A DNA stretch of 64,000 nucleotides, taken from contig JAJDDY010000027.1 in NCBI GenBank assembly GCA_029260075.1, positions 126,086 through 190,085 on the forward strand, written 5' to 3'. Below, piece by piece: positions 1 through 64,000 of this stretch (position 1 is the stretch's first letter; every line of letters begins with the position of its first letter). The notes under the pieces are model-generated. The model made no database searches. It saw only the letters and a list, made by a program, of their open reading frames with translations, and was not told where the DNA came from. The stretch is from Phycisphaerae bacterium. Lineage in GTDB: Bacteria > Planctomycetota > Phycisphaerae > UBA1845. A program made the translations under genes and the position numbers.

Positions 1-106
1 AATCCGTAACGCTTACGGCGACCGGAACAATATCTGATTCAATCAATCGGACGATGCGGCGAAACCGCCGAGCCCGTCCATTTGCCAACACCCGCCCCAA
101 CCGCAC
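1..106 (-). CDS. Possible 5' end of the gene downstream of rpoB (rpoC expected by synteny), running off the window. Only open frame is a GTG/TTG-initiated frame; an SD+ATG at 119-117 opens just a 26-codon ORF.
   Basis: Synteny with rpoB. Frame analysis of bases 1-192 on the minus strand. No convincing beta-prime N-terminal motif visible in the ~35 codons available. Confidence 0.2.
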   Translation of the reverse strand, partial: MRLGRVLANGRARRFRRIVRLIESDIVPVAVSVTD

Positions 107-192
107 GGGCAGCTTTCATTGCTTACTTACCCCCTTCGTTCGAAACGCCAACAAATCGTCGTTGCGATCAAACGAAGAGAGAGCTGCTTGCC

Positions 193-3969
<3,777 letters not shown>

Positions 3970-4267
3970 AACGTACCCTTATGTCGTCATGGTCGATACC
4001 CATGGACCTCGATAACAGCCCAACCACCCCTGACGGGGGCTCGGCGCGATCCATAGGTGACAAGTCAGGGGACGACACATCGACCATACGGGCATCTGGT
4101 GGATCGGCCGTCCCACGAGGCCGATCGATCCCGCCCGCAGGCGATCGAGAACTATCGCGATCCGCGAATGCTGATGCGATCACCAAAGAGACCGCGCGTC
4201 GCAGCGTCGATCTCCAGGTGGGAATCGCGTCCGCGCCCAGAGGAGGGGGCGCAGAGCGCAACCACAA

Positions 4268-4672
4268 CTACTTAATGCTGGCGGCTCCGCCGGCTTCCTC
4301 GATTTCGCTCTTGATTTTCTCGGCATCTTCTTTGCTGATGCCTTCCTTGATCGGCTTCGGGCAAGACTCCACAAGTTCCTTCGCCTCTTTCAAGCCCAAC
4401 GACGTCAGTGCGCGAACCACCTTGATGACCTGAATCTTCTTATCGCCAAACGCCTCCAAGACGACCTCGAACTCGGTCTGTTCCACGGCCTCCTCGGCAG
4501 CGCCGCCGCCACCAGCCGCCATCACCACACCGCCGCCTGCCGGCTCGATACCGTGAACTTCCTTCAGACAGTCGACCAGCGACTGAGCGTCCTTGACCGT
4601 AAGACCGACGAGCTTATCCGCCAGTTCCGAGATATCCTTGCTGAATTCAACTGCGGGTGCTTCGGCCATCAT
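4268..4672 (-). CDS. rplL: 50S ribosomal protein L7/L12
   Basis: 134 aa with Gly/Ala hinge and C-terminal KEAKELVE...IKEGISKEDAEKIKSEIEEAGA motif. Confidence 0.95.
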   Translation of the reverse strand: MMAEAPAVEFSKDISELADKLVGLTVKDAQSLVDCLKEVHGIEPAGGGVVMAAGGGGAAEEAVEQTEFEVVLEAFGDKKIQVIKVVRALTSLGLKEAKELVESCPKPIKEGISKEDAEKIKSEIEEAGGAASIK

Positions 4673-4843
4673 TCGTCTCCTTCGGGCTAGTCAGCCAATC
4701 GCCACACCAATAGGTGCCCCGAACGTTTCGGGTCGTTTCATCTGCTGGTCGCAGACCAGTCGGCGTGCAGCGTGTTTCGTTAGTCAGTCGTGATCAGCGC
4801 TCCGACCACGGGTCAGCCATCTGGCCGACACGATTCCGCGTTG

Positions 4844-5356
4844 CTACGCGGCTTTGTCTATGATTGACTTCAGGCAACCGGCGATCTTCGATTGCGGCGA
4901 CTTCAGGCAGGCCGCAAGTGCGCGACCCGGCGACGCCGTAAGCATACCAATTTCACCCATCAGCTCCGCCCAGCTCTTCATTTTTGAGAGCTCCTCAACG
5001 GTCAGTAGCGACGGGTCGCCCTCGAGAATCGCCTGTTTGAGCGTAAGAGCGATGAATTCCTTGCGGGCATCCACCAGGACCTTGGCCGCATCGACAACAG
5101 AATCCGGCGCCGTGACCAATGCACACGGACCTTCCAGCGAGTCACCCAACGCAGCGAGCGGCCCGCCTGAAAAAGCGACACGCGCCTGACTAGTCTTGAC
5201 CACCTTCAACATCGCCGACTTTTCACGCAGCATGGCGCGAAGCGACTCTTGCTCAAGGACCTTCAGTCCCGTCATGTCGACCACGCAAGCGCTGTTCACG
5301 CCTTCGTAGGCCTTGCGGTAGGTCTCAGCAACTAAAGCTTTTACGGCTTTGCTCAT
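4844..5356 (-). CDS. rplJ: 50S ribosomal protein L10
   Basis: 170 aa. Position between rplA and rplL. L10-like sequence. Confidence 0.9.
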   Translation of the reverse strand: MSKAVKALVAETYRKAYEGVNSACVVDMTGLKVLEQESLRAMLREKSAMLKVVKTSQARVAFSGGPLAALGDSLEGPCALVTAPDSVVDAAKVLVDARKEFIALTLKQAILEGDPSLLTVEELSKMKSWAELMGEIGMLTASPGRALAACLKSPQSKIAGCLKSIIDKAA

Positions 5357-5423
5357 CTTGCGGTTCCGAGTCTGGGTTCGTCCCTGGAAGTCTGCTCAAC
5401 GACGATTGTGCCACGCAGCACGC

Positions 5424-6149
5424 CTAGCCGCTGGCGATCGTTACGGAAGGCGTACGCGTAGCCGACAAACAGATGCGTTTGATGTAGTGGCCCTTGGCGG
5501 CGGCTGGCTTGAGCTTGGTGATGTGCGAAATCACAGCCTCGATGTTTTCCTTAAGATCCTCGGCGGGAAAACTTGCCCGACCAACGGGAAGATGGATGTT
5601 CCCACCCTTGTCGTTGCGAAACTCAACACGACCACCTGAGAAGTCCTTGACCGCCGTGGCCACGTCCGCCGTGACCGTACCCGCCTTGGGCGTGGGCATC
5701 TTGCCCTGCGGGCCGAGCACGCGTCCGAGCTTGCCGACCTTGCCCATCATCGAGGGATGAGCGACGGCCACATCGAAATCGAGCCAACCACCTTGAATCT
5801 TCTTCACAAGCTCGTCGGTACCGACTTCCACAGCACCCGCAGCCTTGGCCGCCTCCGCTACGTCGCCGTCGCAAAAGGCAATGACCTTGCGCGCCTTACC
5901 CAGCCCCTTGGGCATGGTCAACGCACCGCGAAGCGCCTGATCCGCCTGCCGTGGATCGATGCCCAAGTGCATCACGATCTCAACGGTCTGGTCCGCACTC
6001 TTGCGCTTGCGGCCGTTCTTGTATGTACGGTCGACCTTGACCGTGGCCATGTCCTTGATGCGGGCAATCCCATCATCAACGCTTATGGCCACGCCCTCTT
6101 CGCCGCGAAGCTCGACTTGTTTCTTGTACCGAACGGTCTGATACGCCAT
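5424..6149 (-). CDS. rplA: 50S ribosomal protein L1
   Basis: 241 aa. L1 signature regions (VEVGTDELVKKIQ..., GKMPTPKAGTV). Confidence 0.95.
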   Translation of the reverse strand: MAYQTVRYKKQVELRGEEGVAISVDDGIARIKDMATVKVDRTYKNGRKRKSADQTVEIVMHLGIDPRQADQALRGALTMPKGLGKARKVIAFCDGDVAEAAKAAGAVEVGTDELVKKIQGGWLDFDVAVAHPSMMGKVGKLGRVLGPQGKMPTPKAGTVTADVATAVKDFSGGRVEFRNDKGGNIHLPVGRASFPAEDLKENIEAVISHITKLKPAAAKGHYIKRICLSATRTPSVTIASG

Positions 6150-6182
6150 GATGAACCTTTGTAACTTGCCCGAAAACCAACC

Positions 6183-6617
6183 CTAGTCGACGACATCGAT
6201 ACCCATCGATCGGGCTGTGCCTGCAATGATCCGCTCTGCAGCTTCCAGCGTGTTCGCATTGAGATCGGCCAGCTTCTTTTCCGCGATTCCACGAACCTGT
6301 TCCGAAGTCACCGTGCCCACTTTTTCCATGTGGGGCACACCACTACCCTTCGCAATCTGAGCCGCATCTTTCAGCAGGACCGCGGCCGGCGGGCTCTTCA
6401 CCTCATAGGTAAACGACTTGTCCCGATAGACCGAGATCACCACCGTCACCAACATCCCGTTGAGCGCCCCGGTGGTGGCGTTAAACTGCTGAACGAACTG
6501 CCCGATATTGACGCCGTGCTGCCCGAGCGCCGGTCCGATCGGCGGCGCGGGCGTAGCCTTGCCGCCTGGCGCTTGCAATCTGATCGTTGCCGCTACTTCT
6601 TTGCCCTGTTTCGCCAC
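6183..6617 (-). CDS. rplK: 50S ribosomal protein L11
   Basis: 144 aa. [16 protein letters not shown] motif typical of L11. Confidence 0.95.
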
Positions 6618-6688
6618 GGTTCGCCCTATCCTCTACTTCGTAATCGGCCCTGGCCACAGACACCTGTCGCAACCAAAACGGCCGAACG

Positions 6689-7300
6689 CTATTCGACTTT
6701 TTCGAGTTGCCAATATCCGACCTCGACCGGCGTCATGCGGCCGAATATCGAAACGACGACGTTGACCATGCCACGCCGCTCGTCGACCGACTCGACCTCG
6801 CCCTCGAAACTCTCGAAGGCGCCGTCGGTAATCTTTACCTGATCGCCCGGATGAATATTCAAACCGGATAGCGTCGGCTCGTCCTCAGACTTCTGCGAGG
6901 CGGCCAACATTTGCACGACGTCGTGTTCCGGCATGCTCGTGGGCTTGCCCCCGGAGCCGATGAAGTCTCCGACGCCGGAGGTTTCTTTGACCACGAACCA
7001 GACGTTCTCGGTCACCGAACCATCTTCTTCGCACGCCATTTCCACGAAGACATAACCCGGATAGAGCTTACGCTCCGTCACACGAAGTACGCCGGAACGC
7101 ATCCGCTTTTCCTTGAGCGTAGGAACCAGCACACGCCCGATCCGATCTTCCAACGCCTCGATCTTTATTTTGCGCTGGAGCGCATCGCGGACCCGCTCCT
7201 CCTTGTTGGATGCCACACGGAGGACATACCACTGCATTCCCGCAGCGGTACTGGACGACTCATCCGTCGTCTCCACAGGTGTCGAGTCCACATCGGTCAT
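6689..7300 (-). CDS. nusG: Transcription termination/antitermination factor NusG
   Basis: NGN + KOW domain sequence (WYVLRV..., KOW near C-terminus). Start placed at an internal ATG that forms an ATGA overlap with the secE stop. Confidence 0.85.
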   Translation of the reverse strand: MTDVDSTPVETTDESSSTAAGMQWYVLRVASNKEERVRDALQRKIKIEALEDRIGRVLVPTLKEKRMRSGVLRVTERKLYPGYVFVEMACEEDGSVTENVWFVVKETSGVGDFIGSGGKPTSMPEHDVVQMLAASQKSEDEPTLSGLNIHPGDQVKITDGAFESFEGEVESVDERRGMVNVVVSIFGRMTPVEVGYWQLEKVE

Positions 7301-7839
7301 GACTTCAACACACCCAGCCAACTGAACAGGGACTGAAAACTAAGGTCGACAGTAAACAGCAAGATCGCGAGAAGAGCGGTAAACACAATGACCACCTTGG
7401 TCGAACCGATCACTTCACGCCGGCTAGACCAACTCACTTTCTTCATCTCGCCTTCGGTGGCGATCATGAAGTCGCTGCTCTTGCGACTGACAAACGCCAC
7501 ACGCCACGCGAACGCACCGAGAATCACGCCAACGGCGATCGCAATACCCGGCGTAACAAGAAGCCGCCAAGCCTCGGACCCCTGGTACCCTACCAACTGA
7601 TCGTTAAGGAAATACACACCCCAAACGATCAACAACGCCAAGCCGACAAACGTCGACCGGCGCGTATAGATACCCTGCTCCGGCTTGTAGGCCTCAAGAA
7701 ACCCGCCACGCACTACCGGCTTGCCCGGGCGCCGCGGCGATCCGCCAGACCCGTCACCGGAACCACGGTCGGAGGAGTCAGGCGTACCACCTTCCGGCGG
7801 CCCGCCAGGGGCCACGGCCGTCATCTCGGTCTGATCCAT
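7297..7839 (-). CDS. secE: Preprotein translocase subunit SecE, with a long Gly/Pro/Ser-rich N-terminal extension
   Basis: Three predicted TM helices plus a conserved C-terminal SecE region. Canonical position between tRNA-Trp and nusG. Confidence 0.8.
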   Translation of the reverse strand: MDQTEMTAVAPGGPPEGGTPDSSDRGSGDGSGGSPRRPGKPVVRGGFLEAYKPEQGIYTRRSTFVGLALLIVWGVYFLNDQLVGYQGSEAWRLLVTPGIAIAVGVILGAFAWRVAFVSRKSSDFMIATEGEMKKVSWSSRREVIGSTKVVIVFTALLAILLFTVDLSFQSLFSWLGVLKS

Positions 7840-7924
7840 GAGTAAGTCAGCTTTCTATCAGTCATCATCCGTGCCGAACACCTGACACTACTTTCGCGAC
7901 CATTCCCCGCGACGCACTCGCCGA

Positions 7925-7997
7925 CAGGAGCGGAGGGAATCGAACCCCCAACCCCCGGTTTTGGAAACCGGTGCTCTGCCAATTGAGCTACGCTCCT
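7925..7997 (-). tRNA. tRNA-Trp (anticodon CCA)
   Basis: Cloverleaf readable on the minus strand: AGGAGCG acceptor stem, anticodon loop CU-CCA-AA, GGTTCGATTCC T-arm. Canonical location upstream of secE. Confidence 0.9.
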
Positions 7998-8034
7998 TGC
8001 AGATTCCTGGTGACACCAACGAGGGTGAGGTTGA

Positions 8035-8202
8035 TTACTTCCTCTTGATCTTGTGAACCGTGCGCTTGCGCTCCCGCTTACAGAATTTCTTCAATTCCAT
8101 CTTCGGCGTTCCGCCCATCACGTTCACACTGGTGCGGTAGTTGAGATCCTTGCACTCCGTGCACTGCAACCAGACGTATTCTCGTTTTGCTGCTTTGGCC
8201 AT
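8035..8202 (-). CDS. rpmG: 50S ribosomal protein L33
   Basis: 55-aa ORF, below the track cutoff, translated by hand: MAKAAKREYVWLQCTECKDLNYRTSVNVMGGTPKMELKKFCKRERKRTVHKIKRK. Zinc-ribbon CxxC...CxxC L33 fold. Confidence 0.85.
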   Translation of the reverse strand: MAKAAKREYVWLQCTECKDLNYRTSVNVMGGTPKMELKKFCKRERKRTVHKIKRK

Positions 8203-8240
8203 GCCTACGCCCCAACCCTACCACGCCGTCGTTCGGCCTG

Positions 8241-9443
8241 TTACTCGACTACCTTAACCACGACACCCGAACCGACGGTACGACCGCCTTCGCGGACCGC
8301 AAAACGCAAACCCTGGTCCATGGCAATCGCCTTACCAAGACTCACATCCATGACAATATTGTCGCCCGGCATGCACATCTCCGCACCCTGAAGCGTCAAC
8401 GAACCCGTCACATCCGTCGTACGGAAGTAGAACTGAGGACGATACCCACTGAAGAACGGCGTATGTCGACCACCCTCCTCTTGGGTTAACACATAAACCT
8501 GTGCCTCGAACTTCGTATGCGGACTAATGCTTCCCGGTTTGGCCAAAACCTGACCACGCTCGATCTCATCCTTCTTCGTTCCACGCAACAGACAGCCGAC
8601 ATTGTCGCCCGCCTGCCCATGATCGAGAAGCTTGTTGAACATCTCAACGCCGGTGACCGTCGTCTTGGCCGTATCGCCCAGACCAACGATTTCGACCTCG
8701 TCACCGACGGAAACCTTGCCACGATCGATTCGACCGGTGGCCACGGTGCCTCGACCCTTGATGCTGAACACGTCCTCAACCGACATCAGGAAATCCTGAT
8801 CGACGTCCCGTTCCGGCTCGGGAATCGAAGCATCCAAGGCGTCCATCAACTCGGTGATGCATTTATTCTTGGCTTCGTCACCGGGATCATTCATCGCAGG
8901 AAGAGCGGAACCGCGGATGACGGGGATGTTGTCGCCGTCGAAATCGTACTTGCTCATCAACTCGCGGACTTCCATCTCGACCAGGTCGAGAAGCTCTTCG
9001 TCGTCCACGAGGTCGACCTTGTTCAAGAACACCACGAGGTGAGGCACGTCGACCTGACGGGCTAGAAGAATATGCTCGCGAGTTTGAGGCATCGGGCCGT
9101 CAGCGGCCGAAACCACAAGAATCGCACCGTCCATCTGCGCGGCGCCGGTGATCATGTTTTTGACATAATCGGCGTGCCCCGGGCAGTCGATGTGCGCGTA
9201 ATGTCGCCCTTCCGTTTCGTACTCGACGTGCGACGTCGCGATCGTGAGAATCTTGGTCGCATCGCGGCGACCCTGAGATTCAGAAGCCTTCGCCACCTCG
9301 TCGTACGGCTTGAACGTCGCCAGGCCCTTGGCCGCTTGCACAGCTGTGATCGCCGCCGTCAACGTAGTCTTGCCATGGTCAACGTGGCCAATCGTGCCCA
9401 CGTTTAGATGCGGTTTGGTTCGTTCGAATGTGTCCTTGGCCAT
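8241..9443 (-). CDS. tuf: Elongation factor Tu
   Basis: [22 protein letters not shown]-motifs. Start trimmed to [12 protein letters not shown] (ATG at 9443); the track ORF extends 16 codons further upstream. Confidence 0.96.
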
Positions 9444-9623
9444 CCGGTGCCTTCCTCCACTAACCCGGCCCGCACAGCGGGCGGGCGTCAATTGAAAACC
9501 ATATCACCCAGGCAACCGACGCAACCGCCGGTTCACCCATCAAATGCCACTAACTTATCACTATGTCGCAGGCCTGATTGGCCAACAGTACCGCGCCGCC
9601 ATGCCAAACCAGCCAGACAAAAA

Positions 9624-9695
9624 GCTGCTGACGGGACTCGAACCCGTGACCTCGTCCTTACCAAGGACGCACTCTACCAACTGAGCTACAGCAGC
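9624..9695 (-). tRNA. tRNA-Thr (anticodon GGT)
   Basis: Minus-strand cloverleaf: GCTGCTG acceptor, anticodon loop CU-GGU-AA, GGTTCGAGTCC T-arm. Position upstream of tuf, as for thrT-tufB. Confidence 0.85.
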
Positions 9696-10226
9696 ACGCT
9701 AACCGCCTGCCATAGGCCGCCGGCAACGGCGCACACCAACTGGCCATCCGCCTGCGTGGGTACATCCTGGTAGATACGCACCACGGCGGTGTTCAAAACC
9801 GCATCGAGTCTTGGACCACCGTCACGCCAGGATCCAGACGCTCCAAAACCAGGAGCCCGGCGAGTATAAACATCGGCCCGAACCTGTCAAATGCAAAAAC
9901 CACAAAAAGAATCCACGACGGACACAAAACCGACGATAACGTGAAACTTCAATTAGTGTGGCCCGTGTGTGTGCTTCGTTCGGGAAACCAAACTGATCGC
10001 GAATCCGGGCACCGCCGCCGATGTCACCGCAATCTTCGCCTCAGCGAAAGGCACGCTGTCGCGCATCCCGCTTGTCCCCACCGGCATCGACCGCTACCAT
10101 TGGCGGCGTTGGCAGCGGCGACCGTTGGCCTGTGTTCTCCCCGCCCCACCGAGTTTCCGAGCACCGTCAGCGAGTTACAAGATCGAACTCCACGGGACTA
10201 CGACCGCCACCACCGGTCACCTGAAC

Positions 10227-12041
10227 ATGCCGCTCAGACCTTACACCACCAACGACCCACGCTACGCGGCACACGATCGACCGCGCGCGAGCACCGGCCC
10301 CGCTCAGCCCCATCTTGACCAGCTGACTGCCGCACGCGAGAGATTCGACGAGACCAAGACCTCCGCGATCACTCGGAGGCCGACAATCGTCGTCGCGGCG
10401 ATTGCGGGTCTGGCCGCAGGACTCGTGATTTTCCTGTCGAGCCCCGCAACGTACTACGGCGTAGCCACAATCCGCGCGTACGGGTTTTCCGACCCCGCTG
10501 CCTCCGGGCTCGCGAACGCGTCACTGGCGCCAATGCCCCTCTGGGATTGGCCGGATTCGCCCAACGTCAGACTGCAAAGCGTCACGCTCACCCGACCGGA
10601 CACCGTACGCATCGCCATCAGCTCGACCGATCGTGACGCCATTTCCGACGCTGCTCAACGCGCCGTCACAACGTTCCAGGGTCGGGTCAAGGCGATCGCG
10701 GCAGAAATACGCGATACGCCCGGACCGGATGAACGGGTGCTGACCACGCACCTCGACTCGCTCAGAACCCGTCTGGCCCAAGCAAAGGAAAAGATCGACG
10801 TGGCTGTGGCGCAGTGGCCGGTGACCGATCCCTCGCAACACCGGCAGGCGCTGCTCAGCCAGTGGCAAACGCTTCGCACCGATCTGGCTGGCACCCGTCA
10901 AGTTTGGGTGTCGGCGCAGTCGCAGGTCGATGAACTCCGCTACGCCCCAGCGCCAACGCATGGCGTGGTACGTACCGACATCCGCCGAGACCGCCTGGCC
11001 GCCGACCGAGCCCTTCAGCAAGACCTAAGCGAACTACACGTCACCTTAACCGAGTTGAAGCTACATCTGCTCACCGTCTGGCAAAACGCCGCCGCCAGCC
11101 TCGATTCGGTCGTCGCCAAGGTGGAAACGTTCACCGCCATCGTCGACACCGCGCAGACCACCGCCTCGAAAACACCCGACCAACGGGATACGATAGTGGA
11201 CCAGACCGCGTCCTATCACGAAGAGCTATCCCGCTTCGAAGGTATGTGGAACCGGGAGTTCACGACCCTACGCCTCGTCGACGTCGACCCAATGAGCGGA
11301 CAGGTCATCGACATCGCCCAGCGCGTTCGCCGAATCCTGAACGACTTCCTCTACACAAGCGGCAAACACCTGACAGCCGTCAGAACGTCGGTGCGAGATT
11401 TCGGTCGGGACGGACGCGACTCGGCTCGGTCGTACGTCTTTCAGTCTAACCTTGTGCGCCGCTTCGAGGCGTTGCAGTCGGCCCACCACCGGTTCGAGTT
11501 CGCCGGCGGAGCCATCGAAACCCCCGAGAATTTCCGCCTCGACGCCGCCCTGCTTTCCGCCCGTGGCCTGAGACGACGAACACAGGCCCGAATTCGCGGC
11601 ATCGATCAACAGCTTGAGACGGTGGCTTTGGAGCAAGCCAAGATTCGTCGGACCAAAGATCTCGAAATCGCAGAACAGGAGGCCATCGGTACGCGAAACT
11701 CAACGGACAAGACCGTCGACGAACTGCTGGCCATGCAAGAAGAATTGAATCTCTCAGCCGATCAGTCGGAGGCCTTCCTCCGTGCGACCATGAAAGCCGA
11801 AGTCGCCAACGCCCGATTCGAACGCGTGCAGGCCGACCTCGAAGACGTCGAGACCCGCCTGCAACGCGCCGTCGCCGACCGCACAACTCATGCCAACGCC
11901 ATCCGGGTCGAACTGCGCTCGTGCGAAGTCGGCGACCGACCCGTCAACCTATCCGCCCGCCTACGAACCAGCGGAATCGGCGCAACCCTAACGCTCGTCT
12001 TGGTCCTGCTGGGTCAATGGCTGTTTGTACGCCGAGGATAA
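10227..12041 (+). CDS. Hypothetical membrane protein with N- and C-terminal TM helices flanking a ~500-aa coiled-coil/helical exported domain (Wzz/PCP-like topology)
   Basis: Long ORF with coding-like composition. TM at IVVAAIAGLAAGLVIFL and at C-terminal LTLVLVLLGQWLFV. Start set at the first ATG after the Pro/Arg-rich non-coding-looking leader; the track ORF starts at 9969 with a non-ATG codon. Confidence 0.55.
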   Translation: MPLRPYTTNDPRYAAHDRPRASTGPAQPHLDQLTAARERFDETKTSAITRRPTIVVAAIAGLAAGLVIFLSSPATYYGVATIRAYGFSDPAASGLANASLAPMPLWDWPDSPNVRLQSVTLTRPDTVRIAISSTDRDAISDAAQRAVTTFQGRVKAIAAEIRDTPGPDERVLTTHLDSLRTRLAQAKEKIDVAVAQWPVTDPSQHRQALLSQWQTLRTDLAGTRQVWVSAQSQVDELRYAPAPTHGVVRTDIRRDRLAADRALQQDLSELHVTLTELKLHLLTVWQNAAASLDSVVAKVETFTAIVDTAQTTASKTPDQRDTIVDQTASYHEELSRFEGMWNREFTTLRLVDVDPMSGQVIDIAQRVRRILNDFLYTSGKHLTAVRTSVRDFGRDGRDSARSYVFQSNLVRRFEALQSAHHRFEFAGGAIETPENFRLDAALLSARGLRRRTQARIRGIDQQLETVALEQAKIRRTKDLEIAEQEAIGTRNSTDKTVDELLAMQEELNLSADQSEAFLRATMKAEVANARFERVQADLEDVETRLQRAVADRTTHANAIRVELRSCEVGDRPVNLSARLRTSGIGATLTLVLVLLGQWLFVRRG

Positions 12042-12139
12042 GGATTTCGGCACGCGGAAGCGGGAATAGGAACTCTCCTGCCTGGCGCTGAGCCACCCGA
12101 CACTGGACAATTCACGAGAATCCAGCAACATTTGGCCCG

Positions 12140-12676
12140 ATGCAAACAGCACGAACAGTAAAGGACAAGCAACTTGCGGTCGATCGGCTCGCATACGAAA
12201 TCCGCATGTTAGGTCGGACGGCAGAATTCCTTTCTCGTAAGCTCAAACGGAAACGGGCCCCGGTCATCCACAATGCGCTCATCCAGAGCTTTCTTCTAGC
12301 GACCCGCACCCTCCATGAATTCTTCTTCCGTGCCAGCGGCCACACGAACAACATTTACGCAAGAGACTTGATTGAAGACTGGGACATTAGCCCTCAGCTC
12401 TTTGAAGAGGGTATTCATTGGGACCTAGTCGATGAAGACATGAAAGGCCCCGGCGACAAGAGATTCTTCGACATTCTTACTCAGCGACTCCACCACATCA
12501 CTTGGCCTAGAGTGGACGAATCCAAACTGGATTGGCATGAACAAGTGATTCTTCGCCAGCTCGTAGAGCCGATTGAGAGACTTCACGCAACTCTTGCCCC
12601 AGAGCTACGCACGGAATATCTTGACGCATGCGTGACGGAATTCACAAGAACCGTCGCTCGGATAGAGGGACAGTGA
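12140..12676 (+). CDS. Hypothetical all-alpha protein encoded in a low-GC (~50%) island
   Basis: 178-aa ORF with an ATG start. Clearly lower GC and different codon usage (AGA, TTA) than its flanks. No recognisable family. Confidence 0.55.
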   Translation: MQTARTVKDKQLAVDRLAYEIRMLGRTAEFLSRKLKRKRAPVIHNALIQSFLLATRTLHEFFFRASGHTNNIYARDLIEDWDISPQLFEEGIHWDLVDEDMKGPGDKRFFDILTQRLHHITWPRVDESKLDWHEQVILRQLVEPIERLHATLAPELRTEYLDACVTEFTRTVARIEGQ

Positions 12677-12736
12677 GAACAGTGTTTCGGATATGAATTG
12701 GCGCGGCTTCTGCCTGGACGCGAATCCGAAAACCAA

Positions 12737-12772
12737 TCGAGTCCCCCACCTCTGAAGAGGGGGGCCACCCAC
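12737..12772. repeat. Second copy of the CGA(G/C)TCCCCCACCTCT(G/A)AAGAG..GGGCCACCCA element, immediately 3' of the low-GC ORF
   Basis: CGAGTCCCCCACCTCTGAAGAGGGGGGCCACCCA. Confidence 0.5.
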
Positions 12773-12915
12773 CAGATGCCCAGCCTAGAAATGTGTGCCG
12801 CTGGTCTGTGTGCGGTGCGGGTGAGCCCTCTCGCGGTTCACGACCAGCGACACTGCTCACAGAGCAGTGGCACACGTTGCAACGCTCGATCTCCCGCCTC
12901 GGGTTGACCGAAACA

Positions 12916-14592
12916 CTACAAACCAAGCTGATCCCTCAGATACTCCAAACACTTCGACTTGTCGATGTGAATCTGTGACGCGTCATCGCGATTGCGGACC
13001 GTGACGGTGCCGTCGTCTTTCGTCTGACCGTCGATGGTGAAGCAGAACGGCGTGCCGGCTTCGTCCATTCGGGCGTACCTCTTGCCGATCGACTGCTTGG
13101 CGTCGTACTGACAGGGGAAGTGCTTCTTGAGCTCTCGGAAGATTGGCTCGGCGATTTCGGGCATGCCGTCCTTCGCCACCAGCGGAAACACAGCCGCTTT
13201 GATCGGCGCGAGTCGCGGGTGAAACTTCATGAACTCCGGGCTGGCGCGGTTCTCGTCGTAGGTGTAGGCCTCGGTGATGCTTGCCAGCGTGAATCGATCG
13301 ACACCGGCTGACGGTTCGATGACGTGGGGAACGAATCGCTCATGCGTCGCGTCGTCGATCACGGCGAAGGCGTTCTCCTTGCCCTTGGCGCTCTTGCCGT
13401 GGGCCTTCAGGTCGTAGTCGCCGCGATGGGCCACGCCTTCTAACTCTTGCGGCTCGTCGGAGAAGGGGAAGAGGTATTCGATGTCGGTGCAGGCGTCGCT
13501 GTAGTGGGCCAAATCGTCCTCGTCCTGCTCGCGTGGCCGGAGCTTTTCGGACTTGATTCCCAGTGATTCGTACCACTTAATGCGCACGTCCCGCCAGAAT
13601 TCGTACCACATGCGCGACGTATCCGGATGGCAGAAAAATTCGATCTCCATCTGCTCGAACTCGCGCGAGCGGAAGGTGAAGTTGCGCGGGTTGATCTCGT
13701 TGCGAAAAGCTTTGCCGATTTGGGCAATGCCAAATGGAATCTTCACGCGTGTGGAGTCCATGACGTTCTTGAAATTGGCGAAGATGCCTTGGGCTGTTTC
13801 GGGGCGGAGGTAGGCCTTGCTGGTGGAATCCTGCAATGCGCCAACGAACGTCTCGAACATTAGGTTAAACTCCCGGGGTTCGGTGAGTTTTCCACGCTTC
13901 TTGCAAGCTGGGCACCCGAGTTGTGTCATCCAATCACGATGGGCCAAAAAGAATGCATCGTTTAGTGAACCTTCGGAAGGTGACCTCCTTCGTGCGCTAC
14001 TAGGACTAGATTGCTGCTCGATGAGCTGCTGTTGCATTTTGCAGAGGTCGAGAAATCGGTGAGCCTCAAGCGTCACCTTCTTGCCGCCGGAACGTTCCTG
14101 AACTTCACGACTAGGATCAGTGCCCAGATATTCTTGGGCCTCTTGCACGGAATCTGCCTCAGCGCAATTGGCGTCATGTAGAACCCAACTCGAATAATTG
14201 GGTGGAACGTTGTGAAATACCGAATGCATCGGCACCCATAGCTTGTCCGCCCGAAACCGCGCCTTGCACTCCTTGCAATCCACCATCGGGTCACTAAACC
14301 CGCCGACATGCCCCGACGCTTCCCACACCTTCGGGTTCATGATGATCGAGCAGTCGACGCCCACCATCTGATATTCAGTTCCATCCGGGCCGGGCGGCGG
14401 GTTGCGGACCATGTCGTTCCACCACGCCTCTTTGACATTGCGTTTGAGTTCCACGCCGAGCGGGCCGTAATCCCAAAAGCCGCCGATTCCGCCGTAGATT
14501 TCGCTCGACCCGAAGATGAAACCCCGCCGCCTGCACAGGGCGACGATCTTTTGCATGGTGTCGTTCGTCGATGTCGGTTGGTTCTTGCTCAT
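12916..14592 (-). CDS. glyQS: Glycine--tRNA ligase (alpha2 dimeric type), with an internal Cys-containing insertion
   Basis: Class II aaRS motifs and GlyRS-specific N-terminal region (GFIFGSSEIYGG..WDYGPLG). Confidence 0.9.
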   Translation of the reverse strand: MSKNQPTSTNDTMQKIVALCRRRGFIFGSSEIYGGIGGFWDYGPLGVELKRNVKEAWWNDMVRNPPPGPDGTEYQMVGVDCSIIMNPKVWEASGHVGGFSDPMVDCKECKARFRADKLWVPMHSVFHNVPPNYSSWVLHDANCAEADSVQEAQEYLGTDPSREVQERSGGKKVTLEAHRFLDLCKMQQQLIEQQSSPSSARRRSPSEGSLNDAFFLAHRDWMTQLGCPACKKRGKLTEPREFNLMFETFVGALQDSTSKAYLRPETAQGIFANFKNVMDSTRVKIPFGIAQIGKAFRNEINPRNFTFRSREFEQMEIEFFCHPDTSRMWYEFWRDVRIKWYESLGIKSEKLRPREQDEDDLAHYSDACTDIEYLFPFSDEPQELEGVAHRGDYDLKAHGKSAKGKENAFAVIDDATHERFVPHVIEPSAGVDRFTLASITEAYTYDENRASPEFMKFHPRLAPIKAAVFPLVAKDGMPEIAEPIFRELKKHFPCQYDAKQSIGKRYARMDEAGTPFCFTIDGQTKDDGTVTVRNRDDASQIHIDKSKCLEYLRDQLGL

Positions 14593-14874
14593 TCGTTGGG
14601 TTCTTCTATTAGTGGGGTTGTCTCAATTCAATTGCGTTCGCGACTGCGCACTGCGGGTCGCGACGCCGCATCGCACCATCGCCGCAGCATCGCTGTGCGT
14701 CGTTGTCGGACCCTGCGCCCCGTGATCAGAGCACACCGCAATCAGAGCACCGGGCGCAAGCCCGGTGACTTGCCGACACCGTGGGTCCGCGGGCTTGCGC
14801 CCGCGGCTCTGACCCGACAGCTCTGACGTGACGTGACCGACCCGTCGTATGCTTCACGGACTCCAAAATCGCGA

Positions 14875-16107
14875 CTACAACAACCCAGCGCCAAACGGTG
14901 ACGAGTCATCGTACGCATTGCCATCAGAGGTGGCGGTATCTTCAACCGGCAACACGTCGACCGCATCGGCCGGCGCCGGTCGAGGGGCGGCCGAATCCGC
15001 GCTGCCGCCGTTCGTACCCAAATCCTTAGCCGCGCCGCTGTCGTTCGCACCCGATTCTTTGGTCCGGCGACTCTTCGTCTTTCGCACCGGCTTCTTCACC
15101 ACGGGCTCATCCATGCCCGCACCAAACGCGGCGTCGTCATCCAAGACGGTAGTAGGAACGGGTTGAACAACCGGCGCTTTCGCGGCTGGCTTCTTCGTGG
15201 CCGGTCGCTTGGTCGGCGCAGGTCTCTTGCTCGGCTCGGGCCGTTGCACTGGCGCCGCCGGTCGCTCGATCGGCGCCTTCTGCTCGACTTCCGTCTTAGC
15301 AGTCGCAGCTACAGACGCATCAGCCGTCACGGTTTCCTCGCGCGGCGTGTCCGTCTTCTCGGACGGCGTTCGATCGGCCTCGCCACCGCGTCCGCGACCA
15401 CCACGACTTCGACGTCCACCGCGGCGCGAACGGCCATCACCATCGCCTCGATCGTTCGACTTGGGACGTGGACTCCTGTCGCCGACGGCAACGGGTCGGG
15501 CGGGACGCGTGCCGCGAAGATCGGCGATCATACTGTCGTAATCGTTAGCCGACTCGGCGACGGCCTCTTCGGCCTCGCTGGGTTGATCTTCCGACACGGC
15601 CTCATTGCCAGGATCGTCCATCACACCGAAATCACTTTCCGGCTCGGGAGAGGGCCGCTCATTACGACGCGACGGTTCCGCAACCTCAGCCGCCTCGCGC
15701 GTTTGCGAATCGTCCGAACGATCCGCGTCCGCCGGCGCGTTTTCCAACTCCAACCGGTACGCTTCGAGCACACTGTCCTGAACAATCTGCCGGAACTCCG
15801 GCGTGATCGGGTGGGCGATGTCGCGGTGAATTTTTTCACGCCCGTTGTCGTCGGTCGGCACACGTGCCGGCGGCAGCCGCTTGCCGCATTCGTTACAGAA
15901 CTTCGCACGAACGTGGTTTTGCGCCCGACACTGCCCGCACGACGCGGTCAACTTCCGCGATGGCATGGCCACGAATAATCCGTGGGCCCCGTCGACAATC
16001 TTCACATCACGAACCACAAAGCCGGACCCGAGGGTGATGATACACACAGCTTTGAGGCGATCGTTGGTGTCATGCACCAACCTGACACGTACTTCTGAGA
16101 TTTCCAT
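14875..16107 (-). CDS. spoVG: SpoVG-domain protein fused to a zinc ribbon and a ~280-aa Pro/Ala/Lys/Arg-rich disordered tail
   Basis: N-terminal MEISEVRVRLV..GLFVAMPSRKL matches SpoVG. CGQC...CNEC zinc ribbon. Start placed at the ATG corresponding to the canonical SpoVG M. Confidence 0.8.
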   Translation of the reverse strand: MEISEVRVRLVHDTNDRLKAVCIITLGSGFVVRDVKIVDGAHGLFVAMPSRKLTASCGQCRAQNHVRAKFCNECGKRLPPARVPTDDNGREKIHRDIAHPITPEFRQIVQDSVLEAYRLELENAPADADRSDDSQTREAAEVAEPSRRNERPSPEPESDFGVMDDPGNEAVSEDQPSEAEEAVAESANDYDSMIADLRGTRPARPVAVGDRSPRPKSNDRGDGDGRSRRGGRRSRGGRGRGGEADRTPSEKTDTPREETVTADASVAATAKTEVEQKAPIERPAAPVQRPEPSKRPAPTKRPATKKPAAKAPVVQPVPTTVLDDDAAFGAGMDEPVVKKPVRKTKSRRTKESGANDSGAAKDLGTNGGSADSAAPRPAPADAVDVLPVEDTATSDGNAYDDSSPFGAGLL

Positions 16108-16125
16108 GAACACTCCTATCCAGCT

Positions 16126-17025
16126 TCAAACCAATCCAACCGGCGCCGGCACGACCGCCGTGGTCAAACCCATCCGCAATTCATCAATGCGGCTGGCCGC
16201 TCGGTGCGCAGTTTCTTGATCATCAAACAATCGATAAAAAGTCGACCCGGCGCCGCTGATCCGCATTGGCCCCAAAGACGCACCCGCAATCGCATTGGCG
16301 ACGCGATAGACGTCCGGAGCGACACGAAAAACCGCCGCCTCCAAGTCGTTGAAACAACAAGGCATAATCTGTTCTGCAGTACGCGCTCGGACGATCCGCT
16401 CGACCGAGTCCGTGTCTGAATCCCCGCCGTCGGCCGAAGCCCACACAGCAAAAACTTCAGATGTCGAAACCGCGCAATCCACGCAGGCAAGCAGAACCCA
16501 CCCGCGCCACGCGAGCGACACCCGTTCAACACGTTCGCCGCGACCGGTCATCACCGCGGCGGGTAGCGAGAAAAACAACGGTACGTCTGACCCGATCTCG
16601 GCGCCGAGCTCAGCCAACTCGCCGTCGGTCAGGCCCCCGTTCCAAAGGCGGTTGCACAGTCGTAGCGTGGCGGCTGCATTGCCGCTCCCCCCGGCGAGAC
16701 CGCCAGCGACGGGAATGAACTTTTCGAGATCGACGTGCAGGTCAGGATCGACGCCCAAATGCTCAGCCAAGCGCGTGGCCGCACGGCAGGCAAGGTTCGC
16801 TGGACCCGTCAACTCAACGTCGTTGCACGAGACCGACACTCCGGGCACATCGGACCGCATGCACTCAATCCGATCTGAAAGACCGGCTCCGATCACCAGC
16901 GATCGAAGATCGTGAAACCCGTCCGCGCGAAGCCCGAGCACCTGCAACGTGAGGTTCAGCTTAGAGGGATTCGTGGTCGCTACGGAGGTGTCCGCTCTGG
17001 TCATGTTCGGCGCTGTGGCGTTCAT
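16126..17025 (-). CDS. ispE: 4-diphosphocytidyl-2-C-methyl-D-erythritol kinase
   Basis: GHMP kinase motifs (KLNLTLQVLG...DGFHDL, PVAGGLAGGSGNAAA). Conserved ispE-spoVG neighbourhood. Confidence 0.85.
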   Translation of the reverse strand: MNATAPNMTRADTSVATTNPSKLNLTLQVLGLRADGFHDLRSLVIGAGLSDRIECMRSDVPGVSVSCNDVELTGPANLACRAATRLAEHLGVDPDLHVDLEKFIPVAGGLAGGSGNAAATLRLCNRLWNGGLTDGELAELGAEIGSDVPLFFSLPAAVMTGRGERVERVSLAWRGWVLLACVDCAVSTSEVFAVWASADGGDSDTDSVERIVRARTAEQIMPCCFNDLEAAVFRVAPDVYRVANAIAGASLGPMRISGAGSTFYRLFDDQETAHRAASRIDELRMGLTTAVVPAPVGLV

Positions 17026-17294
17026 CGAGATTCAAAGTGCAAGGTGCAGCCACCTAGTGCCCGACCATCCGATGCATAGCATGGAGATTGATCGGTCGGA
17101 CCCACCGGCTCGCAGGATCAGGCATCGTCTGGGAACCGGTCCGACACACCCCGGCTGTCGCGGCCGATTTCGGCACGTCGCAATCCCGTCATGTCCTGCC
17201 GGGACAGATGGTAAAGCGCAACAGTCACGTGTCAACCGATCGAGTCGTCAATGCGACGCCGAATGTCCACTTCACCGAGCCGCCTACCGGAAAA

Positions 17295-17333
17295 GTGTGG
17301 CGCCGGCTTCCAGCCGGTGATCCGCTAGCGACT
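17295..17333. repeat. Family-B short hairpin repeat, copy 1 (GTGGC[A/G]CCGGCTTCCAGCCGGTGATCC)
   Basis: CACCGGCT-TCC-AGCCGGTG inverted repeat with conserved flanks. Confidence 0.75.
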
Positions 17334-17688
17334 CCCCGATCCGCAAACACCGGCTTCCCAACGTCCGAAAACCATGCAGCGCAAACCTCAGCTAACTGGG
17401 CACCTTTCGCGAATCCCGACCGCTTCGGTCGGACTTCAGGATCGAAAGCAGGGCAACCTACGTCGACCGGCGTGGTCGCTCGGACACATCGTGTTGATCC
17501 GGTGCAGCGCGTCGGCATAACCGGAACCACCCGCCCACCTGGAACTATGTCGTAACCAACTGCCAAAAAACGACTTACGGCTTCCCTCGCCGAGATCACG
17601 CGAAACGGACGTGCTCATGCAGGATAACCCGTAGTGCAGGGCGGCGTACGCGCGCTTTGGTGAATCTGTGCGGGGAAGCGAGGAAGCA

Positions 17689-18162
17689 ATGATTAGCGGC
17701 GTAGCAGGAGGTCTGGGCGGGTCCAACCCGCTTCCGACACGGGAAACATCGACGGCAGCTCGACCGGGATTCCAACCACTAAGCGCGACGCGCGGTGAAG
17801 ATGTTGCAGGTTCTGGGCAAACGACCGGTAGCGGCCAAGCCGACGAAATTCAGGCATTACTTACTGGGATTTTTGAAGCGCTCGGGCAATCGCTCGACAA
17901 CGAGCAATCGATGCGATTGCTGACGGCTCTGTTACTGATCGTCTCGCTGATGCAGGACTTGCAAGGCAATTCGTCCGACCAGGCCCAATCACTCGACCAG
18001 CTACAAACGCCGACCGGCCAACAGGGCTACTTCGCCGCGAGTTACTCGGAAACGACGACGATTTTCATCCAACAGACGTCAACGACCACGGTATACGGCA
18101 GCTCGGGAGCGCTAGGCGAGGCGGGAACAGGCACAGGTGGTCAGCTCGACGTGGCCGGGTAA
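17689..18162 (+). CDS. Hypothetical Gly/Ser/Thr/Gln-rich low-complexity protein
   Basis: ATG preceded by a strong AGGAAG Shine-Dalgarno. No family assignment; composition atypical. Confidence 0.4.
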   Translation: MISGVAGGLGGSNPLPTRETSTAARPGFQPLSATRGEDVAGSGQTTGSGQADEIQALLTGIFEALGQSLDNEQSMRLLTALLLIVSLMQDLQGNSSDQAQSLDQLQTPTGQQGYFAASYSETTTIFIQQTSTTTVYGSSGALGEAGTGTGGQLDVAG

Positions 18163-18688
18163 GAGCGTGCTCAAAGAGTTTGGCAACGGCCTCCAACCGA
18201 TGATCCGTCGCCGTTCATCCCCCCAATCCAACCTGTGAAATAACAGGCGACTATCTTGCATCGGTCTGCACGGATCCAACGTCTCCGGGACCGATCGAGC
18301 TTGCGGCGGCTGAAATGGTCTGGGTGACCCATGGCCTTGGCCGTGGGAGACTCGAATCGGGTTCGAAGTTGAATCCAATTCGGGTCAACGTGACGTACCA
18401 TCCGGATGGGTCGATCTCCGCACACTTGCACGCACTAGACTGTTCCGCGACACTGATCCCGATAGAGCTTGCGGCGGCAGTGATGGGCAACGCAGCCGCC
18501 GGACGGTTGAGTCGGGCGAGCACCACACAATCCCCGGGCCGAGTTTCCCAATACGCGGTTTGAAACGCTACGGACGCTATCCGACCATTCCGACGCTGAT
18601 TGGAATACCCTGTGCGTGCGAAGTGTTCTTATTGCTGGTGGGCATTGCGGCAACAGCGTGCGGTAGGCGGCTTACCCGCTAATGCATT

Positions 18689-18800
18689 GTCACGACCCAA
18701 GTAACGGGTTCGTCCGATCCGAGCCGCGACCGTGAGGGATCGATTTCAAACTGTCACGACCAGATATCGACCGTCCGCTCCGTTCCGGGCGCGGCTCGGT
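18689..18800. repeat. Family-A nested palindromic intergenic repeat, copy 1 (degenerate right arm)
   Basis: CCGAGCCGCGACCGTGAGGGA...GGGCGCGGCTCGG inverted arms inside GTCACGACC.. outer arms. Confidence 0.8.
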
Positions 18801-18907
18801 AGGTCAGTCGGTCGATGTGTGACAAAGCACAAGTGTGGCACTGGCTACCCGCCGAAATATGTTTCGGTTGGCCGCCCATAACCAACCTGCTCAACGAGGT
18901 AACCTAG

Positions 18908-19858
18908 ATGGACATGACCGTAAGCAAGACCAAGACCAACTCGGTGGGCGACGACACGCCGTTCGTGCATACGACGAAGCTCGACACGCTTTGGTTCCAA
19001 GTCGGCGGGACGCTCTGCAACCTCCGTTGTCACCACTGTTTCATCAGTTGCTCGCCGGAGAACGACAAGTTCGGTTTCCTATCGCTGGAAACGTGCGAAC
19101 AAAACCTGCGCGAGTCCGTACCGCTCGGCGTCAAGGAATTCTACTTCACAGGCGGTGAACCATTCGCCAATCCGGAAATGTGCGACATTCTCGAGAAGGC
19201 ACTCGAATATGGTGCGGCCACCGTCTTGACCAACGCGACAATTCTGCGCGACAAGACGCTCGACCGACTCGAAGCCATGAACGAAGGCTCGACGCACTCG
19301 CTGGAACTCCGCGTCAGTCTCGATGGCTACACGGCGGAAATGAACGACCCCATCCGTGGCGACGGCACGTTCGACAAAGCCATGGAAGGCGTGCGCGAGC
19401 TTGTGAAACGTGGGTTCTCTCCCATCCTAACGATTACGCGAACTTGGTCCGGCGATGACAACGTAGTATTGGCTGGCTTTCGACAGATGCTCGGAGGCAT
19501 CGGATACGAAGAGCCCCGACTGAAAATCCTACCGGTCTTGAAAATGGGCGCCGAGGTCGAGAGGACCGAAGGCTACGGCGAAGAAGCCCGCCTGACGACA
19601 GCCATGATGGCGGAGTACGATCAGAGTCAGCTCGTCTGCAGCAGCGCGCGACTGGTTACCGACAAGGGCATCTGGGTCTGCCCGATTCTGCTCGACGCCC
19701 CGGACGCACGGGTGAGTGACACACTTTCGCAAGCCATCGGCGACTTCCCGCTAAACCACCAAGCCTGCTACACCTGCTGGCAATTCGGCGCCATCTGCTC
19801 CAACGCATCGACCGGCGCGGCAGGCATAACCAAGAACAATTGCTGCGGCAAGGGCTAG
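18908..19858 (+). CDS. Radical SAM domain protein with a Cys-rich C-terminal (SPASM/twitch-like) region
   Basis: CNLRCHHC (CX3CX2C) radical-SAM cluster motif near the N-terminus. GGEP motif. Additional C-terminal cysteines (CYTCWQFGAIC). Confidence 0.8.
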   Translation: MDMTVSKTKTNSVGDDTPFVHTTKLDTLWFQVGGTLCNLRCHHCFISCSPENDKFGFLSLETCEQNLRESVPLGVKEFYFTGGEPFANPEMCDILEKALEYGAATVLTNATILRDKTLDRLEAMNEGSTHSLELRVSLDGYTAEMNDPIRGDGTFDKAMEGVRELVKRGFSPILTITRTWSGDDNVVLAGFRQMLGGIGYEEPRLKILPVLKMGAEVERTEGYGEEARLTTAMMAEYDQSQLVCSSARLVTDKGIWVCPILLDAPDARVSDTLSQAIGDFPLNHQACYTCWQFGAICSNASTGAAGITKNNCCGKG

Positions 19859-19872
19859 CTAGCACACATCGA

Positions 19873-19982
19873 GTGACGGGTTTACCGAGCCGCAACCGTG
19901 ACGGAACGAACGTTTGACGCCGGCTGTGACAGCTTGAAGACGCTCCCTTACGGTCGCGGCGCGGTTCGGACGAACCCGTCAC
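19873..19982. repeat. Family-A repeat, copy 2
   Basis: GTGACGGGTTTACCGAGCCGC..ACGGTCGCGGCGCGGTTCGGACGAACCCGTCAC. Confidence 0.85.
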
Positions 19983-20096
19983 TTGAGGCGTGGCCATGCA
20001 CTGGGAACCAGCCCGGCGTCGTACCCATGGACACTGCAAGATCGGCTCCTAGGTCGCGATCTATGCTGTCGTAGTGATCGGTTTCTAGACTTCGCG

Positions 20097-21053
20097 TTAG
20101 GGAGTCACGTGTGACGCGTCGCCCCCAGCGTTAAACACATATACGCGATCGAGTTCATCTGCGGCCACCGAACTACTGACCCCCAGCGACACCAAGAGCG
20201 GATTGTTCCGGTCCGGGTTGATTGAGGTGATTTCGCCGATGGTTAGCGCGGCGGGGAGGTCTGTGCTGTCTGGGTCGGAGAGCACCACGTCACCCACCGC
20301 GAGGCGGCCCGAATCGGTGTCGCGACGATCCACGTCGACGATGAGCATCACGCCGTCACCCGAACCGGTAAGCCAATAGCGATCGGTCACATTGTCGGCG
20401 GCAACCTCAAACACACCGTCGGTAAATCGACCGATCCGCACCTTCATCTGTACCGCCGGGTCGCTAAGCAATTTGATGCGTGACGTATGCGTGCCCACGC
20501 GATCGACCACGCCGACCAAAGTCTCTCGAAGCAGGATGGCCATACCCCCCTGCACACCCGCCGCTTCACCCTTGTCGATCCAGAAGCAACTCGACGTCAC
20601 CGCTGCACCGCGACGAACGCCCTGGAGACGACCGGAGTTGATCAGGCGTGACGATCGCCAAGGGAGTAGATCGTCCGCGACCACACCGGCAGGAATCAGC
20701 GTACCGCCGGCACCAAGTCGATAGCCATCCACTTCCCAAAGACGTGTGGCGGTTAGCAGGTCGACCTCGCGCTCGAGCTCGTGGCCGCGAACGGACAGGC
20801 TCGCAATTTGGTGCTGAAGGGCCTGATTTTCTCGAACGACTTGTTGATAGGCTTCCGCAGAAACAGAATCGCCGGAGGCCGCCACCGCTGCGGTTTCGGC
20901 TCGAAGGACATGTTGAAACGGCACGATTACCTGCACAAGACTGATCAACCGACCGGTCCACGCGGCAGGCGCAAAGATTGCCCCGCACGTGAGTGCGGCC
21001 AGCATGATGAGGTAGCTTCTGCGGGCGACGAAACGTCGTGTCGCTTTTCGCAT
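20097..21053 (-). CDS. mreC: Rod shape-determining protein MreC
   Basis: N-terminal TM, coiled coil and beta domains. Immediately downstream of mreB. Confidence 0.85.
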   Translation of the reverse strand: MRKATRRFVARRSYLIMLAALTCGAIFAPAAWTGRLISLVQVIVPFQHVLRAETAAVAASGDSVSAEAYQQVVRENQALQHQIASLSVRGHELEREVDLLTATRLWEVDGYRLGAGGTLIPAGVVADDLLPWRSSRLINSGRLQGVRRGAAVTSSCFWIDKGEAAGVQGGMAILLRETLVGVVDRVGTHTSRIKLLSDPAVQMKVRIGRFTDGVFEVAADNVTDRYWLTGSGDGVMLIVDVDRRDTDSGRLAVGDVVLSDPDSTDLPAALTIGEITSINPDRNNPLLVSLGVSSSVAADELDRVYVFNAGGDASHVTP

Positions 21054-21091
21054 AGTGGGTTCGATCGGTTACCAGGTGTGCGCAGAGCGGG

Positions 21092-22144
21092 TCAATACTC
21101 GTCTACGTCGGATTCCATCGTATCTTTCCACGCCGCAAGGTTGTCGAGGTACACACTTGTACCGCGCGCCACGCAGCTTAGTGGATCGTCCACAAGATTG
21201 ACGAGAAGCCCCGTGCCCTCCGAAAGCTTCTGGTCCAACCCCCTCAACAGCGCCCCACCTCCGGCGAGATGAATTCCATTCTCGACAAGGTCAGCCGCCA
21301 ACTCGGGCTCGGCGTTTTCCAGTGTCTGCATGACACACTCGATGATCTGCTGAACCGGCTCGGTGAGGGCCTCGCGAATCTCCTCGGACGTGACCGTAGC
21401 CTTATGCGGAAGCCCGCCAACCACGTCGCGGCCACGAACCTCCTTCTCCATTTCCTGATCAAGCGCGACGATTGATCCGATCTCGATCTTGATTCGCTCC
21501 GCAGTCTGCAACCCGATCATCAAGTCGTACTTGCGTCGAACATAGGAAATGATCGCAGCGTCCATCTCGTCGCCAGCCACACGAATGCTCTGCACGACGG
21601 CAATATCGGCGAGCGACATGATGGCCACCTCCGTGGTCCCGCCACCGATGTCCACGATCATCGACGCCGTCGCCTCGCCAATGGGGAGACCGGCGCCGAT
21701 ACCTGCGGCCATCGGCTCCTCGACCAGATAGACCCGGCGCGAACCGGCGCGTTCGGCGGAGTTGTACACCGCTCGTTTTTCGACGGCGGTGATGCCCGAG
21801 GGCACGGCGATGACGACGCGCGGTTTTACGAACCGACTGCGCCCGTGAACTTTGCGAATGAAGTAGCCGAGCATGGCCTCGGTAATGTCGAAGTCGGCGA
21901 TGACCCCGTCCTTCAACGGCCGGATGGCGCTGATGGACCCGGGCGTTCGCCCCAACATCTCCTTGGCGACTTGACCGACAGCGTTGCCATTTCTGAGCAC
22001 TTGATTCGTGCCCCGGCGGACCGCGACGACCGACGGCTCGTTGAGCACGACACCCTCACCCTTGACGCACACCAAGGTGTTGCACGTACCGAGGTCAATG
22101 CCCATGTCGACACTGAACATGCCAAGTAGCGAGTCGAAAATCAT
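21092..22144 (-). CDS. mreB: Rod shape-determining protein MreB (actin homologue)
   Basis: Start trimmed to MIFDSLLGMFSVDMGIDLGT, which aligns with the E. coli MreB N-terminus. DIGGGTTE and GGGALL actin-fold motifs. Confidence 0.92.
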   Translation of the reverse strand: MIFDSLLGMFSVDMGIDLGTCNTLVCVKGEGVVLNEPSVVAVRRGTNQVLRNGNAVGQVAKEMLGRTPGSISAIRPLKDGVIADFDITEAMLGYFIRKVHGRSRFVKPRVVIAVPSGITAVEKRAVYNSAERAGSRRVYLVEEPMAAGIGAGLPIGEATASMIVDIGGGTTEVAIMSLADIAVVQSIRVAGDEMDAAIISYVRRKYDLMIGLQTAERIKIEIGSIVALDQEMEKEVRGRDVVGGLPHKATVTSEEIREALTEPVQQIIECVMQTLENAEPELAADLVENGIHLAGGGALLRGLDQKLSEGTGLLVNLVDDPLSCVARGTSVYLDNLAAWKDTMESDVDEY

Positions 22145-22494
22145 GTGCGACGGAACTCCAGCGCAAGCCAAACTGGTCGATCGACCGGCCGCAGCGCACA
22201 ACAAGTTAACCGCATCCGCCCCTATTCTGCAAGACCATAATGCGTTTTCTCGTTCGACCGGATCGCCGGCGCGTGCGAGTCGAACGCACAAACAAATCCC
22301 ACCATCGCGACGAAGCTCCCTTCACCAGGACGCGTGGATGCTCATCGGACTGAAATACAAGCCTGAAGAGCGTGGGCGAGCGCAGTAATGAATCGAATCG
22401 AATAGCTATATGGGGTTGTGAATTTCTCAGCCGTTGAGATCGGCCTAACGAGAAAGAAAGGGAGACGACCAAGCCAAACCTGGCCGTGCGGAGG

Positions 22495-22644
22495 TCACGC
22501 CCCCGTGAAGGGATTCCACGTGCCGAACATAGCCTGACTATGAATCGCCAGGTAGATCGTGGCTGCGCCAACCACAACTACGGCCAGCATCAACAGTACG
22601 GTGTAAACATCGTTGTCGGGGCTTTCGGCCGGACGGTCACTCAT
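22495..22644 (-). CDS. Candidate 49-aa single-TM micro-protein (MSDRPAESPDNDVYTVLLMLAVVVVGAATIYLAIHSQAMFGTWNPFTGA)
   Basis: Hand-translated ORF below the track size cutoff, in the mreB upstream gap. Hydrophobic core. Confidence 0.25.
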   Translation of the reverse strand: MSDRPAESPDNDVYTVLLMLAVVVVGAATIYLAIHSQAMFGTWNPFTGA

Positions 22645-22710
22645 AACAGACGTACTCCAGACCCGGCGGCATCGAACGCAGCCGGACCGTGAGGGTGAAA
22701 CGGACAGCTA

Positions 22711-23607
22711 TTACGGTGTTCTGGCGAGCGACGCGGCGTCGGTCACCTGATCACCTTGCTTCACAGCCACGCCCGGAGCGGAGCGGACGATCTTGCCCGC
22801 ACACTCGTCAGGACGAACCATACTGACGCGCATATCACCGACGTACTCATCCCCGCGCGTGATCACAAAGACCATTCCGGTACGCACGCCGTCGGCTTTG
22901 CCGACACTCACGGTGAGCAAGTCACCCGATATCTGAACCACACGTCCGTTAACCGAATGCCCGGGTACCGGGTCGACTGCAACTACGCCAGGCAGCGCAG
23001 CGCCCGCAGGATCCTCCATCGACCGACCCGCAGATGTGCCACCACCACGCTGGGCGAGCCGCTGATTCTCGTTCTTCAAGATGTTGAGCTGCTGCTCATA
23101 CTGACGTCGCTGTTCGATCATCATATCCATACGTGCGGTCAGTTCGTTGACGCGATCGTTGCACTCGATGTTTCGCTGTTGGACATCCAGGTTTTCCGTT
23201 TCGAGGGTGTTGCGTTGGTCGCGGTAAATGTCGCGACCGGAGCTAGCCGCCTGAAGCTCGGCGAGCAGGCCTCGATTCATCGCATCGACACCGCCCTTGT
23301 CCACCTCGATCCGAGCAATGGACGCCTCCAACCGGGCCACATCCGTCGCAGCGGAAGCCAGTTTCGTTTCCAGATCCGCAATAGAGGCGGACTGAGCACG
23401 AGATTGGTCCCGCGCCGCCGCCAGCATGGCCGCATTGGCTGCGATCTCATGGCGGAGGTTTGTGTCCGCAATCCGCGCATGCTCCTGATACTTCTCAGCA
23501 AGGTCTTTCCAGTTGCGCGTCTGGGCGACGATCGAAACCGTCACCGAAGTAAACGCGATACTGAAGAAGACGAGCAATACGACGAACACTTTCGTCAAGG
23601 TGCTCAC
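22711..23607 (-). CDS. Hypothetical membrane-anchored coiled-coil protein with a C-terminal beta-rich domain
   Basis: N-terminal TM (VFVVLLVFFSIAF), long coiled coil, GTG start with a GGGAG SD. Sits upstream of mreB. Confidence 0.6.
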   Translation of the reverse strand: MSTLTKVFVVLLVFFSIAFTSVTVSIVAQTRNWKDLAEKYQEHARIADTNLRHEIAANAAMLAAARDQSRAQSASIADLETKLASAATDVARLEASIARIEVDKGGVDAMNRGLLAELQAASSGRDIYRDQRNTLETENLDVQQRNIECNDRVNELTARMDMMIEQRRQYEQQLNILKNENQRLAQRGGGTSAGRSMEDPAGAALPGVVAVDPVPGHSVNGRVVQISGDLLTVSVGKADGVRTGMVFVITRGDEYVGDMRVSMVRPDECAGKIVRSAPGVAVKQGDQVTDAASLARTP

Positions 23608-23955
23608 GGCAACAACTCCCGACCTAACGGTCCCATGAATCCAAAATCAGACGCCCGTGGGCAACCCTCGCACCCACGAGAAACCGGTCCAACAACGACG
23701 CCAAAGGGCAAAACGCGGTACCGATCAGCCGCCAGCGGGCTGTGGTTTCAGCTCATTGCGGCGATCCCATGGGTACGTCAGGCGCACGCGATCCTCAATC
23801 GCCCAAGGCGATGTTCCGACAATCTATAGCCCACGGATGCGACTGTTGCAAGTCCCGGCGGAAGAATCCTGCGAATTGACCACGCGAAATCGGCCAAGGA
23901 TGGCTGCGTATCGCCATGAAGATTCGTCCGTAGCTAATGCGCTGCCGCGCCTCAA

Positions 23956-24066
23956 GTGACGGGTTTACCGAGCCGCGACCGTGAGGAAGAAGGCGTTTGA
24001 ACGCCGGTGGCGACAGCTTGAAAGCGCTCCCTCACGGTCGCGGCTCGGTTCGGACGAACCCGTCAC
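23956..24066. repeat. Family-A repeat, copy 3 (most complete: outer CCTCAAGTGACGGG arms + inner CCGAGCCGCGACCGTGAGG arms)
   Basis: Near-perfect nested inverted repeat. Confidence 0.9.
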
Positions 24067-24259
24067 TTGAGGCGTGGCGGCGCATTAGTGACGAAAACGT
24101 CCGTAACGCCGAGCAAGACCTGGCCGCTCGGTCGCAAACCAGGATCCAAAACATCTGCCGCGCCGGGGGTTGCTTCAAATTCTTCCGGATGTACAATGCG
24201 GGGCTTCCGTGACGGCACGGGAGACGGCAAGCAGAAAACCAAGCGTAGGCGAGACAACA

Positions 24260-24463
24260 ATGCCGAAAATGAAGACCCACAAGGGTATCAAGAAACGCGT
24301 TCGTGTAACGGCTTCGGGCAAGCTCAAACGCCGGCACGCCCATACTGGACACCTGATGAGCCACAAGAGCGGCAACCGCTGCCGGAGTCTGCGGCGACCG
24401 GGCATTCTGAACAAAGCGATTGCTGGACGCATGCTCGTGGCGCTCGCCGGAGCGAAGGCTTAA
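24260..24463 (+). CDS. rpmI: 50S ribosomal protein L35
   Basis: [28 protein letters not shown]... is a canonical L35. Start trimmed from the track ORF. Confidence 0.92.
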
Positions 24464-24558
24464 TTCATCACCCCCCGCCATCCGGCGGCGGTCGTGGGCT
24501 TCGCCCGATCGACCACCTTTCGGAACGATCGGCGTGGGTTCGATAGGAGTATGATTCA

Positions 24559-24933
24559 ATGGGAAGAGTGACCTACGGCGCCGCCCGCCATCGCAAGAAA
24601 GTGCGCGTTCTCAAAGCCGCGAAGGGTTTCCGCGGAGCGCCCGGTAAACGCTGGCGCCTCGCCCAAGAGGCCATCGTCCGCGCCGGTGTGAACGCCTACC
24701 GTGACCGCCGGCGACGCAAGCGAGATTTCCGGGCTCTGTGGATCACTCGACTCACCGCAGCCTGCCGCATGCGCGACATGAGCTACAGCCGGTTCATCTT
24801 CGGCCTCACCACCGCCGGTGTAGAGATCAACCGCAAAATGCTCAGCGACTTGGCCATCCAATCGCCCGAAGCGTTCGACGCCCTCGTCGAACTCGCCAAG
24901 CAGCATCAACCGGCGAACGCCAACGCTGCGTAG
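24559..24933 (+). CDS. rplT: 50S ribosomal protein L20
   Basis: L20 signature (RRRKRDFRALWITRL...). Follows rpmI. Confidence 0.92.
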   Translation: MGRVTYGAARHRKKVRVLKAAKGFRGAPGKRWRLAQEAIVRAGVNAYRDRRRRKRDFRALWITRLTAACRMRDMSYSRFIFGLTTAGVEINRKMLSDLAIQSPEAFDALVELAKQHQPANANAA

Positions 24934-25100
24934 GCACGCGTCTAACGGGCGTGGCAACCAAGCCGCTGAGGGAAGATGTAACGCGGTAGATCGATAAGCA
25001 AGACAACCACAATGGCACGTCCCCACTCGGGACGTGCCTTTTGTTTGCGCCCGGCGCCGCCGAGTATCAAAGCCAACGCCAGCGGGGAAAATCGCTGATG

Positions 25101-25129
25101 GGATCACCGGCTGGAAGCCGGTGCCACAC
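25101..25129. repeat. Family-B repeat, copy 2 (reverse orientation)
   Basis: GGATCACCGGCTGGAAGCCGGTGCCACAC. Confidence 0.75.
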
Positions 25130-25243
25130 GGGAGAGACCACACAACAGGACAAACAAAATGGACCCACAAGAGGGGACACACGAGAGTGTGAGGCCCGCG
25201 TACTTACCTGCCTAGTGCGATGTCAACATCGAAGACGGCGTTA

Positions 25244-25353
25244 CCGAGCCGCACCCGTTAGGAAGCGGACGCTTGAGAGTCGGTCGCGACGACGTGAAAA
25301 CACTCCCCCACGGTCGCGGCTCGGTTCGGACAAACGCGTCAGTTGAGTCGTGA
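25244..25353. repeat. Family-A repeat, copy 4
   Basis: TTACCGAGCCGCACCCGTTAGGAAGCG...CACGGTCGCGGCTCGGTTCGGACAAACGCGTCA. Confidence 0.8.
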
Positions 25354-25360
25354 CCAACCT

Positions 25361-26608
25361 CTATTGAGAATGCGATCGTCGTAGGGGCATGGTCATGCAG
25401 CGTGGTCCGCCGAGGCCGCGTACGAGTTCGGAATCGTCGATGCCGATGCATTTGACGCCGTTTTCGCGGAGGGCTTCGGTGGTGTACTCATTCCGCTCGT
25501 AGGTCACAACCACGCTCGGTGCGATCGCCAGGGCGTTCGAGGCATCCATGCGTTGCTCACGTGCGGCGAACGGTTTGAGGCCACCGGCGGTGTCGACGAC
25601 CGTCACGTCACATTCGAATTCGTCGCGCAGAATATCGAGAAAAGACCGGTCTTCCGCGACGCGCTGGGTCCGTTTGGGATCATCCGTGACCGGCTCGTAG
25701 CGGTGGATGTTGGGGACGTTTTCCATCACGTCGCCGAACCACAATATCTTCCCGCGATCGATCACGGTGAACACCGTATCGAGGTGCATGAACGCCCGGT
25801 CGGCTGGGATGGGGATTTCGTAGACGCGCTTGACCTGACTGAAGTCGAAACAATTCCCAGCCAACCGCTCGATCGTCTCGCTTCGCGTCCGCTCGCTGCA
25901 GCCGACCAGCACGACCTCAGGTGACAAGATGATGACATCGCCGCCCTCAATCGTGTACGGTCGGTCCTCGGTCGGTTCTTCCGACCCGCCGTAAGTGATG
26001 GCGTTGCCGCGAAAGATCGGATGGTGCTCCAGCACCGCGCGCATGAGCAACGTTTCGCGAACCCGCTCACGATAGTGCATTTTCGACGAGACGGCCGTGT
26101 CGCGAACCACGACGGCCGGATCGCGCGTGAAATAGGCGTTGGGCACCGGCGGAAGGAGGAAGCTGCCGCTGCTACCGTCTCCGTCCGCGCCAGAGGAGAT
26201 GCGATGGCCGGTAAGATGCGTGTACTCCGATGCAGTCAGACCGGCGAGCAACACGGTCACCAGCTCCGGCACGGTCCAGTGCTTCAGCCCGACCAGATCG
26301 TCCACGATCGCCGGCATAGCCGCGACCTGACATACCTGATCGATCAACGACCGACGGACCGTCTCGTCGGCAAGTACTTCGCCGAGCAAGTGATCAAGAA
26401 GAAGCACTTCGACACCGTTCGATCGGAGGACGCCTACGAACGCATCGTGCTCCTCCTGCATGCGCCGAAGGTAGGGAATATCCTCAAAAAGGAAGCCCTT
26501 CATGTTCTCGTGCGTAAGCCGATCGATCTCCGGTCCGGGTCGATGCACCATCACGGCTTCGAGCTTGTCGTATTCGTTGTCAATCTGTACCCGCACAGGA
26601 AACCCCAC
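25361..26608 (-). CDS. arcA: Arginine deiminase
   Basis: Amidinotransferase-superfamily motifs (FMHLDTVFT, catalytic Cys in GGPRCMTMPL). GTG start. Confidence 0.78.
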   Translation of the reverse strand: MGFPVRVQIDNEYDKLEAVMVHRPGPEIDRLTHENMKGFLFEDIPYLRRMQEEHDAFVGVLRSNGVEVLLLDHLLGEVLADETVRRSLIDQVCQVAAMPAIVDDLVGLKHWTVPELVTVLLAGLTASEYTHLTGHRISSGADGDGSSGSFLLPPVPNAYFTRDPAVVVRDTAVSSKMHYRERVRETLLMRAVLEHHPIFRGNAITYGGSEEPTEDRPYTIEGGDVIILSPEVVLVGCSERTRSETIERLAGNCFDFSQVKRVYEIPIPADRAFMHLDTVFTVIDRGKILWFGDVMENVPNIHRYEPVTDDPKRTQRVAEDRSFLDILRDEFECDVTVVDTAGGLKPFAAREQRMDASNALAIAPSVVVTYERNEYTTEALRENGVKCIGIDDSELVRGLGGPRCMTMPLRRSHSQ

Positions 26609-26795
26609 GCTTCAAGCGGTGCCGACGAGAAGACCTCGACGGCCCTAGTCCGCGAGCAACGCAACCATCCGGTGCGTCACGTGTCGATACACGGTACCAA
26701 CACGTCGAATCTAGGGGATGATCATCGCAGACGCAAGCGGAACGAGGGGGCGTTGTGGGTTGAGCTAAGTACGAGGACGGATCGTCGCCAACCTG

Positions 26796-26858
26796 GGTGC
26801 GAGAAAGGATTCACGCACCAGCAGCAGCAACGTGGGTGCGAGAAGGGATTCACGCACC
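26796..26858. repeat. Family-C ~24-bp palindrome (GGTGCGAGAAAGGATTCACGCACC), two tandem copies
   Basis: GGTGCGAGAAAGGATTCACGCACC..(15 nt)..GGTGCGAGAAGGGATTCACGCACC. Confidence 0.75.
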
Positions 26859-26999
26859 AGCACCTATCGTGCGCACCAGCACCGGTCCGCACCTGCGGGC
26901 TACGGCGGAGCGTATCCCGCCGGCCCCACAAACAAGAAAAGCCCGCGAACCGAAGCTCGCGGGCTTTTCCGCAGGGGGGAGATACGGGATTCGTTCGCG

Positions 27000-27950
27000 T
27001 TAGCCAGAGCCCTTCGCCAGACGGATGCTGCCGTTGCGCGATGTTACGTCTAGGGCCCCTTGTCCGTCGCCAATCGTACCGGTCAGGTGGCTGCGGGACA
27101 CATGGCTATCTTGAAGCGGAAGATCACTCGAGATCGTTCCGCGTCGCGTTTGAAAGTTGAGTCGGGCCGAGCTTGCCTCACCAAGACTGATACGGATCGC
27201 TCCGTTGCGCGTCGCGATCACACCGCGCGGCGCCGCCCCGGAGAGGTCGGCCGCTATCGCACCGTTGCGCGTCGCCAGGGCAACCATACCGCCGGAATGC
27301 TTTGCGATGATCCGGCCGTTGTGCGTACTAACGTTGAGGCGACCGCCTACTGAAGCCACATCAACATCGCCGTTGTGAGAGACCAACGACGCATCCGCCA
27401 TCAGGCCCTGAGCGCGGACGGCACCATTGTGCGTAACCGCATCAAGCCGGCCACCCAAAGACGCGACATCGATGGCCCCATTGTGCGTCAATAGGGACGC
27501 TTCCGCGGTAAGGCCTCGTGCCTGGAGGTCGCCGTTATGCGTCGACGCATCGAACCGGATGTCACTAGGCGACGCGATGTTGAAGTCGACACGGGCCTCC
27601 CATGTCCACCGCTTCGCACCTTTCCATCGCCAGCCGATCCGCTGCGAACCCGCACCTGCCGGCTCGACATAGACTTCGATGGCCGCGAGCGCCGCCTTGG
27701 CATCGCTGGGTGTGCAGCCGCCGCCGCGTTTGTGGGTACTTACGACTACGTCGTCAACGGCATCGCCGCCGTCGATAACGATGGCCCCGTTGTGGGTCTG
27801 AACGCTCACAGCCTCCAAACCGGCCGCGTCGATCGTACGCTCTTCATCGTAGCCCGCGGTCCAATGCGCCGGGCTGGAAGAGAACGCGCAACCGGAAACC
27901 AGTACGGGAAACAACCCCGTGAGAAAACAGCCAACAACCGTTCGAGTCAT
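27000..27950 (-). CDS. Putative adhesin-like lipoprotein with repeated THNGAI beta-helical units (DUF4097-like)
   Basis: Lipobox LVSGC after a 20-aa signal peptide. At least 8 THNG(A/D)(I/V) repeats. Confidence 0.7.
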   Translation of the reverse strand: MTRTVVGCFLTGLFPVLVSGCAFSSSPAHWTAGYDEERTIDAAGLEAVSVQTHNGAIVIDGGDAVDDVVVSTHKRGGGCTPSDAKAALAAIEVYVEPAGAGSQRIGWRWKGAKRWTWEARVDFNIASPSDIRFDASTHNGDLQARGLTAEASLLTHNGAIDVASLGGRLDAVTHNGAVRAQGLMADASLVSHNGDVDVASVGGRLNVSTHNGRIIAKHSGGMVALATRNGAIAADLSGAAPRGVIATRNGAIRISLGEASSARLNFQTRRGTISSDLPLQDSHVSRSHLTGTIGDGQGALDVTSRNGSIRLAKGSG

Positions 27951-28154
27951 CACCGCTACCCCGTCGTTGTTTGTCCTACCTGCTACGTTAAACCATAGCG
28001 CGAAGTTCACCAACGTCCATTAACCATACCTCAAGATTTCCAATGCGGTCGCCCGTATTCGCTGAAAGCACGATTTGCGCACAAATTCTTACGACTTCTC
28101 GATGGAATCGCGAAGCAAGCGGCGTGCGATACGACCTGCCGCGCGGCCAGTTGA

Positions 28155-29282
28155 TCACTTCCTGCGCATGCGGAGCAACGCCAGGAAGGTCGGCACACCA
28201 ATGATGGCGGTCACGACGCCTATTGGGAGCGTCGCACTGCCCAAGTGTCGACCGGTCACCCAACCGGCCAACCGCATGCTGAGCTGCGCCGACCAATCGC
28301 AGATGATCAAGAACGCCCCCCCGGCAAATGCCGATATCGGAAGCAGCAAACGGCAATCCCGTCCAAAGAGCAGCGCCACAATGTGGGGAACGACAAGCCC
28401 AACAAATCCTATCGGCCCGCACTTCGCCACAACCCCGGCCGTCGCCAGCGTGCAGCACAACACGCACACGGCTTGCAACGCACCGACGTTCACGCCGCGA
28501 GCCTCGGCCAATTCGTCACCCAAGCGATACTGATTTAGGGCCCGCCCGCTGAGCACAAGCACAACCCAAGCAGGAACCACAAGCGGTAACAGCGACGTGA
28601 CCTCAAGCGGACCGACGGGGTCGAGCGAGCCCATCATCCACCGCACCATGGCGAACGTCTGCCGTTCGTCCGAAACCGCGGTCACCAACATCATCATCGC
28701 CGAGCAGAACAGACCCATCGTCACGCCAGCGAGAAGAAGTTCGTTAGAGGTCAGACGACGGGAGCCACGACCGATGCTGTACACGACCGCTACCACACCG
28801 ACCGCGCCGACAAACGCACTAAGTGACAGGCAGGATATCCCCAGAAGCGTGAGCTGCCAACCAAGACGAATCGCTACCAACGCCCCGAGTGATCCGCCGC
28901 TGGCAATACCGAGCGTATACGGCGTGGCCAAGGCGTTACGGAACAAAACCTGAAACGTCGCACCGCACAATGCTAGCGTGATGCCGACCTGAAGAGCGAG
29001 CAGCGTCCTGGGAAACCGTAAATCGAAAATGGCCTCGGCCGCCTGAACGAACCCCTGGCGCTCGGACTCCGAAATCCGCCCATCGCCGTCGAAGTCGGCC
29101 GAGGGTCGGCCGCGAAGTTCGTCGGCGCTGATCTCGATCCCGAGCTTGGCTCGCCATGCATCACGCCATCCGCACATCGACGATTCGGTCCCGATGCCCG
29201 GACTCAGCAAGATGAGCACGAGCAATACCGACCCGCAACCACCCACTCGAACGAAGTAAGTCTGGCGAGAAAGAGGATTCAT
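28155..29282 (-). CDS. FecCD/BtuC-family ABC import permease (iron-siderophore/cobalamin type) with an EF-hand-like loop insertion
   Basis: FecCD-family TM core. ATGA start/stop overlap with the upstream ATPase gene supports the M61 start. DFDGDGRISESE 12-residue canonical EF-hand loop near the N-terminus. Confidence 0.82.
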   Translation of the reverse strand: MNPLSRQTYFVRVGGCGSVLLVLILLSPGIGTESSMCGWRDAWRAKLGIEISADELRGRPSADFDGDGRISESERQGFVQAAEAIFDLRFPRTLLALQVGITLALCGATFQVLFRNALATPYTLGIASGGSLGALVAIRLGWQLTLLGISCLSLSAFVGAVGVVAVVYSIGRGSRRLTSNELLLAGVTMGLFCSAMMMLVTAVSDERQTFAMVRWMMGSLDPVGPLEVTSLLPLVVPAWVVLVLSGRALNQYRLGDELAEARGVNVGALQAVCVLCCTLATAGVVAKCGPIGFVGLVVPHIVALLFGRDCRLLLPISAFAGGAFLIICDWSAQLSMRLAGWVTGRHLGSATLPIGVVTAIIGVPTFLALLRMRRK

Positions 29283-30097
29283 GTCGATTCGTCTTCCGTG
29301 GGCGCCAACGGTACGAGCCATGCAACGTCTGGTGCGTCCGGCAAGTGCATCGCGGTCATGCGAACATGGTACACCGGTTCGAGCACCTCCGGACAAACGA
29401 CCGTGGACGGAACACCGTCGGCGATGCTGCGTCCGTCGGACAGCAGCAGAATATGCGAGCAATAGCGCGCGGCGAGATTCACATCGTGCGTCACGACCAC
29501 AACGCTCAGCCCGTCGACGTCTGCTCGCTCGCGGAGGATTCCGAACATGGCCAGTTGGTGATGCAAGTCGAGCGACGCGGTGGGCTCATCAAGAAGCAAC
29601 ATTTGCGGCTCTTGCGCGAGCGCCGCCGCGAGATGAACGCGCTGCGTCTCACCGCCGGACAGGGTGGCCAAGTGTCGATCGCGAAAAGTGTCCGTGCGCG
29701 TAACCACCATCGCGCGGGCGGCGATCTCGTGGTCGTCGGCTGACTCGAACAGACCCATCGAACGATGAGGGAAACGGCCCATGAGCACCACGTCACCGGC
29801 GGTCAGATCAAGATCGCCCGGCGGATGTTGAGGCACGAACGCCATGCGCCGCGCCCGCGTTCGGCGCGGCAGCGCGCTCAGCGAGTCGCCTCCGAACCGA
29901 ATCGTCCCCGACGTCGGCTGCGCAAGCCCGGCCATAAGCCGAAGCAGCGTACTCTTGCCCGCTCCGTTGGGTCCAACGATTCCCCAGCACTCGCCCGGGC
30001 GAACGGTGAGATCGATCGGACCGAGAAAATCAGGCCGCGTCGGAAAGCCAAACCGAACCGCCTCAAGGGAAAGCATGACGTGGCCGTCAGGGTCCAA
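29279..30097 (-). CDS. ABC transporter ATP-binding protein (FecE/BtuD-like)
   Basis: Walker A GPNGAGKST, signature LSGGETQR, Walker B LLLDEP. Confidence 0.9.
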   Translation of the reverse strand: MDPDGHVMLSLEAVRFGFPTRPDFLGPIDLTVRPGECWGIVGPNGAGKSTLLRLMAGLAQPTSGTIRFGGDSLSALPRRTRARRMAFVPQHPPGDLDLTAGDVVLMGRFPHRSMGLFESADDHEIAARAMVVTRTDTFRDRHLATLSGGETQRVHLAAALAQEPQMLLLDEPTASLDLHHQLAMFGILRERADVDGLSVVVVTHDVNLAARYCSHILLLSDGRSIADGVPSTVVCPEVLEPVYHVRMTAMHLPDAPDVAWLVPLAPTEDEST

Positions 30098-31025
30098 CGC
30101 CGTCCTCCGGGTGTAAGATGCGAGAAATCTTTTCGATCACACCGACAATCCGCGGCGAGGGGATCAGACTGTTGTTGTCGGTGATGAAGTGCAAACGACC
30201 CTGGGCGATGGCTGGGATGGCTGAATACTTCGCCCATTGATGACGCATCTGCCGGTCGAGCGCTGGCGTCATGGTCACCTCGGGCATTAGTTCGATGATC
30301 ACCTCCGGGCGTTTGGCCAGAATGGCTTCGAGGCTGACCTGTGGATAGCGAAGGTCCAAATCGCCAAAGACGTTCACGCCGCCGGCGACCTCGACGAGTT
30401 CGCCGAGAAACATGCCACGCCCGGCCGTCAGAAGATCAGCGAGTCGATCGGGTTGACGCATCGTGGTAAGAAAAACACGAGGCTTCTTTCGACCGGCCAC
30501 GCGGCGGCGGATGGCGGCGAGTTGGTCGTGCATTTTTTTGGCAAGCGAGTCGGCCTCCTCGGTCAAACCGAGTCGGTTGCCCAAGTCGAGCACGGTTCGC
30601 GTGATGTCGGCCAGTGTCTCCGTGTCGTCGCGGTAGAGGTCGATGCCATGTCGGCGGCACAGACTCTCGATGGCTTCGCTTCGACCGCGCAGGACCACGA
30701 GGTCCGGTCGCAACGTGATGATTTTTTCAAGATCGGGATCGATGAACCCCCCGACGAGCGGCTTATGCTTCAGCTCGGGCGGATAGACACAATACTTGCT
30801 CGCCCCAACGATTCGGTCACAAGCACCAAGCGCACAAATAATCTCAGCCGCGTTCGGAGCGATGGTGATGATGCGTTTCGGAATTCTTTCTGCCGATGAT
30901 CCGTCCGACTGCGCTAGGCACGGTGTAGGCACAACCGAAAGGACCACCGAGACCACGGGTAAGCAAAGCCGCCACAGCCAGCGGCTGCGCGAGAACCGTG
31001 ATAAGCGAGATCGATCCGAGATCAT
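30087..31025 (-). CDS. Periplasmic substrate-binding protein of iron-siderophore/B12 ABC importer (FecB/BtuF-like)
   Basis: IITIAPNAAEIICALGA...LRPDLVVL cluster-8 SBP motifs. Signal peptide from MISDRSRLSR... (start trimmed). Confidence 0.82.
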   Translation of the reverse strand: MISDRSRLSRFSRSRWLWRLCLPVVSVVLSVVPTPCLAQSDGSSAERIPKRIITIAPNAAEIICALGACDRIVGASKYCVYPPELKHKPLVGGFIDPDLEKIITLRPDLVVLRGRSEAIESLCRRHGIDLYRDDTETLADITRTVLDLGNRLGLTEEADSLAKKMHDQLAAIRRRVAGRKKPRVFLTTMRQPDRLADLLTAGRGMFLGELVEVAGGVNVFGDLDLRYPQVSLEAILAKRPEVIIELMPEVTMTPALDRQMRHQWAKYSAIPAIAQGRLHFITDNNSLIPSPRIVGVIEKISRILHPEDGVGP

Positions 31026-31117
31026 GCGGCGAATCGTACCGCATTCACCGGACGCTTCCAATTTCGATTGCTTGTTGGTGTTCCTCGGGGAGCAATCGAC
31101 GACGGTGCATGCGACAG

Positions 31118-32884
31118 TCAGGATTCCCGCACCAAGCACACGTCCTGCACACTTCGTCCGCAGATGCGGGAGACGCCGATCGTGGCGTTTGGTTTTTCGG
31201 GGTCGCCGGGCGTCCAGCAGATGAGTCGATCGCGTAGGTCGTTGGTGGCGATGACCAAATCAGCGGCCACCTCGACGCGGCGCAGGGTCTGTCCGCCGGC
31301 TTCGTAGCGGCAGGAGAAGCTGTCGCCAAGCACGCGGGCGTGAACGTGGAGCGACGTATCGCTGTAGACCAAGCGGCGTACGCCGTGCGTCGACAAGTGC
31401 CAGATGGATTCCACCGCCCGCTGCGCGCCCGTGTGAATACGCTCCACACGGTCCGCAGAGTCCGAAGACCAGAACAGCACATCGCCGTCGCGGTTGCCGG
31501 CGAACAGGCCATCGGTTGTCGGGCAAAGGGCGGAAACCGTCGACACGCTGCCGGTGAAGACGCGGGACGGTTCGTCACCGACGTCATCGACGCGAACGCA
31601 ATGTACGTTGTCGTCGATGCTGCAATACAAATTGCCGTCGAGCATCGCCACGCCGCGCACGGCCTTGGCGTTCTTGGTTTTTGCTGAAAGGCGGTACCGA
31701 ACGTCGCCCGGCTTGTTGACGTTCCATTCGCACAACCCGAGTTCGGAATGGGACGCGAAGACCCGATCGCCCACAGCCACCACCGCGTTGAACCCGCCTT
31801 GCACCGACGGCGTGCCCTCGACGACGAGCGTCAGGTCCGGCGTTGACGCGTCTAGCGGCAGGCGATAGACCCCTGTCGACGCACCGAGCCAGAGCATCGG
31901 CGTGCCATCTGTTGCCACTGCGGATTGCGTCGATCGAACGCCACCGACTCCCCCCGCGATTTGTACACGTCGAGCCGGTTCGTCGAACGTCGACGGGTCG
32001 AAGAAGAGCAATTCGTCACCGGCGGCTACGACAACCCAGCGGGTGCGATCAGCCACCGGCTCGTTGGCGAAGAGCGCCGCGTAAAGCTCGCCGCGTTCGC
32101 GCTCTGCAAACGTCTTGACCAAATCGGGCAGGGCCACGTCGGGCGATGCGGAGGCCATGTCGCGAAGTCGCCCGAGCAATTGACCGAGGTGATCCAAGTG
32201 TTCAGCCTGAGCGCGATCGAGCGCCTGGCGCACTTCGTGCTCGGCCTCATGCACAGCCCGTCGGCGCGATGCATCGGCGTGGGCGTCTTGCACGTGTCTA
32301 AGCGTCTGCGAGTCGAACCGGACTTCGGGCGCACCCTCCAAGACCATGCCGGCAGCAAACAGCGGCGCCTGAACACCATCCGCAAGTGCGTTCGAAACCT
32401 GTTGAGCAACACGCCCGCCGACAAGCTCTGCACCGTCGTGCGCCGCCGCCACCTTGGCCAGCGCGGTCCGCAGCGCGGGTTCTAAGTATCGGGTGAGCCC
32501 CTTGGCTTGGGCTACGCGGTGACTACCCACTACGGATTTGGAAAAAGAAACGAGTTCGCCCCGCTCCGGCATTACACTGACGTGCAATGTTCCAACGGCT
32601 TTGCACGAGAAGCGATCGCGCGTGACGACGCCGTCTTCGTCGAAACTAATCTCGATCGGTGTGACGCGGAAGAACAGCACGTCTTCGACGTCGGCGCCAT
32701 CCACGACGCCGCCAGCTTCGACGACCACTTGGTCACCTGTCGATCGGCGTACGAGCGCGGCCCACTGAGCCGGAAGATCGAGCGAGCGAGAAAGCAGTCC
32801 GAACAGTTCCGACGCCTCCACGTGCAACGCCACGTTGGACGCCTCTTGAAAAAACAGACGTGGGTCAAACTTGCCCGAGGTCAT
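31118..32884 (-). CDS. Hypothetical protein with C-terminal beta-propeller-like region
   Basis: 588-aa ORF with coding-like composition. No family recognised. Confidence 0.55.
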   Translation of the reverse strand: MTSGKFDPRLFFQEASNVALHVEASELFGLLSRSLDLPAQWAALVRRSTGDQVVVEAGGVVDGADVEDVLFFRVTPIEISFDEDGVVTRDRFSCKAVGTLHVSVMPERGELVSFSKSVVGSHRVAQAKGLTRYLEPALRTALAKVAAAHDGAELVGGRVAQQVSNALADGVQAPLFAAGMVLEGAPEVRFDSQTLRHVQDAHADASRRRAVHEAEHEVRQALDRAQAEHLDHLGQLLGRLRDMASASPDVALPDLVKTFAERERGELYAALFANEPVADRTRWVVVAAGDELLFFDPSTFDEPARRVQIAGGVGGVRSTQSAVATDGTPMLWLGASTGVYRLPLDASTPDLTLVVEGTPSVQGGFNAVVAVGDRVFASHSELGLCEWNVNKPGDVRYRLSAKTKNAKAVRGVAMLDGNLYCSIDDNVHCVRVDDVGDEPSRVFTGSVSTVSALCPTTDGLFAGNRDGDVLFWSSDSADRVERIHTGAQRAVESIWHLSTHGVRRLVYSDTSLHVHARVLGDSFSCRYEAGGQTLRRVEVAADLVIATNDLRDRLICWTPGDPEKPNATIGVSRICGRSVQDVCLVRES

Positions 32885-33000
32885 AATTCACCTGATGAGT
32901 GTGGACAACTTGGTTCGCAGCAACGTGTACGATGCGCATGCAGCACACGCCGTCCGCCGCGACCTGGTACCGCGTTTCACAAGTAGTACGACTATTGCTG

Positions 33001-33055
33001 TGCCGTGAATCCATTCTCGGCACCTGCCAAGGAGCGAGAAAGGATTCATGCTCCA
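33001..33055. repeat. Family-C-like repeat pair in inverted orientation
   Basis: GTGAATCCATTCTCGGCACC ... GAGCGAGAAAGGATTCATGCTCC. Confidence 0.55.
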
Positions 33056-33088
33056 GCGACACACAATGCACACGCCGCCCGTCGCGAC

Positions 33089-34222
33089 TTACGCCAGCCC
33101 TCGCCCCGCGAACTGCTCGAAACGCAAGAGGTCAGCCTGAGCGACTGACGGGGCCGAGTTCTCGATCACACTCATTATATCCTTCATGGCGATCGATCGC
33201 GCATCACCGCCCGAAATCGCCTCCATAAAGGGTAATTGTGCGGAACGCTGCGCGATATTTTTGATATCCGCCCCAGTGTAGCCGTTCAACCGGTCGCAAA
33301 GGGCGCCGAAATCGACATCATCGGACAATGGTCGATCGCCGAAATAGATCTCCAGCAAGCGAAAGACGGCCGGGGCGTCCGGGACGCCGACGTAAATCTT
33401 CGAGTCCAACCGACCGGGGCGGAGCATGGCTTCATCCAACATCCAGGGTCGATTCGTCGCGCCCACGAACAACAGCGGACGGTCCGACTGACGATCGAAA
33501 CCCTCAAGCTCCTGAAGGATTTGCGGGACGACGCGCTGCATGACCGTGGAGCCACCGCTCTTTCGCTTGGGCACCAGCGCCTCTGTCTCATCGAGGAAGA
33601 TGACGGCGGTGTCTTCTGCCTTGGCTGTTTCGAAAAGCTTGCGAATGTTTTGCTCGGCTTCGCCGACCCACTTGCTAAGCATTTGCGCCGGGCTGACCAC
33701 GAAGAACGTCGCGTCGATTTCGTGGGCGATTGCTTTGGCGATCATCGTCTTGCCCGTGCCGGGCGGGCCGTAGAGCAATACACCCCCGCCGCTGTTGATG
33801 CCATATTTCTGGGCCAATTCGCGGTGGGCGAAGGGGTAGATCATCTTGAGGCGAATCTCCTCCTTCACGTCTTCAAGACCGGCGATGTCGTCGAAGCCGA
33901 TATTGGGCTTGTCCTTAACGATCCAATCGGAAGCGTCGGCGCCGGAGTCGTCTTCCTTTTCGCGCTGCCCGCCGGACCCACCGCGCCGCCCCTTCCGGCC
34001 GCCGGTGTGAAGGCGATCGCAATCCTTCGCCAGATCAATCAACTCGGTCGCGAGCTCTTCATGCTGACGCCGGGCTTCACCCGTCTTGGCGCCCTCGGCC
34101 ATCTCAAGCATGCACTCAGCCGCATCGACCAAATACGACTTGGCCGCAAGGTAGTCCCCACCCTTGTAGGCGTCGACACCCTTGCTCTTTAGTCGTTCAA
34201 ATGTTGTGAAAGAAACTGTCAT
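33089..34222 (-). CDS. Vps4-like AAA+ ATPase (meiotic clade) with N-terminal MIT domain
   Basis: N-terminal three-helix MIT-like region (KGVDAYKGGDYLAAKSYLVDAAECMLEMAEG...). Walker A GPPGTGKT, Walker B IFLDE. C-terminal helix DLLRFEQFAGRG closely resembles Vps4 C-terminal LLKQEQFTRDFG. Confidence 0.85.
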   Translation of the reverse strand: MTVSFTTFERLKSKGVDAYKGGDYLAAKSYLVDAAECMLEMAEGAKTGEARRQHEELATELIDLAKDCDRLHTGGRKGRRGGSGGQREKEDDSGADASDWIVKDKPNIGFDDIAGLEDVKEEIRLKMIYPFAHRELAQKYGINSGGGVLLYGPPGTGKTMIAKAIAHEIDATFFVVSPAQMLSKWVGEAEQNIRKLFETAKAEDTAVIFLDETEALVPKRKSGGSTVMQRVVPQILQELEGFDRQSDRPLLFVGATNRPWMLDEAMLRPGRLDSKIYVGVPDAPAVFRLLEIYFGDRPLSDDVDFGALCDRLNGYTGADIKNIAQRSAQLPFMEAISGGDARSIAMKDIMSVIENSAPSVAQADLLRFEQFAGRGLA

Positions 34223-34279
34223 AAAGAGTAGTCAATACATGCCGCCAGCCTAGCATGGCTCCCCCTAACCCCACAATTC

Positions 34280-34888
34280 CTACTTCTGCTTCTCACCCTG
34301 CTGTTTCAGTGAATTCAACTCCGCACGCAAGCCAGCGAGTTTTCCTAGTTCGCGTTGATGCTCGGCCTCCGTCTCGGCTTCGATCATGCGGTCGATTTCT
34401 TCATCGCCCAAGGCCTCGCCCGCCTTGCCCATTTCTGCATCCTGCGACGCGATGTCTTCGACGCTGTCGAGGAACATGTCCATGCGTTCCTCCATAGTCT
34501 GCGACTGCGCCATCGCCTTTTCCCAATCGCCCTGCGTCTTGACGAGGTCGGTCTCGCCGAAGAGGCGGCCGATTTCGGTGGCCATAATGCCCATGGCCTG
34601 TGCGAAGTCTGCCGACGCCTCCGCCTGACGTTTGATCAAGAGTGCGTTCTTCACCGACAGGAGTTGCCGTTCGAGCATTTTTCGGATCGTGGCCGTCTTC
34701 TTGAGGGAGTTGCGAATGAACTGATATTGGCTGGTGTCGCCAATCTTCTTGGCGTGGCGGGCGTTCTTGATGAATTCGTCTTGAAACTTGCCCTGCTCAC
34801 GAATGGACTTCTCGATCCGACGGATACCCTGCCGAATCTTGATGTCCCGCTCGATGCGGCGTTCTTCCGGTGATTTGAATAGTCCCAT
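34280..34888 (-). CDS. Snf7/ESCRT-III-like protein (basic N-terminal helical hairpin, acidic C-terminus with MIM-like motif)
   Basis: 202 aa, MGLF start. Basic N half, acidic C half. C-terminal EEIDRMIEAE...LGKLAGLRAELNSLK resembles CHMP MIM1. Adjacent to the MIT-AAA ATPase. Confidence 0.75.
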   Translation of the reverse strand: MGLFKSPEERRIERDIKIRQGIRRIEKSIREQGKFQDEFIKNARHAKKIGDTSQYQFIRNSLKKTATIRKMLERQLLSVKNALLIKRQAEASADFAQAMGIMATEIGRLFGETDLVKTQGDWEKAMAQSQTMEERMDMFLDSVEDIASQDAEMGKAGEALGDEEIDRMIEAETEAEHQRELGKLAGLRAELNSLKQQGEKQK

Positions 34889-34984
34889 GGTGTCAGTTCC
34901 CGTTACTTGCCTACGAGGTCAAACCAACGAAGTGCCGCGTCTACGTCCCTCAGTCGCCCAAAGCGCGTCCAAGATGCATCTTTC

Positions 34985-35053
34985 CGAGCCGCGACCGTGA
35001 CGGAGCGGTCGGGGATCGTGGGCGAAGACCGCTCCCTTACGGTCGCGGCTCGG
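34985..35053. repeat. Family-A repeat, copy 5 (core only; 3' of pspC-like gene)
   Basis: CCGAGCCGCGACCGTGACGGAGCGGTCGGGGATCGTGGGCGAAGACCGCTCCCTTACGGTCGCGGCTCGG. Confidence 0.85.
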
Positions 35054-35115
35054 TTTGTCATCACGCTCATTAAACACGCTCTAAGTCCCTTCGTCTCTTC
35101 TTCCCTACGTCTCTT

Positions 35116-35322
35116 CTAATAATACTCCCGCTCAGGGATCAACAGCCACAGGATGATGTAGATGAGGATTCCCGGAAACGCCGCGGAAAAAATCGACGCC
35201 AAGACATAGACGACCCGCACAACGGTCGGATCGATCCCGGCGTATTCTCCGAGACCGCCGCACACACCGGCGACGTTCCGATCAATAACGCTTCTTCGTA
35301 ATGGTTGAGAGAGATTTCCCAT
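35116..35322 (-). CDS. PspC-domain small membrane protein
   Basis: RRSVIDRNVAGVCGGLGEYAGIDPTVVRVVYV + TM is a canonical PspC domain. Start trimmed; the track ORF N-terminus is translation of a repeat element. Confidence 0.7.
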   Translation of the reverse strand: MGNLSQPLRRSVIDRNVAGVCGGLGEYAGIDPTVVRVVYVLASIFSAAFPGILIYIILWLLIPEREYY

Positions 35323-35375
35323 CGCTACATCCGCTTCGCCTGTTTTTCCTAAGGGCGTGTTCGAGACGCCATTTG

Positions 35376-35445
35376 CCGAGCCGCGCCCGTAAGGAAGCTG
35401 TCGGAGATCGTGGGCGAAGACCGCTCCCTTACGATCGCGGCTCCG
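35376..35445. repeat. Family-A repeat, copy 6 (core; 5' of pspC-like gene; spacer nearly identical to copy 5)
   Basis: CCGAGCCGCGCCCGTAAGGAAGCTGTCGGAGATCGTGGGCGAAGACCGCTCCCTTACGATCGCGGCTCCG. Confidence 0.85.
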
Positions 35446-35545
35446 TTCGACGAAACCCTTCATAGGCACCCTCTAAGTCTTGAGCCTGCCGTCGGTCGGG
35501 TTCATTGATCGCACTATGTCTTTGATCTACGCATTGACGAATCCA

Positions 35546-36151
35546 TCATCCCTCCGGCGTCGCGTGTCGCTCGCGTACGGTGCGGTCGGCTTCGTCGAAT
35601 CCTTCCGTCGCGTCAACTATGACACCGGTATCCATCTTATCCCATACGTTGAGCACGCTCTGACCGGCTGACGTCATACCGTCTGCACCCTCGTCCACGC
35701 CGGCGCCGATCGAAAGAATTTCGTCCAAACGCTCGTGATAGATTTCCGCGCGAACCGAGTCCGACTCGATCAGATTGCTGATGCGCAAGAGATCGGTCTC
35801 GCTGACCAAGCCGAGCTTGTTGGACTGCCCGGCGCGGTCCGCGTTTTCGCGCAGCATACGCAAACGCGACACGGTAAGCATTTCCTTGCTACGAATGTTA
35901 AGCTGCCGGGCGAGCATGAGTTGCTCGGTCGTGCGCATCTCGAATTCCTGAGCGAGAACGCGCCGCAATTCGGGCGTCTTTTCCGTCGAACCTCGATCGA
36001 ACAGCTTCTGCTTGTCGGCTGCGATTTTCTCGACCTTGCGCAGAAGCTGGTTGCGATCCTTCTCTAGCAACAACTCCTGCCGGCGCAACTCAGCCCTCGT
36101 CATTTGCGACAGGGGCTTCTTGCGTTTAGTTAGCCATTCAAGAAACGCCAT
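35546..36151 (-). CDS. Snf7/ESCRT-III-like protein (second paralogue)
   Basis: 201 aa. Basic coiled-coil N half (LRRQELLLEKDRNQLLRKVEKIAADKQKL) and acidic C half, similar in architecture to 34280-34888. Confidence 0.65.
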   Translation of the reverse strand: MAFLEWLTKRKKPLSQMTRAELRRQELLLEKDRNQLLRKVEKIAADKQKLFDRGSTEKTPELRRVLAQEFEMRTTEQLMLARQLNIRSKEMLTVSRLRMLRENADRAGQSNKLGLVSETDLLRISNLIESDSVRAEIYHERLDEILSIGAGVDEGADGMTSAGQSVLNVWDKMDTGVIVDATEGFDEADRTVRERHATPEG

Positions 36152-36232
36152 GAATCAAACCGTACCTCCACGCAACAATCGGATTCTTTGCCAGTCGAAC
36201 CACGCCGGACGCTATGGGCCGACGCTACGCGA

Positions 36233-37702
36233 TCATGTCGGCTCGGCATCAGCGCGACGCGATTGATCCGCATCGTGATCTGACGACGGCGGTTCCTCGA
36301 CCGGATCTCTTGCAACCCCACGCTCGGTCGCCACTGGTGGTATCGGCGTCGCAGCCTGCTTCGGTGCACTCGATGCGTCAGCCACCGCCGGCGCGTCGTC
36401 GGCTTCAAACTCCTTGAGTATCGCCAGCTCGTCGTCGCTAATCAGCGTCTCTTCGATTCCGGTCTCCAAACTTCCAACCAACTCCGCGTCAGCTTGGAGC
36501 GTTTCGAGCATTTCCTCAGCCTTCACGGCGTTCTCAGTCAGCGTTTCCGTATCGGGGAGGCTGGCCATTTCGCCCTGCTGAATGAGCGTGAGGTTGTGGA
36601 TGTCCGTGCTGATGATGTCGATCTGTTTGTTGAGCATCGCAGCCGTCGTGTTCTGCCGGCCGATGTCCTTACGCAATTGGGCGAGTTGTGCGGCGATGCG
36701 ACGTTTGGGCACCTGCGACTTGGCGGCTTTGCCCTGCTCGAACAGGTTGGCCTCTTTCTTTTCCAACTGCCCGATGTCTTCATAGATGCGGTCGCGTCGC
36801 TGAGCGAGGAGCGCGCGGCGTTCAGCCAGCACGTTGATCTTCTCCCCCTCGTCGCCCTCGCTACCGAACAACTGCTTGATGCGATCGATGACATTCATCG
36901 ATTTTCTCTCCTGCGACGCCACCGGGGCGCCTCGAAACAATAGAAGTTCACCGTCTTTGTCCGCCACGTGCAGCTCTTGATCGGCCGACGCCAGTTCACG
37001 CATTCCGTCGCGTACGATGTGCTGCGGGAGACCCATCTTCCGCGCCACCGACGACGCGGACAGACCGCCCGTGAGCAAATCGGCGCTATGCTCCTCAACG
37101 ACGCGGCGGACACGCTGCGTCTTCTCCGTCGTGCCTTCCGGGTCGAACAGCTTGAGCAGACGCGCGTCCGTGTGTTCAGCCGACGAACTCGTTTGCCATC
37201 CGCCGTGCCCGTCCGGTTCCACAAGCACGACCGACACGTTAGGCATATCGATCTTGGCCGCCTTGGCTTCGTCGGTAAAACCCGTGGGGCTGCACACGCC
37301 GACAACCTGCGGCACGCGGGCATCGGCGGTCAATCGCCGAACATGATCGACGAGTTCACCAAGCCCGATCGCAGGGGCGTCGCCATCATCGTCGGACGCA
37401 AAGTGGCTCAGCGGCGACAACACCGTCGCTATCGCTGCTCCGGTCTCACGTTTCGTAATCAGGAAATGCCGTTCGTAACCGCGTAGGACGATTCGGCGAT
37501 TGGCCGGCAGCGACTTGAGCCTCTCGCGGTCGTAGATTCGATTGGACGCCAGCAGAGCACGCACGCGGTCACTCTGATCATTGCGCACCAACTGCCAGAT
37601 CGACCCGCGAAGCTGTTTCCCCTTCGCGGCTTCGAAATTCGTCAACACGCCCGACAGAAAGTCGGTCTCTAGTTGAAAGGCTCGCTGAGCGTCTGTTGTC
37701 AT
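36233..37702 (-). CDS. Fusion protein: unknown ~265-aa N-terminal domain with wHTH-like segment + C-terminal Snf7/ESCRT-III-like domain
   Basis: C-terminal 220 aa (from MNVIDRIKQLFG) repeat the Snf7-like basic/acidic helical pattern. No stop separates it from the N-terminal domain. Confidence 0.65.
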   Translation of the reverse strand: MTTDAQRAFQLETDFLSGVLTNFEAAKGKQLRGSIWQLVRNDQSDRVRALLASNRIYDRERLKSLPANRRIVLRGYERHFLITKRETGAAIATVLSPLSHFASDDDGDAPAIGLGELVDHVRRLTADARVPQVVGVCSPTGFTDEAKAAKIDMPNVSVVLVEPDGHGGWQTSSSAEHTDARLLKLFDPEGTTEKTQRVRRVVEEHSADLLTGGLSASSVARKMGLPQHIVRDGMRELASADQELHVADKDGELLLFRGAPVASQERKSMNVIDRIKQLFGSEGDEGEKINVLAERRALLAQRRDRIYEDIGQLEKKEANLFEQGKAAKSQVPKRRIAAQLAQLRKDIGRQNTTAAMLNKQIDIISTDIHNLTLIQQGEMASLPDTETLTENAVKAEEMLETLQADAELVGSLETGIEETLISDDELAILKEFEADDAPAVADASSAPKQAATPIPPVATERGVARDPVEEPPSSDHDADQSRRADAEPT

Positions 37703-37731
37703 AGGTTAACAGCTTCACAAACATTCGACCG

Positions 37732-37998
37732 TTACGCAAGCGGCGCACCGCAATGTCCACAATACCTGGCGCCGCGGCGACGCTCGATGCGTCCACATCC
37801 CTCTCGCGTGCAGACCGGTTCGTTCGACGCCACCGGCTTGGCCATGTCGGGCAATCGATCGCGACGAAACCCAAACAAGTTCGCAAGCCCCGAGACCAAC
37901 CACCCGATCGTTCGCCCGATCAGATAGATCACTCCGAAGAGAAATGCGGCGCATCCGAACAGGAGCACGAAAATAATCAGCAGGCTCTCGCCGTGCAT
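37732..37998 (-). CDS. Small membrane protein with C-terminal zinc ribbon
   Basis: TM (LLIIFVLLFGCAAFLFGVIYLIG) + CTREGCG...CGHCG. Sits between the kinase and the ESCRT-like cluster. Confidence 0.45.
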   Translation of the reverse strand: MHGESLLIIFVLLFGCAAFLFGVIYLIGRTIGWLVSGLANLFGFRRDRLPDMAKPVASNEPVCTREGCGRIERRRGARYCGHCGAPLA

Positions 37999-38013
37999 TA
38001 CCGGTCCCCAGTG

Positions 38014-39057
38014 TCATTGAGTAACGCGTCGTAGATCGTGACCGCACAAAATACAAAACCGATCGTTCGCGTGGACGCTGGCGCTGCACTCCGAACACGC
38101 CAACACGCGATCGACCACCTGCCGTCCGCAGTAGATACAAAACTGATCGTCGTCATGAACCGACCGCCCACAACCCACGCACTTCGTACCGCACGGCACT
38201 GCCACCGGCGGGGGTGGTGGTGGTGGTGGCACGGACGTGTGATCATCAGGCGAAAGCGCCGCGAGCATCTCGCGCGTCGAAGCAAACCGCCGATCCAACC
38301 GCGTGTAGCAGCGACGGAATACGTCGTCCAAGTACGGCGGCACGTCGCGACGTAGTGAGCCGGGCGTGTCTCCGCCCTGCGGTCGCTCGCCAGTTAGCAT
38401 TTCGCACAAAAGCACGCCGCAGGAGTACAGATCGCTCCGTCCGTCGAGCGGATGACCCGCCTTCTGTTCCGGCGACATGTACGCCAGCGTGCCGGCGATG
38501 CTCCGCCCCTCTTCCGCCGCCATGCTTCCGCTCTGCATAATCGACTGCGTCGTGACCCCGCCCACATGACCAAGCCCGAAATCCGTCACCCGCACGGACT
38601 TCTCCGTGATCGTCGCCAAGTCCGACGGCGGAAGGTGCAACAGGATGTTCGCCGGCTTGATGTCGCGGTGAATCACTCCGCCATCATGGGCCACGGTAAG
38701 CGCCGACAACACACCGCGCATGATCGTCAACGCCGCCGAGATCGGCATCGCTGACTTGTATTCGTCGATAATCTCGCGCACCGACGGACCGTTCACGTAT
38801 TCCATGATGAGGTAAGGCGGCTCGGCGTATGGATCCAAGTCGATCGCGCGAACGATGTTGTGGTGTTTGAGGCCGTGAACAGCCACACCCTCGCGCTGCA
38901 GGTTGCGCACGTATTGCGGATCGGTCGGAATCTTGATGGCGACAAGATCGTCGAACACATGGTGCCGCGCACGCCAGACCACACCGAAGCTTCCAGCGCC
39001 AACACGCGTCTCAAGCACGTAGTTGTTGATCCGATCACCTTCGTGTTGGGCTGACAT
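38014..39057 (-). CDS. Ser/Thr protein kinase with poly-Pro linker and two C-terminal zinc ribbons
   Basis: GxGxxG (VGAGSFGVV), VAIK, HRDIKPANILL, DFG, SPE motifs. PPPPPPPP. CxxC...CxxC x2. Confidence 0.88.
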   Translation of the reverse strand: MSAQHEGDRINNYVLETRVGAGSFGVVWRARHHVFDDLVAIKIPTDPQYVRNLQREGVAVHGLKHHNIVRAIDLDPYAEPPYLIMEYVNGPSVREIIDEYKSAMPISAALTIMRGVLSALTVAHDGGVIHRDIKPANILLHLPPSDLATITEKSVRVTDFGLGHVGGVTTQSIMQSGSMAAEEGRSIAGTLAYMSPEQKAGHPLDGRSDLYSCGVLLCEMLTGERPQGGDTPGSLRRDVPPYLDDVFRRCYTRLDRRFASTREMLAALSPDDHTSVPPPPPPPPVAVPCGTKCVGCGRSVHDDDQFCIYCGRQVVDRVLACSECSASVHANDRFCILCGHDLRRVTQ

Positions 39058-39095
39058 AGTCCAAGATCCTCTCGACGCGGCTGAGGCTGGGCGAG

Positions 39096-39500
39096 CTATC
39101 TCATCTCCAAACGCTCAGCCTGATACTCGCAAACCTTAAAATTATAAGCAGCCGCAGAGAGAAATCCAAGAACAAGCACCATCCACGTCAAGGCGTTGTG
39201 CCCACTGAGCCCCCCGATCAGCACGATAGCCACGATGGCATCCACCAGCGACAACCCGACCAGCAGGAGTGCGGCGCCGACGTTGGATTCTTTCGATACG
39301 ACCCACGTCGTTACGAAAAACGACACCCAAGGCACCATGAGCACGATACCAATCCATACGAGCACGTATTTCACCGTCACCCAAATGGTTTCGAGCGCTT
39401 CCGGGTGCTTCCAGAACCATATCACCGCACCGGCGCCCGAGACGACAAGAATCGCGGTGAGCACCTTAGCGCCCACGTATTGTCCGATAGCCGAAAACAT
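39096..39500 (-). CDS. Hypothetical multi-TM membrane protein
   Basis: 4 predicted TM helices. ATG with AAGGA SD; the track ORF starts at an upstream TTG. Confidence 0.55.
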   Translation of the reverse strand: MFSAIGQYVGAKVLTAILVVSGAGAVIWFWKHPEALETIWVTVKYVLVWIGIVLMVPWVSFFVTTWVVSKESNVGAALLLVGLSLVDAIVAIVLIGGLSGHNALTWMVLVLGFLSAAAYNFKVCEYQAERLEMR

Positions 39501-39885
39501 GAATTCGCCATCCTTACGCAAGAGATCGTTCGCAATCGAGAAGCGACGTGCGAACCTACCGATACCCTACCGCGCCCCACGTCGCACGGCGATTACAAAG
39601 ACCGACTCCCTCTATAATTCGCGTTTTGCGCCGGTTTATCCGCGTAGGAGCGGCGGACAACCCCCAGACGCGTGGTCGGGGCAACTGGATCCGGGGGGCG
39701 CGCCGCGACGCTGTCGCTACACACAGGAATCCCAAACGGCGCAGCCATGGCACGCCAAGACTGGCCGACGACAAGGTATCGCATGAGTGCTAACTCACGA
39801 GCAGGCGGGTCACCAACGAAGCCCAGTATCGCACAAGAATCTCGTACGCTTCGCGCAACAACCTAGTGCTCTGGCACAGCTAGAA

Positions 39886-40005
39886 TGACGGGATTACCGA
39901 GCCGCGACTGTGAGTGAGCGAATGTTTGAAAACCAATCGTGACGGCTCGCAAGCGCTCCCTCACGGTCGCGGATCGGATCGAACGAACCGGTCACGTCAG
40001 TCGTG
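39886..40005. repeat. Family-A repeat, copy 7
   Basis: TGACGGGATTACCGAGCCGCGACTGTGAGTGAGCG...CGCTCCCTCACGGTCGCGGATCGGATCGAACGAACCGGTCAC. Confidence 0.85.
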
Positions 40006-40013
40006 ACGAAGCA

Positions 40014-41426
40014 TTAGTCGAAGCTGGAAACCAGAACGATGCGGTGTTTTCCCGAAGCCTTAGCCTGATAGAGAGATCTGTCGGCGACCCGGATTAGTGA
40101 CTCGGGGTCCGGAATGTCCGGCGTGCTGACGCACGCGATGCCCATGCTGAACGTTGTTCGGACCTCAGGAATTCGCTCGGCAAGTCGCCGGGCGAATGCC
40201 TCGGCGATGCGTTCGGCAAGCGTGTGGGCGCTCGCGCCATCAGTCTGCGGGAGGATCGCGACGAACTCGTCACCGCCGAACCGGGCGGCCATGTCCGCAG
40301 CACGTAACTCGCCGTCGATGGTCGAAGCCGCGAGCACCAACACATCGTCGCCGACTTGATGGCCAAAGGCGTCGTTGACGGCCTTGAAATCGTCAAGGTC
40401 AATCATGATACATGACAACTCGGTGTCATATCTCTTGGCTTCGGAGAAACGGCGATTGAGCATGTCATTCAAATGGCGGCGATTGAACAGACCGGTCAGC
40501 GGATCACGGGATGCCAGTTCCCGAAGTTGCCGCGTGCGCTGCATCACGCGACGCTCAAGGTCCGCGTTCATCGTAACCAGTCTATCGTGCGTCTCCTGAT
40601 GCAAGTCTGCCATCGCATTGAACGCATTGACCAGTTTCCCAACCTCGTCGCTACGCCGCGTCTTGCTTCTTATGTCTAGGTCGCCACGGGAGAACTGATG
40701 CATGGCGTCCGCCAATCCATCCAGCGGGGCCACAATACGTCGCACGAGAAAAAAGCCCAAGGGGATCACGATCATCGTGGCGAGCAGCGCGATACCGATC
40801 ACCAGATCCAATCGGCTGGCGATGCTGCGAGACCAGCCACTCGCCCCCATCCCCATGCGCACGTAACCCACCAAACGTGTTGTTCCTCCGCCGGGATGAT
40901 CAAGCTCATCCTCGGTCGCCTCGTGCGCGATTCGTGTAGTGATCGGGTAGACGACATCAATGAGCGCCGCACCGCTTTCGGGTTGCCAAAGGACCGGCTG
41001 ACCGGGAACGGGAATGCCACGGTGCATTCTTGCCGCCACCGCATTGAGCACACGTATATGACGACTCTGGGCGCTGGCGTACACGTGACCTTCAGCGTCC
41101 GTGATGATGACGTACTTCACCGGATCACCGTTGGCGACTCTGCGTGCCAAGCGCTTGAGGTTCGAAGGATCTCGTGTCGACCATTGAGACTCCGCCGCCT
41201 TGGACAGCAGACCAGCTAGCTGTACCAAATGCGACCGATGTTGATCGCGAACCACAGTCGCACTTGTCTTGAGAATGTAACCGGCGACGGCAGCGGCGAC
41301 CGAAAGCGTCAGCAAGACAACCAGGACTGTCGCCTTGAACTGGAGTGTCTGCGCAGCGCCGAGAAGACCGCGCCCGGCGGTCGACAAAGTGCTCCGAACC
41401 GTATCGTCTGTGTACTCGTCTGCCAT
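40014..41426 (-). CDS. Diguanylate cyclase (TM sensor-HAMP-GGDEF)
   Basis: HAMP region, then GG(D/E)EF-domain motifs (RFGGDEF, DDFKAVND). Start trimmed to the ATG preceding the first TM; the upstream part of the track ORF overlaps the neighbouring gene. Confidence 0.85.
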   Translation of the reverse strand: MADEYTDDTVRSTLSTAGRGLLGAAQTLQFKATVLVVLLTLSVAAAVAGYILKTSATVVRDQHRSHLVQLAGLLSKAAESQWSTRDPSNLKRLARRVANGDPVKYVIITDAEGHVYASAQSRHIRVLNAVAARMHRGIPVPGQPVLWQPESGAALIDVVYPITTRIAHEATEDELDHPGGGTTRLVGYVRMGMGASGWSRSIASRLDLVIGIALLATMIVIPLGFFLVRRIVAPLDGLADAMHQFSRGDLDIRSKTRRSDEVGKLVNAFNAMADLHQETHDRLVTMNADLERRVMQRTRQLRELASRDPLTGLFNRRHLNDMLNRRFSEAKRYDTELSCIMIDLDDFKAVNDAFGHQVGDDVLVLAASTIDGELRAADMAARFGGDEFVAILPQTDGASAHTLAERIAEAFARRLAERIPEVRTTFSMGIACVSTPDIPDPESLIRVADRSLYQAKASGKHRIVLVSSFD

Positions 41427-41625
41427 CCTATCCTCTACGGCGCGGCCCCCCGTCACGCGCTCGCTTATCCATAGCGCGATACGAACAAGCCTGTTCCGGT
41501 AACGTCTGTATCGACAACGGGCAAGTGGAACTGAATCGTCTAATGCAACGGGATTCTGGATAGGAAGTGCTGCCGGGCCCATGTTATCGGGCCACGATAC
41601 TAGACGGCGGGCGCGGGCGGAGTGA

Positions 41626-42681
41626 TTAGCTGCCGAGAAAACTTCGATCAGGTATTTGTGATTCCAGGTGTGGCGTTGGAGACGCCGCGTCAGTGCCACC
41701 CTGGGCCCGCGACCGAAGGGTGTCGAGCGCCTCGCGCACTTCTGAGGCCATACGAGCGTTGGGAAACTCACGAATCAGTTCGACCCCGGTGCCCAGCGCA
41801 TCCTGCCATCGTTTTTCGTTCACGGCAAAACGAAATTGCACGCCAAGTTGCAACAGTTTGTCTTTGAAGACGTCACGCGCCGAGGAACGCAGCGCCTCCG
41901 CCTCGGCTGCAGAAAGGTATTGATCGAGTTCACGAAGAATATCGATCGCCTGATCTGTATCGTTTCGTCTAACCGCTTCCTGCCACGACACAAGCAACGC
42001 CTGCTTGTGATCGTCTTTGAGCGATTCCATCCGATCACGCAACGCCAGCACACGCGCGTTGTCGGGCAGGAGACCGAGGAGGCGATCGATCTCATGGCCG
42101 GCACGAGTCCATTCGTACGATTGGAAATGTCCCTCGATCATCTCTATGGCTTCGCGAAGACGTACTTCCATCGCACCATTTCGGGCCGCGTCCAACTGTT
42201 CGCGAAACTGTTCGGCCTCTTCCTTGCAACCGAACCGAACTTCCATATCGTCGATTAGACTCAGCGCTCGCTCCCAGTGCTCGCCCGCCAAATCCTCGCG
42301 GATTACCGTGCGAAGCATGTCCAAGTCTTGTTCGCGATGGGTGAGCGACTTGGCTGCATCGGAGATGGCCGTGTTCTCGCCGATCAGCTCCAGCACCGCA
42401 TTCTGTTGAACGATGCTGTCGTGCAGGTCGCGCAGGGTTCCGAATTGTCGCGTGATCGTCGACTCGGTTTTCAGGATCAAGGGCACAAGCGTGAGAAACA
42501 TGATTGACAGGAACGAAACAAAGCCGCCGGCTGCAATTAGCCAAACGCCGCCGGACGATTCGGACGAACCGTATCCCACGGCGCCCATGCCGATTAGAAT
42601 CGCGCCGCCGATCATGGCGCACACGCACACTGCGGTCTGAAGCCAACGAAGCTGTGCGAATCGTCCTGGAGACATGGCCAT
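41626..42681 (-). CDS. Hypothetical membrane protein with 2-3 TM helices and a large helical cytoplasmic domain
   Basis: ATG start. TM segments near the N-terminus. Helical repeat-like remainder. Confidence 0.55.
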   Translation of the reverse strand: MAMSPGRFAQLRWLQTAVCVCAMIGGAILIGMGAVGYGSSESSGGVWLIAAGGFVSFLSIMFLTLVPLILKTESTITRQFGTLRDLHDSIVQQNAVLELIGENTAISDAAKSLTHREQDLDMLRTVIREDLAGEHWERALSLIDDMEVRFGCKEEAEQFREQLDAARNGAMEVRLREAIEMIEGHFQSYEWTRAGHEIDRLLGLLPDNARVLALRDRMESLKDDHKQALLVSWQEAVRRNDTDQAIDILRELDQYLSAAEAEALRSSARDVFKDKLLQLGVQFRFAVNEKRWQDALGTGVELIREFPNARMASEVREALDTLRSRAQGGTDAASPTPHLESQIPDRSFLGS

Positions 42682-42882
42682 GATTTCTACCGTCTATCGC
42701 TTGCCGACCCGCTCCGCCGTGCGGACTCTTGGAGCCACTCGCCGGCGTCGTGTGGCGAAGATCACCCGCTGGGTTCCGACGGCCTTCATCCTACGCCACC
42801 GCGACACTTCGTCAACTGCCCGATTCCCCGCTGTGACGCCACGAGCGCCACGCCATAGCACCCCCGTCGACTCGGGTCAACC

Positions 42883-43137
42883 TCAGACAGCCTGCACCTC
42901 GATCACGTCCCCCGACTCACTCGACTCATCCTGCTTCCGGCGCAGCTCCTTCGCGCAATGCTCTTCGTGACGATCCAGCGATTGTTGCATGACAAACGCT
43001 TCGTCCGCAACCAGCTTCAGAAAGAACGTGATACCGACTGAAGCCGTCACACAGGAGACAAGAATGTACCATCCGCTCACCGAAAGACCTCTCCAAAAGA
43101 GATGCACAGGTTCATCGGAAGGTCGCGTCGCCGACAT
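42883..43137 (-). CDS. Candidate small single-TM protein
   Basis: 84-aa ORF with a hydrophobic segment (WYILVSCVTASVGITFFL). Weak support. Confidence 0.3.
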   Translation of the reverse strand: MSATRPSDEPVHLFWRGLSVSGWYILVSCVTASVGITFFLKLVADEAFVMQQSLDRHEEHCAKELRRKQDESSESGDVIEVQAV

Positions 43138-43224
43138 CGGCTAGCCGCCACTTGAAAAAATTTGGGCACTGGTGTGTCGCCGGTGCGATCGAGTTCAGGA
43201 TGGAAAACCTACGCCGGACAGGGG

Positions 43225-43270
43225 GACGAGAAAGGATTCTCGTCCCAGCGGGAACGGACCCTCGTCCCAG
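43225..43270. repeat. Family-C-like repeat (GACGAGAAAGGATTCTCGTCCCAGC x2 partial tandem)
   Basis: GACGAGAAAGGATTCTCGTCCCAGCGGGAACGGACCCTCGTCCCAGCC. Confidence 0.55.
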
Positions 43271-43392
43271 CCTCTACAATGCGACGTTGAAGCACCGGCT
43301 GTGAGAATCGTCCGGAGGGCGCGGCGTGGTCGAAGCGGTGACAATAATGCGGACGGCCAGCTCTGCCTAGTGCGCTGTCAGACATCGAATGG

Positions 43393-43498
43393 AGGGTTTA
43401 CCGAGCCGCGCCCGTAAGGAAGCGGATGATGGAAATCCGCCCGTAACGACCTAAAATCGCTCCCTTACGGTCGCGGCTCGGATCGGACGAAACCGTCA
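43393..43498. repeat. Family-A repeat, copy 8
   Basis: GGGTTTACCGAGCCGCGCCCGTAAGGAAGCG...CGCTCCCTTACGGTCGCGGCTCGGATCGGACGAAACCGTCA. Confidence 0.85.
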
Positions 43499-43517
43499 TT
43501 TGAATCGTGACATAGCA

Positions 43518-44465
43518 CTAAGCTGTGGTCCGATAGTCGATAAAGTCTTGCGTGAGCTGGCGTGTGATCGGCCCCGGGGCGCCGTCGCCGACATCGCGCC
43601 CGTCGATTCTTGTAATAGGGACAATTTCCGCCGCCGTACCCGTACCGAAACACTCGTCCGCGACGCACAAGTCGTGTCGAATCAGAACGACTTCGTGTAC
43701 GGCGATCCCGCGATTGCGAGCCAACTCCATGACGAGGTTGCGCGTGATCCCCTCAAGGATTCCCATGGACGTCGGCGGGGTGTGCAGCTCTCCGTCGCGA
43801 ACCAGAAAAATGTTGTCGCCGGTGCATTCGCTCACATAACCGTCGACGGTAAGCATGATGGCTTCGTCGGCGCCCAGATCACGAGCCTCAGCTTTGGCCA
43901 ACACGTTGTTTAGATAGTTGAGCGATTTCACTCGTGGACTGGTCGTGTTCGGATGATTTCGTGAAAAGCTCGATATGATGCAGCGCAGGCCGCGTTCGTA
44001 GACTTCCGGCGGATACAATGCGATCTTGTCAGCGATTACGAAGACGGAAGGACAGGCTGTTTTCTCGATGGAAATACCCAGCGAACCCACGCCACGCGTA
44101 ACCACAAGGCGAACATAGCCGTCCTCGGTGATGCCGTTGGCGCCCATGGCCTCGCGCATGGCTGTACTGAGTTCCTCGTGGGTCATGGGAATCGTTAGGC
44201 GGATAGCCTTGGCGCTCTCGAAGAGGCGATCGAGATGCTCAGATTCGCGAAAAATGCGACCGCCGTAGATGCGAATGCCCTCGAAAATCCCGTCACCGTA
44301 GAGCAAGCCATGATCGAAAACGCTGATGCTTGCTTCGCCAGCCGGAACCAACTCACCATCGAGCCAAATCTTCAGATCCGCTCGGGGTGTGAACGGATTG
44401 GCCGGACGCGGTTGAGAAAACGCATCCGCGCTGGAAGCCTGTGGGTCTACCGATGCATTGTTCAT
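43518..44465 (-). CDS. ilvE: Branched-chain amino acid aminotransferase
   Basis: Fold-type IV PLP enzyme motifs (VFDHGLLYGDGIFEG, ECTG). Confidence 0.85.
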   Translation of the reverse strand: MNNASVDPQASSADAFSQPRPANPFTPRADLKIWLDGELVPAGEASISVFDHGLLYGDGIFEGIRIYGGRIFRESEHLDRLFESAKAIRLTIPMTHEELSTAMREAMGANGITEDGYVRLVVTRGVGSLGISIEKTACPSVFVIADKIALYPPEVYERGLRCIISSFSRNHPNTTSPRVKSLNYLNNVLAKAEARDLGADEAIMLTVDGYVSECTGDNIFLVRDGELHTPPTSMGILEGITRNLVMELARNRGIAVHEVVLIRHDLCVADECFGTGTAAEIVPITRIDGRDVGDGAPGPITRQLTQDFIDYRTTA

Positions 44466-45214
44466 AAAGGCACCTCCCTTCGTCCAATCCGAGACGGCGT
44501 AGCCAGTTCGTCGGTCTCCTCCGACTTGCGCAAAACGCCATCGACCAGATGCACGCGACGGTGTGCATGATCCGCCACAGCCGAATCGTGCGTGACCATG
44601 ATAAGCGTCTGACCGCCTTGATTCAGTCCGGCGAGAAGACCAAGTATCCCCCCGCCAATCTTGGCATCCAGGTTACCCGTTGGCTCGTCCGCGAGCAAGA
44701 TGGCCGGGCGATTGATCAGGGCGCGTGCGATCGCTACACGCTGACGCTCGCCGCCGGAAAGCTCGTTGCAGCGGTGCGTAATCCGCTCTGCGAGGCCCAC
44801 ACGTTCGATTATCGATTCCGCCTCGCCCCGCACAGTCGAACGAACGCGCCGCCAACCCAGAAACGAATGCCGAACCATCTGCGGCATCAGCACATTCTCC
44901 AGCACGTTGCATTCCGGGAGCAGATGGTAGAACTGAAAAACGAACCCGATCTGTACGTTCCTGTAGGCGCGTCGCTCTGCCTCGCGAGCGGCCAACAAAT
45001 CGCCACCATCGAATTCGATTCGGCCCCGATCGGGAATGTCCAGCATCCCGAGCAAGTGCAGCAGCGTGCTCTTGCCCGATCCGCTCGCGCCGCGGATGAC
45101 CACGAACTCCCCACGGTCCACCGTAAAGGATACACCACGCAGTACGCTCACGAGCGAGCGACCCATTCGGTACGACTTGTGCAATCCGGTGGTTTTCAGC
45201 ATGGCCTTACTCAT
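44462..45214 (-). CDS. lolD: Lipoprotein-releasing system ATP-binding protein LolD-like
   Basis: Walker A GASGSGKST, LSGGERQR, LLADEPTGNLD. Start trimmed to MSKAMLKTTGLHKSY. Confidence 0.85.
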   Translation of the reverse strand: MSKAMLKTTGLHKSYRMGRSLVSVLRGVSFTVDRGEFVVIRGASGSGKSTLLHLLGMLDIPDRGRIEFDGGDLLAAREAERRAYRNVQIGFVFQFYHLLPECNVLENVLMPQMVRHSFLGWRRVRSTVRGEAESIIERVGLAERITHRCNELSGGERQRVAIARALINRPAILLADEPTGNLDAKIGGGILGLLAGLNQGGQTLIMVTHDSAVADHAHRRVHLVDGVLRKSEETDELATPSRIGRREVPL

Positions 45215-46799
45215 AGCGAAGCGCCGCCACAGGCCACACCCGGGCCGCAATCCTTGCCGGAATGAGCGATCCGATCATCGATGCGACGATAGCTACGACG
45301 CCCACACCGATCGCGTCAACGGTCTTGACCGCGTTGGGGATTTTGTCGAACGAATAGATCTCCGGACTCCAGACGCGCAGTTGCGGGCTCATGCTGGCCA
45401 ATAAATCTTGTATCTCGTTGATGTGCCACACGACCTCAGACCCGAGAAGAACGCCGAGTACCGATCCGACCAATCCGACCACCGTCGCGTACAGAATGAA
45501 CAACCCCGCGACACCCTGACTCGATGCACCGATCGACTTGAGTATGCCGATGTCGCGCGTTTTTTTCTCGACGATCATGTAGAAAATGCAACCGACCAAG
45601 ACGATCGCCACCATGCTGATCAACCCGAACAAGAACGTAACCAACACCTTCTCTTTTTCGACGGCGGCGATGAAGGAACGCTGGAGATCCTCCCATGTGT
45701 ACGCCTTCGCAAGACGAAGATTCGTTGCATCAACCCTGCTCACGGTCGGCACCTTGCTCATCGTGAACCGTTCCCACGCCTCGGAAATCTGGTCGCGGGC
45801 GATGTTGATATCTACGCCCTTCTTCAAGCCCACGAGCAACTGATTCGTTCGAGCGCTGGTCATCCCGCCGTCCACGGCCGGTTGCGGCGACATGGCAAGT
45901 CGGTCTTGCAAAATGTCGAAGTCGACGTAGGTCTGCAGGCTATCGATCTCGAAAATACCGGTACGCGAGTCGTCCACGTATCGTAGAACCATCTTGATCG
46001 GCGGTTCCCCGAACGGATTGCCCATCGGCGTCAGCGGCATCAACGTGAGCGCCACGGGTGCGCCGCGGGCGAGGTAGCGGTTGAAGTTCCCATCCGGGCG
46101 TCGCTCGTTGAGCAGATCACAACCGACGATGACGCCGGGAAGATCGGGACCGGAAAAACGTGGCTCACCCATGTCGGCCGCAAACACCCGTTCGCCCACC
46201 TCCATGGAGACCAAGCGATCGACCGGCGCCGGCAGGAACGGATCGGCATCGAACGCCGCCACTGCCTCTTGATCCTTCTCCGCCGCTCGCCAACGTGCGT
46301 TGGCCCTCGCTAGTGACTCCGGTAACTTGAACCGACCGGTGGCCGGGTCCGTACCCACTACGGACAAACCCTGCAAACCCAAGCTCGTCGTACCGGGAAA
46401 ATATCGTTCGTAGTGCAAACCCGCGCGGAAGCTGTTGACTTTGACGTATTCGTCCAGACGTACGCCGACCACGCGCGTCGGTTTCGTCCACGTCGTGCGC
46501 GGTTCACGAAAAATGCCGTACGAATAGATCGCCGGTGTTGTCCGCTCGACCATATCGGGAAGCTCGACTTTGAGTAGCTCGCCGAACTCGTCGTAGAAGG
46601 GAAAGCCCTGGAGTGTTCCGCCTTCGAGAATGATTTCGCTGTGCAATCCGCGGGCCCGCTCGCGAACCGTATCAAGGAATCCGCCCATTACGCTCAGCAC
46701 AACCAGCACCATGGCGCTACACAGCATGACACTGGCCACGCCGAGCCACGCAATCAACTTCGTGCGCAGGTAGCGAGCGGCAAGGAACCATTTGTACAT
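45207..46799 (-). CDS. lolE: LolC/LolE-type (FtsX-like) ABC permease with enlarged periplasmic domain
   Basis: N-terminal TM, large periplasmic loop, C-terminal 3 TM FtsX domain. Pairs with lolD. Confidence 0.8.
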   Translation of the reverse strand: MYKWFLAARYLRTKLIAWLGVASVMLCSAMVLVVLSVMGGFLDTVRERARGLHSEIILEGGTLQGFPFYDEFGELLKVELPDMVERTTPAIYSYGIFREPRTTWTKPTRVVGVRLDEYVKVNSFRAGLHYERYFPGTTSLGLQGLSVVGTDPATGRFKLPESLARANARWRAAEKDQEAVAAFDADPFLPAPVDRLVSMEVGERVFAADMGEPRFSGPDLPGVIVGCDLLNERRPDGNFNRYLARGAPVALTLMPLTPMGNPFGEPPIKMVLRYVDDSRTGIFEIDSLQTYVDFDILQDRLAMSPQPAVDGGMTSARTNQLLVGLKKGVDINIARDQISEAWERFTMSKVPTVSRVDATNLRLAKAYTWEDLQRSFIAAVEKEKVLVTFLFGLISMVAIVLVGCIFYMIVEKKTRDIGILKSIGASSQGVAGLFILYATVVGLVGSVLGVLLGSEVVWHINEIQDLLASMSPQLRVWSPEIYSFDKIPNAVKTVDAIGVGVVAIVASMIGSLIPARIAARVWPVAALRYE

Positions 46800-46802
46800 G
46801 CG

Positions 46803-48467
46803 TTAGCCATCCGTGGCGGCTGTCGACCGCTGCAAGGGAAACAAGATCACGTCGCGTATGCTGGCGCTGTCCGTCAACACCATCACAAGTCGGTCGATGC
46901 CCACGCCCAGTCCGCCAGCCGGAGGCATGCCATATTCCAGCGCGGTCAGGAAGTCGTCGTCCATAACCGCCATGGTCTCGTCACCTTCGCCCGCCACCTG
47001 TCGCTTGAAGTTGGCGCTCTGCTCTTCGGGATCGTTGAGTTCGGTATAGGCGTTGCCCAATTCCATCCCTGCGACGAACGCTTCGAAACGCAGTGCCACG
47101 GATGGGTCATCGGGGTGGCGGCGCGTCAGCGGGCAGATGGCTGCGGGGTAATCATAGACGAACGTCGGTTGAATCAACTGCCGCTCGACGGTTGCTTCAA
47201 ACAGGGTGTTGACCACGACGGCGTGGTCCTTGCCGCCGGTCTCAATGCCCAACTCCTTCGCTTTCGCCAACACCGCCGCTTCATCGCCCATGGCGACACC
47301 AGCGTATTCGAGCAGTAAGTCGGCGTATTTTCGTCGTGACCAAGGCGGTGTGACATCGAGCACCGTGCCGTTGAACACGACCATGCGCCGACCGGCCACA
47401 ACACCCTCGCGTGCCGTTTGGTACGCCGCTAGATGCTCCGCCTCTGCGTACGCCGAGGCCGCGGCTTCGTCTTGGTCCGTGCCGATCCGCTCTTTCTCGC
47501 GTTCCAACAACTCCGTGCGATCGGGCAACGCCTTCAGCGTCGACACATCGTACGCGGCCGCCACCATCTGCTCGACGCGTTCCATCATCACGTTGTAGTC
47601 AGCGTAGGCTTCGTACAACTCGACCATTGTGAATTCGGGGTTGTGCTTTGTGCTGATTCCCTCATTGCGGAAGTTGCGGCTGATCTCGAATACGCGTTCC
47701 ATCCCACCGACCAAGAGCCGCTTAAGATAAAGCTCGGGACTGATGCGCATGTACAGCTTCATGTCCAGTGTGTTGTGGTGCGTGGTGAACGGACGGGCGG
47801 CGGCGCCGCCGTAGATCGGCTGAAGCACCGGCGTGTCGACTTCGTAGTAGCCCTCGCCGACCAATGAGGCGCGGATGGCGCCGATGATCGCGCTGCGCTG
47901 CTGAAACACAGCCAACACTTCGGGGTTACTAAACAAATCGACGTAGCGTCGGCGATAGCGAAGGTCTACGTCGGTCAGGCCATGCCATTTTTCCGGCGGC
48001 GGACGGACGGCTTTGCTCAACACCGTCAGCCGGTCTACCCAAACAGTAAGCTCGCCGGTCCGGGTTTTCCCGAGCACGCCTTCGGCGCCGACGATGTCAC
48101 CCAAGTCAAGTTGCTTGAGCACCGGCCACGAATCGCCGAGGTCCGCCCTACTAAGGCCAAGCTGAATCTTACCCGAGCGATCGCGAATCGTGACGAAGGC
48201 GAGCTTGCCCATCAGTCGCAACAAGGCAATCCGCCCAGCTACGCGCGCTCGGTGTTCCGTGCGTTTGCCCGGTTCGAACTCGACGGCCTTGACGGCTTCG
48301 CGCACGTCGGCGACAGCCTGAACGTTTTCGAAACGCTGCCCGTACGGCTCGACACCAAGCTCGCGAAGTGTGTCGCGCTTGCGGCGTCGCTGCTCGACTT
48401 GATCGACGGCTGGTTGCCCCGCGCCCTTGCCCTCGCAAACTGGCGTATCGTTTTTCTGTTTGGTCAT
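46803..48467 (-). CDS. lysS: Lysine--tRNA ligase (class II)
   Basis: OB-fold anticodon-binding N-terminus and class II motifs (FRNEG, GGxGxGxDR-like GLGVGIDRL). Confidence 0.9.
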   Translation of the reverse strand: MTKQKNDTPVCEGKGAGQPAVDQVEQRRRKRDTLRELGVEPYGQRFENVQAVADVREAVKAVEFEPGKRTEHRARVAGRIALLRLMGKLAFVTIRDRSGKIQLGLSRADLGDSWPVLKQLDLGDIVGAEGVLGKTRTGELTVWVDRLTVLSKAVRPPPEKWHGLTDVDLRYRRRYVDLFSNPEVLAVFQQRSAIIGAIRASLVGEGYYEVDTPVLQPIYGGAAARPFTTHHNTLDMKLYMRISPELYLKRLLVGGMERVFEISRNFRNEGISTKHNPEFTMVELYEAYADYNVMMERVEQMVAAAYDVSTLKALPDRTELLEREKERIGTDQDEAAASAYAEAEHLAAYQTAREGVVAGRRMVVFNGTVLDVTPPWSRRKYADLLLEYAGVAMGDEAAVLAKAKELGIETGGKDHAVVVNTLFEATVERQLIQPTFVYDYPAAICPLTRRHPDDPSVALRFEAFVAGMELGNAYTELNDPEEQSANFKRQVAGEGDETMAVMDDDFLTALEYGMPPAGGLGVGIDRLVMVLTDSASIRDVILFPLQRSTAATDG

Positions 48468-48632
48468 CTCAATATTTCATCAACTCGACGTCGCACGTGT
48501 ACGTGTTTCGACAGTTTCAAATTCCGATCCAATACATCACGGGACGATCGAAGTCCACCAAGCCCGGCAACGACCTGGTGAGCCCACACGAACGTAGTCG
48601 CACGAGCCAATGCATTCGAGGCCCGTAGAACA

Positions 48633-48675
48633 AGTTTGGCACCGGCTTCCAGCCGGTGATCCATTAGCGCTTTCC
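48633..48675. repeat. Family-B repeat, copy 3
   Basis: AGTTTGGCACCGGCTTCCAGCCGGTGATCCATTAGCGCTTTCC. Confidence 0.8.
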
Positions 48676-48754
48676 ACCTTATTGACGGAGAGGCAGCTTG
48701 CAAGGCGGCCCTTAGCAGTAACGGCAACGACCCAATGGCTACGCACTCCCCGCG

Positions 48755-49384
48755 TCACTTCCGCTCGTAACGCTGCTTCCACTTCGGCATGGTCTCCAGC
48801 GTTACGTCTTTCCACAAGCCAACCTTCGTGCGTCGCGATTGCTTTTCGATTGCACGAAACCGGTCGGCGTAGTCGTGGGGAAAACGCAAATCGGCATACG
48901 CATACCCCCCCTCCAACAGCATCTCATTGAACATCGCCCCGCCGCGCTCCATAAACACGTAGGCCAAGAGACGACCATACTTACCGCGCGTCCGTCGGGG
49001 CGACAGGACGATATGCACATCCTTCCCCTCCAACGTACGCTTGGCGAAGGCACTCGCCTCAGACCCGAAGTGCATCCCTTCGCCGCGTCCGCGCGCCACC
49101 TCCGGTGTGTCTACACCCCAAAGGCGAATGCGCGTTCGATCTTTATCCCCGTCGGGGACGCCGATGTCCAGCGTGTCGCCATCCACAACCCGAACCACCG
49201 AGAACGTGCGGTTGTGGTAGCGCTCTTGATCTCCGGAAGGAACCGGCGGCGCGGTCGGCGCCGATACGCGACCGCAAACAAACGCACCCGCGACCAAGGA
49301 AGCCTGCAGAAGGCGAAACAGACGCCGTCTTGAGGACCGCTGTACGATGGAGTCCGGCCAGGGAGTTGCGCGGCGTCCCATCAC
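48755..49384 (-). CDS. Secreted thermonuclease (staphylococcal nuclease/SNase-like)
   Basis: IRLWGVDTPE...GRLLAYV SNase motifs. Signal-like N-terminus. ATGA overlap with the lysC stop. Confidence 0.72.
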   Translation of the reverse strand: MMGRRATPWPDSIVQRSSRRRLFRLLQASLVAGAFVCGRVSAPTAPPVPSGDQERYHNRTFSVVRVVDGDTLDIGVPDGDKDRTRIRLWGVDTPEVARGRGEGMHFGSEASAFAKRTLEGKDVHIVLSPRRTRGKYGRLLAYVFMERGGAMFNEMLLEGGYAYADLRFPHDYADRFRAIEKQSRRTKVGLWKDVTLETMPKWKQRYERK

Positions 49385-50628
49385 GCGATATCGTCTTCGC
49401 GCGGCTCATCCAATTCAAAAGCACTATGAAGACACCGCAACGCCCGAGGTCCGTCCTCGCGCCGAACGATACAACTGATGACGATCTCGCTCGTCGAGAT
49501 GTTGTCGATGTTGATCTTTTCCTTAGCGAGGGCTTCAAACATCGTCGCCGCAATTCCGCTATGGGTCCGCATGCCCAATCCGACCGCACTCACCTTGGAC
49601 ACGCCCTCGTCGATTTCCACCCCGTCGACGCCAAGCTGCTTGCCGAGGCGTCGGCAGATGGCCATCGCCTCTGCGGACTCGCTGCTGTTGGTCGAAAACC
49701 CGATGTTGGCAACGCGTCCGCCGTCGTACAGGTTTTGCACAATGTCGTCGATCAGAATGTTGCTCTTGGCCACTTCGGAAAAAATTCGAGCAGCCGCACC
49801 CGGCGTGTTGGGCACACCATTCATCGCGACGACCGCGAGGTCTTCTCGCAGGGTGACGCCGCGTACGACGATGGCCTCCATGCCCGGAGTGGCCGCGGTG
49901 ATCAGGGTTCCTTCTGCATCCGTCATTGAACTTCGCACATAAATCGGTACCTGGAATTTCTTGCCAAACTCGATTGCCCGAGAGTGCATCACCGTAGCCC
50001 CGGTGGCGGCCATCTCCAACATCGTATCATAATTGATCTCATCTATCTTCCGGGCGCCAGGGACCAGACGCGGGTCGGCCGAATAGACGCCGTCCACGTC
50101 CGTGTAAATCTCGCAACACTTCGCACCCAGCACGGCCGCGAGCGCGGTGGCTGTGGTGTCCGAAGCCCCACGTCCCAGCGTGGTGATCTCGCCGGCTTGG
50201 TCTGCACCTTGAAACCCCGCGACGATCACGATTTTCCCCGCCGCCAGTTCCGCGTCGATACGATCTCGGCTGATGCGCTGGATTCGCGATCGCGTGTGGG
50301 CGCTGTCGGTCACCAGACCCAACTGCCCGGCGGTCAAGCTGATGGCCTCATGCCCGGCGGCGTCAATCGCCATGGCCATCAGCGCGATCGACACCTGCTC
50401 GCCGGTCGTCAGGAGCATATCGAGTTCACGCTTGGGCGGATCGCAGCATACCGCTTGGGCGAGCTTGACCAGATCGTCCGTAGTTCGCCCCATGGCTGAA
50501 ACGACGAGCACGACCTGTTGGCCCGAAAGCTTCGCCCGAATCGCCCGCCGCGCGGCGCGGTGAATTTTCTCCGCATCAGCCAGCGATGTCCCACCGAACT
50601 TTTGAACGACAAGTACCATGGCGGACAT
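49381..50628 (-). CDS. lysC: Aspartate kinase
   Basis: VQKFGGTS, SAMG..TD, two C-terminal ACT domains. Confidence 0.9.
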   Translation of the reverse strand: MSAMVLVVQKFGGTSLADAEKIHRAARRAIRAKLSGQQVVLVVSAMGRTTDDLVKLAQAVCCDPPKRELDMLLTTGEQVSIALMAMAIDAAGHEAISLTAGQLGLVTDSAHTRSRIQRISRDRIDAELAAGKIVIVAGFQGADQAGEITTLGRGASDTTATALAAVLGAKCCEIYTDVDGVYSADPRLVPGARKIDEINYDTMLEMAATGATVMHSRAIEFGKKFQVPIYVRSSMTDAEGTLITAATPGMEAIVVRGVTLREDLAVVAMNGVPNTPGAAARIFSEVAKSNILIDDIVQNLYDGGRVANIGFSTNSSESAEAMAICRRLGKQLGVDGVEIDEGVSKVSAVGLGMRTHSGIAATMFEALAKEKINIDNISTSEIVISCIVRREDGPRALRCLHSAFELDEPREDDIA

Positions 50629-50717
50629 CGTATCGAAAACATCACCGGTTGGCGATAACGCAAGAGCACGCGCGATCGTCGTGCGTGAAACATAACCCGC
50701 GCGCGGCAGAATCGGTT

Positions 50718-50815
50718 TGCGACGAACCGAGCCGCGCCCGTGAGGAAGCGGTGTTCACGCGCGAGCCCGGATCGCTTCCACCCGGGCGCGGCTCGGCAAG
50801 AGGCTTTTCGCACAA
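50718..50815. repeat. Family-A repeat, copy 9 (subfamily A2; ~90% identical over ~100 bp to copy 11)
   Basis: GCGACGAACCGAGCCGCGCCCGTGAGGAAGCGGTGTTCACGCGCGAGCCCGGATCGCTTCCACCCGGGCGCGGCTCGGCAAGAGGCTTTTCGCAC. Confidence 0.85.
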
Positions 50816-50865
50816 GTTCCTGTCGGGTGGCGCATGTCGGTCGGATGGCCCATAGCTTCAGCCGT

Positions 50866-50925
50866 GGGGGAGTCGAGTCGGCGCTGGATTCGACTCCCCC
50901 ACCTCTAAAGAGATGGGCCACCCAA
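50866..50925. repeat. tRNA-acceptor-like minihelix (GGGGGAGTCGA-loop-TCGACTCCCCC-ACC) + conserved tail shared with 12737-12772
   Basis: 11-bp perfect stem closing on ...CTCCCCCACC, as at a tRNA/tmRNA 3' end. The tail CCCCCACCTCTAAAGAGATGGGCCACCCA recurs at 12737-12772 with 4 mismatches. Confidence 0.5.
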
Positions 50926-50958
50926 ACATAAACCAGGCACAGTGCGGCACCGACGCTA

Positions 50959-50982
50959 GTGCGTGAATCCCTAGGCGCACCC
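50959..50982. repeat. Family-C repeat (adjacent to family-B copy 4)
   Basis: GTGCGTGAATCCCTAGGCGCACC. Confidence 0.65.
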
Positions 50983-50990
50983 TGCCAAGG

Positions 50991-51022
50991 TGTGGCACCG
51001 GCTTCCAGCCGGTGATCCATCG
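50991..51022. repeat. Family-B repeat, copy 4
   Basis: TGTGGCACCGGCTTCCAGCCGGTGATCCATCG. Confidence 0.8.
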
Positions 51023-51094
51023 CCGCACGAAAGTGCGAACCCGATTATCCAGAAAATCCCGAAGGATGAGGGACGAACATCCACCATCCGGTGT

Positions 51095-51544
51095 TCACAC
51101 AGTCTCCGGCTCAGTGGGGTGAATCAACTTGGCATCGAACGGCGTACCGCACTCCGGACAGCGGGGTTCGGTTTGACCGCGCAGGTCATACCCGCATTTC
51201 AAACAGATCGGAATGCCGCGTTTGACAAGTTGAAGCCGCAAGAATCGGCGAAGGCGGTGACGCCAAAACCAAGCCAGACCCGGCACGCCGGCGCCGGCCG
51301 TCACTCCGCTTACCACGCCGGCGAACATGCTCCCTGGGAGATGAATCCACGGTTGAACGGCTATCAAGATGACCGCCGTACTGATCCCGACGCCAGCCGT
51401 AAATCCAAAGAGGCCGACCCAAAAACCTAACGTCTTCATCTGTCGCCTTTGCCACGCATACAGAACTTGACCGGCGTCTTCCGGAGAATCGAAACGCTGC
51501 AACTCCGGATACCGCTTCATCTGACCAGGTGTAGCTTTCCGCAT
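51095..51544 (-). CDS. Hypothetical membrane protein with C-terminal zinc ribbon
   Basis: Two TM helices, then CLKCG...CPECG. Confidence 0.5.
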   Translation of the reverse strand: MRKATPGQMKRYPELQRFDSPEDAGQVLYAWQRRQMKTLGFWVGLFGFTAGVGISTAVILIAVQPWIHLPGSMFAGVVSGVTAGAGVPGLAWFWRHRLRRFLRLQLVKRGIPICLKCGYDLRGQTEPRCPECGTPFDAKLIHPTEPETV

Positions 51545-51747
51545 GGGTCACAGCTCCCGACACGATTCACGTGCGATGTGAACGCCCGCGAGGGCATCGT
51601 TCAACCAGCAACATACACAAGTCATAATCGGAAAACCATTCAAGGCAAGACGATCCCAAGTTCCGCTGGATGAGGGAAAACTACAAAGGGTGACCGGCAG
51701 GAGGCCGCGTCAGACGTGTTCAGTGTAACCGGCTTAAGAACGCCCTA

Positions 51748-53283
51748 TCATGCAGCGGCTTTGAGGGCGAGCGCCGCTGCGTAGTTGGGTCCGAGCGAAG
51801 TGTTCGCAGGGTCCACTGTGATACCTCGTTCGAAATCTTTGATGGCTAGGTCGTAGTTCTTGAGCGCGACGTTCTGCAAACCTCGAAGGTCGTAGGCCTT
51901 GGCAAGTTCCTGCCCGTAACTGTCGTCGATGCGATACGTATTGTAGGCCGATTCAAAAAGTGTAATGGCCCGGTCGTAGTTGTTCGCATTGACTTCGACA
52001 AGTCCCTGCGAATAGCTCAACTCCGCCTTCTTCGTCTGCGCCGTCGTCGAAGTCGAATCGAGTTCGTACGCCTTGGAGTAACTCGCGAGGGCCAGCTTGT
52101 CATCGCTGTCGCTCTCAAAACGACGGCCCAACTGAAGGTATAGACCGGATAGCTCCTTCCTGAACTTGGCGTCATCCGGCGTCTTGCGTGAGGCCACGCT
52201 CAACTTCGTAAGCGCCCTCTTGAAATTGCCGCGCGTGATGTCTTGCTTGGCTTCCTTTGTGGCTACGCGTGCGGTCGCATCGGTAACAGCCGCATCGAAC
52301 GGTGCAATCGCCCTTGCGGCGCGGACGTCCATCACAGCATCGCTCGTCTTTCCAGCTTCGAGCCTATTCAGTGCGCGAGCGGCGTAGCCTCCGGCGAGAT
52401 CTTTCGCATAGGCGATGTTGTACGGGGCGATGTCCGACGCGCTCTTGAGTTCCAACACGGCATCATCAAGACGACCGGCCTTCTGGAGCGCCCGACCAAG
52501 CAGATTCCTCGGCAGTCCGACCACCGGATGTTCATCCGCCAGCTTGCGCGCACGCGTAACCACCTCGTCGACTTGGGTACCGTCGGCCAACCGAAACGCT
52601 TCTTGCAACGCACCGAGCACCTGCGCGGGCTGTCCCGCAGCGTCGAATCCCTCGGCCATGGCCAGGTAGGCGTCGGCGTTGTCGGGGCTTCGGTCGCTGA
52701 GGTGCTTTAGCAGGCGAAGCCCCTCAGTCCGTTGACTAGAGCTCTTCATCTTGCGGCGAGCGAGGGCGAGCACGTCTTCATCACTCCCATTGAGCGTTCG
52801 TACGAAAGACACGTCGTCTTGATAGGAAGGGATGTCGGGGCTCAGCGCTGCCGCTTGGGCGAACCGGCGTTCTGCGTTCTTGTAGTCATTCTCAAAGAGG
52901 TAGGACGTCGCGATGAGGCGAATGGCTTCGCTATCGTCGCCGCGTTTACTCAGCAACGCTTCGGCTTGTTCGCGAGCGCCTTGGGTATCCCCCCTACTGA
53001 TCTTCTCAGCCACCGAACCCAGTACGTCGGCACGTTTTTCGTCGGCCGCCGAAGGGCCGGTGGCTGCATTCGCACCGCCTAAGAGCCCGCCCAAAGCGCC
53101 GTACTCCGCCGGCGCAAAGTTCTGCACGGGTCCGGAAAGAATGGCGGCCGGACCGAACGCCGAACCGGAAGCTTGCGAAGCACGGCGCGCAAGCCCCCCA
53201 CCGGAAGAACTGCCGCCCGAGGGTAGCTGAAAGACCCCCGCCGCCAGCGCAGCGCGCAGAGATGATATACCATGAACGCTCAT
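51748..53283 (-). CDS. Tetratricopeptide-repeat protein
   Basis: Repeated TPR-like A/Y/L patterns. Start placed at ATG with a GGAAGG SD (MSVHGISS); the track ORF extends upstream. Confidence 0.65.
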   Translation of the reverse strand: MSVHGISSLRAALAAGVFQLPSGGSSSGGGLARRASQASGSAFGPAAILSGPVQNFAPAEYGALGGLLGGANAATGPSAADEKRADVLGSVAEKISRGDTQGAREQAEALLSKRGDDSEAIRLIATSYLFENDYKNAERRFAQAAALSPDIPSYQDDVSFVRTLNGSDEDVLALARRKMKSSSQRTEGLRLLKHLSDRSPDNADAYLAMAEGFDAAGQPAQVLGALQEAFRLADGTQVDEVVTRARKLADEHPVVGLPRNLLGRALQKAGRLDDAVLELKSASDIAPYNIAYAKDLAGGYAARALNRLEAGKTSDAVMDVRAARAIAPFDAAVTDATARVATKEAKQDITRGNFKRALTKLSVASRKTPDDAKFRKELSGLYLQLGRRFESDSDDKLALASYSKAYELDSTSTTAQTKKAELSYSQGLVEVNANNYDRAITLFESAYNTYRIDDSYGQELAKAYDLRGLQNVALKNYDLAIKDFERGITVDPANTSLGPNYAAALALKAAA

Positions 53284-53513
53284 CGCTTCCTTCCCCAAAG
53301 TGCGTGTGAGCTGACCCTTAAATTTACGATACGCCTGGCCGATGGCACTTGCGTATTGCGGACCTGATCGTCCGAGAACCTGTGTGCTGGTTGGCACGGC
53401 ATAAGCGCAGGTTACCAGTCTCTGCTCGCGCGACGTCCCCGACGGGCAAACGAATCTGCCCATGCCAATCCCCGACGCGTGGCCTGTCCCGGTCGATCGC
53501 CGAGAAGCGATAA

Positions 53514-53546
53514 TGGATCACCGGGCGGAAGCCGGTGCCACACCTT
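53514..53546. repeat. Family-B repeat, copy 5 (reverse orientation)
   Basis: ATGGATCACCGGGCGGAAGCCGGTGCCACACC. Confidence 0.75.
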
Positions 53547-53705
53547 TTCAGCAGGCTACGATCTCGGCATTCTCGATTGAATTGCGTAGCTCGCCCGGAT
53601 ACTATCGCGATTCGGTGCGAAACGCGAGGGCCACTGAATTACCGGTGGTAGTCGGCCGCGGCCAGTTGAAGAGCTAGGAGAGTGATTAAGAAGGGGTGCG
53701 TCGAA

Positions 53706-53777
53706 CCGAGCCGCGACTGTCGTCAGGGACCGGTTTTCGCACCTGCGACCGGACCGCTTCCTTGCGGGCGCAGCTCT
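53706..53777. repeat. Family-A repeat, copy 10 (degenerate)
   Basis: CCGAGCCGCGACTGTCGTCAGGGACCGG...CGCTTCCTTGCGGGCGCAGCTC. Confidence 0.6.
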
Positions 53778-53807
53778 CAAAGAAGCCTTTGCATCACGTT
53801 CAAAGAG

Positions 53808-54944
53808 ATGGATGCCTATCCAATGATTCGTCCGCCAACACGTCTGTTGCTTCTACTTGCATTGATGCTCGTTCCTGTCGGCGAACTGCACGCATCGCCT
53901 CCAACCGGCCGGCTCGCCGCCGATGTCGGCCAAGTGGCGTCGTCGAACTCGGGCTATGAATCGCTCTTCAGGACCGGTTTCGAACCAGGTGAGGCCACGG
54001 GTACGCCCGCAGACGCCCACACATGGATGGTGTTTCAGAACACCGGCAGTGCGCCACCGCCCGCACCGTTTGCACTATCCGTTTTCTACCAGACACCCGG
54101 TGACGTGACGGACCGCTACGCCAGAATCATTGATGACCCGACCCGTTCCGGCAATAAAGTGCTTCACTATTGGCTGAAGAATGCAGTCATCGATTCCGGT
54201 TTCGAATCTCACCTCAAAGGTCGCATCCAGACCGGTTTCCCTGATCCGTTGGTAGACGCCACGGTAGTTTATGCCAGCCAGCGCGTTTTTGTTCACGACG
54301 ACATGAATCTTCTGCAAAACTATCCCACCAACGGTGACCCGTGGTGGATCGGTATCACAATCCAAGAATTTTGGTTCGGCGCCAACTGGCTAGGCCACCC
54401 CAATCCTGCGAGGATATCGCTGTCCATGTATCCTGACGGCAACGCCATGCATTTGGCACTGACATGCGACACGACCGTCGACTTCACGCAGTTCTGGCTA
54501 GCAATCAATCCGGAATACACACTACCCGTGGGTGAGTGGATTACGATGGAGATTGGGTACAGAATGGGGAACGCGACGACCGGACGCATGGTGGTGATCA
54601 TTACGGAAGAGCTAACGGGCCAACGTGAGGTCGTGTTCAACGTGACCAATTGGACCTACAACCCCGCCGCCGACGACGTAAGCGGTACGGGACCAGTTCC
54701 GTTAACGCATTGGAATCCGCAAAAGCTATACAGCAGTGACAACGTCTTGAACTTCATTCGCGACAGCGGCGGCGTGGCCCAGATCTATTGGGATGACTTC
54801 GAATTCTCACCAGAATGGCCGCCCGACTTCTTGAGCAACCCCGTTCCCACAGTCTCCACCTGGGCCCTGGCCGCGCTCGCATTACTCATTCTCAGTGCCG
54901 GTGTCATTTGTTGCCGCCGTGTTTCAGGGCGGCAGATCCCGTAA
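53808..54944 (+). CDS. Secreted hypothetical protein with PEP-CTERM-like C-terminal anchor (…PVPTVSTWALAALALLILSAGVICCRRVSGRQIP)
   Basis: Signal peptide MIRPPTRLLLLLALMLVPV. C-terminal TM + basic tail. Start trimmed past a family-A repeat. Confidence 0.6.
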   Translation: MDAYPMIRPPTRLLLLLALMLVPVGELHASPPTGRLAADVGQVASSNSGYESLFRTGFEPGEATGTPADAHTWMVFQNTGSAPPPAPFALSVFYQTPGDVTDRYARIIDDPTRSGNKVLHYWLKNAVIDSGFESHLKGRIQTGFPDPLVDATVVYASQRVFVHDDMNLLQNYPTNGDPWWIGITIQEFWFGANWLGHPNPARISLSMYPDGNAMHLALTCDTTVDFTQFWLAINPEYTLPVGEWITMEIGYRMGNATTGRMVVIITEELTGQREVVFNVTNWTYNPAADDVSGTGPVPLTHWNPQKLYSSDNVLNFIRDSGGVAQIYWDDFEFSPEWPPDFLSNPVPTVSTWALAALALLILSAGVICCRRVSGRQIP

Positions 54945-55076
54945 TCGACGCGGAATGGCCCAATTTAAGGATCTCTCCAGATGACGATGATCATCAATGT
55001 AACTATGGGCACGCAACCGAAAAGCACGCCCAAGAGGAGCCGGGTCGATGCCCCGACCTGCCCGACTGGAGGTTTG

Positions 55077-55742
55077 ATGAAATACACAGTGTCCTTCTTG
55101 TTGTTGTTGCCCTCGTGCGGGCCGAATTGTCCGACGTGGCGAGCGCAAGCAGTTTCTCGTGTTCCGACGACACCGCCCATCGTTGTGAAGGGCGCAGGCG
55201 CGGAATGGGAGCGACTTATCGTTGAGGTCTGCGAACCTATTGTTGCGGGCGAGTTTGATCGTGGCCTCGTTGTCGCGAACAAGGCGCTCAAGATGGCAAA
55301 GGAAAACGCTGGACCAAGGCATCCGGACGTAGCATTGACCCTTCACCAATTCGCCTATCTCTACCGACGCCAAGGGCAATACGCGACGGCCGAGTTGTAC
55401 TACAAACGCTCGATAGAAATGTACAGGAGTATGCAACACTCGGGTCATGATTTTTTGGCCATGACCCTTGACAACTTGGCGCTCTTCTACCAGGAGCAAG
55501 GCCGATACACAGAGGCTGAATCGCAGTTCAATCGCTCGCTGGCGCTAAAAGAAAAGGCGGCGGCGACTAAAGAAATTGACCTTCGCATGGCCCATCACGA
55601 CGTGGCGTCGACTCTTGAGTACATGGCGGTATTGTATCGGAAGATGGACCGGGGAAAGGAGGCGGAGCTCTTGAAGCAGAGGGCGGTGCGTATCCGAGCG
55701 ACGCAACGACAAAGGAAAGCGGCCAGCCAAGGCGCCGGATGA
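55077..55742 (+). CDS. TPR-repeat lipoprotein (TPR_10/12-like)
   Basis: GGAGG SD 5 nt before ATG. LLLLPSCG lipobox-like signal. Three TPR units (YATAELYYKRSIEMY...). Confidence 0.65.
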   Translation: MKYTVSFLLLLPSCGPNCPTWRAQAVSRVPTTPPIVVKGAGAEWERLIVEVCEPIVAGEFDRGLVVANKALKMAKENAGPRHPDVALTLHQFAYLYRRQGQYATAELYYKRSIEMYRSMQHSGHDFLAMTLDNLALFYQEQGRYTEAESQFNRSLALKEKAAATKEIDLRMAHHDVASTLEYMAVLYRKMDRGKEAELLKQRAVRIRATQRQRKAASQGAG

Positions 55743-56561
55743 CCGGATCAAGTCTTGAGTTGGGCGCCATGGGTGAGCATAGCCCACCCGTGTCGTCTCC
55801 TTTGCTGTACCGAATGAGCGAACGAGTTCGCCATTGCAACCCTCGACCATCCACACCTCGTCAGAGCACGGGTGGATCAGGTGGCCGATCATCCATCTCC
55901 AACCGATCACCGGAATCCTCCGCGTACCATCGTGCGCTCGACCACTCCCGATCCGTCGCGTCATCGGCAAGATCACGCCGCACGGGGTTGATGTGCATGT
56001 ACTCGTCAACAGCCCATGCCGTCTTCGTGCTGATCGCATATCATATCGGACCGATGGGACGCGAAAGGTGGTCGGGCGTATTCCTCCGCATTTGCCGCTC
56101 GCATGAAGGGCGCTTCCCGGCGTGCGGGCGACCGTCCGATCGCATGACAGGGACCACGACACGCCGAAGATCGCGCGCACGCCCCGCCACTACTACGCGC
56201 AATTCTTGCCGCTGCTGCTCCTGCCACCTGCCACCGCTGACCGACGCAGTCAAACCGCCCCCACGGCCTTGGACGGCCTCTTCTAACCAACCAAGCACAC
56301 TCGTTTCGTACGGTCTGAAAAAGTCCGGAGCTGGCCTCAAGAAAATTTTGCGCTTGGGACGATACATGTCCTACTTACCGAGACTACCTAGCTTAACAAG
56401 GCTAAGTTAACTCAGTCAGTCGTCAGTACGTCGGTTAGAAGGATCATCGACCGGGTTGGAACTTGGTCACTTGGTACGACGCGTTGGTCGGCTTCGGAAT
56501 CGGGCAGGAGGCCCTGACCTATGGGGTCTCCGGATTACGTCCGCGCTCTGGGAGTTTTTCG

Positions 56562-57296
56562 ATGCCGTCAACCTCAATCGTCGATGAGTACCTGACCCCG
56601 CTGGTTGCGGGAGATCGTGTCGCCTGCCGCAACTTCGTCCGTGATCGCGTTGCGGCTGGTGATGATACCGTGTCGATCTACCACGACCTGCTTTGGCCGG
56701 CCATGGAACGCGTGAGCAAGCTTTTCCGCGCGGACAAGATCAACTCGGCGTCGGAAAGCATGGCTACGCGAATCAACCGGTCGATCGCCGAAAAGCTTCA
56801 GTCGTCACTCACGATTTGTGAACCGAACGGCAAGCGCATACTAATCGGCAGCGCTCCGGGGGAACCGGACGAACTCGGCGCGCTGATGTGCGCTGACCTC
56901 TTCGAAGCGGCCGGTTGGAACGTCTATCTCCTCGGCGGCGGCATTCCCAATGATGAAATCCTCAGCCTCTCGGGCCAACTTCGCCCTGATATTCTCCTGA
57001 TCTTCGGCACGCAGCCATCCGGCGTGCCCGGCGTTCGACGACTCATCGATCTGATTCGCGAAATCGGCATCAACCCGACCATGAACATTATGGTATCGGG
57101 CGGTGTCTACAACCGGGCGGACGGGTTGTGGAAGGAAGTCAACGCCGACTTCTACGCCAAGACAGCCAAAGATGCGATTCCCATGGCCACCGCAGCCGAG
57201 CCGAGAAAACCGGAGCCGCCGCGCACCGGTACCCCCAAGAAACGTCGCCGTCGTCGTCGCCCGCCGCTACTCGCTGTGGCTGCGGATACAAAATGA
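56562..57296 (+). CDS. Cobalamin-binding-domain-like protein (B12-binding helical cap + Rossmann-like domain, His of DxHxxG replaced) with Arg/Lys-rich tail
   Basis: Architecture resembles MerR-associated B12-binding domains: RILIGSAPGEPDELGALMCADLFEAAGWNVYLLG. GGAG SD. Confidence 0.55.
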   Translation: MPSTSIVDEYLTPLVAGDRVACRNFVRDRVAAGDDTVSIYHDLLWPAMERVSKLFRADKINSASESMATRINRSIAEKLQSSLTICEPNGKRILIGSAPGEPDELGALMCADLFEAAGWNVYLLGGGIPNDEILSLSGQLRPDILLIFGTQPSGVPGVRRLIDLIREIGINPTMNIMVSGGVYNRADGLWKEVNADFYAKTAKDAIPMATAAEPRKPEPPRTGTPKKRRRRRRPPLLAVAADTK

Positions 57297-57345
57297 CACG
57301 AGCGTGTCTCTGGAAACGTGCGTGAAAAGATGCATCATAGGCGTT

Positions 57346-57445
57346 GCGACGAACCGAGCCGCGACCGTGAGGAAGTGGTTTTCACGCGCGAGCCCGGATC
57401 GCTTCCTTACGGGCGCGGCTCGGTAAGAGGCTTATCGCACACGTT
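57346..57445. repeat. Family-A repeat, copy 11 (subfamily A2)
   Basis: GCGACGAACCGAGCCGCGACCGTGAGGAAGTGGTTTTCACGCGCGAGCCCGGATCGCTTCCTTACGGGCGCGGCTCGGTAAGAGGCTTATCGCAC. Confidence 0.85.
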
Positions 57446-57493
57446 CTAACAAACTGAAATTGTCCCATTGACGGGGCGGGGATTGCCGAGCGT

Positions 57494-58696
57494 ATGAAGA
57501 TCGTACTTCTCGTTCATCGATATTGGCCATCCGTGGGCGGCGTGGAGAAGTACGTTCGCCACCTCGCGTCGGCGTTGATGGCCGGCGGTCACGAGGTCGA
57601 TATTGTGGCTGGGGCTACGACGGAAGGTCTTCCCCCAACAGCCACGCTGGACGGGATTCGCATCCATCGCTATCCCGCAGTGCGCTCGCCGATGCGGATG
57701 CGTTTGTGGTTTCTACGCCACGCGGCGCTGCTGCGTCGCGCGGACGTTATTCACGCAAGCAATACGCACGTATTGGAGCACTTCTGGCGCATGGTTGGCC
57801 CCGTGGTCGATCCGCGGAAGGTGTTCCTCACGCGACACGGTATGTCGTATTCGTGTCCGGTCCCCGAGTCGGAACAGCGGCGCGCGGCGCGCACACTGGG
57901 TATGGCTGCGGGCGTCGTTCACGACGGTGCGTTCATCGAAAAATGGCTGGGCGTAGCACCAGGCATCTGCCCCGATCAAGGGCTGTTTCCGCCGGCTGAC
58001 GACTTGACGCCCGTGCCGGAACCGCCGCCCACTTCGGGCGTCTTCATCGGGCGGCTGGAAGCCGACAGCGGTATCCACATCTATATTGACGCCGTGGCTC
58101 GGTTGCTTCGTGAATCGGGCCGGGCGTTTGTGCTGCATGTATACGGTGACGGTTCCGCCGCTTCGGCGGTACGCGAGCGTGTGGCGCGCGAGGGCTTGCC
58201 GGTTCGTTTCTACGGCCGCGTGCCCGACGCCCAACAGTACATCACCGATTCGTGCTTCGCACTGATCGACGGTCGCATGGCCATTCAGGAGTGCATGGCT
58301 CGACGGCGACTCGTGCTCGCTGCGTATCCAGACCCGCTCAAGAAGGACTACGTGGGGACGGAGCCGTTCAGCCCCTATCTGGTAGCGGTCGGCGACGGCG
58401 CCGAACTGGCGCGGCAACTCTGCTTCTACATAGACCACCCCGATGCCCGTGCAGCGTTCGTCGAGCGAGCGTTTCAGTATTCGAGAACGCTCACCTGGGA
58501 ACGAACGGCCGCATCTTATGTTTCGCTTTGGCGCGAGCGGTTGGCACATCCCACGCTGCAAGCCAACCGATGGGACATGCTTCGCCTGGCGATGTCGCTG
58601 AACCGCGAGGTCCATTCGGGCAAGAGTGGATGGGCCGCGGCGTGGGCGCCACCTTCGCCAACGATACCCGTCGAAGCGCTAGCGGTGTCTCCGTAA
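57494..58696 (+). CDS. Glycosyltransferase family 4 (GT-B fold)
   Basis: KIVLLVHRYWPSVGGVEKYV N-terminus typical of GT4. C-terminal E-x7-E-like region. Confidence 0.8.
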   Translation: MKIVLLVHRYWPSVGGVEKYVRHLASALMAGGHEVDIVAGATTEGLPPTATLDGIRIHRYPAVRSPMRMRLWFLRHAALLRRADVIHASNTHVLEHFWRMVGPVVDPRKVFLTRHGMSYSCPVPESEQRRAARTLGMAAGVVHDGAFIEKWLGVAPGICPDQGLFPPADDLTPVPEPPPTSGVFIGRLEADSGIHIYIDAVARLLRESGRAFVLHVYGDGSAASAVRERVAREGLPVRFYGRVPDAQQYITDSCFALIDGRMAIQECMARRRLVLAAYPDPLKKDYVGTEPFSPYLVAVGDGAELARQLCFYIDHPDARAAFVERAFQYSRTLTWERTAASYVSLWRERLAHPTLQANRWDMLRLAMSLNREVHSGKSGWAAAWAPPSPTIPVEALAVSP

Positions 58697-58746
58697 CTAA
58701 CACAATTCGGCTTGGGGTGATCGACCGTTAGCGGCCTGTATGATAA

Positions 58747-58774
58747 GTGTGGCCACGGCTTCCAGCTGGTAATC
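58747..58774. repeat. Family-B repeat, copy 6 (diverged)
   Basis: GTGTGGCCACGGCTTCCAGCTGGTAATC. Confidence 0.6.
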
Positions 58775-58796
58775 TGAAGAAGCGTGTTTAGGGGGG

Positions 58797-58868
58797 ACTC
58801 GAGTCGCGCCCGTAAGGAAGCGGTCCGGTTTCGCGGGCGAACACCACTCCCTTACGGTCGCGGCTCGG
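58797..58868. repeat. Family-A repeat, copy 12 (left arm variant TCGAGTCGCG)
   Basis: GACTCGAGTCGCGCCCGTAAGGAAGCGGTCCGG...CACTCCCTTACGGTCGCGGCTCGG. Confidence 0.75.
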
Positions 58869-58988
58869 TTTGTCACAACCTTTCTTGTACACCCTTTTGG
58901 CGATTTTCGCTCTCTACAGATACGCGACGCAAATTCGCGGCCGGATTCGTTGAGACGTGACTAGACACCAGTCTTGTCTAACAGGCTG

Positions 58989-59837
58989 CTAAACGGCGCG
59001 CGGGATGAATGTCTGCTCGCTGAGGTCTGCCCAGCTCTGCTCTGCGTCGCCGACGAGCCGGACCACGTTTTCGCGTGCGTGCGAAGCGACATCACCGATC
59101 ACCGTAACGACGGGCGATCTTAATTCGTCACGATCAGCCGCGTCGGCGATTGTTTCGAGTGTCGCTTTTGTGGCACGCTGACGCGGCGTCGTCGCGCGTT
59201 CGATGCACGCAGCCGGTGTCGAAGGATCGCGCCCGGCACGAATAAGCGAGCGCGCCAGGTCGTGCAGATTGGCACGCCCCATCAGAATAACTACCGTGTC
59301 CATCGCAGCCAATGCAGGGAAGTCAAGATCCGGAGCGGCGCTATCGACCACCACGTGACCAGCCGTCTTGGATTTGTGGCCATCCACCTTGGCGGTATGA
59401 CCCGTCACGATCGCCACCGAACGGACGACTCCGCGTTTCGTGATCGGAATACCGGCGGCGGCGGGAGCAGCCACCGCGCTCGTCACACCGGGAACCACGA
59501 CGCAAGAAACGCCCGCGTCTTCGCAGGCTTGCAGCTCTTCGAAACCGCGCCCGAATACAAAAGAATCACCACCTTTGAGTCGGACCACACTCATACCGCG
59601 CTGCGCGCGATCGATCAGCAGGGCATTGATCCACGCTTGACAATAGCGGTGTTGACCCGGTGCCTTGCCGGCGTCGATCAACTCCGCATCGTCGCGAACC
59701 TCGCCAAGCAGCTCGGGCGCGACGAGACGATCATGAACCACTACGTCGGCTCGGCGAACGAGCTCCAGCCCGCGAACGGTGATCAGGCCCGGATCACCCG
59801 GCCCCGCGCCGACGAGAAAGACCAGCCCTCGCTTCAT
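58989..59837 (-). CDS. cobA: Uroporphyrinogen-III C-methyltransferase (SUMT)
   Basis: VGAGPGDPGLITVRG and GGD..FGRG motifs of tetrapyrrole methylases. Confidence 0.87.
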   Translation of the reverse strand: MKRGLVFLVGAGPGDPGLITVRGLELVRRADVVVHDRLVAPELLGEVRDDAELIDAGKAPGQHRYCQAWINALLIDRAQRGMSVVRLKGGDSFVFGRGFEELQACEDAGVSCVVVPGVTSAVAAPAAAGIPITKRGVVRSVAIVTGHTAKVDGHKSKTAGHVVVDSAAPDLDFPALAAMDTVVILMGRANLHDLARSLIRAGRDPSTPAACIERATTPRQRATKATLETIADAADRDELRSPVVTVIGDVASHARENVVRLVGDAEQSWADLSEQTFIPRAV

Positions 59838-59890
59838 GTGCCCGAAACTCCGTAACTCAACGACACGTCATCTAGCGCAGTCTGCTGAAC

Positions 59891-59934
59891 AAGTGTGGCA
59901 CCGGCTTCCAGCCGGTGATCCATTAGCGACTTCC
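59891..59934. repeat. Family-B repeat, copy 7
   Basis: AAGTGTGGCACCGGCTTCCAGCCGGTGATCCATTAGCGACTTCC. Confidence 0.85.
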
Positions 59935-60813
59935 GCCTCTTGACGGGGCAAGTCGCATCCTCACTTGCGCGGCTGGTGCGTGAATCCTTTCTCGCACCGA
60001 ACCGACCGATTCTACGTTTAACGCCAACTCTGCAATCAACTCGACGATCCGAACATCTGTACCGATCGCAGCGTCGCACACGACGCGGCGACAGTCGACC
60101 CAACCAGCGAACGGCGGCTTCGAAAACTCGAGTCCGACCGGCTGGTTCGACCCAACTGATGGATCGAAGCCAACTCGTTGGTCCGTGCCCGTCAGACCCA
60201 GTGCACGCGGAATGTCATGCGTTGCGTGTGGACCGTTGGTCATTAGAAACGGAACGACAATCAGGTCAACCCGTGCCGTTCGGGATCGCAGGCTGTCGAC
60301 ATTGGGCTCCTCATCCAGAAATGTCGGCAGAACCTCGCGGGCGACGTGAGCCGCACGTAGGGCGTCGGCTAGGCGAATGGTGGCGAATCGACTCCGGCCG
60401 TGTCGCGGCGTGCCATGCCCCACGATTGACACACATACACGATCTAGCTGACACCTCGAGCGCAGGGTGTCGATTCGGTCAGCGACGAGTTTCACGACTG
60501 CGGGATGTAAGCCAACGGGCTTGGTTTGTCGGAGTCGAATGCGCGACGCACGCTTGTTTCTGGACAGCCCACGCGGCAGCAGTTCGTTCGTGAAGTAGCC
60601 GTCGCTCGTCATCATCGGCACAACCGTCACATCATCTGCCGACAAGCGGTCGAGCACTTCGGAAAAACACGGTTCGCCGTCGTGGAATGCGGGCGTGACT
60701 TCGTCGAACCATCCGCGCTCGGCCAATCGATGTGCGTAATCGGCCACCATCTGGTTGGCGCCGGGAGTCCGACGTGAGCCGTGCGCTGCGATAATCAATG
60801 CCGATCCGCTCAT
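59923..60813 (-). CDS. cbiX: Two-domain CbiX/SirB-type sirohydrochlorin chelatase
   Basis: Duplicated CbiX halves (IIAAHGSRR... and IVGHGTPRHGRS...). Start trimmed to MSGSALIIAAHG. The C-terminal end of the ORF runs into repeat elements. Confidence 0.72.
   Translation of the reverse strand: MSGSALIIAAHGSRRTPGANQMVADYAHRLAERGWFDEVTPAFHDGEPCFSEVLDRLSADDVTVVPMMTSDGYFTNELLPRGLSRNKRASRIRLRQTKPVGLHPAVVKLVADRIDTLRSRCQLDRVCVSIVGHGTPRHGRSRFATIRLADALRAAHVAREVLPTFLDEEPNVDSLRSRTARVDLIVVPFLMTNGPHATHDIPRALGLTGTDQRVGFDPSVGSNQPVGLEFSKPPFAGWVDCRRVVCDAAIGTDVRIVELIAELALNVESVGSVRERIHAPAAQVRMRLAPSRGGSR
59975..59998. repeat. Family-C repeat (adjacent to family-B copy 7)
   Basis: GGTGCGTGAATCCTTTCTCGCACC. Confidence 0.8.
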
Positions 60814-60893
60814 TAGGAAATCGTTCAAGTGCGGTAGACCGAGAACACGCTGCCGTAAACGGAACGCATCCTCAGATGATGCGGAAGAAGACC

Positions 60894-60926
60894 AATGCAT
60901 CACCGGCTGGAAGCTGGTGCCACACT
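60894..60926. repeat. Family-B repeat, copy 8 (reverse orientation)
   Basis: AATGCATCACCGGCTGGAAGCTGGTGCCACACT. Confidence 0.75.
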
Positions 60927-61001
60927 CGTTCAACAGCCGCCAGCCGCCTGCGCGCGAATTCGCTCTCGCACCTTCACGCAGACGCACATACGATGCCCGC
61001 T

Positions 61002-61025
61002 GGTGCGCGAATCCTTTCTCGCACC
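61002..61025. repeat. Family-C repeat (between family-B copy 8 and family-A copy 13)
   Basis: GGTGCGCGAATCCTTTCTCGCACC. Confidence 0.8.
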
Positions 61026-61045
61026 TCCCAGAGGGCCGTTACGAA

Positions 61046-61105
61046 CCGAGCCGCGACCGTAAGGGAGCGGTCGTTCGCCTCGCACATGAACCGCTTCCTA
61101 ACGGA
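61046..61105. repeat. Family-A repeat, copy 13 (short spacer)
   Basis: CCGAGCCGCGACCGTAAGGGAGCGGTCGTTCGCC...CCGCTTCCTAACGGACGCGGCTCGG. Confidence 0.8.
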
Positions 61106-61138
61106 CGCGGCTCGGAAAGACCCATTCTGGACACGCTC

Positions 61139-61984
61139 TCAAATACCATCGCCGCCATGTAGACCGCATTCGGTCTTACCCGACTCGATCCACCGACCAT
61201 CGCGCGAGTAGTCGCCCGGCTTCGATCCCAGTACAGGCGCGGTGCAATGCGTGCAACCGACAGTGGGATAGCCCTGTTCGTGCAACTTGTTGTAGGGCAC
61301 GTCGTTCGCCTGGACGTAATCCCAAACATCGGTGCGTTCCCACTTGAACAGCGGGCTCACCTTGAGCACTTCGTACCGCCAATCCCATTCGACGAGGTTC
61401 AAACCAGCGCGACTGGGCGACTGACTCCGGCGAAGACCCGTGACCCACACGTCGACATCGCGCATGACCACCGCCATCGGATCGACCTTGCGCAGTTTAC
61501 AACACAAGTCCGGATTGGTCTTCCATAGTTCGCCGCCGTGAATTTCAGCCTGCTGTTCCGGCGTCATGGTCGTACCGCGATTGACGAAGTCGACGTGCGG
61601 ATAGCGCTCGACAAGACGATCTCGCAATTCGTGGGTTTCGGGGAAGAAGAACATGGTGTCGAGGTAAACCACGGTGACGGGCACGTCAAGCCGGGCGTAC
61701 ATGTCGATGAGCGCACACCCTTCCATGCCGAACGACGTCGTCATCATCCAGCGCTGTCTGGCGAAGCGTTCCAGCGTCCAGGCAATAACCCGGTCGGTTG
61801 GTGTGTGTTCCGTGATCGGTTCGCCAGAACCGGACGGATTCATATACGTTTCCACGGCACAATTCTCCGCTAGTGCATCACCAACCCAAAGCTCGCGGGT
61901 CTCGTTCGTTCTTTCAGAGCCGCCACCGCAAGGAAGCGAATCACACGGACCCGCACGTTCAAGAGTGGCCATGCACCAGTCCAT
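61139..61984 (-). CDS. cysH: Adenylylsulfate/phosphoadenylylsulfate reductase (thioredoxin-dependent, with C-terminal CC...CxxC Fe-S motif)
   Basis: PAPS-reductase fold motifs (MTTSFGMEG, CC...KTECGLH). Start uncertain (ATG at 61984, 61972 or 61843). Track M1 is a TTG inside a terminator T-tract. Confidence 0.75.
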   Translation of the reverse strand: MDWCMATLERAGPCDSLPCGGGSERTNETRELWVGDALAENCAVETYMNPSGSGEPITEHTPTDRVIAWTLERFARQRWMMTTSFGMEGCALIDMYARLDVPVTVVYLDTMFFFPETHELRDRLVERYPHVDFVNRGTTMTPEQQAEIHGGELWKTNPDLCCKLRKVDPMAVVMRDVDVWVTGLRRSQSPSRAGLNLVEWDWRYEVLKVSPLFKWERTDVWDYVQANDVPYNKLHEQGYPTVGCTHCTAPVLGSKPGDYSRDGRWIESGKTECGLHGGDGI

Positions 61985-62024
61985 CGACCCGCCTGCGACC
62001 CGCCGCGTAACGTCCAACAAAAAG

Positions 62025-62070
62025 GCCCGCGGGTTTCGTTCCCGCGGGCCTTTGTGTTGTCATTCAGAAG
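62025..62070. terminator. Bidirectional intrinsic-terminator-like hairpin (A-tract, GGCCCGCGGG-loop-CCCGCGGGCC, T-tract)
   Basis: 10-bp GC stem flanked by AAAAA and TTTGTGTTG. Located in the cysH 5' region, between divergent genes. Confidence 0.5.
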
Positions 62071-62405
62071 TTCTGAACTACGTCACGTTCCCGTCAGGAC
62101 GCTCCTCCCGCAAGAGGCCTTACAACAGCAACAACAACACGCGCACGAGCACACCGCCAGAGGCCAAGCGGCTCTGGGGCTGCAAGGAAACCCTCGCAGT
62201 GAATCAACCAAGTGATCGTCGCGGTTCTCTACCATAGTTGGCTAATGATACGACTTTCGTGCATCCAAGTCAATGTCTCGGCGCGCCGCAGAGACACTCC
62301 ATCGCACGTTGGCAACACAAGTGACGCTCCACTTAGGCCGATAAACCGCCACCGGACCGCGTTCGGTTTCGGTCTTCGGGCGTGTTTGGGAAGGGTTGGC
62401 TCAAA

Positions 62406-62462
62406 CCGAGCCGCGACGGTTTTCGCACGCGAAAGCGGACCGCTTCCTTTCAGGCGCGGCTC
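62406..62462. repeat. Family-A repeat, copy 14 (degenerate)
   Basis: CCGAGCCGCGACGGTTTTCGCACGCGAAAGCGGACCGCTTCCTTTCAGGCGCGGCTC. Confidence 0.65.
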
Positions 62463-62611
62463 TGAAAGAGACGTCTGAAACACGTTCCTAGAACTGGGTT
62501 CGGGGGCGCTCGGGAGAACGTCTCCGGGATTGCCAACGACCGGGGCGTACGTCGATCCGACAACCAATCCCGTTTCTCGAACACGATAAGAGCGCGACCA
62601 GGGCTTACGGT

Positions 62612-64000
62612 ATGACGACACTGACGCACAGAAGCAACCCCACCCATACGGCCGTCTACGGAACGATCCGGACGACGGACGTGCCCGTTGGCGTTGCTGC
62701 TACTGAGCCGAATGACGGCGTTCGGTGGCGACGACGTGTGTCTAACGCGTACGAAAGTTTGCTCGCATGGCGTGATCTTCCGAAACGCGACTTGACCAAC
62801 GACCGCGTCGTGCAGAGATTGCAACACATTGTCGAACCCGGAGCTCGTGTACTCGACATCGGCTGCGGATCGGGTGACCTGCTTGCAGCTTTGAAACCGT
62901 CGGTCGGCGTCGGCGTGGACATCTGCGAACGTGCGGTGGAGACGGCGCGCAGGCGGCACCCTGCCTTGCGATTCATCCCCCTCGCCGGCGAAGACGTGCA
63001 AGCCCTTGGTGACACGTTCGACTATGTCGTGATCGCAGACGTTGCCGTAGAGACATACGACCTGCACGAACTCTTTCAATCCGTCGCGCGGGTCTGTCAC
63101 GACCGCACGCGATTGGTGATCGTTCACGACCGGCCGCTGTGGTCAATTATCCGCCGGGCGTTTCGCTGGCTGCGTGCTCCGACGACAACCCCGCCGCGTC
63201 ACGGCGTGGATATCGATCACCTCTCGCAACTGCTTCGACTGTCGGGGTTCGACGTGATTCGAACCACCGGCGTGTGTGCGACGCCATTTCGAATCCCGCT
63301 GCTTTGCGGCGCGCTCGATCGCGTAGTCACGCAGCTCCCGCTCCTTCGCCATGCGTCATTAAAGCATGTGCAGGTCGCGAGGTGCGTGAATCCGGAACGG
63401 CGTGCGGAGCAGACGATCCGAAGCGTTTCGATCATCGTCCCCGCGCGAAATGAAGCCGGGCACATTCGGCTCATTCTTGATCGCATGCCCCGCGTCGCTG
63501 AACGACAGGAAGTGATCTTCGTCGAGGGCGGCAGCAGTGACGACACGTGGGCTGTGATTGAAGACGCGCTTCGAACGTACGACGGGCCGTTCGTCCTACG
63601 TTGCCTTCAGCAAACCGGCAAGGGCAAAGGAGACGCGGTCCGCGCAGGATTTGAGTCCGCGACCGGCGATGTGCTCATCATCCTTGACGCCGACCTCGGT
63701 GTTCCACCGGAAGAGTTGCCGCGTGTGTTCGAGACCTTGCGTAACGGTCAGGCGGAGTTCGTCAACGGTACGCGAACGAGCTATCCGATGCAACATGGCG
63801 CCATGCGTCCGCTGAACCGGATCGCGAACGGCATCTTCGCCATGGCGTTCACCTATCTGTTGTCGCAGCGATTTCGCGACACGCTGTGCGGAACAAAAGC
63901 CCTGACCAGCAAAGCCTACGACCGAATCGCGAGGAACAGATCGTATTTCGGCGAGTTCGATCCCTTCGGAGATTTCGACCTCCTCTTCGGCGCCGCCCGA
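62612..64000 (+). CDS. Fusion of class I SAM-dependent methyltransferase (N-term) and family 2 glycosyltransferase (C-term), 3'-partial (runs off window)
   Basis: Hand translation from ATG 62612 is open to the window end. LDIGCGSGD MTase motif I. GT2 motifs IVPARNE and ILDAD (DXD). Absent from the ORF track because it has no in-window stop. Confidence 0.78.
   Translation, partial: MTTLTHRSNPTHTAVYGTIRTTDVPVGVAATEPNDGVRWRRRVSNAYESLLAWRDLPKRDLTNDRVVQRLQHIVEPGARVLDIGCGSGDLLAALKPSVGVGVDICERAVETARRRHPALRFIPLAGEDVQALGDTFDYVVIADVAVETYDLHELFQSVARVCHDRTRLVIVHDRPLWSIIRRAFRWLRAPTTTPPRHGVDIDHLSQLLRLSGFDVIRTTGVCATPFRIPLLCGALDRVVTQLPLLRHASLKHVQVARCVNPERRAEQTIRSVSIIVPARNEAGHIRLILDRMPRVAERQEVIFVEGGSSDDTWAVIEDALRTYDGPFVLRCLQQTGKGKGDAVRAGFESATGDVLIILDADLGVPPEELPRVFETLRNGQAEFVNGTRTSYPMQHGAMRPLNRIANGIFAMAFTYLLSQRFRDTLCGTKALTSKAYDRIARNRSYFGEFDPFGDFDLLFGAAR

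Follow-up and report, generated by a model that had tools for sequence, protein, structure and literature searches.

To our knowledge, a single paper has described class 3 HUH-Y1 systems, and no experimental work on them exists. Published accounts present REPIN-RAYT systems as vertically inherited. Class 3 TnpA-Y1 proteins are HUH enzymes with a single catalytic tyrosine, and their Y-motif is said to resemble that of class 1 (Quentin et al. 2018, BMC Genomics 19:475, PMC6006769). Table S1 of that paper gives CCGAGCCGCGACCGTAAGGGAGCGGA beside class 3 TnpA-Y1 genes, as an "atypical secondary structure with 5' CnGA foot". Single hairpins adjoin the gene in Legionella pneumophila, Solibacter usitatus, and Planctomyces limnophilus. 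The same work (PMC6006769) proposed an intermediate that would link IS200-type insertion sequences with domesticated REP systems.

A repeat of this type, here called family A, occurs in a 64,000-nt stretch of DNA (the window) from a Phycisphaerae-like MAG. The consensus arm of family A equals the Table S1 entry letter for letter and has the same fold (foot, 4 bp, 2x2 loop, 2 bp, and tetraloop). Because this 25-base arm is identical to a published class 3 hairpin, the MAG adds, on its sequence, a new host to a selfish-DNA family that is known but has received little study. Family A probably represents REP/REPIN (BIME)-like non-autonomous elements that are acted on as ssDNA by a class 3 HUH-Y1 enzyme. 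The original prediction had assigned the repeat to the REP/BIME/MITE class and had suggested a search for a cognate REP-associated, IS200-like tyrosine transposase. The class is supported by the identity of the arm and by the presence of doublets, singlets, and two arm types, while the transposase lead gains from the publication of the same hairpin beside class 3 TnpA-Y1 (HUH) genes.

Family A copies in the window

The 24-mer CCGAGCCGCGACCGTRAGGRAGCG has 25 matches in the window at ≤3 mismatches, versus 0 in 100 shuffles, and 27 family A arms are found at ≤6 mismatches. Between 18.7 and 62.5 kb these make up 12 intact inverted doublets, two degenerate doublets, and one solitary arm. The repeats first noticed as fourteen copies are real, but the count is 15 sites when degenerate ones are included. 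The sites are as follows, with unit denoting the larger palindrome around a doublet.

18719-18799, unstranded: type 1 doublet with 81-nt core; unit ~18689-18830; reversed relative to the other type 1 copies; 109 nt upstream of a radical-SAM gene
19885-19964, unstranded: type 1 doublet; unit 19859-20001, at the edge of which lies the radical-SAM stop (19858); flanked by the 3' ends of the radical-SAM gene and mreC, which converge
23968-24048, unstranded: type 1 doublet, the best-kept composite palindrome; unit 23934-24089
25244-25324, unstranded: type 1 doublet; unit 25210-25365, with the arginine deiminase stop (25361) within its terminal YTAR
34984-35053, unstranded: type 2 doublet with 70-nt core; unit 34963-35087; 3' of a pspC-like gene
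35376-35445, unstranded: type 2 doublet; unit 35355-35479; read as a false N-terminus of ORF 35116-35469
39897-39977, unstranded: type 1 doublet; unit 39863-40018, with the GGDEF gene stop (40014) within its terminal TTAG
43401-43481, unstranded: type 1 doublet, left arm B-type and right arm A-type; unit 43367-43522, with the aminotransferase stop (43518) within its terminal CTAA; one short-read contig from the same genome ends inside this element
50727-50796, unstranded: type 3 doublet; unit 50717-50819, with the aspartokinase gene starting 99 nt downstream
53706-53778, unstranded: degenerate type 3 doublet, left arm with a 3-nt insertion; between divergent gene starts; read as a false N-terminus of ORF 53682-
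57354-57423, unstranded: type 3 doublet; unit 57344-57446, flanked by the stop of a B12-binding-domain gene and the start of a GT4 gene
58799-58868, unstranded: type 2 doublet; unit 58778-58902, flanked by the 3' ends of convergent genes
61046-61115, unstranded: type 2 doublet, reversed; unit 61036-61138, which runs directly up to the stop codon of ORF 61139-62020
61915-61938, plus strand: solitary degenerate arm with 4 mismatches and without a partner
62406-62464, unstranded: degenerate type 3 doublet, left arm truncated

This corresponds to 15 sites in 44 kb, at an irregular spacing of 0.4 to 9.7 kb. All are intergenic, and the neighbours include radical SAM, mreC/mreB, arginine deiminase, PspC, GGDEF, class IV aminotransferase, aspartokinase, TPR, B12-binding, and GT4 genes. 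As these neighbours are different genes, the sites are independent and do not belong to one duplicated segment. The inter-arm distance had been described as variable. It does vary, but the variation is bimodal rather than continuous, with cores of either 70 nt or 80–81 nt. The claim that repeat sequence creates pseudo-N-termini stands for ORFs 35116-35469, 53682-, and 61139-62020, but not for ORF 59923-60987, the start of which overlaps other repeat families.

Most copies lie directly 3' of genes, and several touch or include the stop codon. This arrangement would be expected of cis-acting hairpins selected by the host, in which a long transcribed hairpin would terminate or stabilise mRNAs, or be bound by a host protein, without any transposase. 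Such a role is unlikely to account for the family, as other copies precede genes or separate divergent gene starts and no element carries a T-tract. Terminator-like sites in the region number 20 against 19.9 ± 4.9 by chance, with no family A elements reported among them, which lends no support to the terminator function that had been suggested.

Imperfect palindromes of 70–80 nt at gene ends with conserved mismatches are also reminiscent of integron attC sites, or of a CRISPR-like array that organises cassettes. The probability of this is negligible given that RYYYAAC/GTTRRRY core sites are absent, the spacing is irregular, and the flanking housekeeping genes (e.g. mreB, aspartokinase) lie on both strands. 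The attC, CRISPR, and terminator readings were dropped on anatomy. Only two tRNAs in the window pass the Rfam gathering score, and sensitive Rfam scans returned generic miRNA-precursor hairpin matches far below threshold.

Structure of the arm

Each arm is 25 nt long, consisting of a single-stranded CCGAG foot followed by the imperfect hairpin CCGC-GA-CC-GTNA-GG-GA-GCGG, with the single-arm fold .....((((..((....))..)))). Two forms exist, the A arm (GACC...GGGA) and the B arm (GCCC...GGAA), and in this genome a doublet usually holds one of each in inverted orientation. Variation is found at foot position 2 and loop position 3. Among 164 unbiased arms foot position 2 is C in 112, A in 22, T in 16, and G in 14, with conservation at positions 1, 3, and 4. 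Just 5' of the foot, two A/T bases are found in 75.5% of arms versus 15.9% in the background.

Covariation was assessed in 150 arms taken from many genomes, none of them fixed by the search pattern. In this set, picked by likeness to a consensus that itself folds, 85.8% of cells pair versus 78.4% in shuffles and <55% in all slid versions. Two-sided changes were found in 49 cells of the 150 arms against 12.8 ± 2.9 expected, a value reached by 0 of 500 shuffles. Pair 12:19 is C-G in 96 of these arms and G-C in 30. The covariation is dominated by this one pair and by the two arm types.

The stability of the fold depends on the unit considered. Full elements are stable at -27 to -71 kcal/mol (z = -6 to -14), with the 148 nt of the copy at 23968-24048 folding as ssDNA at -71 kcal/mol (z = -13.7). 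A lone arm, however, is no more stable than shuffled sequence (z = -1.2), and the arm fold therefore rests on covariation. The high stability of the full elements is consistent with host-selected RNA hairpins, but the long stem is weakened by B-type arms while the small hairpin is kept. The G-C variant CCGAGCCGCGCGCGTNAGCAAGCGG retains its own hairpin yet introduces four mismatches into the arm-to-arm duplex, from which it follows that selection acts on the small hairpin. The arms had originally been read as a 24-bp stem. They are indeed inverted, but the conserved functional unit is the small foot-plus-hairpin of each arm and not the 24-bp inter-arm stem.

Larger palindromic units

The doublets sit inside three types of larger palindromic unit of ~100–156 nt. 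Type 1 units, the six 81-nt copies, span ~156 nt and are 68–76% alike. Within them the A arm is best conserved, at 88% identity, compared to 64% for the spacer and ~28% for the flanks. A second, outer inverted repeat had been proposed and is present in these six copies, but is exact only in those at 23968 and 19885. The predicted pair of copies at ~90% identity was also recovered, with 50717-50819 and 57344-57446 being 91% identical over 103 nt and having unrelated flanks. Window copies are otherwise mostly 60–78% alike outside the arms. As only this one pair looks recent, the family may be largely inactive here.

The units are long palindromes with ends reading CTAG/CTAA ... TTAG/CTAG, which raises the question of whether they are MITEs of 100–156 nt, with TIRs and IS5-like YTAR duplications, moved by a DDE transposase with the arms as passengers. 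We take these ends to resemble the YTAR target of IS5-group elements, and as YTAR is itself palindromic a direct target duplication cannot be shown there. Such an origin is very improbable. Unit ends are less conserved (69–77%) than the internal arms (88%), and arms are also found as singlets, within the other unit types, and in further phyla where such ends are missing. Furthermore, no transposase recurs beside the arms in 115 genome loci. The arm as the recognised module of an HUH-Y1 enzyme remains the preferred explanation.

Distribution in other genomes and phages

Rarity outside the window and confinement to a single duplicated segment were both looked for; the family is widespread elsewhere and its sites are independent. 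The 25-mer is almost unchanged in Acidobacteriota, Planctomycetota, Chloroflexota, Legionella, other low-GC Gammaproteobacteria, and phage contigs. Of 115 genome loci (Acidobacteriota, Planctomycetota, Chloroflexota, Legionella, and others), 110 contain the 25-mer. Roughly one in three arms in these other genomes is accompanied by a partner ≤60 nt away, and the remainder are single. Three relatives with EF-Tu ~89–90% identical have no arms in 46 kb, but share no synteny with the window. Scans of the GenBank plasmid and phage collections for the arm gave no match, and a full-text literature search for the arm sequence itself returned chance matches only.

At least nine related phage contigs carry the arm directly after a P22-type coat gene, where an RNA 3' hairpin would typically be found, which is in keeping with a host-selected structure. 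The wider distribution argues against this. Solitary arms lack the long hairpin yet are the commonest form in Bryobacterales, and in other genomes arms lie in frame within real genes (PKS linkers, a 4Fe-4S domain, and a methyltransferase). Near-identity across phyla would in addition demand a shared sequence-specific factor.

Search for a class 3 enzyme

Y1 genes were sought by phmmer and jackhmmer with E. coli RayT and IS608 TnpA, and by regular expressions for the class 3 motifs (NHVH ... YV[VI]xEQ). The RayT query matched PDB 4er8 at 1.4e-118. Neither profile nor motif search found a class 3 or any other Y1 gene in the window, and in 228 loci the only Y1 gene was one class 2 RAYT fragment (locus L004), 7 kb from an arm. 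A metagenome scan for ACTGTGAG, the variant flanking the L. pneumophila gene, yielded 64 loci, with TnpA in none. Clustering of ORFs in the 115 genome loci, and separately of those ≤400 nt from arms, turned up generic families and phage structural genes, with no transposase among them.

Proposed mechanism and significance

Under the class 3 model, the arm would fold in ssDNA during replication or repair, and its foot and hairpin would be recognised by a class 3 Y1 enzyme whose gene lies elsewhere in the genome. By cutting and rejoining nearby, this enzyme could excise, copy, or insert modules or whole doublets at A/T-rich spots, which in a 60% G+C genome would mostly be gene ends and stop codons. 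Consequences for mRNA ends, if any, would be secondary. The enzyme is presumably present in this genome and catalytically competent, and the elements presumably mobile.

A more tentative suggestion, perhaps doubtful, is that the module and its class 3 Y1 enzyme form a horizontally travelling system, unlike vertically inherited REPIN-RAYT pairs, and a living intermediate on the way from IS200-type IS to domesticated REP. The recognition hairpin of 25 nt would be near-invariant across at least five phyla and genomes of ~38–73% G+C. The module may ride phages, where it follows coat genes, and may insert at A/T dinucleotides, stop codons among them. Proteins may tolerate it as an in-frame insertion.

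Family A also has practical consequences, as it yields false Arg/Pro-rich N-termini and breaks short-read assemblies. Masking it would therefore improve gene calls in planctomycete and acidobacterial MAGs. The hairpin is near-unchanged from Legionella (~40% G+C) to Planctomycetota and Acidobacteriota (60–68% G+C), and also in phages. At 25 nt it is an unusually clean substrate for testing how REPs spread and whether they have been domesticated or remain selfish, and the covariation of A and B arms directly predicts what the enzyme reads.

Comparison with known systems

Rickettsia palindromic elements (RPE) resemble family A in their in-frame insertion, as its arm lies in frame inside genes of other genomes. 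The two differ in that their sequences are unrelated and all window copies are intergenic. The subterminal hairpins of IS200/IS605 (TnpA-IS200, class 1) share the combination of a foot and imperfect hairpin and are read as ssDNA by an HUH-Y1 enzyme, as proposed for family A. However, no transposase or TnpB lies between family A arms, and with inter-arm spacers of only 20–33 nt the elements are non-autonomous.

Classical REP/BIME/REPIN sequences with class 2 RAYT (E. coli, Pseudomonas) are similar in that a 5' single-stranded foot precedes a short imperfect hairpin. They likewise form singlets and inverted doublets of two arm types (cf. the Y and Z REPs of BIMEs), and are intergenic and high in copy number. 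Family A nevertheless is not a classical class 2 RAYT REP, because its foot is CnGA(G) and not GT[AG]G. It also differs in the 2x2 internal loop of its hairpin, in being near-identical across phyla where classical REPs are lineage-specific, and in its associated enzyme, class 3 from the literature as opposed to class 2. A separate repeat family in the window, GTGG-CACCGGCT-TCC-AGCCGGTG, carries the GT[AG]G foot.

The closest counterparts are the class 3 TnpA-Y1 structures. The published structures have an adjoining gene, which was not seen for family A in the window or the 228 loci, and are single hairpins by that gene, whereas family A forms A/B inverted doublets in three larger units. Both share the sequence and fold of CCGAGCCGCGACCGTAAGGGAGCGG (.....((((..((....))..))))), the CnGA foot, high copy number, and the same host phyla, namely Planctomycetes, Acidobacteria, and Proteobacteria.

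Family A copies in the window

The family A arm, CCGAGCCGCGACCGTRAGGRAGCG, matches the window 25 times at ≤3 mismatches versus 0 times in 100 shuffles; 27 arms are found at ≤6 mismatches. The window arms form 12 intact inverted doublets, two degenerate doublets, and one solitary arm. Doublet core length is bimodal, at either 70 nt or 80–81 nt, and alignments reveal three unit types, each reaching past the arms.

Family A units in the window
18719, 19885, 23968, 25244, 39897, 43401: type 1 units, ~156 nt (n = 6), with outer inverted repeat
34984, 35376, 58799, 61046: type 2 units, ~125 nt
50727, 57354: type 3 units, ~103 nt
53706–53778, 62406–62464: degenerate doublets, type 3
61915: solitary arm

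The outer inverted repeat described in the original prediction is recovered by alignment in the type 1 units, and the pair it gave as ~90% identical corresponds to two type 3 copies (50717–50819 and 57344–57446) with 91% identity and unrelated flanks. Within the type 1 alignment the best-conserved segment is the A arm (88% identity), compared with 78% for the B arm, 64% for the spacer, 69–77% for the outer repeat, and ~28% for the flanks. Full doublets fold stably (-27 to -31 kcal/mol, z about -6), and a 148-nt composite reaches -71 kcal/mol (z = -13.7). A DDE-type MITE is unlikely, as conservation is lower at the unit ends than in the arms and no target duplication is demonstrable. Readings as attC sites or CRISPR are ruled out by the anatomy.

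The arm as the functional unit

The functional unit is the single arm rather than the long inter-arm stem. Around two thirds of arms in the scanned genome stretches lack an inverted partner inside 300 nt, which excludes the long stem as the conserved feature. The inverted repeat first proposed holds for the doublets, but not as a conserved long stem. The arm folds on itself into a CCGAG foot, 4 bp, a 2x2 internal loop (GA/GA), 2 bp, and a GTNA loop, of which the third base is the only freely variable position of the 25-mer. A second arm type present in several phyla, CCGAGCCGCGCGCGTNAGCAAGCGG, exchanges C12:G19 for G12:C19, which keeps the small hairpin while placing four mismatches in the A/B arm-to-arm duplex.

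Covariation supports this fold. Among 150 distinct arms without a match to the search patterns, though chosen by similarity to a foldable consensus, paired cells amount to 85.8%, versus 78.4% in shuffles and ≤55% for slid partners. Changes on both sides occur in 49 cells against 12.8 ± 2.9, reached by none of 500 shuffles, with pair 12:19 alone (C-G in 96 arms, G-C in 30) dominating the signal. The arm by itself is not unusually stable (z = -1.2). Foot position 2 varies in unbiased arms (C 112, A 22, T 16, G 14), in line with the published 'CnGA'. Immediately 5' of the foot, 75.5% of arms carry two A/T bases, versus a background of 15.9%.

Match to a published class 3 TnpA-Y1-associated hairpin

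The family is already published but barely studied. Quentin et al. 2018 (PMC6006769) delineate class 3, a small class of HUH-Y1 proteins occurring chiefly in Planctomycetes, Acidobacteria, and Proteobacteria. Table S1 of that study lists gene-adjacent structures from Legionella pneumophila (CCGAGCCGCGACCGTAAGGGAGCGGA, fold .....((((..((....))..)))) ) and S. usitatus (CAGAGCCGCGACCGTTAGGGAGCG and related forms), and a diverged variant beside the gene in Planctomyces limnophilus. The window arm matches these structures in sequence, independently derived fold, and host range. Rfam holds no family corresponding to the arm, the plasmid and phage GenBank collections gave no match, and the sequence string is absent from the searchable literature. 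New here are the host lineage, the organisation into doublets and composite units with two arm types, the covariation-backed fold, a host range widened to, among others, Chloroflexota and other low-GC Gammaproteobacteria, and the copies in phage contigs and in frame within genes.

No class 3 or other Y1 gene lies within the window. Across 228 fetched loci (1.7 Mb), searches by motif and HMM found no class 3 gene, and the only Y1 gene was a class 2 RAYT fragment in a Bryobacteraceae MAG (L004:7149-7436(-); E = 1.8e-21 to E. coli RayT). When metagenomes were scanned with the variant flanking the Legionella gene, no class 3/Y1 gene came up either. These absences carry little weight, as one or a few genes per genome are set against hundreds of arms. 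The RAYT fragment lies ~7 kb from the family A arms and is positionally unrelated to them; several Y1 systems therefore coexist, with a parallel reported for Solibacter. The enzyme link and mobility of family A are inferred from the literature and anatomy.

Genomic context

The window is ordinary chromosome, with a G+C content of about 60% and negative GC skew throughout. Neighbours of the elements encode radical SAM, MreC/MreB, arginine deiminase, PspC, GGDEF, class IV aminotransferase, aspartokinase, TPR, B12-binding, and GT4 glycosyltransferase proteins. As these genes are unrelated and housekeeping, the copies occupy independent intergenic sites and do not lie within a single duplicated segment. 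None occurs at 1–18600, which holds the rpoB, rplL, rplJ, rplA, rplK, nusG, secE, tRNA-Trp, tuf, tRNA-Thr cluster and the next 9 kb; beyond 18.6 kb the density is one copy per 3 kb.

Most copies lie 3' of a gene, with some 5' and two between divergent starts. A neighbour's stop codon falls in or at the terminal CTAG/CTAA/TTAG of four type 1 units (19858, 25361, 40014, and 43518), and the sequence ...GGCTCGG-TAA recurs in many solitary arms elsewhere. There are two readings: the element targets such rare A/T spots, or the stop codon is provided by the element itself.

Stop codons in or abutting unit ends
19856–19858
25361–25363
40014–40016
43518–43520
61139–61141

A purely regulatory role, as terminator or stabiliser, is a weaker reading. 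The elements lack T-tracts and terminator-like sites are no more frequent than chance, which counts against the terminator suggested originally. Further points against it are that some elements precede genes, that many arms occur singly, that the long stem is weakened where a B arm takes part, and that arms are found within genes. Of the four ORFs originally named, three were confirmed to have a repeat-encoded false N-terminus and one was not.

The repeats also fragment assemblies of this organism. Logan SRR15505518 contig L161, a short-read contig of the same genome equivalent to window 43466–47465, encodes the identical aminotransferase and ends 52 nt past its stop codon, inside element 43401–43481, the pattern a multi-copy repeat would produce by breaking the assembly. 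Judged by EF-Tu, the best named relatives (83–89% identity) are Planctomycetota/Phycisphaerae MAGs. In 46 kb from three relatives with EF-Tu about 89–90% identical, in stretches without shared synteny, no arms were found, which hints at a possible lineage-specific expansion.

Other repeat families in the window

A second family, GTGG-CACCGGCT-TCC-AGCCGGTG(ATCC), has seven window matches versus 0 expected. With its canonical GT[AG]G foot and 8-bp hairpin, it resembles a classical (class 2 RAYT-type) REP, and in the window it always occurs as singlets. A third, GGTGCGAGAAAGGATTCACGCACC, with a 6-bp stem and 12-nt loop, has five matches versus 0 expected, including one tandem pair at a 39-nt interval.

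Second- and third-family copies
17297–17319(+), 25105–25127(-), 48636–48658(+), 50992–51014(+), 53519–53541(-), 59895–59917(+), 60901–60923(-): second family
near 18172 and 58743: second family, weaker copies
26796–26819, 26835–26858, 33031–33054, 59975–59998(-), 61002–61025(-): third family

Host range

Scanning one genome per species with CCGAGCCGCGNCCGTNAGG matched at least 115 stretches. Among the matches listed, 110 of 115 stretches carry the full 25-mer (≤3 mismatches), and hosts include Bryobacterales, Solibacteraceae, and other Acidobacteriota, many Planctomycetota, Chloroflexota, Binataceae, a few other phyla, the cultured Legionella waltersii and L. shakespearei, and other Gammaproteobacteria of 38–48% G+C. 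In Legionella and these Gammaproteobacteria (L027, L034, L039, L081, L092, L114, L025, L058, L079, L091, L112) the G+C-rich arm is conspicuous in intergenic regions beside housekeeping genes, such as the ABC-transporter/tRNA-synthetase region of L027, and it occupies a homologous position in L039 and L114.

The arm is also carried by 45 viral-contig stretches (IMG/VR). At least nine contigs of related phages (L134, L136, L138, L141, L145, L146, L150, L155, L158) carry it next to a scaffold-like gene, only a few bases away from the stop codon that ends a P22-type coat protein gene (e.g., L136 near 4286–4315). These phages could be vectors for family A.

Short tandem copies of only the arm's first 12–17 nt, with a 15–19-nt period, occur upstream of complete arms (L006, L012, L035, L088, L111, L130, L160), the unit being CCGAGCCGCGAC plus a 3–7 nt flank. 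This resembles the outcome of abortive or nested events recurring on the foot side. L111 also holds an array of six A/B doublets.

Other arms lie in frame inside real genes (L015:441-465 and 1320-1344; L075:5331-5387; L221:4225-4246). Settings are between PP-binding domains of a polyketide-synthase-like protein, in a 4Fe-4S domain, and in an Eco57I-type methyltransferase domain, and the peptides read SEPRPSGSG, PSRDRKGA or RSLTVAAR.

Comparison with known systems

The best reading of family A is a REP/BIME-like system with a class 3 HUH-Y1 enzyme. This enzyme would read foot-plus-hairpin modules in single-stranded DNA, and whole palindromic units would be copied to A/T-rich spots at gene ends. 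The REP/BIME-type affinity suggested originally is supported by the match of the arm to the published class 3-adjacent hairpin, by the inverted A/B doublets, and by the singlets. Arms in frame within genes recall the Rickettsia palindromic elements, and the inverted A/B pairs are comparable to the Y and Z REPs of BIMEs.

Follow-up and report, generated by a model that had tools for sequence, protein, structure and literature searches.

A minus-strand gene cluster in a Phycisphaerae bacterium (phylum Planctomycetota) appears to encode a bacterial counterpart of ESCRT-III/Vps4, a module that pairs a polymer with an unfoldase to remodel membranes; this reading is assigned a probability of roughly 0.6. 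The predicted function of the module is probably ATP-driven membrane remodelling. The cluster lies in a 64,000-nucleotide stretch of DNA (the window), where five minus-strand ORFs, encoding g1, g2, a PspC-domain protein, g4 and a AAA ATPase, are present at the expected coordinates (Table 1). Every homologue carries a hypothetical annotation, and a literature search found no paper on a g1/g2/PspC/g4/AAA locus.

Table 1. Features of the cluster and its neighbours, in transcription order
Feature	Coordinates	Strand	Basis
141-aa hydrophobic protein, probably multi-pass membrane	39096..39521	-	Syntenic upstream
Ser/Thr protein kinase, 347 aa, upstream partner	38014..39057	-	Pkinase 1.5e-36, DZR 1.2e-9
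88-aa protein, putative TM N-terminal segment and 4-Cys zinc ribbon	37732..37998	-	Between kinase and g1
g1, three-part protein, 489 aa	36233..37702	-	AF2 model
g1 N-terminal a/b domain, residues 1-185, unknown family	37148..37702	-	Conserved GVCSPTGF and GGW motifs
g1 winged-helix module, residues 191-257	36932..37132	-	Foldseek
g1C helical domain, residues 268-434	36401..36901	-	ESCRT-III-compatible layout, AF2 model
g2, all-helical protein, 201 aa	35546..36151	-	AF2 model, ESCRT-III-compatible layout
PspC-domain membrane protein, 68 aa	35116..35322	-	Pfam PspC 1.5e-22
g4, Snf7/CHMP-clade ESCRT-III, 202 aa	34280..34888	-	Family profile vs PDB, Pfam Snf7
Classical single-cassette AAA ATPase, 377 aa, CdvC/Vps4-like architecture	33089..34222	-	Pfam AAA, Vps4_C
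ATPase N-terminal domain, ~75 aa, MIT-like/TPR-like helical	33998..34222	-	Profile matches
ATPase C-terminal helix (…SVAQADLLRFEQFAGRG)	33110..33199	-	Pfam Vps4_C positions 27-56 of 61
SPFH/Band_7 protein, 588 aa, downstream partner	31118..32884	-	Pfam Band_7 26.0 bits (cutoff 23.6)

Gene order, conservation and neighbours

The order and content of the locus (Ser/Thr kinase, g1, g2, PspC, g4, AAA, SPFH protein) are conserved across dozens of species. Because g1, g2, g4 and the ATPase gene keep one order in 32 of 55 species-level loci, the arrangement is far from chance. The core proposal of an earlier note on this DNA holds: a Snf7-clade ESCRT-III gene adjoins a CdvC/Vps4-like AAA gene in a bacterium, and the two are co-conserved. 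Median identity reaches 83% for g4, 72% for the ATPase and 44-69% for the remaining genes, and the rank of g4 as the most conserved gene matches expectation for a polymer subunit. The g4 gene sits immediately 5' of the ATPase gene (gap 5-106 nt) in the window, where the ATPase starts 57 nt 3' of g4, and in L007, L009, L013, L033, L039, L040 and L050-53 of the locus survey. The same adjacency occurs in the distant loci L058, L056/57, L063/64 and L066. The pair is thus retained from Phycisphaerae to relatives that are ~25% identical, usually accompanied by more ~200-aa helical proteins, an SPFH protein and a Ser/Thr kinase. The second ATPase found in related modules has VPS4B as its best single-domain PDB match (residues 11-377 vs 9-352).

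The interval 33089-37702, to which the earlier note confined the cluster, excludes a conserved SPFH protein downstream and a kinase, a Zn-ribbon protein and a TM protein upstream. The SPFH protein, whose long C-terminal part has a weak beta-propeller-type match, is syntenic in 33/55 loci, L050 and L051 among them, and among the more distant modules, L066 and L067-69 have Band_7 genes too. The kinase ends in a double zinc ribbon and is found in 44/55 loci, lying 3' of the module in L050-53; kinases also occur at L066, L071 and the P0139 locus. The 88-aa protein, detected in 20 loci, scores 18.6 bits against NCBIfam 4Cys_prefix_kin (cutoff 24) and weakly matches Zn_Ribbon_1. The 141-aa protein occupies the equivalent position in 35/55 loci (median identity 58%) and matches no Pfam or NCBIfam family.

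Toxin-antitoxin-like NTase/HEPN pairs lie between g4 and the ATPase gene in some genomes, and the L058 module contains a trypsin-like protease.

An anti-phage or abortive-infection island, with the kinase as sensor, an IetA-like AAA effector and membrane-disrupting helical proteins, could account for such genes at the g4-AAA junction and in L058, and PADLOC matches the ATPase to IetA (118 bits) and the kinase to PD-T4-6 and Mad6. These matches nonetheless reflect generic domain similarity, weaker than that to housekeeping AAA proteins (CDC48, 227 bits), and PADLOC matches none of g1, g2, g4, PspC or the SPFH protein. The class-wide synteny and high conservation of the locus (83% for g4), unlike the patchiness of fast-evolving defence islands, make this explanation very improbable.

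The Snf7/CHMP-type protein and its helical neighbours

On profile evidence, g4 is a genuine Snf7/CHMP-clade ESCRT-III protein. The g4 family profile (A1) matches CHMP3 in the PDB at 1.2e-5 (positions 13-168 vs 14-165), followed by CHMP2A (3.6e-5), Snf7 (2e-3), CdvB2, CHMP1B and a second CHMP3, and its alignment to these chains is colinear over ~155 positions. Only ESCRT-III chains are among the PDB matches of the profile, PspA and Vipp1 being absent, so an earlier judgement by eye that g4 is nearer CHMP/Snf7 than PspA holds. The window sequence alone gives no direct Pfam or PDB match, whereas the family profile does, and Pfam Snf7 is matched by 23/52 family members (best 1.1e-7). All 2752 homologues of g4 are annotated as hypothetical. 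The protein begins MGLFKS, as CHMP3 begins MGLF…. Its charge runs from basic in the N-half (+12) to acidic in the C-half (-13), and a conserved amphipathic helix forms its C-terminus. An acidic linker precedes this terminal helix, and linker and helix carry the pattern D..I..GL..I..ELG, which is MIM1-like but non-canonical; a strict MIM1 was found in 1/52 family members.

The two other helical proteins had likewise been described as Snf7-like. The AF2 model of g1 (pLDDT 81, and >90 across residues 1-260) comprises an a/b N-domain, a winged helix and a helical-hairpin C-domain (g1C); none of its 390 homologues, all hypothetical, has Pfam domains. Foldseek matches the winged helix to Z-alpha (prob 1.00, TMt 0.65-0.68), to 40S-subunit and archaeal 70S ribosomal protein chains (prob 0.89-0.99) that are likely S25e, to ArsR/GntR wHTH domains and to human ESCRT-II 3cuq_B (prob 0.87). 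In g1C, the model places a0 at 271-280 (MNVIDRIKQLFG), a hairpin at 285-326/330-379, a4 at 386-414 and a5 at 423-434; g2 (pLDDT 78) has a0 at 2-7, a1 at 19-56, a2/3 at 60-106, a4 at 118-153, a5 at 161-175 and a6 at 181-196. In these confident AlphaFold models, both helix layouts are compatible with ESCRT-III. Sequence searches link neither protein to Snf7 or PspA, and g2 has no match in the PDB or Pfam. Foldseek returns nothing significant for g2, listing VIPP1, CdvB2 and Ist1 among BAR proteins and designed bundles, and for both proteins generic coiled coils score as well as ESCRT-III. Profile-profile comparison with g4 gives 7-20%. Of the three proposed Snf7-like proteins, membership in ESCRT-III is established for g4, and g1C and g2 are candidates. 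The basic N-half and acidic C-half ascribed to all three are seen in g4 and g2 (+10/-12); in g1C (+3/-21) the hairpin is not strongly basic.

A less probable explanation is that g4 and the ATPase alone form the ESCRT-like pair, while g1 and g2, as coiled-coil or adaptor proteins such as scaffolds or kinase substrates, are unrelated to it and only share the operon; a picture of several ESCRT-III paralogues would then be wrong. Neither g1C nor g2 is assigned to the superfamily by any profile or fold search, and the recognisable extra paralogues at distant loci are of the g4 type and not of the g2 or g1C type. Against this, the g1C and g2 models match a0, a1, a2/3, a4 and a5 in length and order, share an 'M..(I/F)..(I/L)..LFG'-type N-terminal start and charge polarity, and have ESCRT-III members in their fold match lists. 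A weak link between them by hhalign (34-48%), and the occurrence of g1C as a standalone ~240-aa gene in other loci, point the same way.

The AAA ATPase and the PspC gene

The ATPase consists of an N-terminal helical domain, a Gly/charged linker, the AAA cassette, a lid and a C-terminal helix, and matches Pfam AAA (9e-40), AAA_lid_3 and Vps4_C (22.4 bits, just exceeding the cutoff of 21.3). The Walker A (152 GPPGTGKT), Walker B (207 VIFLDE), pore-loop (184 KWVGE) and Arg-finger motifs are all intact, alongside ATNRPW and RPGRLD; as predicted from these motifs, the enzyme is catalytically intact. NCBIfam scores are 227 bits for CDC48, 220 for PAN and 215 for CdvC, each under its own cutoff (650 bits for the CdvC equivalog). 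The C-terminal segment also aligns to the p97/Cdc48-D2 C-terminus (SVSDNDIRKYEMFA vs SVAQADLLRFEQFA), p97-D2 being the best match, and the SRH is RPGRLD, of the Cdc48/PAN type; that of Vps4, katanin and spastin is RRF-type. Judged by sequence, the C-terminal helix and SRH are as similar to Cdc48-D2 as to Vps4, and the window ATPase is nearer Cdc48-D2 and PAN in raw similarity and CdvC-like mainly by architecture. The AAA and Vps4_C matches confirm the AAA+ assignment of the earlier note, but its argument from a Vps4-type C-terminal helix fits p97/Cdc48-D2 equally.

Direct searches with the N-domain found no Pfam MIT match and only weak TPR matches. One further weak match (E 0.28) is to chain 2mpk, which we take to be a chitin-synthase MIT domain. 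The N-domain HMM matches the N-termini of the L058 (47.5 bits) and L056 (15.5 bits) ATPases, and the L056 N-terminus matches Pfam MIT (3.4e-5). CdvC is the top NCBIfam match for the orthologue L045 (238.7 bits, 14-368 vs 18-366 of 370) and for L063 and L066; these three and L050 align to the CdvC model end to end, including an N-terminal region that is presumably the MIT domain. Through such transitive profile matches and orthologue alignments, the window domain is linked to MIT only indirectly.

The PspC gene is genuine: besides its Pfam match, it scores 1.4e-13 against NCBIfam pspC, under the equivalog cutoff, and the short start at ATG 35322 fits orthologues, which are mostly ~68 aa. PspC is detected in 37/55 loci and was not detected in L041-L053 of the survey; it is a Phycisphaerae-specific addition. 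The suggested Psp/ESCRT hybrid consequently fits one lineage and not the module, other versions of which have no PspC. In a Psp-type envelope-stress system, PspC would sense damage and recruit membrane-coating helical effectors, and the AAA protein would be a general chaperone or regulator, either PspF-like in function or one that, like Cdc48, extracts damaged proteins from the membrane, not a Vps4-type disassemblase. The mid-operon PspC domain, an ATPase at least as close to CDC48-D2 and PAN as to CdvC, and the SPFH/Band_7 partners of bacterial PspA systems (PMC11237479) are consistent with this explanation. It is nevertheless unlikely: no protein matches PspA_IM30, the g4 profile retrieves no PspA or Vipp1 from the PDB, the ATPase does not belong to the sigma-54 activators, and distant versions without PspC (L041-L053, L058, L063, L066) retain g4 and the AAA gene. 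Adjacency of g4 and AAA down to 25% identity points instead to a specific partnership. With neither PspA_IM30 nor a PspF-type ATPase, this is no standard Psp operon.

Known systems and a proposed mechanism

Archaeal Cdv/ESCRT-III-Vps4 loci (CdvB paralogues and CdvC; euryarchaeal and Asgard loci) likewise combine Snf7-family genes and a single-cassette AAA gene in an operon, with an N-terminal helical domain and C-terminal helix on the AAA protein, and among curated models CdvC fits several ATPases of the family best. Multiple ~200-aa helical paralogues per locus are another likeness, as is a winged helix on one subunit; archaeal CdvB bears one. An SPFH partner, present in some archaeal ESCRT loci (PMC10936438), recurs in the Planctomycetota locus and its relatives. 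The Planctomycetota locus differs in its bacterial host, its added PspC and Ser/Thr kinase, an ATPase whose score of 215 falls well short of the CdvC equivalog cutoff of 650 and whose SRH is of the Cdc48/PAN type, the lack of a canonical MIM1, and a g1 winged helix that precedes the helical domain and is fused to the a/b domain. CdvA, ESCRT-I and ESCRT-II are not among the genes recognised at the locus. Relative to eukaryotic ESCRT-III/VPS4, g4 is colinear with the CHMP3 and CHMP2A cores and shares their basic/acidic polarity and terminal amphipathic helix following an acidic linker, but identity is very low, MIM-MIT recognition is putative in the Planctomycetota module, and the ATPase sequence, with its short lid-to-C-helix segment, lacks the Vps4 beta-domain insertion. 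Bacterial PspA/Vipp1 systems (Psp, Lia) share the superfamily, a bacterial host, a PspC neighbour and SPFH/Band_7 association, whereas g4 falls on the Snf7 branch and not in PspA_IM30, PspF, PspB and LiaI are missing, and a dedicated classical-clade AAA unfoldase adjoins g4.

Vps4-like ATPases have been reported from bacteria, and bacterial 'PspA/Snf7 plus AAA+ plus Band-7' contexts have been proposed, in a general way, as analogues of ESCRT-like complexes (Ravi et al., 2024; PMC11237479). In that work, a TPR-6TM protein replaces snf7 in the Vps4-like transfers, and the PspA/Snf7-linked ATPase has two AAA domains. Its main text includes neither Planctomycetota nor the set of g1 winged-helix fusion, g2, PspC, g4, MIT-like AAA, SPFH protein and kinase.

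In the ESCRT-III/Vps4-like module favoured here, g4 would use its basic hairpin and N-terminal MGLFKS to polymerise on the cytoplasmic side of the inner membrane, and g1C and g2 may co-polymerise with it. An ATPase hexamer would dock by its MIT-like N-domain on the acidic linker and terminal amphipathic helix of g4 and thread subunits via the KWVGE pore loop, leading to polymer turnover or constriction. PspC (in Phycisphaerae) and the SPFH protein might anchor the assembly or define a membrane patch, the winged helix and a/b domain of g1 might serve as adaptor or nucleator, and the Ser/Thr kinase might regulate the module. A conservative guess at the cellular process is envelope repair or vesiculation; a bolder guess is FtsZ-independent division.

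Recent reviews hold the pairing of ESCRT-III with a Vps4-like ATPase to be absent from bacteria. Contrary to those reviews, the strongly conserved Phycisphaerae operon joins a genuine Snf7/CHMP-type ESCRT-III protein and a CdvC/Vps4-like AAA ATPase in one bacterial locus, and Planctomycetota are a phylum that divides without FtsZ.

Gene order and recurrence of the module

The locus is best classed as a bacterial ESCRT-III/Vps4-type module. The five minus-strand ORFs claimed in the earlier note are all present at the coordinates given there. Gaps between genes are short, 29-227 nt overall, with 57 nt between g4 (a Snf7/CHMP-like protein) and the ATPase gene. The longest possible PspC ORF begins at 35469; the ATG at 35322 that had been proposed as its start is supported because most orthologues are ~68 aa long.

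Coordinates of the module, its neighbours and related features in homologous loci (L numbers)
Feature	Location	Strand	Detail
g1	window 36233-37702	minus	489 aa
g1 a/b domain	window 37148-37702		residues 1-185
g2	window 35546-36151	minus	201 aa
PspC	window 35116-35322	minus	Pfam 1.5e-22
g4	window 34280-34888	minus	202 aa
ATPase	window 33089-34222	minus	377 aa
88-aa protein and Ser/Thr kinase	window 37732-39057		
Membrane protein	window 39096-39521		141 aa
HAMP/GGDEF gene	window 40014-41771		diguanylate-cyclase type
ABC importer-like trio	window 28155-31139		3' of SPFH gene
One gene of the trio	window 30087-31139		
g4-AAA junction insertions, examples	L001 10693-11392; L010 10794-11490; L014 10860-11541; L054 8310-12489		
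Second ATPase type	L071 2334-3653; gene upstream of g4-type representative P0139		P0139 neighbour 419 aa
Split g1 genes	L050 2252-4618; L071 2-1623		N-domain/winged-helix protein and standalone helical protein
g4-type/FtsK fusion P0223	L059 1338-2873		
Trypsin-like serine protease	L058 2097-3020		

The same-strand array extends downstream to a 588-aa SPFH/Band_7 protein, whose residues 65-227 score 26.0 bits against Pfam Band_7 (gathering score 23.6), and upstream to an 88-aa protein, a Ser/Thr kinase and a 141-aa membrane protein. The 88-aa gene lies immediately 5' of g1, with the kinase gene before it. The 88-aa protein combines a putative TM segment with a '4-Cys prefix' zinc-ribbon match below threshold, and the kinase ends in a double zinc ribbon. 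The synteny of both genes with the module, and the return of kinases in distant modules, suggest phospho-regulation. The 141-aa membrane protein is syntenic in 35/55 loci and a HAMP/GGDEF gene, judged by eye from its motifs, in 28/55; a GGDEF/EAL gene also borders the distant L066 module. Judged by translation, the ABC importer-like trio looks like a FecCD-type permease, an ATPase and a periplasmic binding protein. It is probably outside the module, since one of its genes is syntenic in only 9 loci.

These counts come from a survey of one genome per species, which yielded 55 loci whose specific labels, where carried, are Phycisphaerae or Planctomycetota. In 32 of them g1, g2, g4 and the AAA gene occur together in the window's order, usually preceded by the TM protein, kinase and 88-aa protein and followed by the SPFH protein. 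Median identity over these 32 loci is 83% for g4, 72% for the AAA protein, 69% for g2, 63% for PspC, 59.5% for the kinase, 58.5% for g1 and 44% for the SPFH protein. The ATPase is genomically linked to ESCRT-III genes across loci, and the g4-AAA junction measures 5-106 nt in many genomes, the most distant included. On metagenome contigs without a taxonomic label, g4 relatives of ~25-40% identity again sit directly 5' of an AAA gene encoding the same N-domain, so the g4-ATPase partnership is the conserved core of the module. Recurrent companions of this core are the SPFH protein and the kinase; PspC and the g1 fusion belong to particular lineages. What the analysis demonstrates is confined to protein identities and gene linkage.

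Distant modules often add g4-type paralogues, Band_7 proteins, kinases, PP2C, FtsK or a trypsin-like protease. The trypsin-like serine protease of L058 has a helical N-terminal extension and lies between helical paralogues and two AAA ATPases. In other loci the g4-AAA junction is an insertion hotspot, with 0.6-4 kb separating the two genes. Large membrane proteins are part of its cargo, alongside other inserts and pairs that resemble nucleotidyltransferase/HEPN toxin-antitoxin modules when motifs like LFGS.AYG…DVDLLV and FRYPGES are read by eye.

That the locus is a defence island is highly improbable: PADLOC matches exist and are generic only, and such an identity conflicts with the class-wide synteny. 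Nor is it a standard Psp operon (PspF-ABC), in keeping with the earlier note; of the parts of that operon only the PspC domain, itself an unambiguous match, is present, without PspA_IM30, PspF or PspB. A Psp-like stress system working with a general chaperone is unlikely as well, given the same lack of PspA_IM30 and PspF and the dispensability of PspC across the family (among the 55 loci, the more distant L041-L053 gave no PspC match).

The g4 subunit and its ATPase

Queried singly against Pfam, NCBIfam and PDB sequences, g1, g2 and g4 give no direct match. The g4 family, however, comprises 2752 clusters at 90% identity (303 representatives at 50%), and a profile of 52 diverse members, A1, was searched against the PDB. 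The best eight matches, and 13 of 15 in total, are ESCRT-III proper, including CHMP3 (1.2e-5), CHMP2A (3.6e-5), Snf7 (2e-3), CdvB2, CdvB and CHMP1B; PspA and Vipp1 are not among the matches. The alignment is colinear (A1 positions 13-168 with CHMP3 14-165, and 11-147 with CHMP2A 8-144) and covers the core a1-a2 hairpin and a3-a5 of the solved subunits. Individually, 23 of the 52 members match Pfam Snf7 (PF03357; best 1.1e-7). On these two lines of sequence evidence g4 is a Snf7/CHMP-branch ESCRT-III protein, which bears out the earlier by-eye call that it lies nearer CHMP/Snf7 than PspA. PspA_IM30 is matched by none of the operon proteins or g4-family members.

The g4 C-terminus carries a conserved terminal amphipathic helix, D..I..GL..I..ELG, after an acidic linker. 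The helix looks MIM1-like, but just one of the 52 family members has a strict MIM1; eight have a relaxed form, against 2.0 in shuffles (maximum 7).

The ATPase contains one AAA cassette of the classical clade, in which the catalytic and pore-loop motifs are intact (Walker A GPPGTGKT, Walker B VIFLDE, pore loop KWVGE, ATNRPW and RPGRLD). Its Pfam matches are AAA (9e-40), AAA_lid_3 and Vps4_C (22.4 bits, cutoff 21.3), the last falling below threshold in the distant L063 and L066 ATPases. A Vps4-type C-terminal helix had been claimed; Vps4_C does exceed its cutoff, but the argument is unspecific, p97/Cdc48-D2 being the best match of the final 90 residues (SVSDNDIRKYEMFA). In NCBIfam the window's ATPase scores 227 bits for CDC48, 220 for PAN and 215 for CdvC, each far under cutoff (650 bits for the CdvC equivalog model NF041006), and by curated criteria it is no CdvC orthologue. 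CdvC is the top curated family, still below cutoff, for the 62%-identical orthologue in L045 and for the L063 and L066 ATPases. These align with the CdvC model end-to-end from position 1-18 (e.g. 1-371 with 1-366 of 370), and the alignment therefore takes in the N-terminal region of CdvC.

The N-terminal ~75 residues of the window's ATPase give only weak TPR matches and one weak match to 2mpk (E 0.28), which we take to be a MIT domain. An HMM of this N-domain scores 47.5 bits against the N-terminus of the 40%-identical L058 ATPase and 15.5 bits, in the same register, against that of the L056/57 ATPase. The L056/57 ATPase lies downstream of a g4-like gene, and its N-terminus matches Pfam MIT at 3.4e-5 (24.3 bits, under the gathering score of 30). 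For a MIT-like N-terminus, as described earlier, the direct matches of the window's ATPase are weak; the indirect evidence is better, namely the reach of the HMM to this MIT-matching relative and the CdvC alignments above. The overall layout of the ATPase is CdvC/Vps4-like: a Gly/charged linker joins a helical N-domain to a single AAA cassette, which a C-terminal helix follows. Its sequence appears mosaic: the KW pore loop and PW, taken here to be of Vps4 type, accompany an RPGRLD SRH, presumably of Cdc48/PAN type.

In some modules a second ATPase, of a longer type (419-439 aa), lies upstream of g4-like genes; the window carries only the 377-aa type. The L071 copy of the longer type has an 'SRFEKK' SRH, and its best single-domain PDB match is human VPS4B (residues 11-377 with 9-352, MIT region included), which places it closer to Vps4 than the ATPase of the window.

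The helical proteins g1 and g2

Three Snf7-like proteins had been proposed. The proposal holds for g4, by profile, but g1C (the helical C-domain of g1) and g2 lack Snf7 or PspA sequence membership. Profiles of g1 and g2 (25-27 orthologues each) return coiled-coil noise from the PDB and Pfam, with no ESCRT-III or PspA. Profile-profile comparison by hhalign gives 34-48% for g1C-g2, 8-20% for g1C-g4 and 7-11% for g2-g4. It is possible, though less likely than not, that only g4 and the AAA protein are ESCRT-like, with g1 and g2 as unrelated coiled coils.

AlphaFold models from alignments of 81 (g1) and 61 (g2) sequences are confident, with pLDDT 81 and 78. In the g1 model, residues 1-185 form an a/b domain and 191-257 a winged helix; g1C holds a short helix (271-280) and a 42/50-residue hairpin (285-326, 330-379) followed by helices 386-414 and 423-434. 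The g2 model comprises a0 2-7, a1 19-56, a2/3 60-106, a4 118-153, a5 161-175 and a6 181-196. As modelled, the secondary-structure layout of g1C and g2 fits that of ESCRT-III. A Foldseek search with the g2 model finds VIPP1, CdvB2 and Ist1 at E 0.7-2 only, among BAR and designed bundles. The a/b domain of g1 is modelled confidently and has invariant GVCSPTGF and GGW motifs; fold searches, dominated by the other domains of g1, identified no family or fold match for it.

Phycisphaerae g1 is a gene fusion, because its halves stand as two genes in more distant Planctomycetota (L050-53 and L071). The first encodes an N-domain and winged-helix protein that scores 84 bits against the g1N HMM; the L050 protein has a weak MerR-type HTH match. 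The second encodes a ~240-aa helical protein that starts 'M..DRIRRLFG' or 'MGLFEKLASLF' and matches g1C from residue 1 (52%, E 1.4e-4). Another ~200-aa helical protein, g4, AAA, an SPFH-like protein and a kinase follow.

Proposed polymer turnover and a possible role in planctomycete division

The best-supported reading of the locus is a polymer-plus-unfoldase module, for which we infer docking, polymerisation and a cellular role. We put the probability of a genuine, functional g4-ATPase pairing at about 0.85, and consider the specific disassemblase mechanism somewhat more likely than not. g4 would polymerise on the inner membrane, possibly together with g1C and g2. The ATPase would dock at the conserved acidic linker and terminal helix of g4 (D..I..GL..I..ELG) and pull subunits out through its own pore. 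PspC and the SPFH protein may anchor or delimit the assembly, the winged-helix and a/b domains of g1 may serve as an adaptor, and the kinase may regulate assembly.

According to a 2025 review, bacteria seem to lack a Vps4-like ATPase (PMC7619361), and for this reason the turnover of bacterial ESCRT-III-like polymers is an open question. Vps4-like transfers into bacteria, with a TPR-6TM gene replacing snf7, have been described, as have PspA/Snf7-clade genes beside Band-7 proteins and an AAA+ ATPase with two domains, and 'analogs of ESCRT-like complexes' were suggested (Ravi et al. 2024, PMC11237479). That study is a partial conceptual precedent; its main text mentions neither Planctomycetota nor the present gene set. 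Homologues in the protein collection are all labelled 'hypothetical protein' save two evident mislabels, and the window's own proteins are annotated without a name.

Planctomycetes are the only free-living bacteria reported to divide without FtsZ, and reviews of the group name no FtsZ replacement and leave ESCRT unmentioned (PMC12673574). That this operon, or more widely the g4-AAA module, supplies their missing cytokinesis machinery is a long shot. In this speculative scheme, a Cdv-like ESCRT-III/Vps4 system, a kinase-regulated and SPFH/PspC-anchored composite polymer remodelled by the ATPase would constrict and cut the membrane. One lead is the extreme conservation of g4. Division is also hinted at by g4 relatives that carry a fused FtsK/SpoIIIE ATPase domain or adjoin ftsK or ftsW/PBP genes. 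The g4-type representative P0223 is one such fusion, of an N-terminal ESCRT-III domain with an FtsK/SpoIIIE ATPase domain. The g4-type part is likewise N-terminal in ~ten further representatives of 430-510 aa, the FtsK/SpoIIIE domain being established for P0223 alone. In L067-L069 a separate ftsK-like gene lies directly 5' of the g4-like gene. The FtsK links may represent a second, independent bacterial ESCRT-III-plus-ATPase pairing.

At this locus a bacterium pairs a Snf7-branch subunit with a CdvC-like unfoldase, and the pairing is conserved. The partnership of polymer and AAA protein either predates the archaeal/bacterial split or marks an old inter-domain transfer, and either origin provides a bacterial model for how it works. 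Four 'hypothetical' families (about 2750 g4, 1420 g2 and 390 g1 clusters, and the ATPase) gain a working hypothesis. Planctomycetota have elaborate inner-membrane invaginations. Because the module sits in this phylum, which invaginates its inner membrane and divides without FtsZ, how Planctomycetota divide becomes directly testable, with candidate genes named.

What the first reader, a model, noticed from the sequence alone, without database searches (positions are those of the whole stretch)
33089..34888. MIT domain and matching MIM1-like tail on adjacent genes
The ATPase N-terminus (residues ~5-70, KGVDAYKGGDYLAAKSYLVDAAECMLEMAEGAKTGEARRQHEELATELIDLAKDC) has the spacing of a MIT three-helix bundle. 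The neighbouring Snf7-like protein ends with ...EEIDRMIEAETEAEHQRELGKLAGLRAELNSLKQQGEKQK. Within this, L-x2-LR-x2-L-x2-LK follows the MIM1 consensus ((D/E)xxLxxRLxxL(K/R)) that Vps4/VTA1 MIT domains bind on CHMP1/2. This argues the two proteins interact directly, as in eukaryotic/archaeal ESCRT-III-Vps4 pairs.
Basis: partly seen in the sequence, partly recalled or inferred. Interest (0 to 1): 0.75.

Follow-up and report, generated by a model that had tools for sequence, protein, structure and literature searches.

The report
Bacterial ESCRT-III with MIT-domain AAA ATPase
A Phycisphaerae (Planctomycetota) bacterium encodes an ESCRT-III-type membrane-remodelling protein next to a Vps4-like ATPase that has the matching docking domain, a pairing that recent reviews say exists only in archaea and eukaryotes.

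Summary

The adjacent 202-aa protein (34280-34888) belongs to an unannotated family that is Snf7/CHMP-like and not PspA-like. After a variable linker, its tail holds a nearly invariant motif, L184-x2-L187-R188-x2-L191-x2-L194-K195.

The motif matches only 4 of the 6 MIM1 consensus positions: the Arg is displaced and the acidic residue is missing. A sister subclade of the same family, however, ends in (D/E)xxVxxRLxxL(R/K), which is canonical MIM1 apart from Val at position 0.

The ESCRT-III-like gene lies next to MIT-like AAA ATPases in Phycisphaerae, other Planctomycetota and Sumerlaeota. PspC, an SPFH/beta-propeller protein and a Ser/Thr kinase are part of the Phycisphaerae cluster.

Direct MIT-tail binding could not be modelled and remains an inference. 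No paper describing this system was found.

The parts
33089..34222 (-). 377-aa Vps4-like AAA ATPase: MIT-like N-domain, Gly/Arg/acidic linker, one AAA cassette and a C-terminal helix
   Evidence: Pfam AAA E 9e-40, AAA_lid_3, and Vps4_C at 22.4 bits against a cutoff of 21.3. Pore loop SKWVGEA and NRPW resemble Vps4. RPGRLD resembles Cdc48/PAN.
34001..34210 (-). MIT-fold three-helix domain, ATPase residues 5-74
33110..33199 (-). C-terminal helix region of the ATPase (residues 342-371), Vps4_C-like
   Evidence: Pfam PF09336 at 22.4 bits, cutoff 21.3
34280..34888 (-). 202-aa ESCRT-III (Snf7/CHMP)-family protein
   Evidence: The family profile hits CHMP3 at 2.3e-5, CHMP2A at 7e-5, Snf7 at 0.008 and CdvB2 at 0.035. 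30 of 53 members hit Pfam Snf7, best E 1.1e-7. The N-terminus MGLFKS resembles CHMP N-termini.
34304..34339 (-). MIM1-like C-terminal motif LAGLRAELNSLK (residues 184-195), the proposed MIT-binding helix
   Evidence: Invariant or nearly invariant in 81 orthologues. 4 of 6 MIM1 positions match. A sister subclade has canonical MIM1, with Val at position 0, at the same place.
34373..34405 (-). Conserved motif DEEIDRMIEAE (residues 162-172), which aligns with helix alpha5 of CHMP3
   Evidence: Family-wide consensus vsDeEIDrLI. HMMER aligns it to CHMP3 ...EID, residues 160-162.
34406..34438 (-). Variable linker (residues 151-161) that separates the ESCRT-III core from the conserved tail
   Evidence: Mean identity 0.35 and entropy 1.87 bits, against 0.7-0.95 identity on either side
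35116..35469 (-). PspC-domain membrane protein. The ORF start is probably over-extended; the likely start is M49 at 35325.
   Evidence: Pfam PspC E 1.5e-22, residues 56-113. The N-terminal 40 residues overlap a repeated element.
35546..36151 (-). 201-aa conserved helical protein with an invariant C-terminal FDEADRxVR. ESCRT-III membership is not established.
   Evidence: Conserved in 70 of 80 loci. It gives no ESCRT-III hit. A homologue lies in the distant cluster L088.
36233..37702 (-). 489-aa protein. The C-terminal half (36236-36895) is possibly ESCRT-III-like. The gene is a fusion of two genes that are separate in other Planctomycetota.
   Evidence: hhalign against the g202 family gives E 0.0033, probability 9.6%, collinear over 138 columns. 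The split genes are seen in L091 and L092.
31118..32884 (-). 588-aa protein with an SPFH/Band_7 N-domain and a probable beta-propeller, conserved downstream of the ATPase
   Evidence: Pfam Band_7 at 26 bits, cutoff 23.6. Present in 49 of 80 loci. Counterparts exist in L087, L091 and L092.
38014..39057 (-). Ser/Thr protein kinase with a double zinc ribbon, conserved next to the cluster
   Evidence: Pfam Pkinase E 1.5e-36 and DZR. Present in 63 of 80 loci. Kinases also lie beside the distant clusters L081, L090 and L091.

Best explanation
The window carries a bacterial ESCRT-III/Vps4-type membrane-remodelling module.

Proposed mechanism:
- The 202-aa protein is a Snf7/CHMP-family ESCRT-III subunit. 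It presumably polymerises on the cytoplasmic membrane, possibly anchored or regulated by the neighbouring PspC and SPFH proteins.
- Its core is followed by a flexible linker and a conserved C-terminal amphipathic helix, residues about 180-197.
- That helix is proposed to dock in the alpha2/alpha3 groove of the MIT domain at the N-terminus of the neighbouring AAA ATPase, as MIM1 helices of CHMP1/2/3 do with Vps4.
- The ATPase hexamer would then pull subunits through its pore (pore loop KWVG) to remodel or disassemble the polymer.

Shown: the MIT fold (predicted structure), ESCRT-III family membership, strong constraint on the tail motif, and conserved gene linkage.

Inferred: polymerisation, the MIT-tail contact and its binding mode, ATP-driven disassembly, and the cellular process served.
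For: MIT fold:
- AF2 model with pLDDT 89.9.
- Foldseek top hits are mostly MIT domains.
- hhalign against an MIT alignment gives E 1.9e-4 and places window I62 on VPS4A L64. The typed VPS4A sequence was confirmed identical to 2jq9_A.

ESCRT-III membership:
- The family profile hits CHMP3 (2.3e-5), CHMP2A, Snf7 and CdvB2.
- 30 of 53 members hit Pfam Snf7.
- Some database members carry precomputed PF03357 hits.

Tail:
- A variable linker is followed by an invariant L187, R188, E190, L194, K195.
- 22 sequences of a sister subclade end in (D/E)xxVxxRLxxL(R/K). The motif occurs only in their tails, never in the body or in shuffled tails.

Gene linkage:
- The ATPase lies downstream on the same strand in 58 of 68 Phycisphaerae loci that have enough flank.
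- 8 of 9 distant family members (19-46% identity) with readable neighbours lie beside one or two AAA ATPases that have helical N-domains.

ATPase:
- A rough NJ tree places the bacterial ATPases with Vps4, CdvC, katanin and spastin, excluding p97 D2, at 90% bootstrap.
Against: - The window tail does not satisfy the MIM1 consensus. Glu replaces the key Arg at +3 and there is no acidic residue at -3.
- The window N-domain hits no Pfam MIT model. The same profile also hits single TPR repeats, so the domain could be a generic TPR-like adaptor.
- No complex model or binding data exist.
- The AAA module is roughly equally similar to p97 D2, PAN and CdvC by BLAST and NCBIfam scores. It has RPGRLD rather than the RRRFE of Vps4.
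- In 10 of 68 loci no ATPase lies within 8 kb. The gap between the two genes often holds inserted genes, so co-transcription is not general.
- Other tails in the cluster are also conserved (g201 FDEADRxVR, g489 SDEELAILKEFE) and could be the real MIT ligands.
Confidence: 0.6

Rival explanations
1. The ATPase does work on this ESCRT-III-like system, but its MIT domain recognises a different element. Candidates are the g201 or g489 tails, motif A (DEEIDRMIEAE) of g202, or PspC/SPFH. The C-terminal helix of g202 would then serve autoinhibition, polymer contacts or membrane binding. It could also bind a second, type-B ATPase encoded elsewhere.
For: g201 ends in an invariant FDEADRxVR. g489 carries a conserved SDEELAILKEFE. 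In other lineages two ATPases with different MIT-like N-domains flank the g202-like gene, so partner assignment is ambiguous. The window tail misses the MIM1 Arg.
Against: The C-terminal helix is the most strongly constrained part of the tail. In a sister clade it is canonical MIM1 with Val at position 0. MIT domains commonly bind several tail types, so this rival need not exclude the main explanation.
Confidence: 0.25
2. The N-domain is a generic TPR-like three-helix adaptor. The ATPase would be a Cdc48/PAN-like unfoldase for protein quality control, or part of a stress or defence response, with no specific ESCRT-III recognition.
Against: The TPR hits cover helices 1-2 only. Full-domain matches are to MIT domains. 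Gene linkage to the Snf7-family gene is kept across family members as low as 19-46% identical. No other cluster protein matches a defence family.
Confidence: 0.1
3. The cluster is a PspA/PspC-type envelope-stress system, and its resemblance to ESCRT-III/Vps4 is superficial.
For: A PspC-domain gene lies in the cluster. [quoted passage not shown]
Against: The family profile hits CHMP, Snf7 and CdvB but no PspA or Vipp1 structure at E up to 10. Pfam PspA_IM30 does not appear among the top families by member count. PspC is absent from the equivalent clusters outside Phycisphaerae.
Confidence: 0.05

Closest known systems
Eukaryotic CHMP1/2/3 (Vps46/Vps2/Vps24) MIM1 tails bound by the VPS4 MIT domain
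   Same: The best profile matches of the 202-aa family are CHMP3 and CHMP2A. The protein has an MGLF N-terminus, an alpha5-like EID motif and a C-terminal amphipathic helix after a linker. The ATPase has an MIT fold, a linker, one AAA cassette, a KW-G pore loop and a C-terminal helix. A sister subclade carries (D/E)xxVxxRLxxL(R/K).
   Different: The host is bacterial. The window tail has Glu at +3 and Leu at -3. There is no Vps4 beta-domain, and the SRH motif is RPGRLD rather than RRRFE. Neither protein in the window reaches Pfam MIT or Snf7 thresholds. The partners are PspC, SPFH and a kinase instead of ESCRT-I/II.
Archaeal Cdv / ESCRT-III-Vps4 operons (CdvB-CdvC)
   Different: CdvB binds CdvC through a proline-rich MIM2 (my own knowledge), whereas here the element is a helical MIM1-like one. 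There is no CdvA and no winged-helix domain. The NCBIfam CdvC score is 215 bits against a cutoff of 650.
Bacterial VPS4-like AAA+ ATPases reported by Ravi et al. 2024 (PMC11237479, Text S2.2)
   Same: They report VPS4-like ATPases in Planctomycetes and other bacteria. They also note that some bacterial Snf7/PspA clade members lie next to AAA+ ATPases.
   Different: In their operons snf7 is 'displaced' by a TPR+6TM protein, or the Snf7 is membrane-anchored and paired with a two-domain ATPase. Here a soluble CHMP-like protein sits beside the MIT-AAA ATPase. No TPR+6TM gene was seen in the three g202-ATPase gaps that were read. I could not fetch their example protein to test whether it is the same family.
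PspA/PspB/PspC phage-shock system
   Same: It combines a PspC-domain membrane protein with an ESCRT-III-superfamily polymer-forming protein.
   Different: The polymer protein here is Snf7-type and not PspA-type. The ATPase is a classical-clade MIT-AAA and not the sigma-54 activator PspF.
Katanin p60 and spastin (MIT-AAA enzymes of the meiotic clade)
   Different: Those enzymes sever microtubules. Nothing tubulin-related was seen in the cluster.

Membership tests
MIT domain (PF04212) | Asymmetric three-helix bundle of about 70-80 residues | tested here: met
MIT domain (PF04212) | Sequence match to the MIT profile | tested here: inconclusive
   The window N-domain gives no Pfam MIT hit, even at E up to 10. 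The orthologue profile hits the chitin synthase MIT domain 2mpk at E 9e-4 but also TPR repeats. hhalign against 7 MIT sequences gives E 1.9e-4 and probability 47%.
MIT domain (PF04212) | Binds ESCRT-III tail peptides in a helix groove | not testable with these tools
MIM1 motif | Consensus (D/E)xxLxxRLxxL(K/R) | tested here: not met
   The window tail matches positions 0, +4, +7 and +8 only. Position +3 is Glu and position -3 is Leu. None of 120 close orthologues matches even the core with Arg at +3. 22 sequences of a sister subclade match with Val at position 0.
MIM1 motif | Lies at the extreme C-terminus of an ESCRT-III protein, after a flexible linker | tested here: met
   The motif is at residues 184-195 of 202 and follows the variable linker 151-161.
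ESCRT-III / Snf7 (PF03357) | Sequence homology to Snf7/CHMP proteins | tested here: met
   The window protein alone gives no Pfam hit. The family profile hits CHMP3 at 2.3e-5, CHMP2A at 7e-5, Snf7 at 0.008 and CdvB2 at 0.035. 30 of 53 members hit Pfam Snf7, best E 1.1e-7.
ESCRT-III / Snf7 (PF03357) | Helical hairpin core that polymerises on membranes | not tested
Vps4 / CdvC ATPase | Architecture: MIT, linker, a single AAA cassette and a C-terminal helix | tested here: met
   Pfam AAA, AAA_lid_3 and Vps4_C at 22.4 bits against 21.3. MIT fold.
Vps4 / CdvC ATPase | Meiotic-clade sequence signatures (pore loop SK[WY]xGE, N-PW, SRH RR[RF]xK) | tested here: inconclusive
   SKWVGEA and NRPW are present. 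The SRH is RPGRLD, as in Cdc48/PAN. BLAST scores are nearly equal: p97 D2 180, PAN 176, CdvC 170 and Vps4 169 bits.
Vps4 / CdvC ATPase | NCBIfam CdvC equivalog score | tested here: not met
   215.4 bits against a cutoff of 650.
PspA / Vipp1 (PF04012) | Sequence homology to PspA/IM30 | tested here: not met
   No PspA or Vipp1 chain appears among PDB profile hits at E up to 10. PspA_IM30 is not among the top families by member count in the member scan.

The most novel reading that the evidence does not exclude
Planctomycetota, the only free-living bacteria known to divide without FtsZ (PMC12673574), and Sumerlaeota may possess a genuine ESCRT-III/Vps4 machine that uses the MIT-MIM1 recognition code. 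This machine could drive FtsZ-independent cytokinesis or the unusual membrane invaginations and uptake processes of these bacteria. If so, the ESCRT-III-Vps4 partnership either predates the split between archaea and bacteria or was transferred between domains as a working module.
Probability: 0.12. Interest if true: 0.95.

Novelty: new variant of a known kind. Interest (0 to 1): 0.75.

Why it matters
[quoted passage not shown] They also state that a Vps4-like ATPase 'appears absent in bacteria' (PMC7619361).

This locus belongs to a conserved gene cluster whose ESCRT-III-like gene was found in 358 species-level genomes. The listed relatives are mainly Phycisphaerae and other Planctomycetota, with Sumerlaeota as well. 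The cluster pairs a CHMP-like ESCRT-III with MIT-AAA ATPases, and in one subclade the tail carries a near-canonical MIM1 motif.

If the proteins behave as their sequences suggest, three things follow:
- The energy-coupled ESCRT-III cycle is not exclusive to archaea and eukaryotes.
- The MIT-MIM code is older or more mobile than thought.
- Planctomycetes, whose FtsZ-less division and complex membranes are unexplained, gain a concrete and testable candidate machinery.

Tried and rejected
- The Foldseek search with the whole-ATPase single-sequence model was uninformative. Only residues 1-75 were confident, and the AAA sequence signal dominated.
- The afdb50 library was not available.
- The search for related loci with the broad alignment failed for lack of a conserved stretch. 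The narrower alignment returned only close Phycisphaerae loci.
- ESCRT-III homology of the 201-aa protein and of the C-terminal half of the 489-aa protein was not established. PDB profile searches gave only noise or coiled coils, hhalign probabilities were 5% and 9.6%, and there were no Pfam Snf7 hits in window or distant counterparts.
- A known anti-phage system was considered and rejected. PADLOC gave only generic AAA hits.
- A TPR+6TM partner, as in Ravi et al., was looked for and not seen in the three g202-ATPase gaps that were read.
- The promoter/terminator scan gave nothing above background.
- The charge-swap idea (MIT K66 paired with tail E190) rests only on a profile alignment and is offered as a hypothesis, not a result.
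Full report
**Observation.** The minus strand between 31.1 and 39.5 kb carries a run of co-oriented genes:
- a 141-aa membrane protein;
- a Ser/Thr kinase with zinc ribbons (38014-39057);
- an 88-aa protein;
- a 489-aa protein (36233-37702);
- a 201-aa protein (35546-36151);
- a PspC-domain protein (35116-35469);
- the 202-aa protein of the finding (34280-34888);
- the 377-aa AAA ATPase (33089-34222), 57 nt further on and in the same frame;
- a 588-aa protein with SPFH/Band_7 and a probable beta-propeller (31118-32884).

Both quoted peptides are present exactly as written. Close relatives all come from Phycisphaerae and other Planctomycetota metagenome-assembled genomes.

**Is the ATPase N-terminus an MIT domain?**
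- Sequence profiles do not say so directly. Pfam finds AAA, AAA_lid_3 and a borderline Vps4_C, but no MIT.
- A profile of 21 orthologous N-domains hits single consensus TPR repeats through helices 1-2. Over the whole domain it hits only the MIT domain of an oomycete chitin synthase (2mpk, E 9e-4).
- Structure prediction is clearer. Even without an alignment, AlphaFold2 gives residues 1-80 a pLDDT of 89.9 and pTM of 0.77, with helices 5-20, 24-44 and 48-74.
- Most of the top 30 Foldseek hits are MIT domains, led by VPS4B MIT-IST1, with TM-scores mostly 0.7-0.87.
- hhalign of the N-domain profile against seven MIT sequences gives E 1.9e-4 and probability 47%. It puts window I62-D63 on VPS4A L64-D65.
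- I conclude that the MIT fold is well supported. Homology to MIT domains is likely but weakly supported by sequence.

**Is the neighbour an ESCRT-III protein?**
- The window protein has no Pfam or NCBIfam hit, and its relatives are annotated as hypothetical.
- A search of 1.84 billion cluster representatives found 303 relatives.
- An alignment of 53 full-length members, 23-68% identical to the query, hits CHMP3 (2.3e-5), CHMP2A (7e-5), Snf7 (0.008), CdvB2 (0.035) and CHMP1B in the PDB. It hits no PspA or Vipp1.
- Scanned one by one, 30 of the 53 hit Pfam Snf7, best E 1.1e-7. Several database members carry precomputed PF03357 hits.
- The family consensus begins MxLFKSKxER, which resembles CHMP N-termini. 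Its vsDeEIDrLI motif is aligned by HMMER to helix alpha5 of CHMP3.
- The family is therefore Snf7/CHMP-type and not PspA-type.
- The same could not be shown for the 201-aa protein or for the C-terminal half of the 489-aa protein. 'Three Snf7-like paralogues' remains unproven.

**The tail.**
- In 81 Phycisphaerae orthologues, residues 151-161 are variable (identity 0.35). Residues 162-202 are conserved again.
- D166, E172, A175, E180, L187, R188, E190, L194, K195 and E199 are invariant. This is the signature of a short linear binding motif.
- Against the MIM1 consensus (D/E)xxLxxRLxxL(K/R), with L187 as position 0, the tail matches at 0, +4, +7 and +8. It has Glu at +3 and Leu at -3.
- The strict and core regular expressions do not match. 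None of 120 close orthologues has Arg at +3.
- The family context rescues the idea. 22 sequences of a sister subclade, including P0343, P0352 and P0139, end in (D/E)x(K/R)VxxRL(D/E)xL(R/K). This is canonical MIM1 with Val at position 0. It is found only in tails, never in the protein body or in shuffled tails.
- The remaining members carry DxEIxxGLxxIExeL, which has the same hydrophobic spacing.
- The C-terminal helix is thus a family-wide feature that sits where MIM1 sits, and the Phycisphaerae version is a derived variant.
- The profile alignment places a Lys (K66) where VPS4A has E68. This would fit a charge-swapped contact with tail E190. It is a hypothesis only.

**Gene linkage.**
- A scan of one genome per species found 358 genomes with a relative. 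The best 80 are all Phycisphaerae or unclassified Planctomycetota.
- These loci share the order kinase, 489-aa gene, 201-aa gene, PspC, 202-aa gene, ATPase, SPFH gene.
- The ATPase follows on the same strand in 58 of 68 loci that have at least 5 kb of flank. The gap ranges from 22 to 3693 nt, and only 17 loci have a gap under 150 nt. In the three loci whose longer gaps were read, they hold MNT/HEPN toxin-antitoxin-like pairs and other inserts.
- For nine distant family members (19-46% identity) with readable neighbours, eight lie directly beside AAA ATPase genes.
- In other Planctomycetota and a Sumerlaeota genome the gene sits between two ATPases. The upstream 'type B' has SKYFGES and SRFEK, as in Vps4 and katanin. 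The downstream 'type A' has SKWVG and RPGRFD and is the orthologue of the window ATPase. Both have helical N-domains. An SPFH/propeller protein follows, and a kinase is often nearby.

**What kind of ATPase is it?**
- Sequence scores are nearly tied between Cdc48 D2, PAN and CdvC/Vps4.
- The enzyme has the Vps4-like pore loop and the NRPW motif, but a Cdc48-like RPGRLD.
- A rough NJ tree puts all the bacterial ATPases with Vps4, CdvC, katanin and spastin, to the exclusion of p97 D2, with 90% bootstrap.
- I therefore describe it as Vps4-like in architecture and probably related to the meiotic clade, not as a proven Vps4 orthologue.

**Literature.**
- Makarova et al. [quoted passage not shown]
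- A 2025 review says that a Vps4-like ATPase appears absent in bacteria (PMC7619361).
- Ravi et al. 2024 come closest. They report VPS4-like ATPases transferred to bacteria, including Planctomycetes, but with snf7 displaced by a TPR+6TM gene. They also report some divergent bacterial Snf7/PspA proteins next to other AAA+ ATPases (PMC11237479).
- A 2025 review of a century of Planctomycetota research mentions neither ESCRT, Snf7 nor Vps4. It stresses that these bacteria divide without FtsZ (PMC12673574).
- Four further searches found no description of this system.

**Verdict.**
- The MIT fold is supported.
- ESCRT-III membership is supported at the family level.
- The tail motif is under strong constraint and has canonical MIM1 relatives.
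- The gene pairing is kept across family members as low as 19-46% identical.
- Not shown: the physical MIT-tail contact, which tail binds which ATPase, polymerisation, and the cellular role.
- I rate the specific MIM1-type docking at about 0.6. I rate the broader statement, that this is an ATPase-coupled bacterial ESCRT-III system, at about 0.8.

Noticed in passing
window 34223-34279; loci L001 8606-9712, L002 8606-10673, L004 1915-5508: The short gap between the ESCRT-III-like gene and the ATPase is an insertion hot spot in other Phycisphaerae. Gaps reach 3.7 kb. In the three gaps read they hold nucleotidyltransferase (MNT) plus HEPN toxin-antitoxin-like pairs and other ORFs.
   Followed up: partly
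window 34984-35053; related copies near 50724-50813, 57351-57443, 58797-58883 and 61031-61135: A REP-like inverted repeat (27-nt arms, 93% complementary, 16-nt loop) lies between PspC and the 202-aa gene. Its translation recurs at several other places in the window. As a result the listed PspC ORF start is probably over-extended, and the likely start is M49 at 35325.
   Followed up: partly
window 36233-37702; L091 3623-6042; L092 3318-5560: The 489-aa gene appears to be a fusion of two genes that are separate in other Planctomycetota. One encodes an approximately 500-aa protein with a weak MerR-like hit. The other encodes a 250-291-aa helical protein that starts VSLLxKIKxLFG.
   Followed up: partly
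L086 432-1853 (P0220); also P0222, P0223, P0227, P0240, P0243, P0245, P0248, P0266 and P0269: Relatives of the 202-aa ESCRT-III-like domain occur as the N-terminal part of 430-510-aa proteins. In P0220 the rest of the protein is an FtsK/SpoIIIE ATPase domain, making it a direct fusion of an ESCRT-III-like domain to a different motor.
   Followed up: no
L089 700-3594; L090 6587-9694; L091 6709-9858; L092 6218-9342: Outside Phycisphaerae the ESCRT-III-like gene is flanked by two different AAA ATPases with helical N-domains. The upstream one has SKYFGES and SRFEK, and the downstream one has SKWVG and RPGRFD. Phycisphaerae have PspC in the upstream position.
   Followed up: partly
window 35546-36151 (residues about 183-193): The 201-aa protein ends in an invariant EAFDEADRxVR motif, preceded by a conserved VMxIWDKMDxG. 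This is another candidate tail ligand and is unlike any MIM type I could match.
   Followed up: no
window 38014-39057; L081 4348-5817; L090 2565-6500 and 9954-13961; L091 12760-15060: Ser/Thr protein kinases, often with double zinc ribbons, accompany the cluster across distant lineages. This suggests phosphoregulation of the system.
   Followed up: no
L092 12281-13333: An MreB-like gene lies about 1 kb downstream of one Planctomycetota cluster. This is anecdotal, but relevant to the speculation about cell division.
   Followed up: no
window 28155-31139: Downstream of the cluster, on the same strand, lie an ABC importer permease (FecCD-like by eye), an ABC ATPase and a periplasmic binding protein. 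They appear unrelated to the finding. They were read only from the ORF translations and were not scanned.
   Followed up: no

Follow-up and report, generated by a model that had tools for sequence, protein, structure and literature searches.

A Phycisphaerae gene joining a nuclease-fold and winged-helix region to an ESCRT-III-like module, with a predicted second product from a conserved internal start

The 64,000-nucleotide stretch analysed here (the window; contig JAJDDY010000027.1 of a Phycisphaerae bacterium) contains an uninterrupted gene in which a weakly nuclease-like domain and a winged helix are joined to an ESCRT-III-like module. Comparison of orthologues shows nucleotide-level conservation of a GGAG element and of a start-capable codon at the module's first residue. 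We consider it fairly probable that this nuclease-fold/winged-helix/ESCRT-III hybrid gene specifies two nested products and that the long isoform is of the nucleator type. The internal Shine-Dalgarno (SD)-like element and start codon at Met269 had been missed by the first-pass annotation. The parts of the gene, in window coordinates, are as follows.

36233..37702, minus strand: hybrid ORF, 489 aa, ATG start, no internal stop
37148..37702, minus strand: alpha/beta domain, residues 1-185, weakly restriction-endonuclease-like (PD-(D/E)xK fold)
36932..37135, minus strand: winged-helix domain, residues 190-257
36899..36931, minus strand: flexible linker, residues 258-268, bearing the SD-like element (pLDDT <50 at 263-268)
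36908..36912, minus strand: SD-like AGGAG, 9 nt 5' of the internal ATG
36896..36898, minus strand: internal ATG of Met269, at which the 221-aa short isoform is predicted to begin
36395..36898, minus strand: ESCRT-III (Snf7/Vps20-like) module, residues 269-436
36233..36394, minus strand: disordered Pro/Ala/Glu-rich tail, residues 437-489, plus stop codon (pLDDT 32-41)

The fusion had been proposed to be continuous, with no stop between its two parts, and this is borne out by the 489-codon ORF and by its relatives. The best 120 of 389 database relatives are 466-507 aa long with a query coverage of 88-100%, full-length matches occur in 80 representative species genomes, and none of the more than 300 relatives of full length, which span 466-525 aa, has a break in the ORF. 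Relatives with a named source all come from Phycisphaerae or Planctomycetota. The same hybrid layout was also recovered among 1.8 billion cluster representatives, with N-terminal identity down to about 22-29%. As full-length relatives keep both halves joined, the fusion is not an assembly artefact. One locus with a wider gap to the next gene (L053) was inspected for fission, and there the fusion is unbroken and an additional gene has been inserted behind the hybrid gene. The boundary of the N-terminal part, placed earlier at about 265 aa, was accurate, as the AlphaFold2 model of the 489-aa protein (mean pLDDT 78) has a low-confidence linker at residues 258-270. Regarding the question of whether the two parts also exist as separate genes, the C-terminal module does have unfused homologues, proteins of 190-237 aa whose first residue aligns exactly to Met269, but no stand-alone homologue of the N-terminal domain was identified in the database search, in which the matches confined to this domain (240-340 bits) look like truncated gene calls. 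A 275-aa protein encoded upstream of one unfused homologue (P0227) was considered as a separate N-terminal domain and rejected, being an unrelated membrane/coiled-coil protein. Scans of the 489-aa protein and its halves with PADLOC, PHROGs, NCBIfam and Pfam gave nothing meaningful. In PDB sequence searches, neither the single protein nor the family profiles brought up anything beyond designed coiled coils and chance matches.

The identification of the C-terminal module as ESCRT-III/Snf7-like is supported by four lines of evidence. A complete Snf7-like module had been claimed from the sequence, and a profile-profile match, the predicted topology, an N-terminal motif and the charge pattern agree with this, Pfam being silent. 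The module opens at residue 269, after 'SQERKS', with MNVIDRIKQLFGSEGDE. AlphaFold2 predicts five helices (alpha0 271-280, alpha1 285-326, alpha2/3 330-379, alpha4 386-416 and alpha5 421-436), in which a hairpin with arms of about 40 and 50 residues is followed by alpha4 and alpha5. Alpha0 is amphipathic (...IDRIKQLFG), the stretch M-N-V-I-D-R-I-K-Q-L-F-G aligns with K-L-F-G of CHMP4B, and the N-terminus of this helix is free solely in the predicted short isoform. The hairpin-tip motif G-K-x-x-x-S...RRR-x-A-x-Q-L is in register with the Snf7 loop. Mean net charges in 30 sequences are +0.4 for alpha1, +3.6 for alpha2/3, -7.3 for alpha4 and -5.1 for alpha5, a split of about +4 / -12 between a basic N-terminal core and an acidic C-terminal region. 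When a profile of 113 C-terminal module sequences was compared by hhalign with a reference of six Pfam-validated Snf7 proteins, a match of moderate probability (65%) was obtained (E 5.9e-5, score 37.7), with 151 collinear columns running from the LFG motif through the acidic end. Reversed profiles scored 17 and 30 block-shuffles averaged 16.1 (sd 3.4, maximum 23.4); the real score lies about 6 sd above the shuffles and is more than double that of the reversed profiles. The closest single reference among the six is CHMP6/Vps20 (E ~1e-3 over 142 columns), and a PDB profile search placed CdvB in register at E 0.21. Weak Snf7 Pfam matches were seen in 1 of 31 unfused homologues (E 0.0045) and in 1 of 83 fused ones (E 0.02). 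For PspA (PF04012), there was no Pfam match, and hhalign against E. coli PspA gave E 0.15-0.29 over just 13-25 columns. A tblastn search of phage genomes with P0208 gave no match. The module may polymerise on membranes and remodel them. The tail that follows it is variable in sequence, but its end is conserved (R-x-A-D-[PA]-E-[PA]-[TS], residues 482-489, nt 36236..36259) and is possibly a partner-binding peptide.

The hybrid gene belongs to a locus common to the FtsZ-less Phycisphaerae class, vertically conserved and syntenic, with three modules that are Snf7-like rather than PspA-like and a classical AAA ATPase. Synteny was counted over 80 loci, one per representative species. Its members are listed here from upstream to downstream of the hybrid gene.

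38014..39057, minus strand: 347-aa Ser/Thr kinase bearing a double zinc ribbon, upstream (77/80 loci)
37732..37998, minus strand: 88-aa transmembrane and zinc-ribbon protein, upstream
35546..36151, minus strand: 201-aa paralogue of the ESCRT-III-like module, directly downstream (73/80 loci)
35116..35469, minus strand: PspC-domain membrane protein (PF04024, E 1.5e-22; 54/80 loci)
34280..34888, minus strand: 202-aa ESCRT-III-like protein starting MGLF... (74-91% identity across species)
33089..34222, minus strand: AAA ATPase (AAA E 9e-40; 47/80 loci)
31118..32884, minus strand: 588-aa protein, SPFH/Band_7 domain plus probable beta-propeller (38/80 loci)

The first-pass annotation took the hybrid gene to be the first of its cluster, which is not strictly so, as same-strand genes with conserved synteny stand upstream of it. 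The Ser/Thr kinase gene is found upstream in distant relatives too, a small zinc-ribbon protein in about half of the species, and a membrane-protein gene likewise lies upstream on the same strand with its synteny conserved. A BLASTP comparison of the C-terminal module with the 201-aa and 202-aa downstream proteins gave nothing, and their kinship becomes visible by profile comparison: the 201-aa protein matches the C-terminal module profile with a probability of 87% (hhalign, E 3.8e-6, 160 collinear columns from residue 1), and the 202-aa protein matches the Snf7 references with E 2e-3 over 59 columns (reversed control 12). The latter protein, which ends in an amphipathic, MIM1-like helix (LAGLRAELNSLKQQ), has 2752 relatives; the 120 listed are all at least 83% identical, and none of them has a Pfam domain. 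The SPFH/Band_7 match of the 588-aa protein (PF01145) scores 26 bits against a cutoff of 23.6.

The AAA ATPase is not demonstrably a Vps4 orthologue by its sequence. Its Vps4_C match is marginal (22.4 bits against a cutoff of 21.3), the CDC48, PAN and CdvC models score nearly equally on it and all fall under their cutoffs, its best PDB matches are to Cdc48/p97 D2, and its identity to VPS4A is 35%. It combines a Vps4-like SKWVGE pore loop with RPGRLD, as in Cdc48 and PAN, and no MIT domain was detected in its N-terminus.

The locus also bears on a different view of the C-terminal part, namely that it is a generic coiled-coil oligomerisation region and that the protein is a nuclease-fold/winged-helix factor joined by a helical hairpin. 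Such a view would fit the lack of any Pfam Snf7 match (PF03357) at E<0.1 in the 489-aa protein or its C-terminal half, and the weak coiled-coil Pfam matches (PUMA_CC, DUF489) in several members. However, it accounts poorly for a collinear profile match that starts at the LFG motif and stands well above the shuffles, for the alignment of the hairpin tip with the Snf7 loop, for an ESCRT-III-like charge asymmetry, and for the fact that this conserved locus also encodes an AAA ATPase and two more ESCRT-III-like paralogues. We therefore hold it to be very unlikely and treat the module as ESCRT-III-like.

The codon for Met269 is start-capable in all 83 loci, being ATG in 81, GTG in one (L043) and TTG in one (L046). 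An SD-like motif lies at -18 to -5 in 73 of the 75 orthologous sites located by regular expression, and also in front of the GTG and TTG codons. As a background, such a motif precedes 15% of the 8188 in-frame ATGs internal to ORFs and 12-52% of the starts of neighbouring genes. The GGAG stays in place even where the encoded amino acids and the codon phase differ (QE[KR], HGR, GER, GG, KGR); in a distant branch, GGAGG is made from Gly-Gly codons in three of four genes, the fourth (L091) reading GAGGAAGG. At codon 265, GAG is used in 60 of 62 loci, against 63% GAG in the rest of these ORFs (P 2e-10, by a binomial test that ignores shared ancestry), and codon 264 ends in G in 59 of 62 loci, over 12 different amino acids. 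With a conserved start codon, a frame-independent GGAG and constraint on synonymous positions, two nested products are therefore predicted. This comparative evidence suggests that the hybrid gene also makes a free ESCRT-III subunit from Met269.

Alternatively, the 489-aa hybrid could be the sole product, with the GGAG and ATG representing a relic of an ancestral gene boundary, a translational pause that lets the halves fold one by one, or an amino-acid constraint on the linker (Q-E-K/R...M). No relative has a stop codon between the halves, and within the close family both Glu265 and Met269 are kept at the amino-acid level, as would be expected of a single product. SD use is also generally low at the gene starts of this locus, which makes its role in this lineage uncertain, and SD-driven initiation may count for little when most genuine starts lack one. 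Nevertheless, a purely structural or historical constraint would not readily explain why the GGAG outlasts changes of amino acid and codon phase, why synonymous sites are constrained, or why the only two replacements of Met are themselves start codons, and the branch with 22-29% identity in the N-terminal part, which still keeps the element, is too distant for a neutral relic. We regard a single product as improbable and favour two nested ones.

The N-terminal part had been described as being of unknown fold. Residues 1-185, however, weakly resemble the restriction-endonuclease fold and may share its alpha-beta-beta-beta-alpha-beta core. Conserved in this domain are E12, D42, D58, P66, S138, G141, F142, E162, P163, G167, G168 and W169, and the N-terminal half as a whole has six conserved acidic residues (E12, D42, D58, E162, D187 and E189). 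The canonical PD-(D/E)xK motif is not recognisable. Read by secondary-structure register, the catalytic D...(D/E)xK is absent from strands 2 and 3; the strand at 70-79 opens with P66-A-N-R-R and that at 83-94 has K-R-x-T-G-x-A, where PD and (D/E)xK would be expected. The domain may still bind a metal, as it has further conserved acidic residues.

The segment previously read as winged-helix-like, GGLSASSVARKMGLPQHIVRDGMRELASADQ (residues 213-237), does sit inside a predicted winged helix. Residues 190-257 follow the H1-strand-H2-H3-wing order of this fold (helices 191-204 and 206-211, strand 213-215, helices 216-223 and 227-240, wing 244-257), and Foldseek against the PDB confirmed the winged helix and no other part of the protein. 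Its net charge is about zero, its recognition helix is not basic, and its conserved polar residues are few; these features lean towards binding of protein rather than nucleic acid.

Should the N-terminal half nevertheless be a DNA-directed unit, that is, a nuclease or binder combined with a winged helix, it might couple the polymer to the nucleoid, in the manner of the DNA-binding CdvA, or serve in defence against foreign DNA. The restriction-endonuclease-like fold, weak Mrr_cat matches in this half, its six acidic residues and the fact that DNA binding is common among winged helices would all be in keeping with this idea, but the residues found at the PD and (D/E)xK positions are not catalytic ones, and the top structural match of the domain is YqgP's N-terminal domain, which is metal-sensing and not a nuclease. 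A DNA-binding role also has little support because the winged helix is nearly uncharged and lacks a conserved basic recognition helix. Concerning defence, PADLOC and PHROG gave no matches, and the locus is vertically inherited and syntenic across the class, unlike a mobile defence island. A DNA-directed function thus appears distinctly unlikely to us.

An adaptor or nucleator role for the hybrid, as put forward in the first-pass annotation, is plausible by analogy. In the mechanism that we propose, the gene would be read from two starts, giving the long hybrid and, nested within it, a free ESCRT-III subunit of 221 aa whose amphipathic N-terminus is unblocked. The long isoform, whose own start has no SD in the window and bears one in only 23% of orthologues, would be the rarer species and would serve to nucleate, anchor or cap the polymer. 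At the cytoplasmic membrane its module would co-polymerise with the short isoform and the two downstream ESCRT-III-like proteins, and its N-terminal domains would tether the polymer to a site or partner, a logic also seen in ESCRT-II Vps25 with Vps20 and in CHMP7. Remodelling or disassembly of the polymer would fall to the neighbouring AAA ATPase, and its regulation to the upstream Ser/Thr kinase. Such a nested isoform suggests a simple route to both a nucleator and a polymer subunit from one gene, and the nested start, together with the cultured Phycisphaera strains, offers a direct experimental handle.

A broader and quite doubtful proposal is that the locus as a whole (kinase, hybrid, paralogues, PspC, ATPase and SPFH proteins) constitutes an FtsZ-independent division or scission machinery, a bacterial counterpart of the archaeal Cdv system with a nested nucleator and subunit. 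If true, Phycisphaerae would have here their long-sought means of dividing or cutting membranes without FtsZ, with the long isoform as a site-selecting nucleator (CdvA- or CHMP7-like) and the short isoform as a polymer subunit. One recent review limits the pairing of ESCRT-III with a Vps4-type ATPase to archaea and eukaryotes (PMC10936438), and according to another, a Vps4-like ATPase is apparently absent from bacteria (PMC7619361). Our literature search found no paper joining Planctomycetota with both ESCRT and Vps4, and none joining Phycisphaerae with 'bacterial ESCRT'.

Internal in-frame starts with their own ribosome-binding sites are familiar from CheA-L/CheA-S, the forms of IF2, and long and short ClpB, and such bacterial short forms, which lack an N-terminal domain, co-assemble with the long form. 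The short product of the hybrid gene differs from these in being predicted from comparative sequence evidence alone. Among bacterial proteins, Snf7-clade members with AAA+ partners are reported in a bacterial survey (PMC11237479). The hybrid resembles these and PspA/Vipp1 in belonging to the ESCRT-III superfamily, in the company of PspC and SPFH/Band_7 proteins and in the occasional AAA+ linkage. Unlike PspA, with which it has no profile similarity, the hybrid family is closer to Snf7, and neither the nuclease-fold plus winged-helix extension at the N-terminus nor the nested start is among the architectures given in the available text of that survey (PMC11237479).

The crenarchaeal CdvA/CdvB/CdvC system likewise pairs ESCRT-III paralogues with an AAA ATPase in a single locus of an FtsZ-less group, planctomycetes being described as lacking FtsZ (PMC12673574). 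CdvB is also an ESCRT-III protein with a winged helix, although its winged helix is C-terminal. CdvA is a polymer-positioning adaptor, but it stands as a protein of its own, with a PRC barrel, and does not resemble the N-terminal domain found here, and orthology of the ATPase to CdvC/Vps4 is not clear.

In ESCRT-II, the Vps25 winged helix touches alpha1 of the nucleating ESCRT-III subunit, Vps20/CHMP6, the protein type that the C-terminal module most resembles among the six references. Here, however, a single polypeptide carries both winged helix and ESCRT-III module, and there is no ESCRT-II complex.

ESCRT-III proteins fused to extra domains had been called unusual; yet winged-helix hybrids are already known in CHMP7/Chm7 and in CdvB, with its C-terminal winged helix. 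CHMP7 has a similar size and the same order of parts, a globular N-terminal region of about 230-265 residues with a winged helix and then a Snf7-type module. We know of no nested internal start in CHMP7. It differs in having tandem winged helices and a membrane-binding insert; the tandem ESCRT-II-like arrangement is absent from the hybrid, which has one winged helix after a nuclease-fold domain. As there is only one winged helix and the preceding 185 residues differ in fold, the hybrid is analogous in layout and not a CHMP7-type member, and since no sequence relationship is detectable between their N-terminal parts, the two probably arose independently. CHMP7 is a site-specific nucleator of ESCRT-III polymers under the control of the CDK1 kinase (PMC8324300), and the hybrid gene has a conserved Ser/Thr kinase gene upstream. 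The gene represents a bacterial ESCRT-III hybrid whose layout parallels that of CHMP7, or of ESCRT-II plus Vps20.

The gene at window positions 36233..37702 on the minus strand is a single open reading frame that begins with ATG and specifies 489 amino acids. A fusion without an intervening stop had been claimed for it in the first-pass annotation, and the frame does run uninterrupted into MNVIDRIKQLFG at residue 269. Among 389 relatives in a 5.8-billion-protein database, the best 120 are 466-507 aa long with query coverage of 88-100%, and 425 relatives were found among 1.8 billion cluster representatives, many of them full-length (~450-525 aa) with an N-terminal identity of only 22-29%. A full-length match is present in 80 representative species genomes; where named below phylum, all sources are Phycisphaerae except one labelled Planctomycetales, and the remaining labels stop at Planctomycetota or "bacterium". 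The relatives are annotated as hypothetical in every source, and none of the matches listed carries a Pfam domain. The fusion of the N-terminal half with the C-terminal module (C-module) is genuine, not an artefact.

The references were E. coli PspA and six ESCRT-III proteins from eukaryotes, all of them full-length family members according to Pfam (Snf7 E 1e-16 to 1e-58; PspA_IM30 E 9e-49). When a 113-sequence C-module profile was compared with a profile of the ESCRT-III references, the Snf7 match had a probability of 65%, an E of 5.9e-5 and a score of 37.7 over 151 collinear columns. The aligned stretch opens with the N-terminal LFG motif, takes in the hairpin-tip motif and closes at the acidic end; the controls scored 17 (reversed profiles) and, for 30 block-shuffles, 16.1 +/- 3.4 on average and 23.4 at most. 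The same comparison with PspA gave nothing, and the best single reference was CHMP6/Vps20 (E 1.1e-3, 142 columns). The charge of +4 in alpha1-3 and -12 in alpha4-5 is the ESCRT-III pattern. The Snf7-like module proposed to start at residue 269 is thus upheld by a profile match above the controls and by the charge pattern, and within the ESCRT-III superfamily we place the C-module on the Snf7 side as a divergent member, with moderate-to-good confidence. The 201-aa product of the next gene is its paralogue, matching over 160 columns that begin at residue 1 (probability 87%, E 3.8e-6), and the 202-aa protein beyond PspC gives a weaker Snf7 profile signal (E 2e-3).

The anatomy was predicted with AlphaFold2, using a full-length model (30-sequence alignment, mean pLDDT 78) and a second model of residues 1-262 (83-sequence alignment, pLDDT 93, pTM 0.86).

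Predicted regions of the 489-aa protein (AlphaFold2)
residues 1-185, alpha/beta domain
residues 190-257, canonical winged helix (H-H-strand-H-H-wing)
residues 258-270, linker, low confidence
residues 271-280, 285-326, 330-379, 386-416 and 421-436, C-module helices
residues 437-489, disordered tail

In the family alignment, the tail ends in a conserved stretch of eight residues, R-x-A-D-P/A-E-P/A-T/S. In the window, positions 36236..36259 (minus strand) encode R-R-A-D-A-E-P-T as the end of an otherwise variable Pro/Ala/Glu-rich tail. Unfused homologues lack this peptide, which may serve as a short linear motif recognised by a partner.

The first ~265 aa had been described as of unknown fold, a description that gives way to a domain weakly resembling a nuclease fold (residues 1-185) followed by the winged helix; the wHTH-like segment pointed out earlier, LSASSVARKMGLPQHIVRDGMRELA (residues 213-237), lies inside the latter. 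Mrr_cat Pfam matches are weak and occur in 2 of 83 family members. With the register set by secondary structure, the PD motif position reads P66-A-N-R-R, with no recognisable canonical motif, and the (D/E)xK position reads K-R-x-T-G. As these catalytic positions are altered, the modelled domain is probably an inactive derivative of the fold, and six conserved acidic residues (E12, D42, D58, E162, D187 and E189) could still bind metal. The winged helix has a net charge of ~0 and a recognition helix without conserved basic character; judged from its sequence, a protein-binding role of the ESCRT-II kind would fit better than DNA binding.

Many proteins of 190-237 aa match residues 269-455 only, starting at their own residue 1-6; the C-module therefore also exists unfused. 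For the N-terminal domains, the searches turned up no counterpart standing by itself. The neighbours of the unfused genes vary. Membrane proteins occur in contig L001, strings of small genes that look phage-like in L004 and L087, and Band_7 proteins recur in unrelated contigs (L087 and L089), the one in L089 being fused to a double zinc ribbon. The homologues at L004 1294..1986 and L087 398..982 lie within tightly packed same-strand strings of small unannotated genes, with a DNA-ligase-like gene, an AcrVA2-like gene, RtcB, Band_7 and NAD synthase among the neighbours; neither had a match in a phage genome collection or PHROGs.

Met269 is >90% conserved despite its position in a disordered linker, and the window DNA ahead of it reads CAGGAGAGAAAATCG ATG. 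Over the 80 species loci, the window and two distant relatives, 83 loci in all, 81 have ATG at this codon; the exceptions are one GTG and one TTG, both preceded by CAGGAGAA. An SD-like motif occupies -18..-5 at 73 of 75 located sites, against a background of 15% among 8188 internal in-frame ATGs. At the first ATG of the gene itself, such a motif occurs in 23% of orthologues and is absent in the window; the starts of five neighbouring genes have it in 12-52%, and none was seen at the PspC and TM141 starts, few of which were located. The motif is kept through changes of amino acid and codon phase, being encoded as QE[KR] (CAG GAG), H-G-R (CAT GGG AGA), G-E (GGA GAA), G-G (GGA GGA) or K-G-R (AAA GGA AGG). 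In the distant branch, where contigs L092 and L093 were read apart from the 83-locus set, three of four genes carry GGAGG through Gly-Gly codons ~5-8 nt before the ATG; in the fourth (L091), Glu-Glu-Gly codons supply GAGGAAGG. At a protein identity of 51-71%, synonymous sites are expected to be largely randomised. Of 62 loci, 60 use GAG at codon 265 (63% elsewhere in the same ORFs), and 59 end codon 264 in G, which holds across 12 encoded amino acids; where residue 264 is Gln, all 37 loci use CAG (74% elsewhere). The P values of this test ignore the relatedness of the loci. The simplest reading of these sequence patterns is a functional internal ribosome-binding site ahead of Met269. Besides the 489-aa hybrid, the gene would then yield a free ESCRT-III subunit of 221 aa, whose amphipathic N-terminus would be unblocked, like those of the unfused homologues and the 201-aa paralogue.

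The surrounding genes were compared over 80 species loci, many of which stop at contig edges, and lie on one strand in one order.

Genes of the conserved locus, with window coordinates and number of loci
41626..42681 (-), 351-aa coiled-coil membrane protein, 43/80
GGDEF protein, 54/80
141-aa membrane protein, 73/80
38014..39057 (-), Ser/Thr kinase with double zinc ribbon, 77/80
small zinc-ribbon protein, 40/80
36233..37702 (-), hybrid gene, 80/80
35546..36151 (-), 201-aa paralogue, 73/80
35116..35469 (-), PspC, 54/80
34280..34888 (-), 202-aa protein, 74-91% identical, 66/80
33089..34222 (-), AAA ATPase, 47/80
31118..32884 (-), SPFH/beta-propeller protein, 38/80

Distant relatives retain the hybrid gene with a downstream gene of the 201-aa type; of four, three have the kinase upstream and two a second small gene (~200 aa) after. 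Within 37732..39521 (-), the kinase's double zinc ribbon is C-terminal and the preceding 141-aa membrane protein is multi-pass; an 88-aa TM plus zinc-ribbon protein follows the kinase in the closer half of species. This neighbourhood suggests phosphoregulation of the system. Within 40014..42681 (-), the listed GGDEF ORF (GTG at 41771) overlaps the upstream 351-aa ORF by 146 nt, and its actual start is probably further downstream. The PspC ORF is likewise listed from GTG, with an ATG two codons downstream (MPMKG...), which leaves the true start in doubt; in about a quarter of loci, no PspC gene separates the two small ESCRT-III-like genes. The most conserved gene is that for the 202-aa protein (MGLFKSPEERR...), with 2752 database relatives, the best 120 of which carry no Pfam domain; its C-terminus, ELGKLAGLRAELNSLKQQ, resembles a MIM1-type amphipathic helix and could be a candidate binder of the ATPase N-terminal domain. 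Downstream of the ATPase, the 588-aa SPFH/beta-propeller protein has its SPFH/Band_7 domain at the N-terminus and probably also contains a beta-propeller.

The ATPase is a single-domain classical AAA protein. The NCBIfam CDC48, PAN and CdvC models score nearly equally, all under their cutoffs; the closest PDB matches are Cdc48/p97 D2, and the Pfam Vps4_C match is marginal. The pore loop SKWVGE (SKWVGEAE) is Vps4-like, and RPGRLD is Cdc48-like. The N-terminal 75 residues are helical and TPR/MIT-like, followed by a Gly/Arg-rich linker (residues 75-90); no MIT domain was detectable, as no MIT model matches the N-terminus. Naming it Vps4 is not warranted, given the near-equal models, the PDB ranking, RPGRLD and the undetected MIT domain.

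The ESCRT-III superfamily is already known in bacteria from PspA/Vipp1, and winged-helix/ESCRT-III hybrids are known as CHMP7 and CdvB, the latter with a C-terminal winged helix. What appears to be new, as judged from the literature searched, in which none of them was found, is the hybrid family, its nuclease-fold and winged-helix extension, the nested start and the class-wide Phycisphaerae locus. Snf7-clade proteins, some of which have AAA+ partners, are also known from occasional bacteria (PMC11237479); according to reviews, bacteria lack systems that combine ESCRT-III with Vps4 (PMC10936438, PMC7619361). Planctomycetes divide without FtsZ by a mechanism that a review calls unknown (PMC12673574), and that the locus is division machinery is speculative and rather improbable, but testable.

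We propose that the long isoform, whose own start has no SD-like motif in the window and one in so few orthologues, would be the scarcer species and act as nucleator, anchor or cap. Its ESCRT-III module would join polymers formed on the cytoplasmic membrane by the short isoform together with both paralogues, and its winged helix and nuclease-fold domain would contact a partner or a site. Remodelling of the polymer would fall to the AAA ATPase, and its regulation to the Ser/Thr kinase. Candidates for the process served are envelope repair, the formation of vesicles and division. Such a mechanism would mirror ESCRT-II Vps25 plus Vps20, and also the CHMP7 hybrid, which is under kinase control (PMC8324300).
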